In this document: positions 1 through 54,272 of the stretch, piece after piece
Numbering within the stretch: the first letter of the stretch is position 1
Layout of the letters: every line of letters starts with the position of its first letter
Assembly (NCBI GenBank): GCA_023334545.1
Contig: JAADVB010000116.1
Location: forward strand, 1 to 54,272
From: Salisapilia sapeloensis CBS 127946
Lineage: Eukaryota > Protista > Oomycota
Reading direction: 5' to 3'
Length of the DNA stretch: 54,272 nt
Made by a program: the position numbers and the translations under genes
Notes under the pieces: model-generated
Database searches by the model: none
Told to the model about the DNA's origin: nothing
What the model saw: only the letters and a program-made list of their open reading frames with translations

Positions 1-1459
1 ACCTCCATCCTGCCTCGACACGATGCCCTCCTAGACTAAAGTGAACGCCAACAAGCCTAATCCGAGCAATCGTTTCGTTGTTGACTAGCGTGTCAACTCC
101 GACGCAAGTACCTACTCTTTGTAGCGATAAAGGTACATCCCGTATAGAGATTTCCACTGGACATTTCTGAAGGAGCTGCTGGTTTCATTGAAGGTGAGTC
201 ACATGCGAAACTAATTCCGCCGTGGTCCGAAGAGAAATTAAAGTCGTCTGTGTCAAGGTCGGAAACACGAACGCTGACGAAATTGCTGTTGCTTGTTTTG
301 CGTAATACAATGCTAATGTGCTATCGCGCAAAATCCGTCGTATTGGGATTGTTTCTACATGCAATCGAGTGGTAGCATCGAGTGTTGTGCATTCGCCTTA
401 AAATGTCTTCTTGATTTGTGGTACGCAAGCGAGATCAGTCGATGATCCGAACATGAAGTTATTCATCTGGCGTTTGTTCGACCTCGCGAATGATAGAAAT
501 GTAGATTCGCAGCTTGTAGTGGCTGTCGAATAGTTGATAGCCACGGATTCTTTTAAGTTACTGCTATCTATTTTTGCCTTTCGTTGCAAGATGTAACTTG
601 GCAGCACTGAAGGCTTAATAAATTTCTGTCTTCAGCTCGTTTTTTCTTCTCGGAATGATGTGGAGTATCATGCTTCTATCTTCATAGCGCACACTTAGGC
701 ACTTCACGCATATACTGCGAGTGCATTCCTTTGGCGTGACAAGCTTGACTTCGTTTTCTTTTCAATCCGCTTCAGCAAGTTATATCTGTTCCTATCGATG
801 CATCCGGTTACCATCAAGTATCTTTACGTGGGAATCCATTGCATTCCTTCTTCCTTACAATTCGAAGGCTGCATCTAAAAGACTCATTCTTCCTCATTTT
901 TACGCTTAGCTCAAGTCAACTATGATTCGAGGATTAAAAATATAGATGGATCTCTGCTCCCTGTTTCTACATTGAGGTAGACTTGCAATCACTTTCTGCT
1001 TAGTGTTCTTTTCTTTAAATGGCAAAACCTTATGCAACCTGCGTATGAGCTTAAATATTCGAGGAGAAAAGGTTCTTCGAAAGATAAGCTCGAAAATTGA
1101 TAGCTACATCCGATGGCAGGTAAATGGCAATGCGACGCATTATAGGTAGATTTCTACAAGTGATCAAGCAATCTATTGGAGCACACACAACACTTATAGA
1201 GTGGAGCTGAGTACATGCTAGACACGAGGAACGTAGAAAATGATTGATTTGCACCCAGATCATGTCGGATACCATCTAGTGAACCTCGTTGACCGAGGTT
1301 ACAGTGTAGACTGGAAGACTAGATCTTGCCAATCAACTTTAGAGTTTATATTCTGTTTCTTTATTCTCATAAATCTTATAAGCGAGGAAGGTAGTAGGTG
1401 TGTAGGATGCATGCACTGGAAACATCGTGCTTGTAACTGGTTCATCGTGGACTTGTCGT

Positions 1460-2068
1460 TTAAACCGTTACTCTTTCAAGCTCGACACGATCGTCAATGA
1501 CAGTAGCTCGATCACAGTTCACGTGCCTTTCAATTTGATGCAGAACTCGAGTCGAGTACCAGAAGGATAGAGTACGATCTTCTTTCTTGCTTCCTGGAAT
1601 TTCAAATCTCTCTCGGACAGCAGAGCGAAGGGAGCTGACACGCTGTACGACTAGAAGAGAAGATAAGAAGAACGCTAGAATGATGACAAGCATCAATAAC
1701 ACATCGCCCAGCTCAAGGCTTTTGATCGAAACGACCACAAGTCGGATCGCGTTGGCGATCATGAGGATAAGCAAGCTACTGAAGAGGCTGTACGTGAGTG
1801 CACAAGTCAGCATCGATTGGGTGTAAGAGGCTGTAAGTCCAAGCTCGTATTCGACCTGGGCGATGGTGATAAATGGAAAGAAGATGACGTTCCAATTATG
1901 GGACCGACTGCTTTCGTGTGAATCATGCAGTGCCGTGTTCCATTCGTAGAGCACAACACCGTTAATGTCTGTGGATCTCTTAATCCGTGATCCGTCCGCA
2001 GGAGACTCGATCGAGTCATACGCGTTATCTGCACCCGATTTGGTAGAATCTAGTTCGATAGTCTTCAT
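1460..2068 (-). CDS. PLAC8-family (Cys-rich domain family) membrane protein, cysteine-depleted variant, 202 aa
   Basis: Intact ORF starting at ATG 2068. The layout D-x-NG-x3-W...FFPFITIAQV..ELG, two hydrophobic helices, then LRSAVRERFEIPGS..ED...SFW....LHQIERH matches the PLAC8 layout seen in oomycetes. An INR/FPR motif lies just upstream. Confidence 0.68.
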   Translation of the reverse strand: MKTIELDSTKSGADNAYDSIESPADGSRIKRSTDINGVVLYEWNTALHDSHESSRSHNWNVIFFPFITIAQVEYELGLTASYTQSMLTCALTYSLFSSLLILMIANAIRLVVVSIKSLELGDVLLMLVIILAFFLSSLLVVQRVSSLRSAVRERFEIPGSKKEDRTLSFWYSTRVLHQIERHVNCDRATVIDDRVELERVTV

Positions 2069-2090
2069 GTAGAGACGAATGAGTTTGAGG

Positions 2091-2107
2091 AAAGTTGAGA
2101 AATGAAC
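2091..2107 (-). promoter_or_regulatory. Oomycete-type INR/FPR core promoter motif upstream of the PLAC8-like gene
   Basis: The minus strand reads GTTCATTTCTCAACTTT, one mismatch from the GYTCATTYYNCAWTT consensus, about 25-40 nt upstream of ATG 2068. Confidence 0.6.
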
Positions 2108-2294
2108 AGGAGCATCTGAAACGATGACATTTTAACACCGTACGTTTGTCCAACGGACCATGTTGAAGGAGGTATCCGTTTTCTACGAGCTCGTAATAGA
2201 TGCGATTGTGCTGATCGATAGAAAACGTGAGCTCTATTACAGTCAACACGAGATGGGAAGTATTCGAGCATAGAAAAGTGTTTTCTTTTCTTTA

Positions 2295-3716
2295 TCATGG
2301 ACATTTCTTATGTACGAGAGATGCGCCATGCTCGGCGTATTCTGCCTTGGACATCCACATCTCGTGGAAAGAACCGAGGGAGCCCAAGATCGAGCCGCCA
2401 ACAAAAGAACCGACTTTGCGGTATTGGGCATGAGCGGCGACAACCTTTACGCGAAGGTTTCCACCGTAGGAAACAGATCCGCCTCCAGTACCACCCGCAG
2501 ACGTCATAGGAAGTTGGTGCGACGACAGCGTACCTACAACTTCACGTTCCAATCGGGTGGGCAGGTTGTCAAAGCAAGAGCTTCCACCTGTCAGCACGAC
2601 ATTTTGGAACAGTTCTCGACGCAGCTCTGCATCCATCGTCTGCCCTCCCGTTTCACACACAAGTTCTGGGATGGAGATACCGCTCGTGCTTTTCTGACCT
2701 GCAGCGTGATCCTGTGCAGAACCTGCCCTGATGTCTGTGGTAGGTGGTGAGAAGTACTGCTCTGCGACGCTAAAGCGCTCCGTCCCGAGACTCACAATTG
2801 TCTTATCTGGAAGTTCATAATTGATTTTAGGCAGTTGGGCGTTCTGAGCTTCATCAAAGGCACTGTCAGCGACGCGGCAGAGGCCACTCTCTTTCGCTTC
2901 AGTTGCCACAGACCACAGCTGCATTCGTTTGTTCACTTCTTTTGCAGGATCTGTCGCAATGTCCGCAGTGTTTGCTTGCTTCTGCACAGATAGCTTTGTA
3001 CGTAGTAGTTCGTCAAGATCGTGGCCACCAAAGAGTTTTACAGTAGTCTTTGGGTGTGGAACAGCGAAACCTTCGTGAACAGTCGTCACGCTTGAGTACG
3101 TAGCGCCCAGTTCTACTACAATACCACTCGTGTGGGCATTGGCGTAACAGGATAGGACTGCGCTGTTGGCACAAAAGAGTGCTGGGACTCCTAGCTCTTC
3201 CATGAGCGTCTCGACCATTCGCTCTCGTTGCTTTTGCTGTCGTTTTTTACTCACTGCTGCACTCGACCCGCCTTGCTTTTTCGTCTCATCTTGCGTCTCG
3301 TTGTCCTGTACATTCGAGAAGACTTCCTCAGGGTATATAAAAGGTCTTTCTACAAGCAAGAGCGGATGGTCACTCAGTCTTGTTTGGAGGCGAGAGTTGG
3401 TGGCATCAAACAGCCATTGCGCCACGCGCTCTGGCTCCATCTCCATCTGGGCAGCTTCCCGACTACGGTCCTTGTCTTCTCCAGGTTCTAGAGGTGATTC
3501 ATAGACGGTTGGGAAGTCATCGCCAGCGTATCCGAGTTTGCATTTGGCAGTGCCGTACTCAAAGACAAGGGCACTGATATCGTTCGCTTCAGCTGCCGAA
3601 CTGGAGTAGACCGAGTTGCTTCGATCAGCTGCTGGGTTTCCAGACTTGGCGCCTCCGTTTCCGCCACTTGAGCCGCTCGAAGCGTTTAAATGAGGGTTGA
3701 TGCCGCCAGCATACAT
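2295..3716 (-). CDS. ARP4: Actin-related protein 4 (ARP4/ACTL6-like; nuclear, chromatin-remodelling complexes)
   Basis: Actin-fold motifs ALVFEYGTAKCKLGYAGDDFP, HPLLLVE, NSAVLSCYANAHTSGIVVELG, YELPD, NVVLTGGSS and GGSILGSLGSFHEMWMSK are present. The MYAGG start and KKCP C-terminus are typical of ARP4/ACTL6. ATG 3716 (MYAGG) is preferred over the ORF-track start at 3857. Stop TGA is at 2297-2295. Confidence 0.85.
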   Translation of the reverse strand: MYAGGINPHLNASSGSSGGNGGAKSGNPAADRSNSVYSSSAAEANDISALVFEYGTAKCKLGYAGDDFPTVYESPLEPGEDKDRSREAAQMEMEPERVAQWLFDATNSRLQTRLSDHPLLLVERPFIYPEEVFSNVQDNETQDETKKQGGSSAAVSKKRQQKQRERMVETLMEELGVPALFCANSAVLSCYANAHTSGIVVELGATYSSVTTVHEGFAVPHPKTTVKLFGGHDLDELLRTKLSVQKQANTADIATDPAKEVNKRMQLWSVATEAKESGLCRVADSAFDEAQNAQLPKINYELPDKTIVSLGTERFSVAEQYFSPPTTDIRAGSAQDHAAGQKSTSGISIPELVCETGGQTMDAELRRELFQNVVLTGGSSCFDNLPTRLEREVVGTLSSHQLPMTSAGGTGGGSVSYGGNLRVKVVAAHAQYRKVGSFVGGSILGSLGSFHEMWMSKAEYAEHGASLVHKKCP

Positions 3717-4014
3717 GCTCGATGGCTGTTTGCTTTTGCTTAGTCTGGTTTGAAACACTCGAACATTCAAAACAACAACTTGTGTTATACTGATACATTT
3801 CCAGTTACTTGGATATTGGATGAAGTTGGTCATGGGGATAAAGGCATTAAGATGCACTATGAGCAGAGTATGTTAGGACTTTCTAATGATGAAGCAGTGC
3901 ACTAACAAGTATGCATAATTGATAATGAAAATAAGACCAAGTTCATTATGTCAGATTTTATTGACGTAGCCAACCTGCATTGGAATGAAATTTGCAAGAT
4001 GTAGTTAAGAAAAC

Positions 4015-5010
4015 TTAGTCGCCGCTTTCGCCACTAGGCGAAGATCTCTTTCTTTTCTTATTCTGCCGTGTTCCAGTCTCTAAAGGTACTATAATTTTGT
4101 CGAGGATGTACTTTTTTATCGTCGAGGCATGTATAGTGATGACCGGTAAGTTGGTTCCAATGACCGCACTATCGTAACTATACATTGCTATGACTTTTCC
4201 GTCAACAATTAGAGGTACACCAGCATCTCCTGTTGTGCCTTGGCCTTCCAAACCCTTCAGTGCAAACAATATTGCCGTTCACTATGGGGATCCAGGTGCC
4301 CATTGGAAGCTCTTCGTAGATTTCCTTCCACACGAGCTAGCATTCCTCAATGTCGGATATGGTCACTCTTCCAGACCGTAGATAATCTCTTTTACATGTT
4401 TCTGTATATTGACCAAAGCCATAAATTGTAGCTGTGGTACCATCGACAAGATTATCGTCGCTTTTGGGACCGGCAAGAGTTGCAACGCTGATTGTATGAT
4501 CTTTATGTTGTATTTGGAATATAGCAAAGTCCTTATTAGCATCTCTTAAGCTGAAATCCTGATTGAACCATACTTTTCCAACCTGCTGGATTTTCACGTA
4601 CTTGCTGTTAAGCAGATAGTGACGTGTGTTATACCTGACGGTGATGGACGAAGCCCATTGGTTTGGAGGTTCCTTGGTCGAATAATCGACAGCGCAATGA
4701 GCGGCCGTCACCAAGTGAGACTTAGTAATAAAAAACCTGAGCAGCAGATGGGTGCCCAGTCTGAATTTTGCGCGGTAACAGAGGCCATGAAAGGAACTTC
4801 ATTCACCGAGTAAATCTGTTGACTATGGTAGACACGATTTGTGAAAATCGTGGTCGAATTTGGCTTTGAATCTCCAAAGTTTGACCGATGAACATTATAA
4901 TCGACGGTGGGAACAACAGTGTCTGCGCTAAAGAAAGCCGTCCCGATAGATGTGCTGAAGAGCGCAAAGAAAGCTACAACTGCGAAAGTAGTGTTTTTGG
5001 CAGAGCTCAT
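4015..5010 (-). pseudogene. Secreted trypsin/chymotrypsin-like (S1) protease homolog, disrupted, with catalytic Ser replaced by Ala
   Basis: Signal peptide MSSAKNTTFAVVAFFALFSTSIGTA; S1 motifs PFMASV..ICCSG, VTAAHC, KDFAI and GDAGVPL. The frame is broken by a 1-nt deficit in the A6 run at 4730-4735, an in-frame TAG at 4339-4337, and a 1-nt excess near 4253-4255. Confidence 0.8.
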
Positions 5011-5048
5011 CTCGGATCGGTCCGTGCAAAGTTATCTCCGCGGAGGCT

Positions 5049-5060
5049 AAATGGAAAGTG
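5049..5060 (-). promoter_or_regulatory. INR/FPR-like motif upstream of the protease pseudogene
   Basis: The minus strand reads CACTTTCCATTT (fits CAYTYYNCAWTT), about 40-50 nt upstream of ATG 5010. Confidence 0.4.
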
Positions 5061-5919
5061 CGAGCCCCTGAAGTTTGGCACCCCATCCGTAGCGTCGCCG
5101 GTACCAGCTACGCCCCTCGGATACCCACGATGACATGCATACGTACTAGTCATTGCTCAGGAAAGGTCCAACGTGTGTACAGGCAATAGACTTTGTCGCG
5201 GTAGTAATAATAAAGACCCATTGATGAATTCAAGAAGTGGATTCAGTACCAAGACAAGCGAACGATCGATCGGTGAAGTGTAATCTGTATATTTGCACCA
5301 AAATCAATAAAACTCTTCGGATTTTTCACTTTTATTTTAAAGTTTTGTCGCATGGGCAGCATGGACCGCGTAAATCCTTTCGAAAAGCCAAGTTTCTACG
5401 TCGATTTCGAGCGCCGTATCGATGTTCATGCGGCCAACTTGATGTTGGTCGTTCTACTGCCATTGACCATTTTAAGCAGAACTCATATAATCATCACTCT
5501 CTTTAGTGGTTTAAATAGCTCTCATATACCTTCTAATTTCATCAGCTTAGGACTAGCTCTAGCATTAGTACATGTGACGAAAGCATTGATCTGTGGATAT
5601 AAATCCATGCAGGTGTATTTCATACTTGAATAAGTAAACGATACATATTTCTTATCGTATAGTAGCTATTACCGATGAGCGGCCAGGATCGCCAATGCGA
5701 TGCATAGATCGCAATCATCTTGAAGGCCATAAGATCGTCCAAAGGGTCGTCGGATCCTTTGACAGGACGCTTCAAGATTTGTTAACTTGCTTTTTGTATA
5801 CAAAGATACTTGGGTCAAAGCAACTGTTCGTGTGCGTCCCTTGGCATTCCATTCTTTCGTTTGCTACGAAGGGCAACAAATCGGTCTGTGGCACATTCGC
5901 CATCATTGGAAAGAAGAGC

Positions 5920-8900
5920 ATGCGCTGGTGGATTGAAAAGACACTCATTGCAAGTGTGTTTCTACCACTGAGCTATGGAAATTCTAGTAAGATTATATAT
6001 TGTACTTGCTTTTAATTGTTGAAGTTACATGTTATCTAGTTCCAGGAGATCCGAGGAATGTACTGCTGTCTCCATTGACGCATGACAGCGTGAACATTAC
6101 GTGGGAGCCGCCACTTTCGACTGTACCTGTGACCTCCTACCTTGTTGAGTGGGATCCCATTCCACCCGTTCGGGCGGTGCAGACGGTCACGACATCTCAA
6201 AAGCTCTTCGGGAACGAAATCCAAGAGATACGGACGTACGCTCAGGATGTGAATGCTGTTCAACGTGTCCAGATCCTGTGCACGCCCATATCCGAGGTGC
6301 AGACGATTCGAACGCGTGCTGCGCCCGGCGAAGTGCTTGGAGGGTTGTTCACGATTGAGCTAGATACGACTGCGTTGGGCGGATCAAAGCAGCGGTCTGG
6401 TGTGATTAGTGCCTCTGCACTAGCCGACACGGCTGTGTACTCCGTAAAGGAAATCCTGAATGCGATGCCAAATATCGCTGGTGCCGTGCAGTCCGTCACG
6501 CGTTCACCAGCGGACTTGGAAGGAGGATACACATGGGAAGTCGAGTTCAAAGCTGAATTTGGCAACGTACCGGAGATGACCGTCGAAAGCAACTTTTTAA
6601 CCGGAAGTGGTGCTGACGTCATTATTGAGACACCCACACAAGGCGCATTTATCTCTCAAGGAGGGTTCACACTTGGTTTCCATGATGAATGGACAAAGGA
6701 GTTGAGTTTTGAAGCATCTTCTAAAGAGGTGGAAGAAGCACTTGAAGAATTAAGCAAAATTGCTCGAGTCGGGGTCGCTCGTGAGCCTGCTAGTCCGCAG
6801 AATGCGTTCTCTTGGTTGATCACATTTACCTCAGATGCTGAGTACAATCGAGGCGACGTTGCTCAACTAAGCATCCAAGAAAGCCAAACGTTTCTTGGCG
6901 GCGATGTCTCATTAAAGACAGAGCATGTTACGCGTGGGAACCACCTTTATGGCACGTTTCAGCTTAAATACAAGAACGTACCTACATTGGATATCCCATT
7001 TGACTGCTCGGCGGAGGTGATGCAAACGAGATTGGAGGAACTGAGCACAATTACATCCATTGCAGTCTCCCGAACGAGTGGTCCAGACACAGAGAAAGGA
7101 TATACGTGGCAAGTATCCTTTCTCGATAGTCTCGACAGTCTCGAGCTGTTAGAAATTGAGTCAATGGCGGAATTGCAAGAGACCAGAATTGATAGTGTTG
7201 TATCAAGAGGCATTTCAATCACAAAAGCGAGAGACGGAACACTACAGGAAGTCCAGCAGATCCAAGCTCGACCGTCGGATCCTGCCACCCAAGTGACTAC
7301 TTCGACCAACTATCGTATCATGACTAGCTTTGGCGGTGAAAACGCATTCACAGGTCCGATACCTGCCTTAATGCACAGCTCTGGTAGTTGTGCGTCAGAT
7401 ATGCCTGAGATTCAACAGATTGCTATCATGACAGTGGACGCAAAAGGTGTCGGACGAGATGACTTCGTCTCTCCTTTAGCCATGTACCAAATCGTTTTTG
7501 TATCGGCCAAAACAGGAATAGAAGAGACTACAACGCCATTGTATCTGAATAAGAATGACGGCGATTGTGATGCACTTGCGTCTGATATCAAAGCTAGTCT
7601 GGAAGCGTTGGATGGTGTTATTGGGACTGTCATCGTAGAGTCTACTGGCACGTCTTTCATTAAGTCGAATGAATGTACATGGACAATTACCTTCCCAAAC
7701 GAACCTGGCAATTTGGATGAACTGCGCGTGATTAATGCCTATGCGGAGCCTCCGGTTCCGGAGCAAGTATTGGTGATTGAAGATGACACAATCACCGTTT
7801 CAACGATCCAAGAAGGAAGGATCGAAGTCATCAAGACGGAGCTGGAAAAGCTGCCGAATGTCGGACCAGTTATTGTAACATATAAGCCAAAGACGGGGAA
7901 TAACGCAGACTATTCATGCACTTGGTTCGTCACCTTTGCCGGGAATACCGGGGACCTTCCATTGATGCAAGTCAGTCTAGATGTCGCGACGGTAGACCCT
8001 GCCGAGTATGATACATCGAAGCAGGCGAATGGAGATATCGTCGAGATCGTTGCTGACAAGGAAGGCACGTCAGAGGCATTGTATGGACACTTTGCATTGA
8101 GACTGTATGGTCAACGGACAGGATATGTTCCATTTGATGTGGATGCAATGCAGCTAAAGCGTGAAATTGAGATGACGTTGAACACCGGTAGCGTCTCCGT
8201 TGAACGCCAGCCATCTAATCTGCACGGAGGTTTTACATGGCGCATCGAATTTGAGAGTATCATGGGTGATGTCGAGTTGCTTCACGTGGACATTGGCAGT
8301 CTGGAAGGAACGTATCCATTGGCACAAGTGGAAAACGTTGTCCTAGGTCTGCCTCCTCCATACAACTCGAAAGATGCAGTGAACAAAGTTGCGTTCGGTC
8401 GCTCCGTGGTCACTGACTTTAGTGACTTGACTGTCATCGCTACTGATTTAGATGAAAACGTCCCGTTCTACGCTCAAGTGAGTGCGATGAATGACTTCGG
8501 ATCAAGTGCGTCTGTACCATCGACACCTCAATTCCTACCTCCGACACCTCAGACGCCTAGTGAACCCTCTCAGGTTGTCTTGTCCCACAATGACGGAGAT
8601 TCTATCCAAATATCTATTGTGAGCCCGCGAACCGATGGCGGACGTCCGCTAGATGCATACGAAGTGGAGCTATCTGACAATGGTCCGTTTGTTGATGAAG
8701 TGCAACATGTTCAGTTGTCTACTGGTGTCCAAAATGAAGAGCAAGAAGTCTCTGTGGTTACGGATGGTGTGAGTGAAGTCCAGATCATCCATCTCACATC
8801 TACATACAATGGTGCAGACCAAGTCGAAACTCAGCACGTGGATTGTGATGCTATGAATGACGACGGGTACTTTACTTTGACGTTTGTGGATGAGACAACA

Positions 8901-11900
8901 GCACGTATTAGCGCTTCGGAAACAGACGCGAACGAAATTAAGCGTGTATTGGAAGAACTAGATTCCATCACATCCGTATCTGTCGCGTTTGATGCTGGAC
9001 GAACGTTTGCGTGTGAGCAGTGTGAGCAAAGCGGTGGATGTCCTAGCTCCGGATTCTCCATCACGTACAACCAAGTAGAGGGATACAAAGGCGAGATGCC
9101 ACTGCTTACTCCGGATGTTTATAACCTGAATGGTAATCGACGGGTTCTGGTCACACAGTCGCAAATAGGAAGTGCGCCACCGGGAGGCGAGTTCCAACTA
9201 GAGTATAACAATGAGCTTACTGTACCTATTGCCTTCAACGCTAATGAGGAAGAGCTCCGTGCTGCTCTCCAGCCGCTCGAGCCTGTCTTTACCATTCAAA
9301 TAACAGAAAGCACAAACCTATTGGATGTGGCTGCACAAGATCAGCAACAAAAGCTGTGGCTTGTCACGTTTGATGGAAGTGGATATGTACCAGACTTAAC
9401 TGTACCTCAAAAAGGAAATAAGCTGACAGGCAACGGTGTCGACATTGCGTTCTACACAAAAGGAAACAAGTTTACGGATGCAATTGTATCTGTCGCTGGT
9501 AACTATGCGCGTGGAGAGTTCCAGCTAAGTCTTGGTGGCCACGTCACGGAACAAATTGCCATTGATGCGGCAGATGTCACTGTGAAAGACCGACTGGAAA
9601 AGCTTCCAAACGTCGGTGTTGTAGATGTTCGACGTTATGGTCCGACCAAGTTGAACGAGTACTCGTGGCTTGTGACTTTCGTTTCTAATCCTGGGAACTT
9701 TCCTGTCGGATCAGCGAACATGATGGAGCTGGAAGGAGTTTATAATAGTTTGGAACTGCTTGGTCAAAATAGTCGTGTTCAAGTGTCTACGTCACCGGAA
9801 GGATCGGAGTCTATTGACGGGTTCTTCACATTGAGCTACGGTAGCACGGGAGTCTATACGACTCCTATATCCGCATATGCAACTGCAGAGGGGGTGAAGA
9901 GGGCGCTGGAAGAGCTACCTAGCGTCGGTGGCGTATCGGTGAGTCGAAGGACCAACGTGGATGGCTTCTCATGGTTCGTTACGTTTGACAAGTGTCGAAA
10001 CGTTGATAATGCTGCCGTGTGCAATAACGGAGATGTACCGAACTTGACACCTGATAGCTCGCAACTACTTGGTGGAGACGTGGCAAATCCACCAACAATA
10101 ACTGTAACTAGCGTACAGGAAGGTAATGGCCCATCTAGTGGTCTCACCTACCTCTTCACGGACATGAAAAGTGCTGCACCTTATTTGGCATCTATCGAAA
10201 ACCTCATCTATGGTAAAAGGTACTATGCACGCTCATCGTTCCATTCGGAGATGGGGTACGGACCACGAACGATTTCGGTGCCTGCATACGTGACGACTAA
10301 TCATCTTCCTCCGGGTAAGATGAGACGCGTCGAACTCGTTTCTTCCTCGGCAACGTCTATTAAGGTAGAATGGGAGCCGCCGACATTAAATGGTGGCACG
10401 AGAATATCTGGATATCAACTCTTTATAGCTGATTGGGAAGGAGGAAATTATCGCAAAGTATATGATCGACCAAATGATGCAGCAACATTGTCTACAACAT
10501 TATTGATTGCCAAAGATAATGTGATTGAAAGTGGAAGGCAGTACTACTTTAAAGTACGTGCAGTGAACTTTTGCATGGCTGAGAATGAGGACGAAGGGTG
10601 CTATGGAGCGTTTAGTGACCCTGCGCAGTATCATGTGCGAGATCCAGTGCTTCCAGGCGCTCCGAGAGCACTCTATCGAGACTCTTCGACTACTATTAAT
10701 GATGTGAATGTTGTAAATGACGGCATCATTGTGGTCAATTGGGAACCACCACTGGACAATGGAGGAAGTGAAATTGTCGAGTATGAACTCTATATGGACG
10801 CAAACGATGGCAATGGCTTTATGAAACAGACTCTTTCTGGATCATTCCCTTATGGCTACACGCACTCTGTCAATGGCTTAACAGAAGGTAACACATACCG
10901 GTTCTACGTTCGAGCTGTTAATGCAGTGGGAGCATCCGGACATAGCTCTATCTTGTCTGTCGTCCTTGCAAACGTTCCGCCGCCAGTTCTCAGTGCTCAG
11001 CTTTTGGATGTAACGCCGACGTCGATGCACCTTCGATGGCAGCCACCTAGTCAATGTACATCTTCCTTGACAGCTTGTAATGGAAGCCCTGTGCTTGGTT
11101 ATAAACTGTGGCAGTTTGAAGGTGTGTCAGCGAGTTACTCGAACACGGGATATCCAGTCCATAGTGAAGTGCAACGCATTGAGACGTTCATCGGAACTCC
11201 TGGAAAAGAGGTGCAAGAAATTACGATTACAGATGCAACTGGTAAGCTCCGCATCTACTTGAATGGCGAGACGAGTCACTTGCTGGATGCAAAGGCAAGT
11301 ACCATGGAGATGAAAGCTGCTGTTGAAAGCACTGGGATTGGTGCAGTTGATGTAACGGATGGAGCTACAATGTCTGTGACAGGAAGAAGCTGGAGAGTTA
11401 CGTTTAGTGGATACACTGGTCCTTTAGAGCCGATGGTCATCGTACCTGAGACGCTTGCCAACTCTAATCCACTTGTAGCTTATACAGCTACTGTCGAGCG
11501 TGTTGAGAAAGGAAGTACCGTTCTTGCTGGTGACTTTACCGTCGCCTTTCGAGGATATGAAACTCCGTCTCTGAGCTATGATGTATCCGAGTTGGATATG
11601 AAGCGAGTACTGGAGAACTTGGAGTCTATAGGAATAGTAAGTGTAAAGAGAACCGACAAAACAGATAATGCCAGGTACTGGGATATCACGTTCATGACGG
11701 AGCTAGGTGATCTTCCGTCGATGGTTGTCACTGATGGTAGACTCACTGGAGGTGAAACCAGTGTAAAAGTGTCAACGGAGCGTGAAGGAACGTCTGGATC
11801 AATGATATACGACGGAACGACGTTTCCAGATACGCTCAAGTACACGGCGGAGGGTTTAATTCCTGATACGCTATATTCATTCGTGGTGATTGCAATTAAT

Positions 11901-14900
11901 GCTGCAGGAGATGGTCTCATGGGCATCCCTACGCCAGCGCTGGCTGCGTCTGCTGGTGCCTATAGTGCAAAAACGATTGCCTACGGTGCGTCTTTAACAC
12001 AAGGTCGTGCTGGTGTTGTCTACGAGGTGCAGAGTATCCAAACCAAGTCACTTGGTGGCGCAGACTCTTTTACACTTCAATACGGCGCAAATGAAAACGC
12101 ACTGGGTCCTTTCACAATAGCCTCGACGGTAGATGAGCTAGCAGCAGCTTTGAGAAACGAAGCTGGTGATGTTGTTGTCACAAAGGATGCGCTTATTAAC
12201 GAAGACGTTGTTTGGTTTGTGACTTTTGTCGCAATTCAAGGAGATGTAGACATGATCCGATGCAACTTGGATGCCAGCCAAGTGCTTATTGAAGAGTTTA
12301 TTCGTGGCGACGCGAATGAGTTTACCATTGCCCCGAGAAAAACTTCTGGTGATGTCGTTACGTACTCTAGTCTACCGCTCGAATTTCAAGGCAAAGATGT
12401 CTTTTACACAGAATTGTGGAGCTCTCCCGTGACGGTTGTGGATGGTACGCACGAGTGGGTTTCGGATGGTGGCAAAGCAGTGTTTAAGCCGGTTCGATAT
12501 GAAATTCAAAGGATTGAGATTGACTCGACAGCAGGATCGTTTAATGTGAAATTAGACACATCGAACGTGAGGATTGCTGGTATGGATAGCATCAGTACTG
12601 TCCATGTTGATGCTGCTCTACTTGGTCAGCCAGATACGAGTGACGAGTACGCGTCCAGTTTACTACAAGCAAGTATCGAGTCACTTGAGAATGTCGAATC
12701 GGTGCAAGTGTCTAGAACACAAGGAACAGGTGCTTCACTTCAGACAACTTGGACGTACTTGGTAACGTTCGTGAGTGACTTTTGCGATCTGCCAGAGCTT
12801 GTGCTGGACGGCGATGCTGCATTTATGAGCGAATTGACAACTGTATCTGGTCCGGAAATTACATTTACGGAAGTGCAAAAGGGAAATTGCGATGTGCAGA
12901 CGGTAATGTCATCCGCTAGTGTCGAAGCTGAGTCGCATATCATCGGCATTTCCACTTGGCTGGACGCTAGTTCAGGAACGACATCACTCTCTGGAGACTT
13001 CGAACTTGATGTGGAGGGAACTGGCGTGACGGTTACTGTTGGAGCCACTGCAGCTGATGTAAAAGCACTGCTTGAAGACGCTTTGGATGAAGAGAGTGTA
13101 CAAGTGAGTATGGAATATGCCAATTACGATGGTTCTTCCAACCTCCAGACTTGGCTAGTTACCTTTACGACTATTCTCGAGAGTGCACCAGACATTACGC
13201 TTAAAGCCAACCGACTCGTTGGAAATAATGCACAAGTCCAGATTGAAGAGGTAGAGCGAATGGATGTACCGTTTGCAGGCACATTTGTCCTTAATTTCTT
13301 AGGCGAGACGACACTTGACTTGCCATTTGATATTGAAACGTTGGAGCTGAAGACCGAGTTGGAAAAGTTGCATCAGATAAAGCAAGTGGATGTGAAGAAA
13401 GAGGAGCTTTATAATGGGAACCGATGGATTATATCCTTCACTCAGAACCTCGGTGATCTTCCGCTTTTGAAGGCGCTTCCGTATCGATATGAAGTACAAG
13501 AGGTGGAGACGATAGGAGGAACACCGACGCCTCTTGATGGACACTTTACACTGAAATTCAGAGACGAAGAGAGTGGCTCGATTGCATACGACGCTACAAG
13601 TGAACAGATGAAAGGAGTGATTGAAAGCATGTCTAGTATCGGACTGGTGGATGTGACTAGAAGTGACAAGCTCGACTATGGCAATCGGTACCAATGGCAA
13701 ATTACCTTCCGGTCGATACTGGGAGAAATTGATCTACTTGAAGCGGATGGTTCTCTACTGGAAGGAACACTGCCGTCTGTCCAGGTTACTCAGCTAGTGA
13801 GCGGTAGTGTGGAAGCTCTCACGGGAAGCTTTGTCGAGCTGGATGTGTTCAAGATGAATCCTGGTCTACCGAGCTACAGAGCTCAGTACATCCCAGAAGT
13901 TGCCAATATGGAAGAAGGGTATGCGCTTGCTGTCCAGCAGCTGAGAAAAGGAGGACTACGTGCCTTGTACTATGACAATTACTGGTTCCAGGACTCCCCG
14001 GTTCTGAACAAGATTGATCCGCAGATTAATATGAATTGGGGCACGAATGCCATTACAGAGTACGGACGTGACTATGTCAGTGTTCGATGGATGGGCAAAG
14101 TGACAGTGCCGTATGACGATGACTACGTTATCTACATTCGCTCTGTCGATGAAGTAAAAGTTTGGTTTGATCATGATCTGAAAGTAGATACTTTCAAGAC
14201 AATACCATCTACAGATGTCGGTACAAGTGCCAACTTCCACGTGCGTTTAAGTAAAGATGTTTACTACGATCTGAAGATTGAGTATCGAGAGGAAAGTGGT
14301 CCAGCGGATATGTACTTGTACTGGAGTTCATCTTACTTACCCTACCAGCTCATTCCTTCGGTGCATTTGTGGTACGGTGAGCATATTATGGACAGTCCAT
14401 TTGCAGTGCAAGTTACTCCTGGCAGCATGGATTTCCCTTATACTACAGCATACGGGGATGGACTCATTAAAGGCACGGCTGGTATTTTGTCTACATTTAT
14501 TATCCAGGCAAAGGATCAAGCTAATAACAATAAGATCGCCGGTGGAGACTTGTTTGAAGTAATCTTAACACACAAGCTCAAAGGCAACCTTCGATTGACC
14601 CCATTTGAAGAGATCGAGTATCTTGGTGACGGCCAGTACTTGGTTAAGTACCTGCCAAGTGTCAGTGGACAGTACTCGCTTTCGATCAAGACGCTCGATA
14701 ATATGGACATCTACTGTGGACTCGGTGTTGCGAACAAGTGCAGTCCGTTTACAGTGTCTGTCTCGCCTGGTCCAGTGACATCCCACACGAGTCAAGCTTA
14801 CGGTTCTTATGCAACCGGCAAGTCGAATAACGGTTTGAGAGAAGTAATAGCTGGGCAACTCGCCACTTTTGCGATTCAAGCACGAGATACGTTTGAGAAT

Positions 14901-17900
14901 AAGCATCCAGCAACGCAAGAGATTGTCACATTTGAGACAGAACTGACGTTGCAGTCGAATCCTACGATCGTGTATCGAAGCAGTGTTCAGTACACTACCG
15001 AGTCTAGTGCTGAAACGGGTGTCTATTATGTCGACTACAGTGTTCCTATTGCAGGGATGTATTCTGTTCAGACGTACCTGAACAATTCTCCAATTTTGAT
15101 GTGTCCTGAGGGTTTGGATACTTGTCATCCGCTTGGCACTCCGGCTGTACTACGTGTCATTCACGCGACACTACACGGTCCGAGCAGTACCGTCGCCAAT
15201 GGTGCAAACAACTTCGCATTATCGGAAGCCACAAGTGGTGTGCAGACGTACTTTAACGTGTACGCTCGAGATGCCTTTAGCAATCGTCGGTACGGTGATC
15301 TTAGCAGTATGGATATCACGTATAAGGATAAGAACTACGATCGAGGCTATACAGACGCCTTTGCCGTTCGCTTGGAAGGAGGGAAAGAAGTCTTTGAAAC
15401 TTCTTCTGCTATACAGACGCTTCGACTTGATGATAACAAGAACTCGGGTGTCTTTCGACTCAGCTACGGCAAATTCGTCCGGACGATTTGTCAATCTTGT
15501 GTCAAAGAAATCACTATTGATAGCATCATTACGGATGAAGATGTCATCGGCGTCTTGTCACCTAATACGAAGTTCTCCATTGGAAGTTGTATCTTTACAG
15601 CGACAAATGTTGATACATCGATCATTACAGTAAAAAGCGACCATGGATGTAGTACAGAAGCAGCCCTTGCGCTTGGCATAAAGACAGCTGATGATACAAG
15701 TCCAATGACAGCTTTGCTACATTCAATGGTGACTGATATCGGTATGCAATACGCTTTACAGGACCTCCACCCCTCCTCAAAAGTAAAGGTAACAAGGACA
15801 ACGTTTGATAGCGCCAGCGGAAAGGGCTATGAGTGGAAGATAACGTTCGTGTCCGAATTGGAAAAGTGGAGTCGAGCACCGTTGGTCGTAGAGTATCCAA
15901 AGGACCACGTGGATTCGTTGTTTGGTACGCCGCTAGAGGTTGCATTTGATGCAGCAGGTGGATTCTATCCAGTATACTACATGCTTCACTACGCTGGAGC
16001 ATACTCGATGAGTGTCACGACTGCGGATCGCAACACACATGTGCAAGGTTCGCCTTTCATGGTGCATGTGGAGGATCACATGACAAATGGGGAAAGTGCC
16101 ATTGCTGCATACGGGAATGATCAAGTCGAAGGGTTTGATCAATCTGTTCAGAATGTGACGGCAGGTGAAGATCTGACTTTTAGCGTCCAGCTGAAGGATG
16201 CACGACGGATTGAACGTCAAGTCATTCGCATAAAGGCAATTGTACTGGAGGACACGGAGGCAGTGCAAGAGATCACTGCTTCTGCTTCGTTTGTGCTCCG
16301 TTTTAGAGGTAGTCCGGATACGGCAAGCTTGAACGTTGGCGATCCGTTTACAAAAGTCAAGACAGAACTTGAAAACCTAGGCACAATATCGACTGGTGGT
16401 ATCTCGGTAAGCCCTGCCGAAGGGTCTGTACAGACGAGTATTGCTTCAGGCCAGCCATTTTACATCACGTTTACAGAAGAACGAGGTGATCTACCAGAGC
16501 TAGGTATAACATCAGCCTCTGCCACTATTCGTACGGAAGTGAGAGGAGTGACGAGTATTCGGCACGAAGTACAGGCTTTCAAGTGCACCTCCTCTGCTGA
16601 TATTGCTACTGTTGGTGACCTAAGCATCCAGTATGGATCCAACTCAATTGCAGTCGCTGCAGACACCGCACTTACATCATTGGAAGGCTCTCTTAGTACA
16701 CTGTTAGACTCCATGGTTGCTGTCACGAGTGAAGATGGAGCTCAAACCAGTGTCTGTGCAGTCGGACCACCAAGTCGTATATTCATCAAGTTCCTAAAGC
16801 CACGGGGTGATGTCCCTAATATCGTCTTTAACGTCCCAGCCAATCCATCGCTGACGGTTGTGAGCGAAGAACATGTAAAGGGTGTGTATCCAGTCTACGG
16901 GTCTTTCTCGCTACGCTACAAGGACGAGAAGACTAGTGCTCTACCGTTCGACGTCTCTTCAGTAGAAGTTGCTACAGCGCTGGAGCAGTTGTCAGCTTTT
17001 AATGATGTAAGTGTTGAAGGCGACTGGTTTGACTTGTCGACTGAAAGTGGATCAACTGGAGGAGAGACCGTTGCGCAGTGGACCATTGATTTCACGTCTT
17101 CTAGTGGCGATGTCGCGTCACTTGAAGTCGATGAAGCCAATCTTCTGTGGCCTGATGATGGACAACTACCGCCGTACGTGGAAGTGATTGAAGAAGTTAA
17201 AGGAGCTTTTGGAAACAATCGTTCTGTTACAGATGTGAATGAAGCTGGCATTTATGTCTCTTTATCGACCACGTATGAAGATCCTGGCATGCAGGAGGTT
17301 CAAGTGTTTGCTTGTCGTGGTGAATCGAGCTTCACATTATCTTTTGACACAAGTGGAAACTCTGTTGTTATGTCACCTCTGTATGATCTACTCGAGTTTG
17401 AAGCAAAGCTGCAGGAGATTATCACCGACGGCGTATCGGTGTATAATCATAGAACGAAGGAAGCGGCACAAGATGCTTCCTTTACGACTGTCTGTTCTAT
17501 CGATAATCCTCTACCTATTGAAATTCGCTTTGAAAACGCACTCGATGTGCCTTTGATCGAATGGACAGGTGAAGGGGATGATATTACAATTGTAGAGAAG
17601 ACGAAAGGCAGACCAAAGAGCAGTCGAGTGGTCAAGGTTGAAAATACAGAAGTTCAGCAAGTCGAATGCCAAGTGGATACCAATACGCCAATACCGATCG
17701 AATTTAACTTCGCTGGACATGCATTTGTAGTATCGTCCCAGGCGACTGTTGCTGCTTTTGGGTCGACTTTAAATGCCTTGGAGCCGATTCAAGATGCTGG
17801 CGGTGTGACAGTGACTAGTAACCAAGGGAAAGTATGCTACAATCCGGATGATGGAGGAGCTTTAGAGCTCATTTCAATCGCTTTTAACGACATTGGTGAT

Positions 17901-20900
17901 CAGCTTCCGCTTACTACCTCCAGAGTTCGTGATGGAATCACCTCCTTTAAGATTGTTGAGACGGTAAAAGGTGTGAGTAGTATCACTTACCAGGGCTCCC
18001 AAAAGGGTCTATTCGACGTCGTCTTATCTCCCGAAGCCAAAGGGGAATATGAACTTCAAGTTCAAGTGCATGGAGAAGACACGTTCCATCCTCCAACGAT
18101 AAACGCCTTCCCGGCTTCTGCCGACCCTGTAGTGTCTATCCATAATGCGCCAAAGGTTGTAATCCAAGGTGTTCCATCTAGCTTTGCCATCCAAGCGATC
18201 GACGCGTTTGGCAATTTGTTAGAGTCAACTACAGAGTTGGGTGATGAAGGCTTTGTGTCTCGATTAGCTGATGCAGCAGGGACAGTGTATGACATACAAG
18301 TCTATGAAGATCATCCAAACTCCAATGGACTATTCCACTATGCCTTTACACCACAGCTTGCTGGAAAGTATGTTCTTGACATACTTCGTAGACGACGTGG
18401 TGGACTTGCAGGGTACTACTATGCTACGATGGATTTCAAAGAGCTTTTCTACGTTCGTCATGACTTGAGTGTCGATTTCAGTTGGGGTGCAAGTGCACCC
18501 GTGCTTGACAACAAGTTTCCGAATAAGTACTACAGTGTCATGTGGACGGGGGAGATTAGTGTCGATCAGAAGCAAAAGAAGCGATTTGCAATTGGGTCAG
18601 ATGAAGGTGCAATGCTGATGCTGGATGGAAAGGTTCTGATCGATACCATTACCTCGCCATCCACTACTTCCGACACGATGAAAGTATCCGAGGTAGTAGA
18701 GCTAGAGGCGGATCAGTACTATGCGATCCAAATAAAATACCGAACGAACAATGCACATTCGTTTGTTCAGCTCCAGTGGGGATCAGATGACCATTCCAAG
18801 TTGGAAACTATCCGGTCAGAGTATCTGTACTACTTGGATCATATTGCCAATTCACCTCATGAGGTCGCTTCTTATCCTGGAGAAGTCGATGCGAAACAAG
18901 TGTTAAATTCAGTCGATAAATTTAAAAGCGACTTAAACACTAGAGAAGTGACGACGAGTGCATTGGATGTATTCAAAATTGACGTGCTGGCAAGAGATGC
19001 ACATGGGAATGTAAAAGATCAAGACGGAAACACGGAATACGAAGTGAGCTTGACAGGTACAGGAGGATGGGCGTTCATCGGTCGACATAACGACATTATC
19101 TCGGATGAACCGATTGTCCTGACACCATCCTCTCTTTGCAAGACTTGTGCAATTGATTTCGATCGACCGACCAACACACTTAGTATTAACGAAAATATCT
19201 TGCAGCACCTCATCATCGGAACGAGGTTTAGAGTCATCAACGCCAACATAGGTACTGACGCACGACGAAAGGACTGTGTCTTTATAGTACACTCTACTCT
19301 TCCTTATGACGTCAATAATGGAGAAGGAAAAGTACAAGTGGAGCCTCTACATTCTTGCGAGACGTTTGCTAGCGAAAGCTACGCAATCTCGAGTGTTGTT
19401 CCAGAAGACTGGGAGTATCTGGGCGTATGCTCTGTCCTTGAGGGAATCAATCAACTCACAAGGTGCAGCACGGACTTTACTACGATACCGTTATCCAGAC
19501 CTTTGGAAAGAGGTGATCAACTTGTTGTCGGCGTTGAGCATCACCAAGTGCGCAAAACGACGGGTGTGTTTGATGCCGAAAATGTACCTCTAGCCTCTGC
19601 CTATCTAGGATACTCGAACGAAGCTGTTGCAGTGTATCGAAGTGGAATGGACACTGGGAAGCATCTTATCCAGTTCATTCCTCAAGTGCGTGGCACATAT
19701 CAGCTAGATGTTAAGTTACCGCAAGTGCCTGGCATTGTACTGGTCAAGTCGCAAGCTGATTCTTTACTCAGTGGAACCTTCCAACTTCAGATTAACGGAC
19801 ACTTGACTTCTATCTTCCCATATAATATTCAAGCTACGAATATGAAGACTGTACTAGACGGTATGGATTCAGCTAAGGTCCGTATACAATCTTTTGAAGT
19901 ATCGATGGGTTGTACAGATGGGAACCCTGACAATGGTTGCAATTGGTTCATCACGTACGTTCGTGACGAAGCATACGATCATGAAATTGACTTTATGCCA
20001 GTCTATCACAACTTGTTGGAAGGTAATAACGCCAAGCTAGTTGTGCAGCATCTTACAGCAAACCGTAAAGCCGTGTCGGTGGCCAACTTCCCCAAGACGA
20101 TTAACGTGGCGCCTGCGAAACTGAATCCAAGTGTCTCGACTGCATATGGAAAGGGACTGTACTTTGCAACTTCAGGTATCGAGAGCAGCTTTTACGTTCA
20201 GCTAAAGGATACGCATGGAAATAATTTGGATAGCATTCCAATCCATTCTGTGCACGTCCACATCTTCCCTCAGTCTGGCATCTACGACATGAACTCAATC
20301 GCAGCAGTGGATATTCCAGAGTACATATCCGATGGACTATACAAGGTGCGCTACGTTCCGAAGCTTTCAGGAGATCATACGATTGCAATTACTGTCGAAA
20401 CGCTACCTGAAATCCATCGCATGACAAGTACTTTTGGATTAACTCGAGGCGGATCTTTCCAGCTGCGACTGAACGGGTATACAACAGATGCACTTCATTA
20501 CGACGCGGACGGGGAAGAAGTTGGTAAAGCGATAAGGAGTCTAGGACTGTTCCAGTCTTTACATCAAATCAAATATCCCACTGCTAACATCGAGATTTCT
20601 GTCAAACGAACAAAGGTGACGAATGGGTATGCATACGACATCACGTACGCCAATATCCCGCACAGCATTAAACTAGCACCGATACAAGCTATCAATGGAT
20701 TAGTTACTGGATCTAATATTGTCACCGATGTCATTCAAAAGCAAGTTCGGGAGCATATTAAGACAAGCACGACGATTGGGTCTCTTGTGACAAACGAGAT
20801 TCAAGTTGTTGGGGTCTATCCACCGCTAAGTGGTGTTGGACACTTTACATTGGAGTTTAACAAACAGACTACTGACCCGCTCGAGTTTAACATTGACGCG

Positions 20901-23900
20901 TCTGATTTGGAAAAAGAGCTGTGGAAACTACCAAGTATTGGAGTCGACGGGGTACGAGTTGCACAGTCGGATGCAGACATTAATGGCGTAGTCGAGTACA
21001 CGATTACATATACAAGCGTAGGTACTGGTGAGCCTCAAGTGGATTACTGGAACTCAAATCGGTACATGCGAAACCAACATGTCAATAATGAATACCTCGT
21101 CGGTAATCTACCTGATCTAATTTCGCATGCGTCTACTGGCAGTGTCAAAGTATACACGAGTGGTGCAACGTCTGATATCAATACTATACAAACGCAGGAT
21201 GGAAGCTCTGTATTCACTAGCGTCATTGCGCATGGAGATATATCTCCTGCTCATTGCACCGTCACGGATACTTCCGTCCCGTATTGGCCAGGTTCAATCG
21301 ATAGCGTAGGTCTCGAAGGGCTGCATACTGGCAAGCATCACTCCAGTTCGTCCTTTGTGATTGAAACTCGAGATGTGAACAGCAATCTACTCGACGGTAC
21401 AGGTGGAGGTGTTAGTTCTGAACCAAAGCGTGAAGTACAGTTGATCAAGTTGAGAATTGATGGAGGGGACGCCACCAGTGTGCTATCCAACGACTTTACG
21501 CTGATGTATAACGGATACAAGACCGCTCCATTAGAGGTGAAAGCTGGGTTGGAAGTTGTGGAAGCTGCGATCGAAGAGCTAGTAGAGATTGGTAGTGTCT
21601 CGGTCACAACACAAGAAGTTCGAGAGCCTGTGAAAGCTACTGTTGCTACTACGAAGACGTCGAGCATAGTCACGACCAGTACGGACCTTCAAAATGACTT
21701 TAGCGAGGGTGACTTTATCCGCATTGGCGCCGGTGGACCAGTCTTTACCGTTGTGCACATTGATCCGACGGAGATTGGGCTGTCGTCACCATACTTTGGA
21801 GCATCAGAAGTCAACCTCGACGTTTTTAGACAAAAGGATGAAGACGGAATGGTGTATATCGTTGCTTTTGACTCTGATCTTGGTGATCTACCAGCCTTGA
21901 GTATCGATGCTACCTTGTTGACAGCTAATGTTGGTACGGTCGATGCTGAAATTGTGGCGTGTGATGCGTACACGGTTCAACAAATAGTGATATCCGCAGC
22001 ATCCAGTCTCTCTGGTAAGTTTTATCTGGAGTACGGTAGTGAAACTACGATCTTGCTAGAGAGTACGGCAGTCACCGCCGAAGAAATTGCAGATGAATTG
22101 GAACTGTTCGATTCTGTACACGCTGTACGTGTGTCAGAAGTGAGTAAGAGCAGTTTAGCTGTCACATGGGACGTCACGTTTGTCTCGACAGAGCTACAGC
22201 AGACTCTTCTCTATGCTGAAGGATACTTGCTGACTGGTGAAAAGCCAAGAGCTTCTGCCACACCGATCTGTCCTTCACTTGAAAGCGGAGGCACTACGGT
22301 CTTGTCTCAAGCTGGTAGAGTCGGACCTTCCTTTATTCCTCAGCTACGTGGTGGTCAGAAAGTTGTTGGTGACGTGGCTTATGATGCAGAAGGCAAGTAT
22401 ATTGCTTCGTACGAAACACCTCGATCGGATATATACAGTCTGGACGTTCTCCATGCTGATCGTGGCGGATTGCTCGCGTCTTACTATACTAACCGCTGGT
22501 TGTTTGGCGAGCCAGCCTTCTCCCGAGTTGATAAGGAAATCAACTTTGAATGGGAGAGCTGGATCACACCATCCGCGCAGGACTATGTAAGTGTGCGTTG
22601 GCAAGGATACATCAAGTCAGCGTTTTCTGAAGACTACACATTTACACTTGTCGTGAATGATGGAGGAAGAGTTTGGATTGGAGACGAGCTTTTTATCGAT
22701 GAGTTTGAAAATACCGTTGTGGAAGAGAATGGATTGAAGGAAATGGAATTTGTCGCGGAACGACAGGCTCCGTTGACCAAGGACAGACTTACTGAAATCA
22801 CGGTAGAGTACCGAGAAGAAGTTGGGTTTGCTAAAGTACAATTGTTCTGGGAATCGTTAACGCAACCACGAGCTATCGTTCCGATAAATCGACTCTTTTC
22901 TACGTCAGAGCCAGTGGCTTTTAGTCCGTATGAAGTGAAGACGTACGGCGTTAAACCGACTCCTCCGACGGATGTGACGCTGTCTATTGTCGACTGGGAC
23001 CAACTCCGCGTTAGCTTTTACTATCCTGCAGATGACGGTGGAGCACAGATCTCCAAGTTCCTTGTGGAGTGGTATCCTACGGGTGAGTACGGTGATAGTG
23101 AAAAGCAGAAGCTCAAGATAGATAAAGGTGCCACAGGAGGGTCGTTCAAACTGTCACTTGGAGGCGATGTCACAGGTCCATTGCCTCATAACGTTCTCTA
23201 CAGCAGTTTGATAGATGCTATTAAAGCATTAGACTCGGCTGGAGAAGTGGCTGTCGTTTATAGCGACGGTGGTGCAACGCATGATTTCGAAATTGAATTC
23301 TTAACACAGCCATCCGTGGCAAACCTTGAGATCGATCAAAACAGTTTGGTTGGTGTCACGAATATGGCAATTTGTGCGAAAGGAAATGCAGCTGCAGGGT
23401 TCCCGAACAAAGTAATTACATGCGGTGCTGGCGATAGTAGAGTGTCGACGATCTCGTTGAAAGGATCCTCGGTCGATGTAAATCTCGATGTAGCTGCAGA
23501 TGGTCCCTATACTTTCGTTATCTCTGACTTGAGTCAGTCGTCAGCTACAGACCTACCGACATATCCAGGTGAAGGAGGTGCTGGTGGTGCTGGCTTTGAT
23601 GTGCGTGTGACTGCATACAATGACGATGCAGGCTATGGCATTCCTTCTACTTCTGTGAGTATGAAACCGATGGCAGTGCCTACTGTACCACAAGGTGTGG
23701 AGATCGAGACGCTGCCGAGTAAACCGTCTAGCTTACGAGTGACATGGAATCCACCAGCGGAAGATCGAGGTGCCAAAGTAAGTGGCTATCGTGTCTCTTG
23801 GATCAAGTCGACAACTTCGTCTTCCAACTTTTCTGGAGCTTTATCGGTGGAGGAAGAGTTTGTAGATGTTCCGATGAATTTCTTGCAGCATTATCCGACA

Positions 23901-26900
23901 TCTGAACGGTACAAGTATGAGATAGAGACGCTTCAACCTGGAGAGGACTACCGCATCAGTGTTCAAAGTGCGAATATCATGGGATACAGTCCAAAGATGA
24001 GCTCTACAGCTGCTTCCTCGTCCAAGCCAAGACCGATCAATGCCGTCACACTGCAGAAGATTGCGTCTTCGGAAACTGTTACGGTGAAAGAAAGCAGCAC
24101 GAGCCTCCAGCTTTCGTGGAACCCAAACTTTGACAATGTAGGAACAGATATCGATAGCTACATGCTGGAGTGGTATCAAGCCACACCGGCGAAATACGAT
24201 GAGGTGCAAATGCTTCGCATTTGTGCAGACGTACAAGTCTCCGGTACATTTAAGCTGTCGTACGAAGAAGAGATGACGGCGGATTTGCCATTCGACGTGA
24301 GTGAAGTAGAAATGAAAGCAGCACTTGAAGGCCTCACCTCCATTCGACAGGTTCACGTGGAACGAAGTGACTCTGCCGTGAAACAAGGCTTTGAATGGAT
24401 GATAACATTTACAAGTGAAAGTCCGGCGTTGCAGAGTCATAACTTGGTTGTCGACGCCGCACAACTATCATTGGAGCCTGGTCTGGAGGTTGAAGTCGGA
24501 TACCGACTCGATCCAAATCGCATCGGTGCGGAAGAAAGCACTGGCACATGTGCCTTTACATCCGGTTCCAACACTATTGACTGCACGAATGCTGGAGCGA
24601 TCTGGCCGTCGATTCGAAATGGCATCTTTATCCTAAAGAAGGATGATTCGATGATATGGCAAGTCACTAGCTTTGACGAAGCTGCAAAGACTATGACGTT
24701 GGACGCTAAGTATGTTGGTACAAGTACTACGGCAAATATCATCTATGGCTGGACAGTCGCAGGCGGTTCTTTCGCAGACTACCATTCAACCAAAGTCCTG
24801 GCTTCATCTAGCGAGCTAGAACATCCTTCAGATGGCTTGTTGAGCTATCGCATCTTTAGTTTACTACCAGGAACTGCTTATACTGCTCGTGTAAGTGCAT
24901 GCAATGCCATGGGTTGTAACGCTCCGAAAATATCTTCCACGGGTAGCATGTCTCCACTCGTGCAAAAGCCGGATATCCCACGCAACATTGAGCTGTATAC
25001 TCGGGATGGCACGTCGTTGGAACTCATTTGGACACATCCTGAAAGCAATGGAGGTGATGCTATCACGCGCTACAGTATCGAATGGGATCTAGAGCCTAGC
25101 TTTGAATCTCCTGCGTTCCGATACGAGCATAAGACAGTATCTGCCGGTGGTCAGGACTGTGTCGACACCCCATGCACGTATGTTATTGAAGGTCTAAAGC
25201 AAGGATCTCGGTACTACGTCCGCATGTTTTCATACAACAAGCAAGGCTATTCTGCTCAGTATGGGCTACCAACGCCAAAGTATGCTACCCCTCAGTCGCA
25301 GCCGGATCCACCACAAAAAGTTGATGTTTTCCCCCATATTGATGGAGATAAGCTGGATGTCAAGTTTAGCCTAGACCATGTAAATGGTGGAGCGGATGTT
25401 CAGAGTTACAAGATCGAATACGACGTACTAGAAGTGAGGTCTATCCTTTCGTCGCTTGTGGGAAAACGTCCGAGTGATGAGGAAATTGAAGCGTTGAAAA
25501 AATCTATCTTGTACTATCCGAATACGGTACAAATGGTCCGTGTTGACGCCGACTCGCTTGATCTAGAAGGACGCTTTAGGCTTAGCTTTATGGGCCACGT
25601 CACTGGCTTTATGGAGTGGGATGTCTCGAGTGAAGCTTTAAAATCTGAACTAGAGACACTGGATACGATCGGAGTCGTGGACGTCTCTCGATACGACGTC
25701 AGCAACGGACTGCTCTGGCTGATAGAGTTTAAGTCTCAACTCCAATTTAACGCAGATGGACTTGCTGGTGTCTTACCACCGCTAAAGGTTTCTGTCTTAT
25801 CGACGGATCTTGTAGCTGACTTTAGTCAGAAGAAGGTGACTTTGGTTAACACGGACTTAAAAGCAAGTAACGGTGTGATCCAGACGTGGACGATTGTTCA
25901 AGGGTTGAGAGGATTCAAGCAGCAGAAGATCACGGCACAAGCCACGAACGGTCTGCTTGGCGGATCACTAAAGCTCAACTACGATAATAAGGCGACAAGT
26001 CAAATTGCCATTGCGTCTGTCCAAGGCTCTGGCATTCGAGATGAGATCATGAAGCTTGGAAGTGGAGACGTTCAAGTCTTTAAACGCGCTTTGGACGGTT
26101 TAGAAAGTGGGTTTGAGCTGACGGTGGTATTTATGGAGAAGCTCGGTGCTAATCATTTTGTCTTGAGTTGTGACAAGTATAAGCTGACGAGTACAGACCC
26201 TACTGCTGTCATCTCTTGCAATGCAGAGACATTGGCTGATGGAGAAAGACCGAACATGAATAGCGACTACTATAATTCGATTGAAGTCAAGAAGAGTGAC
26301 CTCACCGTCGTGGATCCGAGTGAACCGAATATTGCTCTGGTTACACTGAAAGACCTCAGGTATGCGATGCATTATCACATCCGAGTATCTGCTTACAATG
26401 GTGTGGGAGGGATGTATGGGAGTACAATGTACTCGACACCCGCCAGCGTTATGACTATTGGTGCGCCTGCCGCTCCGGAAGGTGTTCAAGTGACATCCGT
26501 GTCGTCGCAACAAGTTCGAGTAGAATGGTCTAAGCCGATCAGCGCTGTGGCAAGGCGTGAGATCAATCAGTATCGAGTAGACTTGATCGCCCATGCTGGT
26601 ATTGCAGAGCAACAGACTGTGCGTATTTGGCACCAGTATGACGGTTCTTTACCTACGGATGACAGGTTTAAACTTGGTGTGAATGGCGTTTTCACAGCTG
26701 AGCTACCGTTAAATGCGAGTAGTGACGATCTCAAGCAGCAGCTTTTATACGGCGATTTGCCACTCATGATCAGTCGTCCAGACTCTATTCAATCTGTGAC
26801 GAAGAAGTCCATCTTATTCGGAGTCGAGTACACGATCACGTTTGATTCTAGACTAGGCGACTTGCCTTTATTGGAAGGTATGCGAGCTCACACGATGGAG

Positions 26901-29900
26901 CAGTCAGCTGAACAAGTTTTTATCAAGGTGAGTGAAAAGGTAAAAGGAGATGCTGGACTGGGTGCAGGATCTAATGAGAATAAGCAAGTGATACACTCCG
27001 AGACTGTAAAACCTCGATATAGTGTCCAGGAAGTATCAATCTACAGTGCTTCGCCTGTAGATATAAGAGGAACAATTCGACTGCAGTACGCAGGAGAATC
27101 TACTGGTGATATCGATGTCATTTCAACTGCAGACGTTGTGAAAAAGAAGCTGGAAAACTTGTATTCTATCGATACGGTGATGGTGACATCAACTCCTGTC
27201 AGTGGAGATAAATTCCTTCCAGTACAAAGGTATGGTGTCAAATGGAGTATCACAATTGCACCAGCAGATAGCATCTTTGCCAGTCCTAGTATGCTATTGA
27301 CCACGCAAAGTTCAGTAACGAAAGCTTGGAGACAAATGTCTTGTGGTGGAACCTTACTTGGAACATCACCATGTGCACAAGTATCCAGTGTAGAAGAGTC
27401 TGGACAAGTGTACAATGCGCTCATAGACTTAAACGACGTTGGATCCGATTTGAGCTCCGTGTCGTACACTGCGACAGTCTCCGCTATCAACTCCCGAAGC
27501 GACTTTAAGAGCAAAACAGTGTCGAGTAAAAAACCAGTGTACATTAGGAATCGAGCTCCTTCTGCTGTGGTGGATTTGGTGGCCAGTCCACTTGATGAAA
27601 GCACCATTGGTGTCAAGTGGAAACCGTCCCTTTCTTCAGGAGGTGATGCTATCCAGAACTACAGAGTCCAGTGGGATGTGAGTGAAAGCTTTACTGGTGT
27701 GAGCGCCTATTCTGGTGCTGATATTATTCAAACTATCGGAACACAAGTGTTCAATTACGAGATAAAGAGACTCGATAGTTCGTACGAGTATTACGTGCGA
27801 GTCATACCTTATAACGCACAAGGGTATGGAAACCCAGCGCTTGCCCAAGTGATCTTTAGTAACCAGCGAGTGGTTCGTATGATGCTGAAGAAGGATAATG
27901 GTGTCGACTTTGGAGCGCTTGATAGTGCTCTGCAGTACTTTAGACTTCACTTTACAAACTATAATACGCTCGAGACAGAGTTGATTCCAGTAAATGCTGA
28001 TGCCGCAGCGGTGGAAGAGGAGCTAAACAAGCTGGATGCTGTCGGCATGGTTTCCGTTACGAGGGACGATCATTCTAAAGGTGACGCCAATCTGTATGAC
28101 AGCATGTCGACTTCAGACTTTTTCCTAGACTGGCGTATCACGTTCATTCAAAGCTCTGTGGAAGGGATACGTCCGAATGATCTCGGTGACCTTGTCGTTA
28201 CACTGGACACGCAAGTAGCTACACCATTCGCCCAAGGGGACTTTACTGTCCAACCTATTAGTGACGAAGTAGAAGGCACAAGATCCGTTACTCCTCAAGC
28301 GATGCCAATTGCCATTTCGAAGGACCAAATACAGGTATCTGTCGTTGACGACACTTCGATCGGTGTCTACTGGACACTCGACCCGGCTCAAGTATCAAAG
28401 GTTCGGATAGAATGGAGCGATGTGCCGTATTTTGATCGATCAAGTTATTCGGACGAGAACATGTATGCAACGGTGACGGGTCTTGCAGCTATAGTTCCAA
28501 CAGCTGACGAAAAGTACTTGATCACAGGCCTATCCACTGGACTTTTGTACTACGTTCGCATTTCTGCTTTCAACGGTGACCTGGTCAATTCGCCTGACAA
28601 ACATCAAGGCTACAGTGATCCGATACTTGCTCAAGTTGTGGATGCTCACGGGAATAAAATTTCGTCACTCACTATCGCTCCGGCAGTCCAAATTCCATAT
28701 AAGCCGACAAGTGCTCGCATGAAAGTTAGCTCACTGGACATTCACGACCAGATTGAGCTCTTGTTCACCAGTCCTTCGCTCAACTATCTAGGCTTTCAAG
28801 CCGGTGATGGTGGTGACGCTATTACCAAGTATAGGGTGATGGTGGATACTAATACAGACTTTTCAAGTAGCAATAGGTTTAATGTGGACTTTAGCACGGG
28901 GGATGTTGATGGTAACCCACTGGCTTGTGTTAATGAAGAGTGCTCTTTCCCAATAGGCGCGACTGTGCAGAGTCTAAGCATTATGAAGGGAGCGACTGGA
29001 GAGTTTAAGCTGCAGAAAGGAGGGGAATTCACAAAGCGTATATGTCAGGACTGCAACATAGATCTAGTGCGTTCGTCCAATGGACTCGTGACGACTTTAA
29101 CTGCAGCAGATTTGACATGGGCAAATGATATGGGTACGCATGAGATGATCTCGTTGCGAAACGTCGATGGGCTCGCGTGCATGTTTCAAAAGTCGTCTAC
29201 GCAGTCTGCAAACCCGAACGAGCTCACTGTCACTTCTCACAATGGTGCAGCTTGTGGTCTAGTGGATACAGGTGGAGCGTTCGACGTTTACACACGAGAC
29301 ACTTCCAGTGCTTGCATCGGCAGTGCCGTGGCTTCTAGTGATCTAGCGACTGCACTTTTGAATTTATATGGAGACAAAGTGACTGTGAACCAGGAGGTGG
29401 ACTCGTCTACTTCGATGGCAAAGACATTCATGGTTACTTTTACCGGAGCAAGTGTATCGGGAAGACAAGATCCCATGCACGTTGTGGCTGCAGACGGAAC
29501 GGCTACGTGTACGAAGATGACTGGAAACGTGTGGGTAGAGTCAGAGATCCCTGGTGGGTTCTTGATGTCTGGTCAAAAGTACGCGATTCAAATTGCTGCA
29601 ATCAACTCTGCTGGCATCGGAGACTTTCTCCCAGCTAGAGCAGACTGTCATAATGGTCCATGTACAGAGGACTTCCGACTGGCTGCTCAAGCTCCTCCAG
29701 AAGCTCCTGAAACCGCGATCGTGCTCAACAAAATGGCTGACCATGAACAGTTGGAAGTTCAGTGGACACCACCTCTCGGCACGAATGGAGGTGCAGTTGT
29801 GAACTACCTTGTCGAGTACTCTACTGATTCATTCGGGCGAGTCTCGTTGTGTACGTCTTGTGCGACACAATTAGTTGGTCAAGAGCTTACGATCGATGTC

Positions 29901-32900
29901 GTGCCTGCCATTACGATCCCTGATGGTCACTTGATTGCTATTAGTAGTCTCCAACCCGAATGTCTGCTTATTAAAAAAGCAGATAAAAGCTCTAGTGGAA
30001 CGAAGAGAGTGTATGAAGTTGAAGCCAACCACGGCTGTGATGACTTTGCCGAACAGCTCGTTAATATTGAAGGTTTGCATAGCTCCAACGGTGGCTTTGT
30101 CCACGTCCAGCCAACGACTGCGCTTGTAGTAGATAGCAATGTCTATCAAACTGCGTTAACAAGTCTAGTTGCTGGTACTGCGTACGAGATCCGCGTTCGA
30201 GCACAGAATACGGAAGGCATTAGTGCTTTCACACCAGCTATTCCTACCTGTCCCAACTCTGTTTCGGATTGCACGGACGCTGTGTTGGGAGGTAACGCTC
30301 TGGCGATCGTGACGAGAGAAATCCCGAGTGTGCCAGTGGTCGAGCTTCCGTCTCTCCTTCGCACAGGTTCCTTTACGAACGAGTTGAAATTCAGTGAAAG
30401 TACGATCGAAATGGCACTGTCGGATCCGCACGAATGGGCTGGGTACGAACAAATTGATAGGTATAAAGTCGAGTGGGATGCTCTTCCAGACTTTTCATCG
30501 TCCAAGCAAAGTGCTTTGGTGGACTTGACTGGTCTCGAGCCTTCGCTGTTTACTACTAGAGAGTTGTGTAGTACATGTGTAGATGCACTCGCAGGAACGC
30601 TGCTGACGCTCTCATCTGATGTTGATGCGTTGCAGCCAGAAGAGTACGTTACCATTGACATGGGTACGACGAACTGTCTGCTGCATATAGAAAGTAAAAC
30701 TAGTCCATCCTCTTATAATGTCTACGCCGGTCACACCTGTGGCACGATCGCTTCTCCGGCAGCTTTATCCATGCATAAGCGCATCAAGTACATTTACGAG
30801 ATTACTGGACTAACTATGGGCGTACCAGTGTATGTACGTGCTGCAGCGCATAACTCACTCGGGTATGGTCCCTTTTCGGATCCGGTGAAAGTGAAGCCAC
30901 AACGACAGTCTGATCCACCCTACAACGTCCAAGTGCGTAAGCTGACACCGGAGCAAGATCCGAACATTGAGCGCGCAACTCGTATTTCTTCCGTGATGGT
31001 GACGTTTGCGTACCCGATGATTGATTTGATAACGGACTTTTATGGTGCTGGAGGGGACGATATTGAAGAGTTTTTGATCGAATGGGCAGATGCTGCGTGG
31101 AGTCAGCCGAAGAAAGAGGTGCAGACGATCGCCATTACTTCAAGCGGCAGTAATATAGTGTCAGGAGAGTTTACGTTGATGCTCGACACGACCATTGGAG
31201 CATGCCCTTTATGTCTAGAACATAGTCGAAGTGTCACAAATGCTATTTCACATAACGCAGATGCACCAGAGCTAGTGAAAGCGTTGCGAGCGCTCCCGAA
31301 TATCGGTCAGGTGGATGTGCGACGAGATCCAGCGGCTTGCACGGCATTCGACGAATGTACTTGGAAAGTGACGTTTATCTCCGAGATAGGGGACATTCCG
31401 ATGCTTGTTGTCGATAGCCATCGGCTGTATGATGCTGCTGGTGGTACGGTCGACGTCACGATAACTTCTGACAACGGTGATACGAACGGATTAAAGCTAT
31501 GTCCAACGAAGGACGCTGGTATTCTAAACGAAGGGATGGAGCACTGTGGTCGCGTGAGCTCTTCCGCAGACTCTAGCTACTCGTATTTGATCACTGGACT
31601 GGATCCTGGTGCGACGTATTACGTGCGTATGGCAGCGTATAGTACGATGGGATACAGCACTCAGCGTGTATCGGCTCCTGAATTTATAACCGTCCCGTAT
31701 GAAACTCCGAGTGCCGTTGTCTCTCCATTCAATGCCGATGGTAGACCGCTCTTGAAACTCTCTGGTCCGACTTCTTTAGTTGTAGTCTTCAACGCTCCTG
31801 TCTTTACCGGTGGTAGTGAAATCACGTCATATACGATCGAGTGGGATCGATCGGAAGACTTTACGAGCGGACCGAATGGTGACGCCATGGGAGCTCACTA
31901 TCTCGTGAATGACGCGTCAATTCGAAAGTACAGTACGAACGAAATGTTCTACAAGATTGAAGGACTGGCCACGAATCAAGTCTACTACGTTCGTGTGTTT
32001 GCTATTAACGAAGAGAAGGGTGCTGGACATCCAGTGCTGACGATGCCGACGCATGAGAAACCTCGTTCGAAACCGGAGATGCCGGCTTTACTAGAGACGT
32101 CGAATGCCGTACCAGAGGGTAGAAGCATGCAGGTGGCATGGACTCCGCCGGAGAATGATGCAAGGTCTGACAGCGCCATCGTAGCGTATCATGTACATGT
32201 GCTTGAGAAGAGTCTAACGGCACCATTCTTTGGTACACCAACGATCCAGACGCTAGAGACGAAGAACACGGTGGACGATGGATTCTTCACCTTGATGTTC
32301 GAAGGAGACACGAACTTTGTCACGGCACCGTATCGGAAACTTCCGGGTACCATCACTGTCTTGCAGGGAAGCTCGATTGTACGTACGAGTGAAGACTTGA
32401 CTGGATTGCTGGAAGTAGGAGATGTTGTCTTAATTGCAGGAGCCAAGTACCTCGTTGGTGCAACCGGGACTTTCTCTGCTACGCAGTTCCCACTCGCAGA
32501 TACTGCAGATATAAATGCCTTGTCTGGAGCAACGTTTGCGTCGACGCCTACGACGTATACTGGAACGACAATAGAGGACGAAGAACTGTACGCGCTGTGG
32601 AAAACGACTCCACTCGAGTATAACATCACTCCGAAGGACATGAAAGAGGCATTAGAGATGCTGCCTAGCGTAGGTATCGTCAACATCGAGCGTACGTCCA
32701 TAGCTGGAAATACGTACACGTGGGATATCACGTTCCTATCGACACTTCCTCGACCGAACAACCTGCTGGTGGTGAATGGACGGTATCTAACTGGTACGAG
32801 TGCTGGTGCCAGTGTGACGTTGACGGAACCAGGCAAAAATCCGACAAACTTGCACACGTTGACTGTGCCTACGAGTGAATTGAATGGAGAGCTACAGACG

Positions 32901-35900
32901 GTTATCGATGGTCTTGACACTGGCGTCGAGTACTTTGTTCAAGTCGCGGCTGAAAATGATCTTGGCGTCGGAGCGTTTAAGAGTAATATGGAAACGATAG
33001 GCTTCATCCCGACTAAGACACCTGACGCCATTGCAGACTTGCGTGTAATCGTACGATCAGCAACGTCTATAGGTGTAAAGTATGATCAGTTAGAGCGTTC
33101 TGGTGGTCTGCCAGTGGACAAGTATCGCCTCACGATTGACTCGATGTCTACATTCGAAAACACCAATACAAACTTGGTGCTAGATGATATTGCGAGAAGT
33201 CAAAAGTACTATCGAGTCACGACGGCTGCGCACACTGGTCCATTCACGCCTGAAAGTAAATTTATGCTATCAACCGTCCAATTACGTCCAGAAGTGTTGC
33301 TGCGGAACCCGCAACGGATTGATGCAAAGCTATCGGCATACGTGCAGCTGACTGAATTCGAAACCACAGGTTTCTTGATGAGGAGCAAACCGGAACTTGA
33401 TCGAGGTATCGGAGATGCGAGTCTAGTTGCGGAGGTAGGTCGAGGCCAAGTGCTTCGAGTCCGTAATGAACTCTTCACGGCATGTCTGGATTCGAATGTA
33501 AAGTACACTTTACCGAGTGTTAAAGTATCTGCTGTGAATGGCGATCGGTCAGAATTGACATTAGCTACTGCGTTATCTACGGCATGGATGGATGTGATAG
33601 TTTCTGGTACGATCCTTTCGCTTGGTGTTTCGGACTGGGCATGCCGTCTACAGGTGAATGTCGACATGGCACAGGCAGATGCTATCCAAGTGTCGCCACA
33701 TGATTGTCCGCAAGAGTTCTTTGATGAGAAGATGCCACTGGATGTAAATGTCCATATTGGACCTGCATTGCTGCCTGTATGCAATTACGATGATGCTTGG
33801 ACTCGAGTCTCACTGGAGAAACGTACAAGTATAATAGAGAAATTCAGGAATGAGAATCTGGACAATCCGATTGCGATTTTCAAGTCGACGCAGTCGCTAG
33901 GAATGATGAGTCAACTCGTGACGAATGAACAAGTCGGTCGCGTATCTCCTATGCCTCTTACGTTGGATGCAGAAGTAGCGCTTGAGTGTGGAGAGTACTT
34001 TCATCTCGGGTCTTTCTTTTCATCAAAACTCTTCCGGGTTGTAAACAAGTGCGATAGCACCAACACTTGCGGCTGTGATGTGGGTTTGATGGCTTCTACG
34101 ATTGAGATTGGCGATGTGCATAACGTTGCGACGGCCTTATCACAGTCAGATCTTGCTTTTAGTACGAAGGAAGTGCAGAAAGTAACGATTAAAGCGGCAG
34201 ACCCGATGGACTTTGGCGTCGGAGGCTTCCGTCTAAAGTTCGGAGGTGAAATCACTTCGACCACGAAAAGAGGTGGCGACGGTGGTGTCGACTTGAATGA
34301 CGATGTCGGGTGTCTTGTATGGGCTTCTGGTATAACTGACGATGACGCGGAAGCAGACCTTTTGGATATCAAAGACGAACTCTTGCGATTCGACACCATT
34401 GATAACGTACGCGTATCTCGAGAGATTACGCAAGATCGAAAGCAAGTGAATTATATTGTCGAGTTCCTCGGTATGGGAGGTAGAGGTAGATTACCAGAGC
34501 TGTCTGTGGTCAATGTCGGGAGTCAAGGATGCAGTGCATTCAGTGCTGCGGTCACGACGCATCAGGTGACGAGAGAACAAACGAGTCAAGTCAGCGTGTA
34601 CCGTTTACCTACCACTAGTCCCATTTCATTTGAAGCAACAGAAGCTGATGTGCAGCATGCTTTGGAAGCATTGGTGGATGTGGCTAAAGTCGACGTTGAT
34701 CGACAGACTCGAGACCATGGATATGACTGGGAGATCACGTTTAATTCGTATTCAGACAACGACGACTACTTGCCAGACGCAATCGTAGGAAATGGAGAGA
34801 TGCTGGTGGCAGTCTATGATCCAAAAGTGGTGGTGACTCCATTCAATCGACTACAAGTCGACCTAAGACCATATCCAGCTCTCATCGCATCCACTTCGAT
34901 CTTTGTCAAGCTGCAGGCACACAACTCAAACGGATTCGGTGCTGACTCGTTGCCGAATCCAGTGTCAACGCAGCTGAGTGACCAACCGCCTCTCGTCGTA
35001 CGAGATGCACTAGTGGAAATCCTGTCTGACACACAAGTCGCTGTTGAGTGGAGTGGTCCGAATAGCTATTTGAATGCAGATACTTTAAACTCGCTTTTAG
35101 AAATAACCGAGTACCGGCTCGAGTGGTGGCCAACGGGCGAAGAGAATAAGAAGAAGTACACGATTTTCCACGCGAGAGAGTCGGATCCGGTGCGGCAGGA
35201 TGTGCAATTGGTCAGTGTGAGTGCGCCAAAATTCTCTTCGAACGATGGGAAGACGTACGAGAAGACTTACACGATGGCAGGGACGTATCAGATCGGATAC
35301 GACAGTTGCTGGAGTCGAGAGCTGAGCTATGGTTGTACCGAGTTAGAGATGAAGGAAGCGTTGGAAGACCTTCCGACCATTCATCAAGTGCATGTAGATC
35401 GAGAGTTGGCTGCGAATGGGTACTCGTACATCATTCGTTTCGACCAGGCTTTCGGAAAGGACAGTGGGACTTCGAAGATGTTTTATAATTCTGATCTAGC
35501 TCCACCAGCACTCAACAAGCTGGAGACGAGGAACACGAACTTGCTCTTGTGTGACTCTACACCAGGCACGTCATGCTTCCCACACGTTCCGGATAGTGTG
35601 GGCCCAAGTGTCAGTCGTTCCGTCATGACAGAGGTACAGTCCCTACGCTGCAAAGGTGCTCCTGTATCGTCTGTCGGCTTCTTCCTCGAGCTAAACGGTC
35701 AAAAGACGAATAAAATTGCATCGGACGGTACGCTAATAGACTTGAAGGATGCTATCGAAGCAATGCCGGACGTTGGTGTCGTCAGCGTCACCTTTGCCAG
35801 TAACCCAGCCGCTACGACATCCTTGTGTGACGCTACGTCTCCCCCGTTCGTCCGGATTGACTTTATGACATTGCAAGGAGATGTACCACTCATGGTCGTT

Positions 35901-37181
35901 TCTGCAGATTCAGATGCTGGCGTAAGTGTCGTGACGAGAGAAGTTGAGAAGGGTAAGAACCAGCGTGAAAAGGGTCGGAAACCGTACTCGTTTGTCGTCC
36001 ATGGATTGGCACCTACAAAAACTTATGCACTCCGTATCGCTGGTGCAAATAGGATCGGATACGGATACTTTTCCGATATTCTTCAAATTAAGACGTACTT
36101 GCAGCCACCAAGTCCCCCTGCTTCCATCCAAGTCGCCGAGAACTTGGATGCACAACGGCTCCTTGTCACGTTTGAAGAACCTCCATTCGATGGTGGAAAT
36201 GACATTACAGGTTACCATATTGAATGGGACTTGATGCCGTCGCTTACGAGTACTTGTGGGGAAGCGATGGAAGTTGCAAGCATTCGCTTTGCAAGCGAAA
36301 ATGCGCTAGATGCTGTTCCGACGTTTGGTTTCACTCTTACGAGCCGATTTGCTTTCAGCGGCGACACGCCAAGTAATAGTAGATGCATCTCGTGGAAATC
36401 GACTGCTGCGCAAGTAGAGACGCTGGTGAAGGAACACGCCGGAGAGTTTTCGGCGTTAGAACACGTTCGGGTGACAAAGTATGGAGACGATAGTGCCAAA
36501 TGGGACTATGGACATACCTATCGTATCACGTTTGTGAATGAAGATGAAGACCCATTCTTCCAAGTGCCTGAGATAGAGTTTTATGCCGGATGCTCATTTG
36601 CGAATACCAAGTCTATTGCCTTCGAGCAAATGCACCCGGACTTGGATGTAATCACAGCAACGGGGGTGGTCAATACGGTGAAGAAAGCTTGTGATGCCAA
36701 CTTACTACGCAGTCGGTTGTACCACACCATTTCGGAAAACCAGGCACTGACGACTGCACTCTCGGCACCAGCACTGTCGCTCGGGTTGGAGTATATTGGA
36801 GCACACGCAGATATACTGTGTGAGTCGTGTGTGCAAACACTTGACGCGAGCAACAAGCTGACATTGGCATCGCCAATCAGCACGTCTCCACTGCCAAATC
36901 CGTATGTAATTCTAGAGGATCCTCTTCATGGTGCTTTCTGCGTTATGGAGCTGGTCGGATACAGCGATGGTGATACGACAGTCACAGTTGATCTTATGGA
37001 AGCAGAAGGGGTACATGGCGTTGCATGCTCTCTCGAGCTGCCTTTCGAAAAGCAAGCATATCGGATGAAGCAGTTCAATTTGCGAGCGTATTGGATCGCC
37101 AACTTGGTGTCTGGGAAACAGTACACTATATCCGTTCGTGCTGAGAACAGTGTAGGTCGAGGAGATGCCATCATTGTTTAA
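5920..37181 (+). CDS. Giant secreted multidomain protein, about 10,402 aa: FN3 (~22), filamin/Ig (~9), PA14 (3), unnamed repeat module (~40). Exons 5920-5986 and 6040-37181
   Basis: A 31-kb stop-free ORF. The ORF-track start at 6000 is a TTG. An upstream ATG at 5920 encodes the signal-like MRWWIEKTLIASVFLPLSYGNS and splices in frame (GTAAGA at 5987, TAG ending 6039) to the first FN3 (PGDPRNV..VNITWEPP..YLVEWD). FN3, filamin (AYGxGL..AG..F.IQA.D..N) and PA14 (GGL...YY.N..F..D.QINF.WG..YVSVRW.G) motifs recur along the ORF. The 5' exon is less certain than the ORF itself. Confidence 0.9.
5987..6039 (+). other. Predicted 53-nt phase-1 intron of the giant gene (alternative in-frame acceptor at 6045)
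   Basis: GTAAGA donor, T-rich interior with TTTTAAT, TAG acceptor. It restores the frame between ATG 5920 and the long ORF, and its size matches the two L21 introns. Confidence 0.7.
13950..14375 (+). other. PA14 domain 1 in the giant protein
   Basis: GGLRALYYDNYWF..KIDPQINMNWG..YVSVRWMGKV..SVDEVKVWFD..YYDLKIEYREESG..LYWSS. Confidence 0.8.
18399..18835 (+). other. PA14 domain 2 in the giant protein
   Basis: GGLAGYYY..RHDLSVDFSWG..YYSVMWTGEI..GSDEGAMLMLDG..YYAIQIKYR..VQLQWGS. Confidence 0.8.
22464..22900 (+). other. PA14 domain 3 in the giant protein
   Basis: GGLLASYYTNRWLF..RVDKEINFEW..YVSVRWQGYI..VNDGGRVWIG..ITVEYREEVG..LFWES. Confidence 0.8.
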
Positions 37182-38598
37182 CACACCAACATGCATATTT
37201 TAATCTAGATTTCGTATCATCGTTATTTGAGCTGTAAACCAAGTAGAGGAATATGTACGTAAAGCGATGAGACAATCGAGTACGACAGGAATATCTTTCT
37301 CATTGCTTTAGCGCACTGGCGTACGGCGTTTTATCGTTCTAACAAGTATTGTTCTAGTGGCTACTTTCTTACAACATACTCGAAATAGATCTATATGTGT
37401 ACATATTTGCAACATGTGATGCAACTTGCAGAGAGCGCGCTACCACACGACGGTACGAGTGTCGCTTGAAGTCGAAAGCGGCTTCAATGTACCTTCAAAC
37501 TATCTTATCCCGCGATACGATGTTTATCGCACGGACGCTCCGTGATAAGTACGTATTGCACGCACGGGTAGAGCCTGCGCGAACGTCAGGATCTTTTCCC
37601 GTAGAAAAACGACGTTAGACCGTCATGAAGTGTCCCTTTGAGCTCCAGTTGTCGCATACATCTCGCGACAGAGATACCTTCTGCCGGTGCCATGAAGAAT
37701 ACGAAGATGTACCTCGAGGCGACGAGTCATTTATTTACGACACGCGAACTAGAAATACAAGTTTGGGGATGCCATCTTCTAGATCTGGTCGACTGCCTGG
37801 TTGCTTGCGACAGTTGTCGAAAGATACTCTTGAACATCGCATCGTATTGATCCGCGAAACGCCGCCGTCGGGTGTAGATATGCGGACTTGCTTCGGCTTA
37901 CAACGAGTAGATGCAAAATTTACTCATAATGTAGAAGAGCTTGGGCATGTATGCTAGCTTTCCATTTCAAATGCGCCTCTTTACGATCCGTCCCATGGTA
38001 ACCCTGACAAGAAGATCAGTCTGCCAGAGGGACGCTGGGCGCCATGGTGCGTGTTCACAGCTACCTCGTTCACTCTAACTTCCGACCTTTTTTAATTAAG
38101 GATCCGTAACGGATAACGTTTTCATGCAAAAAGTACTTGCGACGTATGCGTTCATTTCTTGCGCCATGAAAAGGAGGTATGTCATTCTATTGCGAATGAA
38201 TGGGTATGCAAACATCTGAACGATAAGTGGAAATCTAGGCTCCAGCTCTTCCAAAACTCCGGCAGAACGCTCTCCCAAGAAAGCTGGCAGCGAGTACGTT
38301 TATGCACGCTAGCCACCTTTTGCCCTCCTGGCCAATGATAGTCGGCATCGTTTCTGATCGGGGCTTCTGATTAGTTGATACTGATGCGAAAGCCAGAACT
38401 AGGTATTCAAGGTGCTGGCGTGTGAGCAATGCCGCTATCGTGCGCGCCCTACAACGCTGCGACATCGAACGCTGGTCTTTTCTGCACGAAGTTACAACAA
38501 GAGTATTCTTTGTTCTAATGAAAAGGCTTGCCAACTGGTACGAGCGGCGGCAGCGACGATACGCGGTGGTGGCGTTGAAAATGACATGAGGCACTCAG

Positions 38599-38615
38599 CC
38601 TCATTCCGAGATTTT
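38599..38615 (+). promoter_or_regulatory. INR/FPR-like motif upstream of the acidic repeat gene
   Basis: CCTCATTCCGAGATTTT is a partial match to the oomycete consensus, about 100 nt upstream of ATG 38715. Confidence 0.4.
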
Positions 38616-38714
38616 CCTCCTCGAGTGCACACGGAAGTAGCAAAGAGCCCGAAGCGCAAGAGCTCTACGCCCAACGCACCAGCAGGAATCTACACGAAGT
38701 CTTCATTTTAAACC

Positions 38715-40499
38715 ATGAAGCTCTACAAGACAATCGTGGCAGCTGCCATTGCGCTGTCCGCCGTGTCGGCCGAGTCGATGGCCGGCGTTCAGTCGAACCA
38801 CCGCGCTCGCGGTCTGACCGGTATCCAAGCCGATGTCGCGGCGTACGCCACACCAACTAACGGTGACGACTATGGCCCAAAGAAGAACGAGGGCGGTGAC
38901 TATGCACCTGTTGACACCTCCGGACCAACCAGCGGTGGCGACTACAGCGCTGGCAAAGACACCGAATCGACGCCGGCCCCGAGCGACGGTAACGACGGTG
39001 GCGCCTACGGCAGTACGATCCCTGCGCCGACCGGCGGTAACGCTGCCGACGACGACAACAGCGGCGACGCTGATTCTGATGTCACCGTAGACGACGAAGA
39101 CAACGACACGACGCCTGAGCCGACTGGTAATGGTAGCTCAGATGTCACTGAAGGTAGCACCGGCTCGAGCGGTAACAGCGACGGTGATGACTACAGCAGT
39201 ACGACGCCTACCCCGACCGGCGGTGCCGGTTCGAGCGCGACCGAAAGCGGCAATGGCTCCGCCGATGAGACGGACTCTACGCCTGAGCCGACTGGCAATG
39301 GTAGTTCGGATGTCACTGAAGGTAGCACCGGCTCGAGCGGTAACAGCGACGGTGATGACTACAGCAGTACGACACCTGCCCCTAGCAGCGGTGCCGGTTC
39401 GAGCGCGACCGAAAGCGGCAATGGCTCCGCCGATGAGACGGACTCTACGCCTACCCCGACCGGCGGTGCCGGTTCAAACGTCACTGAAGGCGGCGACGAT
39501 GAAGACGAGGACAGCAGTCCGACGCCTGCGACGAGCGACAACACTGGTTCGGATGCCGCTGAAAGTGGCAACGGTAGTGCGGACTACGAGACTCCTCTGA
39601 AGTCCAACGAATCTTCTACTGGCGGTGATAACGATGAAGATACTCCATGCCCGACGATGCCATACGACTACGGTTCGGGTAGTGAAGATGATTCCGAAAC
39701 TCCGTCTGGCGAAACCCCTTCGGCCGAGACCCCAGCCAACGGCGGCGGTGAAGATGCCGGTGGTGACAACGGATCTACGCCTTCTCCTTCCGATGAGAGC
39801 CCTGCGGAGGACGGTGAGGAGGATACTCCTTGCCCGACGATGCCGTACACCTACAGTTCTACCAGTGGTGAGGAGGACACCCCTTGCCCGACGATGCCTT
39901 ACACCTACGGCTCGAACAACGGCGATGACTCTGCAACCCCTCCTTCGGGGGAAACACCCTCTGGTGACTCAGGCGACAATACTCCGGTAAACGACAGTGG
40001 TGAGGAGGACACTCCATGCCCGACCATGCCATACAACTATGGTTCGGGTAGTGAAGGTGACTCTGAAACTCCTTCGGGCGACACTGGTAACGACACCCCG
40101 GCGAGTGGTGAGGACAACTCTACTCCTGTTCCATCGGATAGCACCCCTGCGGAAGGTGACAGTGAAGACACTCCGGCGAGCGGCGGTGAAGACGTGTCTA
40201 CGCCTGCTACGTCCGACGCGCCGTCTAGTGACGAGTCTGAAAACGCTGAATCTACGCCTGCTACGTCCGACGCGCCGTCTGGGGACGAAGTTGGATCTAC
40301 GCCTGCTCCATCCGGCGAAACGCCTGCGGACGAAACCGGTAGTGCTGACGAAAACACACCTGAGGATGGTGGCGACTACGCAGCCACCCCGACCGTGACG
40401 GCTGCCCCCACTTCTGCTCCTGAAACGGTCGAGGACTTCAACGACGTCGGTGACTATACGAATGGTGGAGTGAGCGACTATCGCTACCTTCGCTTCTAA
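38715..40499 (+). CDS. Secreted acidic Ser/Thr/Gly/Asp/Glu/Pro-rich repeat protein (mucin-like or wall-type), 594 aa
   Basis: Clear signal peptide MKLYKTIVAAAIALSAVSA, a low-complexity acidic body with internal repeats, strongly C-ending codons, and no TM helix. Confidence 0.85.
   Translation: MKLYKTIVAAAIALSAVSAESMAGVQSNHRARGLTGIQADVAAYATPTNGDDYGPKKNEGGDYAPVDTSGPTSGGDYSAGKDTESTPAPSDGNDGGAYGSTIPAPTGGNAADDDNSGDADSDVTVDDEDNDTTPEPTGNGSSDVTEGSTGSSGNSDGDDYSSTTPTPTGGAGSSATESGNGSADETDSTPEPTGNGSSDVTEGSTGSSGNSDGDDYSSTTPAPSSGAGSSATESGNGSADETDSTPTPTGGAGSNVTEGGDDEDEDSSPTPATSDNTGSDAAESGNGSADYETPLKSNESSTGGDNDEDTPCPTMPYDYGSGSEDDSETPSGETPSAETPANGGGEDAGGDNGSTPSPSDESPAEDGEEDTPCPTMPYTYSSTSGEEDTPCPTMPYTYGSNNGDDSATPPSGETPSGDSGDNTPVNDSGEEDTPCPTMPYNYGSGSEGDSETPSGDTGNDTPASGEDNSTPVPSDSTPAEGDSEDTPASGGEDVSTPATSDAPSSDESENAESTPATSDAPSGDEVGSTPAPSGETPADETGSADENTPEDGGDYAATPTVTAAPTSAPETVEDFNDVGDYTNGGVSDYRYLRF
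39111..39446 (+). repeat. Near-identical tandem duplication, 2 x 168 nt (56 aa), inside the acidic repeat gene
   Basis: Units begin ACGCCTGAGCCGACTGG at 39111 and 39279 with only a few substitutions. A partial further unit follows at 39447. Confidence 0.85.
39633..40040 (+). repeat. Four dispersed (D/E)EDTPCPTMPYxY motifs
   Basis: DEDTPCPTMPYDY, EEDTPCPTMPYTY (twice) and EEDTPCPTMPYNY in the translation. These contain the only cysteines of the protein. Confidence 0.85.
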
Positions 40500-41752
40500 G
40501 CCGTAGCGTTTGGCATCTTTCTTGAAGGCTTGGACGATTGAAGTTAGAGCGCTGGGATATACACTGGGCGAACACAAAGACAACGATTTTACAGACGAAT
40601 TTGCTCTTGCATTGCGTGGTAGTGCATCCTGCTTCTGCAGCCTCTGAATTTCTTTTGGGACTTTTTGTCATTGATATACATTCTTTTGATCTGAAAATGT
40701 TCTCGTTCTCACTTGTATTTCTTACCATTTTTATTTGCCTGTTGCTGTGAGACCGGGTTAGAGCTTCGCCAAAAAGACAACGAAAGTGCCATCTTCGCTG
40801 CGTGTCGTTGGGCTTGGTATCGAGTACTCAGTTCAATTTACATCCATTTTATATCGCTATCGATCAAAAACAAATATGCAAATGCATTTCTAAATTAGAC
40901 AGATCACGATGCAGATAGCAATGGTTGCGGCAGGCGACCTTTAAATGAGTTGATACGGGCGACCTACAACGCAGTTACCACTACTTGGGAAGTAAAAGTA
41001 TTTTTGCCTCGTTCGCTTGTCGAAACTACCGACTTGTGCAAGGATGAGAAACCTCGAATGCCGGGAACTGAGACGTGGTCATCGCTGTGTACTCGAGGAC
41101 TTGAACAAACTACTTCTGGATAGTCCAATACCTCATGCACTTGTACAAGAAGACAAGCTTCATCCTCATAGACTTGCATTCGGATCTACACGATACAAAA
41201 TGGCACGAAAGTGTCGGCGAGAGCCACCGACACCAGGTAACCCGCTTATATACATTTTTCTCGCTGCTGTCACCTCTGTCCTTGCATAGGACCTGGAGCA
41301 TATTCTCCGCGGAAGGGTGACGCAATAAGTCGAACTCGGTCATCTGCCTGCCTCATCATCGAAGACAAGACTGCATCTCGAAAGCGTGAGCTGAAGGAAA
41401 TGGATCAAACTACAGCAATAGAAGAATCGCTCTATTCGATTCCAATCAAGGGACATGTAAAGTACTTTGACAGGAGCAACTTGGAACACTGCTCTCCAAG
41501 GCAACAACTACGGATTGCACGAATCAGAAATGCGAGAGACGAGTGGAAACATGGCGGTCTCGGCGAGTATAACCCAAGTTACCATCTCCTTTTCCCATCC
41601 GCCACTAGCGCTTTGGCATACAAAAGTAAAAACAGACCGCATCTACACAATCGGCACGAAAAATTGTGGACTTAAAGCCCCGGATGAAGTGGTAACCCAT
41701 CAATAATCCATTACATTTCGTATCTTTTGACCTAAAAAGACGAACGACCAAG

Positions 41753-42331
<579 letters not shown>

Positions 42332-43452
42332 TTATTGACGGTAGATTCGATGAATGGAGACGTCCAGGTCCGGATGCTCTTGGCCAACGAAACGGGTGTC
42401 GATAATATGAGATTTTGGCTTCTTCGATAGGTGGTCCAATTTTGTAAGGACAAATGAGACCGATGGGATCGGCTTCAACTACGCTTCACTTGCGCTCTCC
42501 ACGATATCAGTCTACCTTCAAAGTTCTTTATACATATACTGCATTTGTGAGTAGATAAAACTTTAGCCAAACTCAGTCAAGTTGCTTTCCTGCTCTATCG
42601 CTAGTAGGGTAGCATCGAATCGAGTAGTTTGCTCAACTCGCGTTTATTAAAGGATAAACCAGAGTAAAATACATGCTCGAGAGCTTTTGATCCGGAGCAT
42701 ACCAATGAAGCTTTTTTCTATGAAATGAGGCATGCTAATCATTCATGTAGATCAATACTAATCTCGCATTCACGGGACTCGATCATTTGCTTTGGTAGAA
42801 CTTCCAAGTGACAGCATATACTTTCTTGAAAAATACTTTACTTGAGTTTAAGTCAAAGTACACATGAAGCTTTATATTCGTATACATGAAATGTAGTTTG
42901 CAGACTGATGTGGTCTTCAGCAGGTTGGTGTCAGAGGCATTTATGACAAGCAGAAATTTGGATGACCAGAATAGAATGATGATGCATGTTATGTGAATAC
43001 TAGCATGCAGAAATGGCACTAGGATGGCGCAAGGGTAGAGAGCTGTGCAATGGTAGCAATCTTAACATTGAAACCCATAATAATACAGGAATATCAAAAA
43101 GAGAAACATATCGGATCAGTGCTGGTAGAAATCTCATTTTGGTATATACCTCACACATACCACCTATTTTGGCAATTTATAGTCAGATAAGCGCGCAGGC
43201 TCGGAGCTACCTAAAGTGAAGATAAAGACTATAGATCTACAGTCCGTGTAGTACAGACTCAGCGAACAGATGAGAAAAAGCGTTCGACACCATCCGTACA
43301 TGTCTCCCAGCATAAGTGTTGCAAGTCGCTGGATTGCCATGGTCAAGAGCAATCTGTGATCATATGTAAATGCCAACTTAGGACCTACTATATTTTAATC
43401 AAGTGACAATGGGGTTGGTGGTCAAACAAAAGCTCTGACCGAGGGTCACAAG

Positions 43453-45297
43453 ATGGCAGGAGAGGACGTGGCCATTCCGAGCGATGAGAATGGCATCGCG
43501 AGATGCCGCTTGTTCATCGGTGGATTGCCGATGGATGTGAGTGGAGATGACCTGCACGACCGCTTTTCCCGTTTGCTACAGAGCCAGTCTGATGACGCTG
43601 CCCATGCCAGTTTGAGCCAAGTGGAAGTCCACACTCGATTCCCATTAAGTTTTGCCTACGTAAACGTTGATGGAAGAGGCAAAGAGGAGGCTTGCAAGGT
43701 CCTGATGAAGACATTCGACCGGAGCAAATGGCGGAAGCAAGTCTTGCGCGTAGAAGTGGCCAAGACCGAGTATCTGGATCGACTGGCGGAGGAGAAGCGA
43801 GTGATCGATGACAAGATGCGGAGGAAGCAGGAGGAGGCTGCGAAGCGTCGAGAGAAGCTGCTGAGCTTACATGCTAGTGGAGAGGGAAGTGTGGACACTG
43901 GCGTGGCTTTCGAGGGCAAGAAGGTAGTGTTCGACGAAGATGCTGGCGAGACGAGCTCTGAAGAGGAAGTCGCAGAGGACGAGGCGTCCGAGTCCAGTGA
44001 GGAGGAGGATGATAGCGTTGTGGAGGAAGGTGATGGTGCAAGTCCAGAGGTAGCTGTGGCGCAGAGTCAGGAAAAGGTTGGCCAAGACGTGTCGTCTGAG
44101 TCGGAGGAAGAAAACACAGCGCAGGCAGTAGAGGCGGATGATGATAAAAGTGTCCAAGAACAGGCGAATATGGTGGAAGCGGAGAGTGCCGAGGCGAAGC
44201 AAGAGATGGATGATGGGCAAGAGAACGAAGAGAGGAAGGAGGAAGAGACCGAGAAGGAAGAGACCGAGAAGGAAGAGAATGAGGAAGAAGAGGACGAGGA
44301 CGAGTATGAACGGCTCAGCAAGGAGAGAGCTAGGAAAGGAAAGCGTGTCTTCCGACCGAGCAAAAAGGCAACGGACGAATTTGGTGCTTCAGAGGAGACG
44401 GTGGAAGGCATGGGTGAGAAGGAGGGTGTTTCGAATGCAGACGTCATCCAGCAGTACGAGTGGAGCAGGAGTGAAGAAGCGGAGGGGTACGTTCAACCGG
44501 AAGAAGAGCAAATGTACCTCGACATGGTGCATGAACTGTTTCCAGAAGTGGAGGTGGAGAAGATGAAAATGCGGATACAGCACAACAACCAGAAGCTCGA
44601 GGACAAGGATACTCGTGATGCGAGTTGGATGGGTCGCATGCGTCGATACGATCCGTTGGACATGCGGTCACGAGAACAGTTCGAGCAGGCTTTCATCGAC
44701 GAACGGAAGAGGCAGCAGGAGGAGGCGAAGAGAGAGGTGGAACAGGAAGCTCGGCGGGAGGAGCGAGAGCGACAGAGTAAAGAAGTGGAGGAGAGGTCGG
44801 GGGGAGATCGTTTCTTCTCGACGTCAACGTCCTTGTCTTCGCTCTTCTCACGAGTCCGGAAGAACTCGGATGACGGAGAGCAGGGAGAAGCAGCGTTGGA
44901 CGGACTGTTTACGTCGTCCAAGTCGGACGCGAGTGGCTTCCAACTGAGCTCTCTCTTCCAGTCGGACGGTGGGGAGCCGATAAAGGAAACAAAAACCGAG
45001 GGAGGGTGGAGTTTTAACATGAGCTTTAATACTAGTGGTGAGGAGGAAAAGACCAAGGAGAAGGACAATGGGACGGATGTGGAGAGTGAGGAGGAGACAG
45101 CAAGTAAGAGGACGGTCGAGGATTTGCTGGAACTAGGCCGACGCTTCTTCAAAGGCGATGAAGAAGAAGAGGAGAGCAAGGAAGCAGATGTGGATGCGTG
45201 GAGTGAGCACAAGAAGAAGCTGACCAAGGACTTTAAGCGCAAACGCAAGGGTGCGGTGCAGCTTAAGAAGCGCCAGAAGACGGTGTCGCGACGATAA
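43453..45297 (+). CDS. NOL8: NOL8-like nucleolar RRM protein with long acidic region, 614 aa
   Basis: N-terminal RRM RLFIGGLP.DVS.DDL..RFS...FAYVNV....KW...LRVEVAK..YLDRLAEE resembles the NOL8 RRM. It is followed by an acidic Glu-rich linker, an RYDP motif and a basic C-terminal coiled coil. Confidence 0.7.
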   Translation: MAGEDVAIPSDENGIARCRLFIGGLPMDVSGDDLHDRFSRLLQSQSDDAAHASLSQVEVHTRFPLSFAYVNVDGRGKEEACKVLMKTFDRSKWRKQVLRVEVAKTEYLDRLAEEKRVIDDKMRRKQEEAAKRREKLLSLHASGEGSVDTGVAFEGKKVVFDEDAGETSSEEEVAEDEASESSEEEDDSVVEEGDGASPEVAVAQSQEKVGQDVSSESEEENTAQAVEADDDKSVQEQANMVEAESAEAKQEMDDGQENEERKEEETEKEETEKEENEEEEDEDEYERLSKERARKGKRVFRPSKKATDEFGASEETVEGMGEKEGVSNADVIQQYEWSRSEEAEGYVQPEEEQMYLDMVHELFPEVEVEKMKMRIQHNNQKLEDKDTRDASWMGRMRRYDPLDMRSREQFEQAFIDERKRQQEEAKREVEQEARREERERQSKEVEERSGGDRFFSTSTSLSSLFSRVRKNSDDGEQGEAALDGLFTSSKSDASGFQLSSLFQSDGGEPIKETKTEGGWSFNMSFNTSGEEEKTKEKDNGTDVESEEETASKRTVEDLLELGRRFFKGDEEEEESKEADVDAWSEHKKKLTKDFKRKRKGAVQLKKRQKTVSRR

Positions 45298-45392
45298 GTC
45301 CAACTCGACTTTGTTTTTTATTTTTTCATTTTGATCTTTCTGTCTGCACCTCACCATTTAACTTACACCGTTCCTGACGTGGCTATCCACTT

Positions 45393-48300
45393 CTATCGTC
45401 CGTACCCTCCGTTGCTCAGGTTCATCGGGCTCTGGAGGCCGCCGTACTTGTCCGGACCAAAGGCCTGCCATCGCTCCTGGTCGTAATCGCTCCGCTTCTT
45501 GTCTTTCGGGACAGGCGTCCACACTTGCCGAGGGTGGACAAGCAGGTCTGGTCGCCACCCGTCTCCTCGGGCGTACAACTGGTACGACACAGGGCAAAAG
45601 TCTCGCAACGAGCCTTTGTGGGCCAGTAGCGTCGCCAACTGCTTCCGACCGGTCTTGAAGACGTGGAGGACGTGTGGAAAGAAGTCGGGCGAGACGCTTC
45701 GCGTCAGGTTGTTCGTCCGTTCGAGCGGATCCAAGACGTTCATGTTCCGCGGGAGGAAGACGCCGCCGCTCGTCGAGTTTGGTTCCCACGTCCCGAACTG
45801 TGCGCGAACCTTGCGCTGGATGGGCGCCAAGTCTTCCTTTGTTAAGAAGCTACCGTACTTGTCGCTGCTCTCAGGGTCTGACTGCGTGTACGAGACGCTT
45901 GCCACCGGCACAGGACCAAAGATGGACATGGCCTGGTCTTGCCATCGAAAGGTGCTGGCTGCATCCAGGAAGAGCAGCAGCGCCTGCAGTGGCGTCTGGA
46001 TCTGCGTCCCGTATCGATTGAACACTGCCATGACGATCGTGTTCAAAGCGTACGTCGACAGTCCGCCTTGACTAGCTCCTAAAACGCTCGTGTTCTGGAG
46101 CGGAGGCTTTCCATCCGTGTCGCCAGAAGCGTCAGGGATACTAGTCGCCAGTATCTTGCTCGTCTCATGGGAACACCAGGCCTTGATTAGAACGATACTG
46201 CGCTTGAGCAAGTGGTCTCGACCGACGCGTCGGTCCATCTCTTCCAACAGGAACAAGGCACCAAAGGCAGCCACGCGGTTCACTGTGATGTCCACGGACA
46301 GGTTGTCCACCGTGCACTTGACGACCTTGACGTCAGCGTTGATGAGCGACACGTTGCGGACGGTAAAGCCAGTGCTTGAGTCCTTGCCACTGCTAGGAGA
46401 TGAGCCGGCCTTTTGGATCTTGCCAGTGCCATTTGCCACCGCCAGCGCGTGGAAGACGTTTAAGAACCACGTCGGTTGGAACTCTGGGGGAACTAGGAGA
46501 CATAGATCTAAGTCTCCGTTCGGTAGATAAGTCTTCATGGGGAAACTGCCCATGGGGAAGACGAGACACGGACCCATCATGCCAACGTTCGTCAGCGTCT
46601 GGTGGATAAAGCCGATGACGAGGTTGCGGACTCGGTCCGACTCGGATGTGGGGGCGAGCCACTCGACCAGTCCCTCCGTCTCCTCTCGCATCTGCTCCAT
46701 GGGGAACTGCTGGACCAGGTGCTCCACTTCTTCCTGGTCTCCTCCTTCGCCTCGCAGCCTCCGGATCTCTTGTTTTAAGTCCTCAATCTCCTCCTTTTGC
46801 TGCTTGATGACTTCATCCTTCTCTTCCATCTGACTCTGCGTCTGTCCAGCGAGCGCTAGTGCCTGTCCATACGCAATGGGTTTGCTCACGAACCCATTCT
46901 CTTCCAGCATGTCCTTGGCCTGCTTCACCTCCTCTTCCAGCGCACTCGACATGGCTTTGCGCTCGATGCGTTCCAACAGAGTGCGCACTTCCTCCTTGTT
47001 TCTAGTCTCAATAGCGCTCGACAGCTTCGACCGAATGGACTCTAGCTGCTTCTGACGTTTCTTCAAGTACTTTTCATCGATGATCACAGGAGAAACGTTC
47101 GCCTGCTCCGACGCTTTCGAAGCGTCTCCATTCGTGTCGTCCTCGGGGTTCGACGTAGACGCCGTCTCCTCCCACGACGTCTCGGACCCGTTCGTCTCGA
47201 CCGGAGCATTCTCCTCTTCCTTCAGAGGCTCTTCATCTTCTGCATTCTCCCACAAGACGCTTTCAAAAGCCTCGTCTCTCGTGACAGTATCCTTCTCCTC
47301 ATCCAACAAGACGTAGTTGCTAGAGTCCGGCCGTCGCTTCTTCTTCTTCCCCTTCTTCTTCTTCTTACTCTTTTTCCGCTGCTCCTTCTCTTCCTCTTCC
47401 TTATTTAAGATCCACTGAATCGCCTCCTCATTCTGCTTCTTCTCCCATTCTCGCTGCTCCTGACGAGCATCATGCGGCTCCAACTGCGCCTCCAAGTTGT
47501 TCGGAAACGCCTTTAAAACACGAGCATAGTCCCCTAGAGCCTCCTCATACCGATGTCGCTTACGCTCGACCCTCGCTCTCCGGACGAGCGCTTCGGCCGC
47601 CATCTCCCCGAGCACCTTGCTGTCCTCGTCCTCCTTGTCTAGGGGATACTGCGCCTGCACGACGCACGTGTAGTCCTTTCGAGCACTGTCTAGATCCCCC
47701 TCTTCCTCATACAACGATGCTCGCAGCAGCAGAGCCTCTATAAAGAAACCGTTGGTCGCCAGCACTTGCGTCAGCTCCTGGATCGCAGCTTCCCTCTGCT
47801 GGAGACTACGGAAGAGCTTGGCGCGAGACAAAGCCACCTCCACCTCCCTCGGATCCGCCTTTCGACAGGCGTCAAAGTCCTGCAGTGCCTGCTCCACCTT
47901 GCCTAGGAAAGCGTACGCCTCTCCTCTCTTCCGCAACGCCACGACATGGCTTTCGTCGAAACGGAGCACCTGCGCATAATCCTCCACGGCAGCATGAACG
48001 AGCTCCCTCGCCTCTGGACTCTCGAGTATCCTGCTCTGTTCCCGACGCTGGCCACTCTCGAGCCCTTGATAGTCGCAGAACCCCGCCTCCTTCTCTCGTG
48101 CAACCTCCAGCACCAGATCCGCATGGAGTAAATGTGTTTCGATCAACCTAGACTCTAATGCGTGGTCACTACCGTCTACATACGCCATCATCCGCTCTTC
48201 CTTGAGCAGCTCCAGTACCTTTTCTAGTTCCATCGCAGCCAACTCGCCCTGCTGGGTGCGGCTATAGATCTGCGCTCGTTCCTGCCGCACCTCGACGTCT

Positions 48301-48974
48301 TCCTCTCCATTTGGAACGTTTTTCAGAGTGTCGAGAGCGTTGCCAAGGTAGTTGAGTCGGTACTCGAGCTTGGCTTTTTCCACCAAGAGATTTCGCAATT
48401 GCACGCCTTCCACACCTTCTTCCTGGATCAACTCCACTGCACTAGCATAGTCCGCCACTGCTTTCTCCAAGTCGTTGTTCTGAGCATATGCCTGGGCGCG
48501 AAAGGCGAGGACGTCGGCACTGCGAGGAATATGCCGGAGGACACAACTAAAGTCGTCAATCGCTTCTGGCGCGCGTTTCGTCTGCAGCATGCAATAGCCT
48601 CGTTTGGAAAAGGTGGACACGAGCGCACTGGCGGCGTTCCCGCTCTTGCTCGAGCTCTGCGCCTGCTTGATGAGCGCCGTCAGGAGCGGAATGGCCTGTG
48701 CGTACTTTTTATTCTGCACGAGGTCATCGGCCTGCGTCGCGTAGTCGCTCGCGGGGTCGATGTCGGATGCCGAAGCGCGCGATTGCAGGTCTCGGTACTT
48801 GGAAATACCCGTCTGGAGGAGCTGCTGGTCGCTCGTTCGGCCTGTGAAGGAGCCGTTGGAGAGCGGGAAGGAGATGCGGTCGTCCACATGCGAGAAAGAG
48901 GACTTCCCGTTGCTCCGTTGGATGGCGTGCGGGCGCCGGCGAAGGCCCATTGCGTCCCCGGAGTCCTCGCTCAT
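45393..48974 (-). CDS. TPR-repeat protein fused to a pol-beta-superfamily nucleotidyltransferase (TRF4/PAP-OAS1-type), about 1193 aa
   Basis: Multiple TPRs (about 47450-48735; e.g. FSKRGYCMLQ..AIDDFS.VL, LRKRGEAYAFLG..ALQDF). Then a KKSKKKKKGKKKKRR tract and a coiled coil. The NTase has MGSFPMKTYLPNGDLDL, SVDITVN, LLKRSIVLIKAW, GGLSTYAL and NVLDPL..NNL.RSVS. The first ATG is at 48974 (ORF-track start 48989 is TTG). Confidence 0.85.
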   Translation of the reverse strand: MSEDSGDAMGLRRRPHAIQRSNGKSSFSHVDDRISFPLSNGSFTGRTSDQQLLQTGISKYRDLQSRASASDIDPASDYATQADDLVQNKKYAQAIPLLTALIKQAQSSSKSGNAASALVSTFSKRGYCMLQTKRAPEAIDDFSCVLRHIPRSADVLAFRAQAYAQNNDLEKAVADYASAVELIQEEGVEGVQLRNLLVEKAKLEYRLNYLGNALDTLKNVPNGEEDVEVRQERAQIYSRTQQGELAAMELEKVLELLKEERMMAYVDGSDHALESRLIETHLLHADLVLEVAREKEAGFCDYQGLESGQRREQSRILESPEARELVHAAVEDYAQVLRFDESHVVALRKRGEAYAFLGKVEQALQDFDACRKADPREVEVALSRAKLFRSLQQREAAIQELTQVLATNGFFIEALLLRASLYEEEGDLDSARKDYTCVVQAQYPLDKEDEDSKVLGEMAAEALVRRARVERKRHRYEEALGDYARVLKAFPNNLEAQLEPHDARQEQREWEKKQNEEAIQWILNKEEEEKEQRKKSKKKKKGKKKKRRPDSSNYVLLDEEKDTVTRDEAFESVLWENAEDEEPLKEEENAPVETNGSETSWEETASTSNPEDDTNGDASKASEQANVSPVIIDEKYLKKRQKQLESIRSKLSSAIETRNKEEVRTLLERIERKAMSSALEEEVKQAKDMLEENGFVSKPIAYGQALALAGQTQSQMEEKDEVIKQQKEEIEDLKQEIRRLRGEGGDQEEVEHLVQQFPMEQMREETEGLVEWLAPTSESDRVRNLVIGFIHQTLTNVGMMGPCLVFPMGSFPMKTYLPNGDLDLCLLVPPEFQPTWFLNVFHALAVANGTGKIQKAGSSPSSGKDSSTGFTVRNVSLINADVKVVKCTVDNLSVDITVNRVAAFGALFLLEEMDRRVGRDHLLKRSIVLIKAWCSHETSKILATSIPDASGDTDGKPPLQNTSVLGASQGGLSTYALNTIVMAVFNRYGTQIQTPLQALLLFLDAASTFRWQDQAMSIFGPVPVASVSYTQSDPESSDKYGSFLTKEDLAPIQRKVRAQFGTWEPNSTSGGVFLPRNMNVLDPLERTNNLTRSVSPDFFPHVLHVFKTGRKQLATLLAHKGSLRDFCPVSYQLYARGDGWRPDLLVHPRQVWTPVPKDKKRSDYDQERWQAFGPDKYGGLQSPMNLSNGGYGR

Positions 48975-49115
48975 GACAGTCGAAAACAATTGATTCTGGT
49001 TGCCAGTCTCCCGTGGCCTTCGGACGACCTCCTCGTCTATGGTTGATCGAAGGTTTCTCCAAGTGACTTAAGTGTGGAAAAAGCGAAACCACTGGTCCAT
49101 CGCCGCACAATCGAG

Positions 49116-49658
49116 ATGGCATTGCGACTTGCTCGACAGATCCAGCGGGCGACGGCCCCACTACGAGCTTTCTCCACTGCAGTCGAGACGCCTGCTCAGA
49201 GCACCGTCAAGCACCCGGTGAGCGCTAGCAAGAGCGATGACTATTTTGCGATCGTCAAGCTCAGTGGCACGCAGTACAAAGTGGCCGAAGTACGATTTCT
49301 CTTCTTTCGGGCTAGTAGATTATGCTAATCGTAGTGTACAGGGTGACGTTGTTGTGACGGAAAAGCTGCCAAAGGCGGAAGTGGGACAGACACTGGCGAT
49401 TGATGAGGTACCTCTACCTACAGATGGACTCTAGTCTTATGCTGACGCTATGAACAGGTTTTGCTACTGGGCAACGTGAACGAGACGATCATTGGGCGAC
49501 CGATCGTGGATGGCGCCAAGGTCATGGCTCGAGTGGAAGAGCAGACGGTCGATGAAAAGATCGACATTTTCAAAAAGAAGCGAAGGAAAAACTACCGTCG
49601 ATGGAATGGATTCCGTCGCCAAGTGACCATCCTCCGCATCCTCGGCATTGAAAAGTAG
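49116..49658 (+). CDS. MRPL21: Mitochondrial ribosomal protein bL21m; exons 49116-49289, 49342-49407, 49458-49658 (146 aa)
   Basis: Presequence-like MALRLARQIQRATAPLRAFS, then YFAIVKLSGTQYKVAE|GDVVVTEKL..EV|LLLG...IGRPIVDGAKV.A.VEEQ...KIDIFKKKRRKNYRRWNGFRRQVTILRI. Two phase-0 GT-AG introns (52 and 50 nt) carry GCTAAT and GCTGAC branch points. Confidence 0.93.
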
Positions 49659-50521
49659 ATTACAGTTCTTGTGGACGTTGCGGACGCTAACTCTTTTTTC
49701 AACAACGTTCTGAACCATTGTTTTCACGAGGTCTTGCCAAGTTACCTGTTTTTGCTTTTTTATCTATCGTTCTTGATATGATGAACATGTTGTGGACCGA
49801 TGTTGAAGATCCATGCACGATATTAAGCAGTGTCGGAGTCCATACATGCAGCGAACGTTGCAGCTGCTCGGCAGAAATAGAACTTGCTCATCCGGTAAAT
49901 TAGAGCAAATGATGTTTTGGATGCACAGCATAGGGTGCATGTACTACGATGTGGTGATCTTTTGTGTATCCGTGCAGCCACTGATGCGTCAGGATGACAC
50001 CCACGTTCAAGTAGCTACTTTCAAGTATGTGTCAATAAACTCTTGGATGACCGAAGGAACAGGATGCAGTAAGCTATCACTATACAAGGACTGCTCTGTG
50101 GCTTGTGGACATATTCCTTATCGTCGTGTTCAGCTCTGGTAGCGTATCCTTGGCATACAAGCAGGAAGAGTAGCCGTCGACCAATCTAATTCAGAATAGT
50201 CCGTCCGTTTCGACACTATAAATTCCAAAGCAGGTAAATACATTCCGTTCAATGAAGTTGGAGAAGCCGACCCACTTAACGGGTCCTCTACTTCCACGAT
50301 GTGCATCGTTGCGCCTGTTTTCTTCCTATCCAGTCCGTCGAAAAGCACTTGATGACAACAGCTTCGTCACACGGGCTTACTGCTCGGCGTCTTCTCGATG
50401 ACACGACGCACTCGTGTGGATATGCAAAGCCTGGTAATGAGATACAGACATGATCGAAACGGGTATATACTACAAATTAGCTGTATTGACAATGCCAGTC
50501 GTGACGAGGCACCTGGGCTCT

Positions 50522-51268
50522 CTATGGCTCTTCTTCTAGCGCGCCACACGTTGGGCAGCGGAGCTCCTCGTTCAACTTCGTAAGGACGCACTCATCGTGG
50601 AAGTAATGGCCGCATTGGAGAGTCGTAAGATACGAGTCTCGTATCTCTTCGGAGCAAATGTCACAATCACCCGATGGGTCGCTGTTCGAGTCGGTGTCTC
50701 CTTCCGACACGGCCTTAGTGTTGGGCAACGGCTGCAATAAAGACTTGGTATCGATTTCCACATCTGCGTACGTAAAGTCGAGGAATGCATCGACGACGTT
50801 GATAACCTTTCGGCAATTATAATTGTTGCGATTAGAGGCAAAGCTTCTGATAGATGTCATCATACCCAGCAGCTCTTCTCGCTGCGTCTCGAGGCGAGAC
50901 GTGAACCACCACTTGGTCGTGGTTTTCGACTTGTTGAGTAAGTAGCTTTCCAGCCAAGGACAGGCAGCGTGGCACCAATGTCCATGATGCAGTTTCTTCA
51001 AGAGACGCGTTCGTAGACTTTCATAGTCGCCAATGGATCGCGACAGAACCCATTTCTTTTGCAGAATATTGTGCGTGACGACAAGCAGGAATCGGACGTC
51101 GTTAAATGGACGATGTTTGATCCGGATGTCAATCGAAATATGGTCAGCGAGCTGCATGCGTCTGGCGGCGTTTGCATCCAAAAGATCTGGGTTGGACCTT
51201 GCTCGCTGCCGGCTGAGCGACCCCCTCTCGGGAGAACGCTGCGGGATACAGGCACTGGAGTGGCTCAT
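50522..51268 (-). CDS. PX-like domain plus C-terminal RING-H2 protein, 248 aa
   Basis: W.LSRSIGDYESLR..LL..L..GHWCHAACPWL (oomycete PX-like family pattern) and the RING-H2 CDIC..CGHYFHDEC..CPTC at 50546-50665. First ATG (MSHSS) is at 51268. Confidence 0.75.
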   Translation of the reverse strand: MSHSSACIPQRSPERGSLSRQRARSNPDLLDANAARRMQLADHISIDIRIKHRPFNDVRFLLVVTHNILQKKWVLSRSIGDYESLRTRLLKKLHHGHWCHAACPWLESYLLNKSKTTTKWWFTSRLETQREELLGMMTSIRSFASNRNNYNCRKVINVVDAFLDFTYADVEIDTKSLLQPLPNTKAVSEGDTDSNSDPSGDCDICSEEIRDSYLTTLQCGHYFHDECVLTKLNEELRCPTCGALEEEP

Positions 51269-51990
51269 GCTTCTGAATCGAGAGTGATATCGTAGAATGG
51301 TGCCTTGTTCTCGTGCCTCTGCGACAAAAACGAGGGGATCCGAAAGCACATCCCGATCAGGGTACAACGTGACTCTGATTTTCTATGAAAGGACTGTGCT
51401 AAAATTTAATTTCGGATCAAATATCCAAAGCGCAGTGGATTTCGGCAACGCTCGAACAAATCCATTGAAGAGAGAAGGTACCTTTTGGTCATCTAGACGG
51501 TGCATGGGTTGCAACGCATATAGCTACGGATGGATTGTCTTTCGCGACCTCTGCCGCGAAACTCTCTTTTCTTTCTCAAAAAGCAAACGCGATATCTTGC
51601 AACTCACACTGACGCCAGCACAAGGCTTTCGCCTTCGCTCGATCGAGGTTGCGATTTACGAAAAAATAAAAAGAGCCGCCTTAGATGAGGATCAGATTGC
51701 GACCTCAACATGGCATGCCAAAAGTAGGGACAGTGCGGGGCCGTTTATGGTGCGAATTGTATTCGACATATGACGAGCCGTTTTCTCCAGATATCATCCT
51801 GCGAAGGGGTGGGTATCAAGGATGGCAGGGGTTCTGGAACTATGCCACTTTCGGTACCTCTCCGACAGGACACGGTCGAAATATACAGAGCGAATGTAAC
51901 GCGTTTGCGATGAACCGAAAGGAAAGGATCTTGTTTTGGCACATGTTTACACGCGAATAAAGTATGCCGACCGAGGGGGGAGTTTTGACC

Positions 51991-52006
51991 CCTCATTATC
52001 GATTTC
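51991..52006 (+). promoter_or_regulatory. INR/FPR-like motif upstream of 14-3-3
   Basis: CCTCATTATCGATTTC lies about 45-55 nt upstream of ATG 52048. Confidence 0.4.
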
Positions 52007-52047
52007 GCCCGCCAGCCCCCCAAGCCCACGTCCGAATAACAAGCAAA

Positions 52048-52395
52048 ATGGATCGCGACAGTCTCGTCTTCATGGCCAAGCTCGCCGAGCAGGCCGAACG
52101 CTACGATGAAATGGTCGACCACATGAAGGCCGTCGCCAACAACCACAACGTCGAGCTCACCGTCGAAGAGCGCAACCTCCTTTCGGTTGCCTACAAGAAC
52201 GTCATCGGCTCCCGCCGTGCCTCGTGGCGTGTCATTTCGTCCATCGAGAACAAGGGCGACAGTGAGCGCAGCGAGCTCATCAAGTCGTACCGCCAGAAGA
52301 TCGAGGGCGAGCTCGTTGACATTTGCAATGACATCCTGAGCATCATCGAGAACAACCTGATCCCGAACTCGTCGTCCGAGGAAGGCAAGGTCTTC

Positions 52396-52431
<36 letters not shown>

Positions 52432-52797
52432 GCCGAGTTCCAGACGGAGGAGGAGCGCAAGGAGTCTTCTGACAAGGCCCTTGAGAGCTACAAGCAGGCA
52501 TCTACGATCGCCATGGCTGAGCTCCCGCCCACGCACCCGATCCGCCTTGGTCTTGCACTCAACTTCTCCGTCTTCTACTATGAGATTCTGAACTCGCCGG
52601 ACCGCGCTTGCAACTTGGCCAAGCAGGCGTTCGACGACGCCATCGCCGAACTCGACACGCTCAGCGAAGAAAGCTACAAGGACTCGACGCTCATCATGCA
52701 GTTGCTCCGAGACAACTTGACGCTCTGGACTTCAGACCAGGAACCGGACAATGCTGACGCTAACCAAGGCGACATGAACGTCCAGGACGTTGAATAA
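52048..52797 (+). CDS. 14-3-3: 14-3-3 protein, 249 aa, intronless
   Basis: [67 protein letters not shown] and [21 protein letters not shown]. The start MDRDS at 52048 is preferred over the ORF-track start at 51964. Confidence 0.98.
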
Positions 52798-54272
52798 GTC
52801 TTTTTTTCATTTGCATTTGGTTTCAGGAAGGAGATTGCACGAGGATGATGAGTTCTCCTGCGCAGTTGTGTCTAAGCATTAGTAAAAACATGAAGCATTG
52901 AGCAAAAAGATATTCTCATTCCTTGGTATAAACGATGTCTTTCATCTAAATTTGGATGCGTGAAGTAGACGCGTGAAACTTGTCTCTACTTTCCTTGACG
53001 TTCGGAATGACTGGAGCAAATTTGGTGCTGAGACGGTAGCTACGTGGTACCGGACACGGAAAAGGCATGCGCACCTCTACGTTGCGTGCACGCGGAAAAC
53101 CATCGCAAGGCTGTTCGTCATGAGTACGAGGGTACTCGATGCAGTCGAAAGTAAGGATGCTGTCACTGGATGATATTGGAGGATGCACGGTCGCTGTCGT
53201 GAGCAGATCGATGTATTATTATTCGATCCGAAAATGCTTTTGAGTTGGCGAACTCGTCAACGCTCAGTTCTTGTTCTCCTGAGTCTTCAAGGTGCAAGCG
53301 TACAATAGCATGCTTATACCAAGCTACGATATCACGATCAACTTGTAGCGTGCGTTGCCCGAAAAAATATCATTTGGAGGAGCGTGTCGAGTCCATGCAG
53401 CGTCGGAATAAGCATGAATCAGTAAGTGCAAATAGTAGCAGAGGTCCTCTCATGGCCAACCGATACCAACAACCAGATCTGCATCAAACTAGGCCAAGAT
53501 ACTCTTTTGGAAGCATGCCAAATCATCCACATCCAGCTAATGTGCATACAATATAGCTGCTAAAGGTATTCCTTCGTTCAAATAGATGTGAGCTTCTCGC
53601 CTTCAAATTCGCATGCATTCTCGGTGTACACAGTTCATAAGAACGATCTATCCTCGTTACCATCCGATCCACCAGCTATTCCTGCTTTCAAAATGTCATC
53701 GTCCACTGCACTGATAAAGTTGGCATCAGTTGTAGCTTCGAACTACCGTAAAGGATCGGTAATTGAAGCGTGAGTAGGGAATTATCTTGTGCGTTTTCTG
53801 CCAACTATCGTCATGAGTTCCGACCAGAATTTGGATCTCATCAAAATCTCACATGGATTGATACGACTGCTACGTTCATCACTGCAGCAATGATGATGTC
53901 GATGTCATCCTTGACGCCCCTTTGCTCAGCATAGTGCCGAATAGATCAAGTCTAACGTAAACACTCGCTACAAGGCCACCAAGAAGCAGTTTCACTTCCA
54001 CAAACCCAGCCTATCTTTAAAATCAGAAAAGTCTTAAGCCTAAGCTGAGTATGGGTATCAAGATAGTTCACGAGTAAAGTTGCCATGATCCTGATGGGTT
54101 GCATCTTCGCTTTTAAATAACAATGACATGGGTCTACTATCTCAGCAGTAGTCCTGAACAAGCAATCCAGAGGACGGCAGGACGGTGCCATGCCATGGCT
54201 TGGAGCGACCGACAGATGTTTCCATGCATGTCTGAACACGGGAACGGGTGCGAGTCCAAGGCATATCCCACT

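What the first reader, a model, noticed from the sequence alone, without database searches (positions are those of the whole stretch)
5920..37181. A secreted protein of about 10,400 aa, encoded almost entirely by one 31-kb exon, with a three-zone FN3 / filamin-PA14 / FN3 plan
Seen: an uninterrupted ORF with an N-terminal FN3 zone (~6040-11950), a central filamin+PA14 zone (~11950-22940) and a C-terminal FN3 zone (~22960-37181). Established: PA14 domains bind glycans in fungal adhesins (Flo/Epa), and FN3 and filamin repeats form extended rods. Inference: this is a >1 MDa extracellular fibre, adhesin or matrix scaffold. Automated pipelines would probably label it titin-like, which hides that it looks secreted and lectin-bearing. 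It is the best candidate here for an undescribed system.
Basis: partly seen in the sequence, partly recalled or inferred. Interest (0 to 1): 0.85.

Follow-up and report, generated by a model that had tools for sequence, protein, structure and literature searches.

The report
Giant secreted oomycete surface protein
A real, conserved gene for a 1.13-megadalton secreted oomycete protein, built from fibronectin-type domains that are split open to carry small modules also found on bacteriophage surfaces; it is probably a zoospore or cyst surface or adhesion scaffold, and its function has never been tested.

Summary
Collinear orthologues of about 10,000 aa occur across oomycetes, and related giants occur in diatoms, Aureococcus and Vitrella.

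Secretion is supported by independent signatures:
- signal-peptide leaders in 25 of 26 homologues;
- no transmembrane or GPI signal;
- N-glycosylation sequons purged (9 against 72 expected), and not purged in titin or twitchin;
- paired cysteines.

It is homologous to the surface "CTE-like" domains of mycobacteriophage Bxb1 (profile E = 1.4e-32). Fifteen of the 22 FN3 domains are split, carrying inserts that hold up to six modules.

A 10,566-aa P. parasitica protein (PPTG_04587), probably the orthologue, is abundant in zoospore membrane and flagellar proteomes.

Not confirmed: the 5' exon and intron (RNA contigs start inside the proposed intron), lectin activity, and the strand of the RNA coverage (a spliced antisense transcript overlaps the 3' end).

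Verdict: a largely correct finding and an uncharacterised family with an unusual nested architecture. Earlier scan notes on this stretch and on another piece of this genome raised related points.

The parts
5920..5986 (+). Putative exon 1: a 22-codon signal-peptide-like leader ending in phase 1
   Evidence: Read from the sequence: positive n-region, 10-residue hydrophobic core, small residues at -3 and -1. Homologues have such leaders directly before the first FN3. No RNA contig covers it.
5987..6039 (+). Putative 53-nt intron (GTAAG...CTAG)
   Evidence: Phase and consensus fit. Its size matches two RNA-proven introns of 54 and 58 nt in this window. However, RNA contigs begin at 6016 and 6020 inside it and no joint was seen. 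Its in-frame translation is itself hydrophobic, so another N-terminal model is possible.
6040..37181 (+). Main exon of the giant gene (stop codon at 37179-37181); mature protein of about 10,379 aa, 1.128 MDa, pI 4.6
   Evidence: collinear orthologues; RNA coverage.
6039..8540 (+). Supermodule 1: FN3 N-half, orphan EVQ strands, six CTE-like modules, FN3 C-half
   Evidence: AF2 model with pLDDT 86.5. Single crystal FN3 domains align 90-94 residues at about 2 A, Z 12-13, over model range 1..834. Profile positions 1-43 hit FN3 N-halves and positions 767-812 hit FN3 C-halves.
6039..11946 (+). N zone: 5 FN3 domains (3 split) carrying 12 modules
12021..13766 (+). Run of six CTE-like modules at the start of the central zone
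   Evidence: aa 2011-2592.
11475..11768 (+). Representative CTE-like module (about 93 aa, beta-beta-alpha-beta-beta)
   Evidence: AF2 model with pLDDT 81 and pTM 0.71. No Pfam family. The profile hits Bxb1 gp23 at E = 1.4e-32. Fold matches.
13950..14342 (+). PA14 domain 1
   Evidence: Pfam, 62 bits; self-HMM.
14436..15485 (+). Three filamin-type repeats
18111..18797 (+). Filamin repeat followed directly by PA14 domain 2
20127..20396 (+). Filamin repeat
   Evidence: Pfam, 61 bits; self-HMM.
22464..22868 (+). PA14 domain 3
22953..37178 (+). C zone: 17 FN3 domains (12 split) with 15 modules; the protein ends on the G strand of the last FN3
   Evidence: The C-terminal end point is conserved in homologues.
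35026..35083 (-). Intron of an antisense transcript (GT..AG on the minus strand)
   Evidence: The joint is present in all four RNA runs; sequence read.
37205..37258 (-). Second antisense intron, just beyond the stop codon
   Evidence: The joint is present in run X3 only; sequence read.

Best explanation
The gene encodes a secreted, anchorless, acidic extracellular protein of 1.13 MDa, belonging to a family found across stramenopiles.

Shown here:
- It is built as a chain of 22 FN3 'nodes'.
- Fifteen nodes are split after the C strand. Their looped-out inserts together hold 26 of the 42 modules, up to six per insert; two inserts contain no recognised module.
- These approximately 93-aa alpha/beta modules are homologous to the surface-exposed CTE-like domains of mycobacteriophage Bxb1.
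- A central block carries three PA14 and at least five filamin domains.
- N-glycosylation sequons are purged and cysteines occur in short-range pairs.

Inferred:
- It enters the ER through an N-terminal signal peptide and is exported unglycosylated and disulfide-stapled.
- Having no membrane anchor, it stays at the cell surface or in the matrix by many weak contacts, probably with glycans, through PA14 domains and CTE-like modules.
- It therefore acts as a multivalent coat, adhesion or matrix scaffold of the wall-less zoospore and the young cyst.
For: Real and conserved:
- ORF and domains.
- Orthologues collinear over 5,800 to 8,300 residues, reaching the exact C-terminus.

Secretory route:
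- 25 of 26 homologues have a Met-initiated hydrophobic leader directly before the first FN3.
- There is no TM-like segment (maximum KD19 = 1.61) and no hydrophobic tail.
- Sequons: 9 against 71.6 +/- 6.1 expected, with the reversed-motif control at 64. Orthologues and paralogous oomycete giants are also purged. Twitchin and a titin-like protein are not, and nor are four other ORFs of this window (27 against 18).
- Cysteines: 50 of 107 have a partner within 10 residues, against 19.6 +/- 5 expected. This is not seen in titin or twitchin.

Architecture:
- 42 modules.
- 22 N-halves and 22 C-halves in strict alternation.
- FN3 re-formed from both ends of the AF2 model.

Module identity:
- Bxb1 gp23 at E = 1.4e-32, with weaker hits to the capsid and tail-tube proteins.
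- tblastn hits to actinobacteriophage minor tail and tail sheath proteins.
- Fold matches.
- Bxb1 baseplate accessory proteins are reported to interact with host wall glycans (PMC13252515).

Biology:
- PPTG_04587 of P. parasitica (10,566 aa; SignalP positive; 0 TM; no GPI) was detected with 197 unique peptides. Spectral counts were 22-374 in cell-body membranes and 289-679 in flagellar membranes.
- It is expressed in swimming zoospores and was proposed as an adhesion candidate.
- Giant secreted FN3 proteins of S. parasitica are cyst-upregulated.
- RNA contigs cover the ORF and stop at its ends.
Against: - The signal-peptide exon is not confirmed by RNA.
- The strand of the RNA coverage is unknown, and a spliced antisense transcript overlaps the 3' end.
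- Orthology of PPTG_04587 rests on size and annotation, not on an alignment. No tool could reach that sequence.
- Glycan binding is untested. The PA14 consensus Asp-Asp site reads DE, DE and ND, and no binding data exist for the eukaryotic module.
- The family also occurs in free-living diatoms and in Aureococcus, so the role is not specific to pathogens or to zoospores.
- Expression is low in the only RNA runs available (depth 3-8 at the 5' end).
Confidence: 0.55

Rival explanations
1. It is a flagellar surface component: part of, or attached to, the mastigoneme or flagellar glycocalyx of the zoospore, rather than a general coat or adhesin.
For: - The probable orthologue has about twice as many spectra in flagellar as in cell-body membrane fractions.
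- The module fold recurs in stramenopile secreted 'EGF-like domain-containing' proteins, the class that includes mastigoneme proteins.
- There is a weak profile hit to OCM6 of PDB 9ufe (E = 0.22).
Against: - The protein is also abundant in the cell-body fraction, whereas true mastigoneme proteins were absent there.
- The OCM6 hit is not significant and did not recur with the larger profile.
- No EGF domains were found.
- A relative occurs in Aureococcus, which to my knowledge has no known flagellate stage.
Confidence: 0.15
2. It is a purely structural extracellular scaffold, such as a cyst-coat, wall or matrix spacer or a self-assembling fibre, with no lectin activity. On this view the modules serve packing or self-association.
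For: - The near-complete purge of N-glycan sites fits tight protein-protein packing.
- The PA14 sugar and calcium motif is non-canonical.
- The nested architecture suggests rigid arms.
- Fibrillar material is discharged between aggregating zoospores.
Against: - PA14 and the phage CTE-like domains are both associated with glycan contacts in their known contexts (and established knowledge of PA14).
- Without an anchor, some binding activity is needed to hold the protein at the surface.
Confidence: 0.22
3. It is an intracellular titin-like cytoskeletal ruler or spring, as the automatic names suggest.
For: - Database names are 'Titin'.
- FN3 N-halves match titin FN3 domains best in sequence.
Against: - Homologues carry leader peptides.
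- Sequon purge and Cys pairing are absent from real titin and twitchin.
- PA14 domains are present.
- No kinase or I-set Ig domains were found.
- The probable orthologue is SignalP positive.
Confidence: 0.02

Closest known systems
Oomycete giant FN3 proteins noted as adhesion candidates: P. parasitica PPTG_04587 (10,566 aa) and S. parasitica SPRG_05384, SPRG_19863, SPRG_03974
   Same: They are giant, signal-peptide-bearing FN3-rich proteins of zoospores and cysts. PPTG_04587 matches in size and in its SP-positive, no-TM, no-GPI profile, and is probably the orthologue. The sequence-verified orthologues are P0001 (Globisporangium), P0002 (P. infestans), P0003 (S. parasitica SPRG_04153), P0011 (Aphanomyces) and P0013 (Pythium insidiosum).
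   Different: None has been functionally or structurally analysed. The papers list them only as FN3 proteins. The CTE-like module, the split FN3 domains and the sequon purge are not described in the papers read here.
Mycobacteriophage Bxb1 CTE and CTE-like domains (gp23 'tail tip cage', major capsid protein, tail tube gp19; PDB 9d93, 9d9w, 9d94)
   Same: Sequence-level homology of the module: profile E = 1.4e-32, with shared 'EVQ' first strand and G-x-F-x-L second strand. The fold is the same. The domains are surface-exposed and repeated. In gp23 the N-parts and C-parts of successive copies are interleaved, which suggests nesting there too.
   Different: The phage domains decorate a virion and occur in 1 to 3 copies. 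Here 42 copies sit in a eukaryotic secreted protein, most of them inside FN3 domains. The apparent insertion point differs: after strand 1 here, after strand 3 in gp23.
Fungal PA14 adhesins (Flo and Epa families)
   Same: A PA14 domain in a large secreted surface protein.
   Different: In Flo and Epa proteins a single N-terminal PA14 sits on a Ser/Thr-rich, heavily glycosylated stalk with a GPI anchor. Here three PA14 domains are internal, there is no such stalk, N-glycan sites are purged, there is no GPI signal, and the Asp-Asp site is not conserved.
Titin and twitchin
   Same: Size, and many FN3 domains.
   Different: Those proteins are intracellular, contain I-set Ig and kinase domains, have contiguous FN3 domains, and show neither sequon purge nor Cys pairing.
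Insulin-receptor-type FN3 with an insert domain in the C-C' region
   Same: A precedent for an FN3 domain interrupted after strand C. The insulin receptor FnIII-2 aligned to the model with chain range 594..805.
   Different: That is a single, largely disordered insert of about 120 residues. Here 15 FN3 domains carry folded inserts of about 100 to 740 residues.

Membership tests
Fibronectin type III (PF00041) | Pfam score above the gathering cut-off | tested here: met
   31.7 to 101.5 bits against a cut-off of 25, in 7 pieces.
Fibronectin type III (PF00041) | Seven-strand beta-sandwich fold | tested here: met
   Crystal FN3 domains align 90-94 residues at rmsd about 2 A with Z 12-13 to the AF2 model, using both ends of the 834-residue unit.
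PA14 (PF07691) | Pfam score above the gathering cut-off | tested here: met
   Three domains at 62, 59.8 and 57 bits against a cut-off of 24.
PA14 lectins of the Flo5/Epa1 type | Adjacent Asp-Asp calcium and sugar site (feature recalled from my own knowledge of the family) | tested here: not met
   The aligned consensus site reads DE, DE and ND in the three domains. Binding by another mode is not excluded.
Flo/Epa-type fungal adhesins | N-terminal PA14, Ser/Thr-rich glycosylated stalk, C-terminal GPI signal | tested here: not met
   The PA14 domains are internal. Sequons are purged. There is no hydrophobic C-terminal tail.
Filamin/ABP280 repeat (PF00630) | Pfam score above the gathering cut-off | tested here: met
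   40 and 61.1 bits against a cut-off of 26.9; further copies lie just below it. Five copies by self-HMM.
Bxb1 CTE-like domain family (no Pfam entry) | Significant sequence-profile match to the solved phage domains | tested here: met
   E = 1.4e-32 to gp23, 0.0012 to the capsid protein and 0.0065 to the tail tube. tblastn hits to other actinophage tail proteins at 4e-6 and 5e-5.
Bxb1 CTE-like domain family (no Pfam entry) | Same fold | tested here: met
   Foldseek probability 0.99-1.00 with TM up to 0.67. VIA Z 11.3 at rmsd 2.2 A over 89 residues.
Bxb1 CTE-like domain family (no Pfam entry) | Binding to cell-surface glycans | not testable with these tools
   Only a secondary statement for Bxb1 baseplate accessory proteins was available (PMC13252515). 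The primary paper is not held.
Titin/twitchin | Cytosolic protein with I-set Ig domains, a kinase domain and no signal peptide | tested here: not met
   No I-set or kinase Pfam hits. Homologues carry leader peptides. Sequon and Cys signatures differ from twitchin and titin-like proteins.
Stramenopile mastigoneme proteins (Ocm/PnMas) | Signal peptide plus three or four EGF-like domains | tested here: not met
   No EGF family in any Pfam scan. OCM6 was hit only at E = 0.22.
Orthologue group of P. parasitica PPTG_04587 | Collinear sequence alignment | not testable with these tools
   The sequence could not be reached: protein searches returned nothing longer than 7,939 aa. Size (10,566 against about 10,400 aa) and the SP-positive, 0-TM, no-GPI profile agree. 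The other P. parasitica giant FN3 locus corresponds in size to the 7,400-aa paralogue family.

The most novel reading that the evidence does not exclude
The protein represents a previously undescribed architectural class of eukaryotic extracellular protein: a 'Russian-doll' polymer. FN3 domains are opened to hold chains of phage-type CTE modules, and those modules are themselves nested, with early orphan EVQ strands completing later strand-less bodies. The result would be a rigid bottle-brush fibre. This fibre would be the long-sought fibrillar material that coats oomycete zoospores and cysts and glues them together, and a stramenopile-wide surface element.
Probability: 0.3. Interest if true: 0.8.

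Novelty: new variant of a known kind. Interest (0 to 1): 0.62.

Why it matters
What oomycete zoospores and cysts use to coat themselves, stick to hosts and aggregate is only partly known. Those steps start infection in major plant and fish diseases. If PPTG_04587 is indeed the orthologue, this family is among the most heavily detected proteins in a zoospore membrane proteome, yet databases label it 'Titin' and nobody has studied it.

The analysis gives concrete handles for study:
- a defined module to express and test for binding;
- a clear prediction of secretion without N-glycans;
- a structural hypothesis (split FN3 nodes with nested side arms) that electron microscopy can check.

It also documents a domain shared between actinobacteriophage virion surfaces and stramenopile giant proteins. 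That domain has no Pfam entry and would improve annotation of more than a thousand protein clusters.

Tried and rejected
- Whole-protein self-BLAST returned only the self hit. It was replaced by windowed BLAST and iterative HMMs.
- The terminal RGD in the FG loop of the last FN3 is not conserved in orthologues, so it was dropped.
- The mastigoneme link through OCM6 rests on E = 0.22 only and did not recur. It is kept as a lead.
- Pfam on the ten largest unassigned gaps found nothing except a partial filamin.
- Pfam, PHROGs and Swiss-Prot structures give the module no established name.
- Splice confirmation failed: no joint at 5986/6040, and contigs start inside the proposed intron.
- Orthologue gene structure could not be compared. 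P0002 is too long for the look-up, P0044 is not on record, and in P0046 the leader and the first FN3 lie in one ORF, which says nothing about our intron.
- The primary Bxb1 paper is not held.
- The P. parasitica transcriptome supplement is truncated before PPTG_04587, and the EV preprint has no held supplements.
- AF2 coordinates are not exposed to scripts, so strand-to-body contacts could not be measured.
- The organism's name is coded. From identities (45% to Globisporangium, 44% to Phytophthora, 36% to Saprolegnia) it is an oomycete outside those genera.
Full report
**1. The observation**

The window holds one open reading frame from 6000 to 37181 on the + strand. It has 10,393 codons and is open from 5991.

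- fn3 above its cut-off in seven of eleven pieces;
- three PA14 domains at 57-62 bits against a cut-off of 24;
- filamin repeats.

The last FN3 of the N zone ends near nt 11946. PA14 #3 ends at nt 22868. The first FN3 of the C zone begins at nt 22953.

Internal repeats are only 25-45% identical, so the gene is not a recent expansion or a mis-assembly.

**2. Conservation**

A search restricted to giant proteins found collinear orthologues:

| Organism | Protein | Identity | Region of the window protein covered |
|---|---|---|---|
| Globisporangium ultimum | P0001 | 45% | aa 17-5788 |
| Phytophthora infestans | P0002 | 44% | aa 17-5211 (36% over aa 5288-7481) |
| Saprolegnia parasitica SPRG_04153 | P0003 | 36% | aa 16-8208 |
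| Aphanomyces euteiches | P0011 | 34% | aa 2793-10391 |
| Pythium insidiosum | P0013 | 37% | aa 3667 to the last residue |

More distant relatives with the same domain set occur in Thalassiosira, Aureococcus and Vitrella. Several are auto-named 'Titin'. A second, paralogous family of about 7,400 aa also exists in oomycetes.

An exhaustive search with the first 834 residues found 1,149 cluster representatives at E <= 1e-3.

**3. Is it secreted?**

Five independent lines agree.

1. **Leaders.** In 25 of 26 homologues whose match begins at the first FN3, a Met-initiated hydrophobic leader lies directly in front of the 'VP-x-x-P' start of that FN3.
2. **No anchor.** There is no TM-like segment anywhere (maximum 19-residue Kyte-Doolittle mean 1.61). 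The protein ends on the G strand of its last FN3. P0013, P0147 and P0116 end at or within 3 residues of that point. P0011 and P0004 run 6-11 residues further, with no hydrophobic tail.
3. **Sequon purge.** N-x-S/T sequons number 9 against 71.6 +/- 6.1 expected, while the reversed motif occurs 64 times. The purge is even across the three zones (3 vs 18.6, 3 vs 21.2, 3 vs 31.4). It is shared by the oomycete orthologues (for example 22 vs 53 and 26 vs 70) and by the paralogous giants. It is absent from twitchin (44 vs 39.5), from a titin-like protein (52 vs 40.2) and from the four other large ORFs of this window (27 vs 18.1). Only exposure to the ER glycosylation machinery explains selection on this motif.
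4. **Cysteine pairing.** 50 of 107 Cys have a partner within 10 residues, against 19.6 +/- 5.0 expected. Orthologues show the same pattern; twitchin and the titin-like protein do not.
5. **Proteomics.** The probable P. parasitica orthologue scores SignalP positive, 0 TM, no GPI.

RNA does not confirm them. No contig covers 5700-6015, no joint was found, and two contigs begin at 6016 and 6020, inside the proposed intron. The in-frame translation of that 'intron' is itself strongly hydrophobic, directly before VPGDP. The exact N-terminal model is therefore open, although either version yields a leader.

**4.

Iterative HMMs built from the protein itself find 42 copies of an approximately 93-aa module, covering about 38% of the protein. 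No Pfam family matches it. The ESM Atlas places it in unnamed clusters, mainly from diatoms, oomycetes and green algae.

Its AF2 model (pLDDT 81, pTM 0.71) is a small beta-beta-alpha-beta-beta domain.

A profile of the 41 aligned copies hits these mycobacteriophage Bxb1 proteins:
- 'tail tip cage gp23' at E = 1.4e-32, with copies that also begin with 'EVQ';
- the major capsid protein at E = 0.0012;
- the tail tube protein at E = 0.0065.

Other supporting matches:
- A two-module query finds minor tail proteins of Mycobacterium phages (E = 4e-6) and tail sheath proteins of Gordonia phages (E = 5e-5) by plain tblastn.
- Fold searches agree and add the outer domains of the flagellar cap FliD.
- In AlphaFold DB, stramenopile secreted 'EGF-like domain-containing' proteins also match.

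The phage literature calls these CTE or CTE-like domains. It reports that Bxb1 baseplate accessory proteins contact host wall glycans (PMC13252515).

**5. Split FN3 domains**

Separate profiles for the N-terminal and C-terminal halves of FN3 find 22 of each, in strict alternation. The six C-halves first missed were all found in the gaps where they were predicted (E = 6e-4 to 0.023). None of 14 control gaps scored better than E = 0.5.

Seven FN3 domains are contiguous. Fifteen are interrupted after strand C by about 100 to 740 residues, holding up to six modules each. Twenty-six of the 42 modules lie inside FN3 domains.

The AF2 model of the first unit (834 residues, 25-sequence alignment, pLDDT 86.5) shows the two halves re-forming one FN3:
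- Single crystal FN3 domains align 90-94 residues at about 2 A, Z 12-13, over model range 1..834.
- Profile positions 1-43 match FN3 N-halves and positions 767-812 match FN3 C-halves of solved proteins.

The layout is conserved across the 24 aligned homologues.

**6. Possible deeper nesting**

EVQ-type first strands occur 33 times against 5 +/- 2 expected. Sixteen are 'orphans' outside module envelopes. Ten modules lack their first strand, and several orphans lie just upstream of such bodies: the orphans at 420 and 473 precede the bodies at 499 and 593, and the orphan at 8751 precedes the body at 8865.

A single Bxb1 capsid CTE domain aligns 89 residues at 2.2 A over model range 43..770. In gp23 three N-parts precede the C-parts.

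An earlier scan note on another piece of this genome proposed the same idea.

**7. Expression**

Four runs labelled RNA (a label the tool marks as a guess), all from one study, behave like real RNA libraries. Intergenic depth is 0-10, while the next gene reaches hundreds to about 14,000.

Coverage of the giant ORF:
- patchy at depth 3-8 in its first 3 kb;
- 22-42% of sampled words present in the middle 10 kb;
- continuous at depth 20-64 in the last 2.8 kb, ending at about 37204-37212, just after the stop codon.

Two joints have GT..AG ends on the minus strand:
- 35083->35026 in all four runs, at 12-51x against 26-63x for the unspliced form;
- 37258->37205 in one run.

So a spliced antisense transcript with no long ORF overlaps the 3' end. 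Contigs carry no strand information, so the sense share of the coverage is unknown.

**8. Literature**

- The P. parasitica zoospore membrane proteome lists PPTG_04587 (10,566 aa, 'Titin') with 197 unique peptides. Spectral counts were 181/22/359/374 in cell-body membranes and 679/557/289/504 in flagellar membranes (PMC12223298 supplement).
- The same gene is expressed in swimming zoospores. It was proposed, with other FN3-rich genes, to mediate cell-cell adhesion. An anti-fibronectin antibody decorates the fibrillar material between aggregated zoospores (PMC7409359).
- In S. parasitica, giant secreted FN3 proteins are higher in cysts than in mycelium and are uncharacterised (PMC5771568).
- Orthology of PPTG_04587 is probable but not verified. 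Its size fits. The other P. parasitica giant FN3 locus, PPTG_01092 plus PPTG_01093, corresponds in size to the 7,400-aa family.

**9. Mechanism**

Shown: a conserved, anchorless, acidic (pI 4.6), 1.128-MDa protein with signatures of passage through the ER. It has a backbone of FN3 nodes, side arms of phage-type modules, and a PA14-filamin core.

Inferred: it is exported and held at the zoospore or cyst surface or in the matrix by many weak contacts, probably with glycans. There it acts as a coat, adhesion or aggregation scaffold.

Lectin activity is not established. The PA14 consensus Asp-Asp site reads DE, DE and ND.

Rivals are a flagellar or mastigoneme-associated role, a purely structural self-packing fibre, and (disfavoured) an intracellular titin-like protein.

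**10. Verdict**

The family is known to databases and has been mentioned in a few papers, but it is uncharacterised. The split-FN3 architecture, the phage-related module and the sequon purge are not described in any paper read here. I rate it a new variant of a known kind (giant secreted adhesin-like proteins), with interest 0.62.

Noticed in passing
window 33176-37290 (- strand); introns 35026-35083 and 37205-37258: A spliced antisense transcript overlaps the 3' end of the giant gene. It has two canonical minus-strand GT..AG introns of 58 and 54 nt, the first seen in all four RNA runs at a depth comparable to the unspliced form. There is no long minus-strand ORF. It may be a regulatory natural antisense RNA.
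   Followed up: partly
window 38660-40300 (+): The neighbouring gene (594-aa ORF, no Pfam family) is expressed at very high depth, up to about 14,000 in the same runs. It contains internal repeats: reads fit two places and leave loose ends.
   Followed up: no
window 5991-6039: The proposed intron, read in the frame of the giant ORF, encodes a strongly hydrophobic stretch directly before the first FN3. RNA contigs start at 6016 and 6020. A different N-terminal exon structure is possible.
   Followed up: partly
PDB 9d93 chain M (Bxb1 gp23), residues 269-593: The module profile hits three N-terminal parts in a row and then C-terminal parts. This suggests nested CTE-like domains in a solved phage protein as well.
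   Followed up: partly
P0006 (metagenome) and P0014 (Aureococcus): Unlike the oomycete proteins, these homologues are enriched in N-glycosylation sequons (82 vs 64 and 61 vs 27 expected). Lineages seem to have gone opposite ways on glycosylation.
   Followed up: no
window 45396-48989 (-): A 1,198-aa protein combines a TPR array with an MTPAP-like poly(A) polymerase palm domain.
   Followed up: no
window 2298-3857 (-): An actin-family protein whose Pfam match begins only at residue 93 of the translated ORF, so it may carry an N-terminal extension of up to about 90 residues. The ORF was called with a bacterial GTG start, so the true start is unknown.
   Followed up: no
L001 5579-5622: In a Logan assembly the homologous giant gene is called as two overlapping genes. 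The cause may be a frameshift or an assembly error. Such splits would help explain why orthologues appear truncated in databases.
   Followed up: no

What the first reader, a model, noticed from the sequence alone, without database searches (positions are those of the whole stretch)
6040..37181. Russian-doll architecture: most FN3 domains are split at the same loop by inserted modules
Seen: about 15 of about 22 FN3 units have their first half (P..P..v.....l.v.W.pP..dGG..i..Y.vEW) separated from their second half (i.gL..G..Y.vrV.A.N..G.g) by foreign modules, always just after the Y.vEW strand. FN3 no.1 opens at 6040-6155 and closes at about 8435-8505, with about 760 aa inserted. Another opens at about 33060-33140 and closes at about 34900-34940. 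About 7 FN3 units are intact. Guests also contain guests: Cys modules sit inside the EVQ module at about 15480 and about 29040. Inference: the protein is a branched 'bottle-brush' (backbone of FN3/filamin domains with looped side arms) rather than beads on a string. Standard HMM scans would undercount these domains.
Basis: partly seen in the sequence, partly recalled or inferred. Interest (0 to 1): 0.82.

Follow-up and report, generated by a model that had tools for sequence, protein, structure and literature searches.

The report
Giant protein built of nested domains
A 10,393-residue oomycete protein is not beads on a string: 15 of its 22 FN3 domains are each interrupted by looped-out side arms of other modules, nested up to five deep, which is far more systematic domain nesting than I know of in any described protein.

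Summary

**What is there**
- The ORF at 6000-37181 (+) encodes 22 FN3 domains. Seven are intact and 15 are split into an A-B-C half and an E-F-G half.
- The two halves lie 102-757 residues apart and alternate strictly along the chain. Pfam counts only 9 FN3 stretches.

**Do the halves close?**
- AlphaFold2 models of two split units say yes. One has pLDDT 94 and a 495-residue insert. The other has pLDDT 76 and is FN3 containing EVQ containing a Cys module.
- In both models, whole crystal FN3 domains superpose on N-half plus C-half: 96-103 residues, rmsd about 2 Å, Z 10.6-13.9.
- Distant homologues have the same FN3s without the Cys-module guest ("empty sites").
- The domain string is the same in Pythium and Phytophthora. 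FN3-containing-EVQ units also occur in diatoms and Triparma.

**Correction**
- The insert lies between strands C and E, but not always in one loop. It is in C-C' in unit 2 and in C'-E in units 8 and 10.

**New points**
- The unnamed EVQ module is homologous to the CTE-like domains of mycobacteriophage Bxb1 gp23 (E 1e-28; Z 14.2).
- EVQ arms appear to be built "out by single strands, back by module bodies", which brings both ends of an arm to one loop.
- Four of eight filamin repeats are split in the same way.

The scan had noted nested EVQ strands on another piece of this genome (s1-280842). No experimental structure exists. The protein's function (a glycan-binding adhesin) is inferred.

The parts
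6000..37181 (+). Giant ORF, 10,393 aa (residue n = nt 6000+3(n-1)). It contains 22 FN3, at least 8 filamin repeats, 3 PA14, about 42 EVQ modules and 6 four-Cys modules.
5920..5985 (+). Probable first exon encoding a signal-peptide-like start (MRWWIEKTLIASVFLPLSYG...). A GT...AG intron follows, ending just before VPGDPRN.
   Evidence: reading of the sequence only; agrees with scan note s1-282537. No spliced read was seen.
6039..8510 (+). Split FN3 unit 1: N-half 6039-6158, C-half 8430-8510, 757-aa insert. The insert has 4 leading EVQ strands, 3 bodies, 2 strands, then 3 bodies.
8550..10289 (+). Split FN3 unit 2: N-half 8550-8678, four orphan EVQ strands 8697-8846, four EVQ bodies 8862-10127, C-half 10164-10289. 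This unit was modelled (model A).
10308..10964 (+). Two intact FN3 domains (aa 1437-1543 and 1551-1655).
10977..11942 (+). Split FN3 unit 3: 2 leading EVQ strands followed by 2 bodies. The N-half is weak (E 0.21).
15174..16022 (+). Split filamin repeat (N 15174-15341, C 15948-16022). It holds an EVQ module that itself holds a Cys module (15480-15656).
16140..18071 (+). Split filamin repeat with an insert of about 590 aa made of EVQ modules.
   Evidence: weak half-hits, E 0.007-0.014
18969..19718 (+). Split filamin repeat whose insert includes the Cys module at 19131-19367.
21228..22451 (+). Split filamin repeat holding EVQ modules. One of these EVQ modules is itself interrupted by a Cys-less small beta module.
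22953..23669 (+). Split FN3 unit 4 (one EVQ guest).
24075..24938 (+). Split FN3 unit 5 (one EVQ plus a small beta module).
25302..26444 (+). Split FN3 unit 6 (two EVQ).
26463..27539 (+). Split FN3 unit 7 (two EVQ in tandem). The C-half is degenerate and was seen by eye only.
28752..29624 (+). Split FN3 unit 8: FN3 containing EVQ containing a Cys module (29037-29258). This unit was modelled (model B).
29694..30227 (+). Split FN3 unit 9: the guest is the Cys module at 29844-30047. Distant homologues lack the guest.
30393..30872 (+). Split FN3 unit 10: the guest is the Cys module at 30558-30746, in the C'-E loop. Distant homologues lack the guest.
31002..31679 (+). Split FN3 unit 11 (one EVQ guest, conserved in all homologues aligned).
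32070..32975 (+). Split FN3 unit 12 (an EVQ that is itself interrupted by a Cys-less beta module).
33018..34979 (+). Split FN3 unit 13 (580-aa insert). The C-half is weak (E 0.11).
34983..36068 (+). Split FN3 unit 14 (two EVQ).
36102..37169 (+). Split FN3 unit 15 (EVQ plus the Cys module at 36813-37031). The protein ends at the last FN3 strand.

Best explanation
The gene encodes a probably secreted protein of about 1.1 MDa. Its chain is a backbone of beta-sandwich domains (22 FN3 and at least 8 filamin repeats). Most of these domains are hosts.

**How the hosts are interrupted (shown for two units by models, for two more by alignment).** Between strands C and E of 15 FN3s the chain leaves the sandwich, builds a side arm of 100-760 residues, and returns to complete the same sandwich. 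Four filamin repeats are interrupted at an equivalent interior loop.

**What the arms are made of (shown by sequence and structure comparison).**
- EVQ modules of about 100 aa with an alpha/beta fold. They have no Pfam family and are homologous to the CTE-like domains of mycobacteriophage Bxb1 gp23, capsid and tail-tube proteins.
- Small four-Cys beta modules of about 65 aa. In every context that could be resolved they occur as guests, either in an FN3 loop or in the beta2-alpha1 loop of an EVQ module.

**How multi-module arms fit into a loop (inferred from alignment ranges, not from contacts).** The chain first lays down one orphan beta1 strand (E.Q.I) per module on the way out. It then returns through the module bodies in reverse order, so strand k completes body n+1-k. 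Both ends of the arm therefore meet at the host loop. Unit 2 is five levels deep: FN3 containing four nested EVQ modules. Some arms use tandem rather than nested modules.

**Function (inferred).** The protein is a rigid, branched, multivalent surface or matrix adhesin that presents many glycan-binding-type modules (PA14 and CTE-like).
For: **Split FN3 halves and their order.**, with the shuffle control.

**FN3 closure.**
- Model A has pLDDT 94.4 and pTM 0.73. Whole FN3 crystal chains align 99-103 residues at rmsd 1.7-2.1 Å, Z 13.5-13.9, over model range 5..592.
- Model B gives FN3 alignments of 96-99 residues over range 4..324, Z 10.6.
- The insulin-receptor and IGF1R FnIII-2 domains, which have their own insert in that domain, are among the hits.

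**Position of the insert.** In model A strand C is at model residues 42-48 and C' at 539-542.

**Empty sites.** In alignment A2, P0171, P0003, P0009 and P0011 have FN3 units 9 and 10 uninterrupted where the window and its five closer homologues have the Cys module.

**Conservation.**
- The domain string is the same in P0001 (Pythium insidiosum) and P0002 (Phytophthora nicotianae).
- FN3-N / EVQ / FN3-C units occur in Thalassiosira, Skeletonema and Triparma proteins.

**EVQ homology.**
- A profile of 17 EVQ modules hits Bxb1 gp23 at E 1.4e-28, the Bxb1 capsid protein at 3.9e-4 and the tail tube at 0.016.
- The structural match to 9d93_Md has Z 14.2, 106 residues and 33% identity.
- PMC13252515 calls these 'CTE-like domains'.

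**Nesting.**
- The 9d93 alignment covers model range 65..425 with only 106 residues. That range runs from orphan strand 2 (residues 69-76) to the end of body 3 (327-425).
- Atlas alignments cover residues 50-475 (strand 1 plus body 4) and 93-236 (strand 4 plus body 1).
- All four orphan strands have pLDDT above 95 and are conserved as E.Q in 52 homologues.
- Across the family, short leaders of one-body inserts carry at most one E.Q strand. Four-body inserts carry four.

**Cys module as a guest.**

**Filamin hosts.**
Against: - Only 2 of 15 split FN3s were modelled. Model B is of middling confidence (pLDDT 76.5, alignment of 19 rows).
- The tools return no coordinates, contacts or PAE. FN3 closure and nesting are therefore read from alignment ranges and lengths, not from contact maps.
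- AlphaFold has a strong FN3 prior.
- The unit-7 C-half is not detected by the HMM. Two other halves are weak.
- Not all arms follow the out-and-back rule. Unit 7 and many two-body inserts in the family have one leading strand, which is a tandem arrangement.
- A regression of leader length on module number was not significant.
- There is no experimental structure, no localisation, and only thin RNA evidence: five short contigs in one run.
- The signal peptide and intron are read by eye.
- Glycan binding is an inference from PA14 and from what is proposed for phage CTE-like domains.
Confidence: 0.8

Rival explanations
1. Beads on a string. The 'half FN3' motifs are degenerate remnants or independent mini-modules that pack against neighbouring sequence, and the protein is a linear chain.
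For: Three halves are weak or undetected. Pfam sees only 9 FN3 stretches.
Against: - An FN3 half cannot make a sandwich alone. By established FN3 topology, strands A-B need E and strand C needs F.
- N and C halves alternate strictly 22 times.
- Both models close the sandwich over the insert, with full-length superposition on crystal FN3s.
- Homologues have the same FN3s uninterrupted.
Confidence: 0.04
2. Intermolecular complementation. The halves are real, but in vivo the N-half of one chain pairs with the C-half of another (3D domain swapping through the long inserts). This would build a cross-linked polymer or mat, not closed intramolecular dolls.
For: Long inserts in a loop are the classic setting for domain swapping (general knowledge). 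A single-chain prediction cannot see it. A matrix or adhesive role would suit a polymer.
Against: - The out-and-back arm design brings both arm ends to the same loop. That design is only needed for intramolecular closure.
- The small guests of about 100 aa in units 9 and 10 have adjacent termini.
- pTM is 0.72-0.73 for the monomer models.
Confidence: 0.08
3. Mixed state. Most split FN3s close, but the most degenerate ones (units 7 and 13, and perhaps unit 3) no longer form FN3 sandwiches and act as linkers.
For: The unit-7 C-half is not detected and is also missed in both orthologues. The unit-13 C-half and the unit-3 N-half have E 0.1-0.2.
Against: The motifs are still visible by eye at the expected places and in the expected order. 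Their positions are conserved in the orthologue domain strings.
Confidence: 0.15

Closest known systems
FnIII-2 domain of the insulin receptor and IGF-1 receptor, with its insert domain
   Same: One FN3 sandwich is interrupted by a long insert and closes around it. These chains superpose on both models: 5u8q_A covers chain range 577..797 with 95 residues aligned, Z 12.7, and 6pxv_A and 4zxb_E also hit. That the receptor insert lies in the CC' loop is from my own knowledge, not checked here.
   Different: The receptor has one such FN3. Its insert is about 120 residues, largely disordered and cleaved. Here 15 FN3s host folded modules of up to 757 residues, and the guests themselves host guests. 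In some units the site is the C'-E loop.
CTE-like domains of mycobacteriophage Bxb1 (gp23 tail-tip cage / distal tail protein, capsid and tail-tube C-terminal domains; PDB 9d93, 9d9w, 9d94)
   Same: The EVQ module is homologous in sequence (E 1.4e-28) and in fold (Z 14.2, 33% identity). In gp23 the profile matches three N-parts (residues 271-324, 333-387, 399-461) followed by C-parts (514-564, 565-595), which suggests nesting there too.
   Different: The phage proteins carry one to three copies on virion subunits. Here about 42 copies sit in a eukaryotic giant protein. The break point differs: in the window it is after beta1, and in gp23 it appears to be after about profile position 56. The phage role (host glycan contact) is proposed, not shown, for the eukaryotic module.
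Beads-on-a-string giant FN3/Ig proteins (titin; bacterial giant adhesins)
   Same: Very long chains of FN3-type sandwiches. The Phytophthora homologues are auto-named 'Titin'.
   Different: In those proteins the domains are serial and uninterrupted (general knowledge). Here two thirds of the FN3s are hosts and most of the mass is in side arms.
Nested domain insertions in general (protease-associated domains in subtilases, for example)
   Same: A continuous guest domain with adjacent termini sits in a surface loop of a host domain.
   Different: From memory, surveys of solved structures report one or rarely two levels of nesting. Here there are up to five levels, a dedicated guest module, and an out-and-back rule for multi-module guests.

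Membership tests
Fibronectin type III domain (PF00041) | Sequence match to the family profile above Pfam's gathering score | tested here: met
   fn3 scores 99.7, 137 and 202 bits in the three pieces against a cut-off of 25. Only 9 stretches pass on their own.
Fibronectin type III domain (PF00041) | Seven-strand beta sandwich that superposes on solved FN3 domains over the whole domain, tested for the split units | tested here: met
   Unit 2: 8osd_A aligns 103/103 residues, rmsd 2.1 Å, Z 13.5, model range 5..592. Unit 8: 96-99 residues, Z 10.6, range 4..324. The other 13 split units were not modelled.
FN3 with an insert like insulin-receptor FnIII-2 | Insert located between strands C and C' | tested here: inconclusive
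   Met in unit 2: C at model residues 42-48, C' at 539-542. Not met in units 8 and 10, where a C' strand precedes the guest. It works alike, but it is not a homologue of the receptor insert.
Bxb1 CTE-like domain (EVQ module) | Significant profile-to-sequence match | tested here: met
   A profile of 17 EVQ modules against PDB sequences hits gp23 at E 1.4e-28 with three stretches at 1e-5 to 1e-6, and the capsid protein at 3.9e-4.
Bxb1 CTE-like domain (EVQ module) | Same fold in a solved structure | tested here: met
   9d93_Md: Z 14.2, rmsd 2.1 Å, 106 residues, 33% identity.
Bxb1 CTE-like domain (EVQ module) | Binding of cell-surface glycans | not testable with these tools
   This is only proposed for the phage proteins in the papers read.
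Filamin/ABP280 repeat (PF00630) | Pfam match above the gathering score; split copies matched by halves | tested here: met
   Pfam gives 60.9 and 58.1 bits against a cut-off of 26.9. My own HMM finds 4 intact repeats and 4 N/C pairs, the halves at E 2e-7 to 0.014. The split copies were not modelled.
PA14 (PF07691) | Pfam match above the gathering score | tested here: met
   60.4 and 110.8 bits against a cut-off of 24.
ATP-synthase alpha/beta N-terminal beta-barrel (PF02874), as the fold of the Cys module | Structural or sequence similarity | tested here: inconclusive
   Atlas shape match has TM 0.54 by the match, over model residues 119-288. There is no sequence match in PDB and none by language-model features. 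This is a lead only.

The most novel reading that the evidence does not exclude
Stramenopile giant surface proteins use a general construction rule not described before. Linear arrays of a phage-related module become loop-insertable side arms by intramolecular strand complementation: orphan beta1 strands on the way out, module bodies on the way back. The arms are then plugged into FN3 and filamin hosts. This gives the deepest natural domain nesting known (five levels) and a branched, mechanically locked rod. The same module and its habit of nesting are shared with mycobacteriophage tail-tip proteins, which implies an old transfer between phage or bacterial and eukaryotic lineages.
Probability: 0.5. 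Interest if true: 0.85.

Novelty: new variant of a known kind. Interest (0 to 1): 0.72.

Why it matters
- **Annotation.** Domain annotation pipelines assume serial domains. Here Pfam sees 9 of 22 FN3s and has no family for a module that makes up about 40% of a 1.1-MDa protein. The module is common in oomycete, diatom and other protist giant proteins: 552 cluster representatives match a 1,146-aa piece of this protein at E below 1e-30.
- **Protein architecture.** Systematic, multi-level nesting with a simple topological rule shows how evolution can build branched proteins from a single chain. It also offers a natural template for engineering loop-insertable multi-domain arms.
- **Testable function.** The link to the Bxb1 CTE-like domains gives a first testable function, glycan binding, for a family conserved across oomycetes, a group that includes plant and animal pathogens. 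It also raises a question about the origin of the module.

Tried and rejected
- **Leader length against module number.** A regression and rank correlation across 160 family units was not significant (Spearman 0.06). The set is dominated by orthologues and by undetected halves. I replaced it with a direct count of E.Q strands in leaders, which supports 'strands never exceed bodies' but is not a formal test.
- **Third word-index homologue search**, for units 8-9. It found nothing, so model B had to use a shallow alignment of 19 rows.
- **Cys module.** A profile against PDB sequences gave nothing (best E 1.7). Atlas features gave nothing (best score 0.48).
- **EVQ module in family libraries.** No Pfam family recurs. 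PHROGs gave only sporadic hits to tail sheath and major tail protein.
- **Literature.** Four searches turned up no description of this architecture in oomycetes or stramenopiles, nor of multi-level nesting in FN3 (and the failed). The original Bxb1 structure paper is not in the library.
- **Artefact.** Assembly or intron artefact is rejected as the cause of the splits. The ORF is continuous, an independent DNA contig is identical, and the splits are conserved across genera.


Full report
**The object**

The window holds one open reading frame of 10,393 codons on the + strand, nt 6000-37181. Scan notes place the genome among the oomycetes. The best homologues are from Pythium insidiosum (P0001) and Phytophthora nicotianae (P0002, auto-named 'Titin'). 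They are 37% identical and collinear over aa 3664-10393 and 4559-10384.

Pfam recognises only fn3, Filamin and PA14.

**Checking the observation**

I built an FN3 HMM from six intact copies in this protein, then separate N-half and C-half HMMs.

- The protein has 22 FN3 units.
- Seven give one continuous full-length match.
- Fifteen give an N-half match (strands A-B-C, ending in Y.vEW) and, 102-757 residues later, a C-half match (strands E-F-G).
- The halves alternate N, C, N, C without exception.
- Twenty shuffles of the sequence give 0-2 half-hits each, against 21 N-half and 20 C-half hits in the real sequence.

Pfam counts 9 FN3 stretches, so the predicted undercount is real.

Three halves are weak. 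The unit-3 N-half has E 0.21. The unit-13 C-half has E 0.11. The unit-7 C-half is visible only by eye.

**Do the halves form one sandwich?**

An exhaustive search of 1.84 billion cluster representatives with aa 845-1990 found 552 proteins at E below 1e-30. Many match collinearly. I aligned 52 stretches covering unit 2 (A1). Their consensus keeps four successive E.Q strands.

*Model A (aa 845-1440).* AlphaFold2 gives mean pLDDT 94.4 and pTM 0.73. The tools return no coordinates, so I used the structural aligner as the read-out. This fragment contains no intact FN3. Complete single-domain FN3 crystal structures still superpose on it over their full length:

- titin Fn3-49, 103 of 103 residues, rmsd 2.1 Å, Z 13.5, model range 5..592;
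- titin A77-A78, 99 residues, Z 13.9;
- about 48 more rows, all FN3 chains.

About 100 aligned residues spread over a range of 588 can only mean that residues about 5-50 and about 540-592 together make one FN3. DSSP puts strand C at model residues 42-48 and C' at 539-542. The 495-residue guest therefore sits in the C-C' loop.

*Model B (aa 7560-7885, unit 8).* The alignment has 19 rows (A3). Confidence is lower (pLDDT 76.5, pTM 0.72). The answer is the same: FN3 chains align 96-99 residues over model range 4..324 with Z 10.6.

In both searches the FnIII-2 domains of IGF1R and the insulin receptor appear among the hits. These are natural FN3s with their own insert.

**Independent evidence from evolution**

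- In alignment A2 the five closer homologues (P0006, P0001, P0007, P0002, P0008) carry the Cys module in FN3 units 9 and 10.
- Four more distant homologues (P0171, P0003, P0009, P0011) have the same two FN3s uninterrupted. The flanks align across the gap.
- For unit 10 this alignment places the guest after the C' strand, that is in the C'-E loop. Model B also shows a strand before the guest (residues 66-71).
- The site is therefore 'between C and E', not one fixed loop.
- The string of N-halves, EVQ modules, C-halves and intact FN3s is the same in the Pythium and Phytophthora orthologues.
- FN3-N / EVQ / FN3-C units occur in proteins of Thalassiosira, Skeletonema and Triparma. The design therefore predates the split between oomycetes and ochrophytes.

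**The guests**

*EVQ module.* An iterated HMM finds about 42 EVQ modules of about 105 aa. A profile of 17 of them (A4) matches:

- the Bxb1 'tail tip cage' gp23 at E 1.4e-28;
- the Bxb1 major capsid protein at 3.9e-4;
- the Bxb1 tail tube protein at 0.016.

The best structural match of model A is the same gp23 chain: 9d93_Md, Z 14.2, 106 residues, 33% identity. [quoted passage not shown] Language-model neighbours of the EVQ module are unnamed clusters from diatoms, a chlorophyte and oomycetes.

*Cys module.* It is about 65 aa with four nearly invariant Cys. There are six copies here and about 50 in the 193 proteins collected. By context:

- 21 lie between an FN3 N-half (8-10 residues after it) and a C-half;
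- 15 lie inside an EVQ module, which resumes at profile position about 25-36;
- the remainder are unresolved contexts.

It behaves as a dedicated guest. Homologues show Cys-less versions at the same place. Its fold may resemble the small N-terminal beta-barrel of F1-ATPase subunits (TM 0.54), which is only a lead. Sequence searches find nothing.

**How multi-module arms fit into a loop**

A tandem of four modules would have its ends far apart, yet both ends must meet at one FN3 loop.

In unit 2 the chain after strand C shows four short strands (model residues 56-63, 69-76, 82-89, 100-106). All have pLDDT above 95 and all carry E.Q. Four module bodies follow.

The alignment ranges fit a nested pairing, in which strand k completes body 5-k:

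- The gp23 alignment covers model residues 65..425 with only 106 residues. That is orphan strand 2 plus body 3, which ends at 425.
- Atlas alignments cover residues 50-475 (strand 1 with body 4) and 93-236 (strand 4 with body 1).

Unit 2 is thus FN3 containing M4, which contains M3, which contains M2, which contains M1. The high pTM for a five-domain chain fits a locked rod.

Unit 3 has two strands then two bodies. Unit 1 has 4 strands, 3 bodies, 2 strands, 3 bodies, which is a balanced bracket word.

Across the family:

- short leaders before one-body inserts carry at most one E.Q strand;
- two-body inserts fall into a one-strand (tandem) class and a two-strand (nested) class;
- four-body inserts carry four strands.

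The rule is common but not universal. In Bxb1 gp23 the profile matches three N-parts followed by C-parts, which suggests nesting in the phage protein too, at a different break point. I infer the pairing from alignment ranges, not from contacts.

**The rest of the backbone**

A filamin HMM built from family members finds four intact repeats and four N/C pairs: aa 3059-3114/3317-3341, 3381-3402/3996-4024, 4324-4355/4545-4573 and 5077-5134/5451-5484. Their inserts are 190-590 residues of EVQ and Cys modules. The half-hits are weak.

**Gene and expression**

- Upstream, an ATG at nt 5920 opens a 22-codon hydrophobic start, followed by a GT...AG interval that ends just before the first FN3. This fits a signal peptide but is unverified.
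- The protein ends at the last FN3 strand.
- One run labelled RNA from the same organism holds five short identical contigs within nt 6020-9176. This is thin evidence of transcription.
- A DNA contig from the likely source sample is identical.

**Verdict**

- the phage CTE-like homology of the EVQ module;
- the out-and-back arm rule;
- the filamin hosts.

Single domain insertions, including one in FN3, are known. The scale, depth and regularity here are not known to me. I found no description in four literature searches (and the failed 27).

The scan had already noted nested EVQ strands on another piece of this genome (s1-280842). That note gave me the lead, which I tested here on unit 2.

Function is inferred: a secreted, branched, multivalent adhesin or matrix protein that presents PA14 and CTE-like modules.

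Noticed in passing
window 15174-22451: Four of eight filamin repeats are split into N and C parts by 190-590-aa inserts of EVQ and Cys modules. The rule is the same as for FN3, and the break falls at filamin profile position about 57-65.
   Followed up: partly
window 13950-14336, 18399-18800, 22467-22874: Each of the three PA14 domains directly follows the 'Y.v.Y.p..G.Y.l.v' strand pair of a filamin repeat. This agrees with scan note s1-282442 that PA14 sits in the last hairpin of a filamin repeat.
   Followed up: no
window 5920-6038: An ATG at 5920 opens a hydrophobic 22-codon exon (MRWWIEKTLIASVFLPLSYG..). A GTAAG...CTAG interval follows. The giant ORF's TTG 'start' at 6000 lies inside this putative intron.
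   Followed up: partly
window 21640-21840 and 32340-32580 (aa about 5215-5280 and 8780-8860): Cys-less versions of the small guest module interrupt EVQ modules. In homologues P0016 and P0171 the guest of unit 8 also lacks the four Cys (alignment A3).
   Followed up: partly
PDB 9d93 gp23 residues 271-595: In the Bxb1 tail-tip cage protein the EVQ profile matches three N-terminal module parts in a row and then C-terminal parts. The solved phage protein may itself hold nested CTE-like domains.
   Followed up: no
window 11960-13950 (aa about 1988-2650): The six EVQ modules between FN3 unit 3 and the first PA14 seem to be bracketed by a filamin-like start (..TIAYGASLTQGRAG..) and a filamin-like end (..YRAQYIPEV..GYALAVQQL). 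The HMM did not detect this pair, so a further split filamin repeat is possible.
   Followed up: no
window 6020-9176: A run labelled RNA from the same organism (X2) holds five identical contigs of 200-400 nt inside the ORF. No spliced joints were seen. Coverage is too thin to say more.
   Followed up: partly
window 26463-27539 (unit 7): Its two EVQ modules each have their own leading strand (tandem, not nested), and the FN3 C-half is degenerate here and in both orthologues. It is unclear how this arm brings its ends together.
   Followed up: no

Follow-up and report, generated by a model that had tools for sequence, protein, structure and literature searches.

The window analyzed here, a stretch of 54,272 nt (positions 1 to 54,272 of contig JAADVB010000116.1 of the oomycete Salisapilia sapeloensis CBS 127946), encodes a giant secreted protein, over 10,400 aa long and devoid of a membrane anchor, whose main building block is a module resembling the "CTE-like" surface domains of actinobacteriophages. 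The best overall explanation, to which we assign a probability of about 0.72, is that anciently diverged CTE-like copies serve as the bricks of a nested secreted protein. We hold two parts of it, taken together, with high confidence: that the module is a small alpha/beta domain (order strand-strand-helix-strand-strand-strand) homologous to the virion decoration domains of mycobacteriophage Bxb1, and that, as the structure models predict, its copies are inserted in the loops of FN3 domains and sometimes inside one another.

The gene lies on the forward strand, where a single stop-free frame at 6000-37181 translates into 10,393 aa. As read from the sequence, exon 1 (5920-5986, 67 nt) holds the ATG and a signal-peptide-like leader, MRWWIEKTLIASVFLPLSYGNS, and an intron of 53 nt (5987-6039, GTAAG...CTAG) with GT..AG ends brings it into frame with exon 2 (6040-37181), which codes for about 10,380 aa and whose stop follows a complete FN3. 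The two exons were kept separate in every search and fold, in place of the spliced product. The orthologs likewise start with a signal peptide, followed by an FN3 start that matches that of exon 2. No TM-like hydrophobic segment was found in the giant protein, which contains 9 N-X-S/T sequons versus 71 ± 7 expected, a depletion that is common to most eukaryotic homologs checked and absent in the planctomycete homologs. By its intron, signal peptide and oomycete orthologs, this is a nuclear oomycete gene, and the module is not carried here on a phage structural protein. Since bacteria commonly carry the module and just one intron was seen in the very long ORF, one might suspect that the contig entered the eukaryotic assembly as a bacterial or phage contaminant; the adjoining actin and TPR/poly(A)-polymerase genes, the joining of the signal-peptide exon by a GT-AG intron, the eukaryotic rather than bacterial sequon depletion, the colinear orthologs in oomycete assemblies and 7 further loci with the module in the same 22-Mb assembly make this so improbable that it can practically be dismissed.

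Across the whole protein, the only Pfam matches were fn3 (PF00041, up to a summed E of 1.8e-83), PA14, Filamin and Ig_GEX2_N; neither a Ser/Thr kinase nor an I-set Ig was matched by Pfam in any of the 10,393 aa. The three PA14 domains are at 13950-14336, 18399-18800 and 22464-22868 (+). The last FN3 carries an RGD in its FG loop, an arrangement also known from fibronectin, but this C-terminal motif was set aside: it is missing in one ortholog checked, and the giant protein contains 6 RGD motifs, versus about 2 that a rough estimate from composition predicts. Literature searches on giant oomycete FN3/PA14 proteins returned nothing relevant, and no reports on expression, localization or binding of the protein or its orthologs were found.

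The module copies were delimited with an HMM of 85 match positions, iterated on this one protein only and applied at i-E <= 1e-3. It identified 41 copies of 85-110 aa each, one of them split, spanning aa 99-10189 (nt 6294-36566), and a weak 42nd match that is the second piece of the split copy; at the same cutoff, neither the reversed protein nor any of 20 shuffled ones was matched. The derived consensus reads E-V-Q..I...G.F.L...G..T..I.(F/Y)(D/N)A...(L/V)K.ALE.L in its first half and IG.V.V.R......W.(V/I)TF....GD.P.L.V in its second. The module is the most abundant domain of the protein, as its envelopes cover 35% of it. Nevertheless, when 39 copies were scanned singly, Pfam (E <= 10) returned no shared family, each family matching at most one copy with a best E of 0.0023, and NCBIfam returned no match; the PHROG matches were weak, to phrog_2839 (tail sheath) and phrog_10909 (major tail protein). 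One repeated module family in the giant protein is thus confirmed. An earlier note on this DNA had counted roughly 40-45 copies of an unnamed module over 6156-36620 and called it the most abundant domain; its count, its consensus and the absence of a named family all agree with our results, and its four quoted anchor strings are all present in the protein.

All copies lie on the forward strand and are given here with their HMM i-E values. Modules 1 to 3 are at 6294-6584 (9e-17), 6618-6875 (8e-22) and 6912-7157 (3e-21), and modules 6 to 10 at 8040-8288 (4e-23), 8775-9110 (4e-16), 9141-9404 (3e-18), 9474-9707 (2e-20) and 9774-10049 (1e-19). Modules 11 to 17 occupy 11208-11441 (2e-17), 11484-11729 (5e-24), 12024-12263 (2e-14), 12501-12806 (3e-14), 12930-13202 (4e-16), 13233-13475 (2e-22) and 13491-13745 (1e-25), followed by modules 18 to 21 at 15615-15881 (3e-16), 16212-16508 (1e-15), 16566-16829 (2e-12) and 16860-17129 (2e-19), and by modules 22 to 24 at 19731-20003 (5e-18), 20409-20678 (7e-16) and 20796-21044 (9e-19). 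Module 25 (21432-21905) is interrupted by some 60 aa of inserted sequence, leaving pieces at 21432-21686 and 21801-21905 (1e-14 and 7e-3). Modules 26 to 28 are at 21972-22214 (1e-17), 23100-23333 (2e-14) and 24201-24449 (6e-26), and modules 29 to 35 at 25524-25766 (1e-20), 25917-26156 (2e-11), 26607-26876 (2e-15), 27021-27260 (9e-17), 27915-28199 (4e-14), 29217-29483 (1e-13) and 31116-31412 (1e-23). Module 36 is represented by its C-part (32583-32771, 1e-16), with a candidate N-part about 110 aa upstream (32244-32312), and modules 37 to 40 are at 34170-34508 (3e-14), 34542-34775 (4e-18), 35199-35465 (2e-18) and 35631-35900 (2e-18). Modules 4, 5 and 41 are described below, together with their surroundings.

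The earlier note had pointed to the same pattern in actinobacteriophage tail proteins, and both sequence and fold comparisons bear this out. Searched against the PDB, a profile of the window copies matched Bxb1 gp23 (9D93) with an E of 9.5e-35, in three stretches (i-E 2e-7 to 6e-10) that correspond to three domains termed "CTE-like" (PMC13252515); matches to the Bxb1 capsid protein (E 7e-4) and tail tube (E 3e-3) were weak but significant. The AF2 model of module 28 (pLDDT 89) aligned in VIA with Bxb1 gp23 at Z 9.9 (2.3 Å over 85 aa), with a Patience protein at Z 8.9 and with the Bxb1 capsid protein at Z 8.5, the next match reaching 5.5. Foldseek, which the note had called for, gave a probability of 1.00 and a TM of 0.67 to a Bxb1-type domain, and the BFVD matches were to tailed phages only, among them the Patience minor capsid protein G1JWD3. 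As modeled, the module therefore has the fold of the CTE-like domains. Direct tblastn searches reached sheath proteins of Gordonia phages and the minor tail protein of Timshel (28% over 158 aa for the latter). The window HMM gave three matches in Timshel gp27 (1e-12 to 1e-14) and one to the sheath insert of Pupper (3e-15), both proteins being outside its training set. In addition, an alignment with phage and planctomycete copies matches the ordered motif EVQ, G.F.L, T..I..(N/D)A, AL..L, IG..V.V in its individual columns. Pairwise identities between window and phage copies are just 23-39%, and ferredoxin-like and other small alpha/beta folds reach Z 4-5, from which one could argue that the likeness to phages is convergent and the module an unrelated eukaryotic invention. 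This is effectively refuted by the profile match obtained from window copies alone, the matches to phage proteins outside training, the identical motif order, and the Z gap of 9.9/8.9/8.5 versus 5.5.

The embedding of the modules can be followed at the N-terminus. There, the AF2 model and VIA alignment split one FN3 into an N-terminal part with strands A, B, C and C' (6042-6200, +) and a C-terminal part (aa ~799-850; 8394-8549, +). A single FN3 chain, 4n68_A, aligned over 95/99 aa (2.0 Å, Z 13.3) across model residues 1..836; therefore, this first FN3 is predicted to close around an insert of about 730 aa. Inside the insert, half-modules stand on both sides of a whole one: an N-half (7248-7364, +), proposed from the ortholog consensus and a half-module HMM, contains the EVQ strand and the next strand "YRIMTSF", and would be completed by module 5 (7785-7973, i-E 7e-14), a C-half only (HMM positions 38-85), with module 4 (7407-7730, i-E 9e-16) inserted between them. 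At the other end of the protein, module 41 (36270-36566, i-E 4e-11) lies between both sequence halves of the last FN3. With modules inserted in loops in this way, the chain would run in long out-and-back excursions and not like beads on a string.

Two "orphan" EVQ strands (aa 73-80 and 87-94; 6216-6281, +) precede the first complete module. The orthologs retain their E and Q with little or no variation, and both segments are modeled as beta strands (pLDDT 87-93). One reading considered was that the orphans complete module bodies that lack a strand of their own; since, as modeled by AF2, the bodies following the first module have the first-strand position already filled, the orphans may instead be extra edge strands. 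As one tentative mechanism, orphan strands of the outgoing chain would zip onto modules of the returning chain, with modules and FN3 domains nested in each other several levels deep across a giant secreted protein family.

The copies are anciently diverged. Their median identity is 23%, no DNA repeats occur among them, and most copies tested pair with the copy at the same position in Phytophthora and another oomycete. An amplification within a stramenopile, as the note had proposed, suggests a lineage-specific burst and would thus date the event too late. Colinear orthologs with 41-46% identity are present in Phytophthora and Globisporangium, and related multi-copy proteins in Pythium, Albugo and Aphanomyces, as well as in ochrophytes, which makes the array no younger than the oomycete radiation.

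The family as a whole comprises 14,393 clusters at 50% identity, of which about 45 carried a name, a small and biased sample. Carriers were found among tailed phages, in at least 8 bacterial phyla and, as far as named eukaryotic matches go, solely in stramenopiles. For bacteria, 66 of 120 pattern matches were validated, in 8 phyla and including cultured isolates; together with giant Planctomycetota proteins of up to 25 copies, these fit the large bacterial surface proteins that the note had also named. In actinobacteria, the module occurs within ThuA-GSDH-PKD-CBM6 enzymes. No Pfam domain is recorded over the bacterial repeats in precomputed annotations, and a genome-contig search with one planctomycete homolog found no relative. 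We somewhat favor a prokaryote or phage origin of the module, on the basis of this distribution and the named matches: an early stramenopile would have gained it from bacteria or their phages, and, judging only from the distribution, its copy number would have risen ahead of the oomycete radiation.

The module tree, computed from 160 copies over 84 columns, is unrooted and has support for 5 of its 157 branches, so that the direction of transfer cannot be read from it; its eukaryote and prokaryote labels are clustered yet intermixed, with 10 changes. This intermixing would also fit a module that was ancestrally stramenopile and passed to bacteria and phages, or one too old for any cross-domain transfer, as would the largest arrays: these reach 54 matched stretches among the top matches of the family search, and most of their carriers are cysteine-bearing, sequon-depleted and eukaryotic-looking. 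We consider this unlikely, given that the named eukaryotic carriers are all stramenopiles while validated bacterial carriers span 8 phyla beside many tailed phages, that in bacteria the module has PKD and CBM6 as neighbors in ordinary secreted enzymes, and that identity reaches 55-58% between phage and planctomycete copies, versus 28-39% in direct window-phage matches.

As for function, we infer, with about even odds, a role for the giant protein as a scaffold or adhesin outside the cell. Its modules would be stable units for spacing or contact, perhaps with weak binding of glycans as proposed for phage surface domains, and its PA14 domains would supply sugar binding. A less probable alternative is that the modules are mainly lectin-like binding units of a multivalent glycan adhesin, and not inert spacers. 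The homologous phage domains are indeed exposed on capsid, tail tube and tail tip, CBM6 and PKD in bacteria and PA14 here lie beside the module, and by analogy the Bxb1 and Douge baseplate accessory proteins, reported to bind cell-wall glycans (PMC13252515), may point the same way. However, the 39 aligned copies have no invariant column and only one nearly invariant position, a buried-looking Val, a pattern that argues for a structural core and not for a common binding site, and glycan binding by the CTE fold itself was not found in the literature examined.

In a more far-reaching and still tentative reading, which we judge somewhat less likely than its opposite, early capture of a virion-decoration fold, its use as a giant-protein brick, several-level nesting and orphan-strand zipping would all hold jointly. 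If so, a fold previously known only as actinobacteriophage virion decoration would have been captured by a stramenopile as a brick of giant secreted proteins, a mode of building long extracellular structures that we did not find described in the literature searched; the predicted FN3 closure around an insert of about 730 residues would be an extreme case of domain nesting. More directly, a family of more than 14,000 clusters, spread over phages, stramenopiles and at least 8 phyla of bacteria, is without a Pfam or NCBIfam model. The window copies and PDB 9D93 offer a ready seed and structure for one, with which thousands of proteins labeled "hypothetical", "titin-like" or "twitchin" would be annotated anew. 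The homology also ties exposed surface domains of therapeutic mycobacteriophages, reportedly immunodominant in Bxb1, to cellular surface proteins, and may help to find the role of the domain. Finally, oomycetes include major crop and fish pathogens, for which a conserved secreted protein with lectin-type PA14 domains and a length above 10,000 aa is a candidate constituent of the wall or cyst coat, or a candidate adhesion factor.

Among known systems, the closest is Bxb1 gp23, the distal tail protein or "tail tip cage" (PDB 9D93 chain M) according to the account of Freeman et al. (Cell 2025) in PMC13252515. Its CTE-like domains resemble the window modules in fold, tandem repetition and motif order (EVQ strand, GxFxL strand, T..I.(Y/F)(N/D)A, A..(V/L)..AL..L helix, IG..V.V strand). 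However, the first two Bxb1 and Timshel repeats are a short form of about 60 aa that ends after the V.V strand, whereas nearly all window copies continue with a W.VTF...GD.P.L.V hairpin, and gp23 carries 3 copies on a virion protein, compared with 41 nested in FN3 loops of a cellular secreted protein. The CTE of the Bxb1 major capsid protein (9D9W/9D9X), tail tube gp19 and the Patience protein (8GIU chain 1) are surface-exposed accessory domains, the first and last with the module's fold, but as single terminal copies on an icosahedral shell or tail tube they form no long multi-domain chain. The Ig-like decoration domains of tailed phages (e.g., Douge MCP/TTP), thought to touch host glycans weakly (PMC13033339), are similarly exposed, dispensable-looking add-ons, but have an all-beta Ig fold instead of an alpha/beta one. 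The Planctomycetota giants (Gemmataceae and Planctomycetaceae MAGs, and Blastopirellula marina DSM 3645) share giant size, many tandem copies (up to 25 in 2,251 aa) and a likely extracellular location; they differ in being cysteine-free, in lacking sequon depletion, in having more short-form units, and in their far more uniform copies (GTFTLTF.G.TT...ATAA.(I/V)Q.AL), with no FN3/PA14 nesting seen. Titin and twitchin, whose names the oomycete orthologs bear in public sources because annotation was carried over from FN3 matches, are likewise giant with many FN3 domains, but the oomycete protein lacks their kinase and I-set Ig, is secreted and not sarcomeric, and is dominated by the CTE-like module.

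For the 85–110-aa repeat module of the giant ORF, we built an HMM that was seeded with one copy, iterated on the giant protein alone and converged at 85 match positions. At i-E ≤ 1e-3, it identified 41 copies, spanning aa 99-10189 (nt 6294-36566) and covering 35% of the protein; one additional weak match belongs to a copy that about 60 aa interrupt, and forms its second piece. At the same threshold, 20 shuffles and the reversed protein gave zero matches. The earlier note's observation of about 40 copies is confirmed, and every anchor string that it quoted is present in the giant protein. Pairs of copies are 23% identical at the median, and no pair exceeds 44%. At the DNA level, we found no direct repeats of at least 40 nt, and Tandem Repeats Finder returned one trivial 21-nt array. 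For 7 of 10 tested copies, the most similar copy in Phytophthora nicotianae occupies the same ordinal position, and in another oomycete protein this held for 11 of 17. Since most tested copies pair by ordinal position with other oomycetes, the module array is old, and the amplification in a stramenopile that had been proposed was dated too late.

No named family had been assigned to the module, and this assessment holds: when 39 copies were scanned one by one against Pfam and NCBIfam, no family was found in common even at E 10. PHROGs gave weak matches only, to "tail sheath" and "major tail protein" families. When a profile of these 39 copies was compared with all PDB sequences, it matched "Tail tip cage, gp23" (9D93) of mycobacteriophage Bxb1 in three tandem stretches (E 9.5e-35), as well as two further Bxb1 proteins, the major capsid protein (7e-4) and the tail tube protein (3e-3). 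The gp23 units have been termed "CTE-like domains" (C-terminal-extension-like) (PMC13252515). An AF2 model of one copy, built with the same alignment (pLDDT 89), has the order strand-strand-helix-strand-strand-strand. Aligned structurally with 48,161 PDB representatives, this model matched Bxb1 gp23 residues 387-504 best (Z 9.9, 2.3 Å, 85 aa), followed by a phage Patience protein (Z 8.9) and the Bxb1 capsid protein (Z 8.5), after which the fourth-ranked match drops to Z 5.5; Foldseek concurs with the phage matches at probability 1.00. Using tblastn, two adjacent window modules found the minor tail protein of phage Timshel (28% over 158 aa, E 8e-6) and, in Gordonia phage Pupper, the tail sheath (39% over 67 aa). 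According to the window HMM, Timshel gp27 contains three copies and the Pupper sheath a single one. The window module is thus homologous to the phage CTE-like domain, with a fold already seen in phage structures whose deposition dates to 2023-2024.

A search of 1.84 billion cluster representatives with the profile gave 14,393 matches at E ≤ 1e-3 and 1,208 at E ≤ 1e-30, and a cysteine-free part of the top matches comes from Planctomycetota MAGs, where as many as 25 stretches match within 2,251 aa. Scanning prokaryotes, one genome per species, for the planctomycete consensus peptide GTFTLTFxG yielded at least 120 loci. Among the 120 matches listed, the window HMM (i-E ≤ 1e-5) validated 66, including Actinomycetota (32), Planctomycetota (18), Pseudomonadota (5), Myxococcota (1), and Acidobacteriota, Verrucomicrobiota, Armatimonadota and Chloroflexota (2 each). 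Cultured carriers include Blastopirellula marina DSM 3645, Microbispora rosea ATCC 12950 and Solirubrobacter soli DSM 22325. In Actinacidiphila, Microbispora and Solirubrobacter, a single module sits inside large secreted ThuA-GSDH-PKD-CBM6 proteins, so these actinobacterial carriers are cellular genes. Loci combining ThuA, glucose/sorbosone dehydrogenase, PKD and CBM6 are L063:2073-6554, L048:815-5188, L134:1181-5578 and L073:4308-8000; the module apparently lies within or just behind the dehydrogenase propeller. The resemblance to phage and bacterial proteins, to which the earlier note had pointed, is confirmed by the PDB profile, the fold, tblastn and these bacterial loci.

On the eukaryotic side, the Phytophthora nicotianae carrier is colinear and 46% identical over 1,688 aa. 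Further oomycete carriers are Globisporangium, Pythium oligandrum, Pythium insidiosum, Albugo laibachii, Aphanomyces astaci, A. euteiches and A. cochlioides; the ochrophytes Tribonema minus and Phaeothamnion, one MMETSP transcript and diatom clusters in the ESM Atlas also carry the module. Among the carriers, of which only about 45 proteins bore names, there was no named eukaryote outside the stramenopiles. Predicted viral structures with the module fold came from tailed phages in every case. The 22.4-Mb Salisapilia assembly (G000) holds at least seven more loci with the module, on contigs C545 (~77.5-82.4 kb), C645 (~14-34.7 kb), C456 (~106.4-110.9 kb), C911, C158, C450 and C1089, and these include open frames of 8,764, 7,444 and 3,708 aa. 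Contig C456 bears, in addition, a separate frame of 1,753 aa that encodes three PA14 domains.

The giant ORF is a single stop-free frame at window 6000-37181 (+), encoding 10,393 aa, with its first in-frame ATG only at residue 156. Upstream, we read from the sequence a 67-nt exon with an ATG at 5920 (+), coding for MRWWIEKTLIASVFLPLSYGNS, and a 53-nt GT..AG intron (5987-6039) that links it in frame with the giant exon. Other oomycete orthologs start with comparable signal peptides, followed by the same FN3 beginning. The C-terminus is a complete FN3 sequence with the stop immediately after, and no TM-like hydrophobic segment was found in the giant protein. The flanking genes, an actin-family gene (2295-3857, (-)) and a TPR plus poly(A)-polymerase-like gene (45393-48989, (-)), are eukaryotic. 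In addition, N-X-S/T sequons are about 8-fold depleted in the giant protein (9 observed vs 71 ± 7 in shuffles), and control motifs are not. This depletion is common to most of the eukaryotic homologs checked among oomycetes and MMETSP (observed vs expected: Aphanomyces 3 vs 50, Pythium oligandrum 3 vs 36, MMETSP homolog 4 vs 59); it is absent in Pythium insidiosum (23 vs 18) and in planctomycete proteins (30 vs 27 and 88 vs 82). It fits passage through the eukaryotic secretory pathway with selection against N-glycosylation, and it independently separates eukaryotic from bacterial carriers. The giant gene is eukaryotic, and its product is secreted.

Outside the modules, Pfam recognizes only fn3, three PA14, Filamin and Ig_GEX2_N in the giant protein. 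The 867 aa at window 17130-19730 (aa 3711-4577) give Filamin and PA14 matches only. They also contain EVQ-type strands with Cys-containing segments behind them (aa 3766, 3884); diverged module variants missed by the HMM may lie here. An RGD at window 37158-37166 (aa 10387-10389) is located in the FG loop of the C-terminal FN3, which is also its place in fibronectin FN3-10; it is one of six RGDs in the giant protein and is not conserved in the oomycete ortholog P0048. Public records label the oomycete orthologs P0001 and P0028 "Twitchin" and "similar to titin isoform N2B". We rejected a titin/twitchin identity, as a kinase and an I-set Ig domain are both absent, and the names look carried over from FN3 matches.

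Token analysis indicated that the first FN3 strands are followed by EVQ strands (the N-terminal beta strand of the module) and modules, with the last FN3 strands coming much later. In an AF2 model of aa 15-850, built with 20 oomycete orthologs (pLDDT 85.6), single PDB FN3 domains aligned over 95 of 99 residues (2.0 Å, Z 13.3), with the alignment running from model residue 1 to 836. One FN3 is therefore predicted to close around a ~730-residue insert with six nested modules, its halves lying at window 6042-6200 and 8394-8549 (+). Inside the insert, three further EVQ strands come after the strand apparently acting as FN3 C'; all are confidently predicted as strands (pLDDT 87-93), with an E and a Q that vary little or not at all among orthologs. 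If each EVQ strand is counted as "open" and each module body as "close", opens and closes balance between the two FN3 halves and fall into two groups with three levels of nesting. A clear case of a split module has its N-half and C-half flanking a complete module. The bodies behind orphan EVQ strands already possess a strand in the first-strand position. Conserved orphan EVQ runs with no body directly behind them occur at window 6171-6317, where the strands of the first block balance later bodies bracket-wise, and more lie at aa 391, 417, 900, 1723, 2291, 3766 and 3884. The last FN3 (aa ~10054-10393) is likewise split at the sequence level, here around module 41.

In the literature searched, we found no description of giant stramenopile proteins in which the module serves as the dominant, nested building block, nor of the breadth of this family, which has no Pfam or NCBIfam model. 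The giant protein would act as an extracellular scaffold or adhesin, with the modules providing a stable, protease-resistant bulk and contact surface, and the three PA14 domains probably binding sugars. No conserved surface column was found among the module copies, which makes a structural role more likely than a binding site common to them. By analogy with the module's company elsewhere (phage surfaces, CBM6, PKD), the modules may also bind glycans weakly.

From the distribution, we infer, with a probability of roughly 0.55, that an early stramenopile acquired the module from bacteria or phages. Transfer in the reverse direction, or no transfer at all, seems unlikely. The phylogeny proposed in the earlier note does cluster the labels on 160 modules (10 eukaryote/prokaryote changes vs 42 when shuffled); with 5 of 157 branches supported it is essentially unresolved, and it gives no direction of transfer. 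Phage and planctomycete copies are up to 55-58% identical, compared with 28-39% for window and phage copies. The lineages also differ in form: repeats 1-2 of Timshel gp27 are short, at ~60 aa, and end after the V.V strand, repeats 1-2 of Bxb1 gp23 are likewise of this ~60-aa short form according to the profile alignment to PDB, and many units of planctomycete proteins are short too, whereas nearly all window copies are of the long form with the W.VTF...GD.P.L.V hairpin. Planctomycete copies are, moreover, far more uniform than those of the window.
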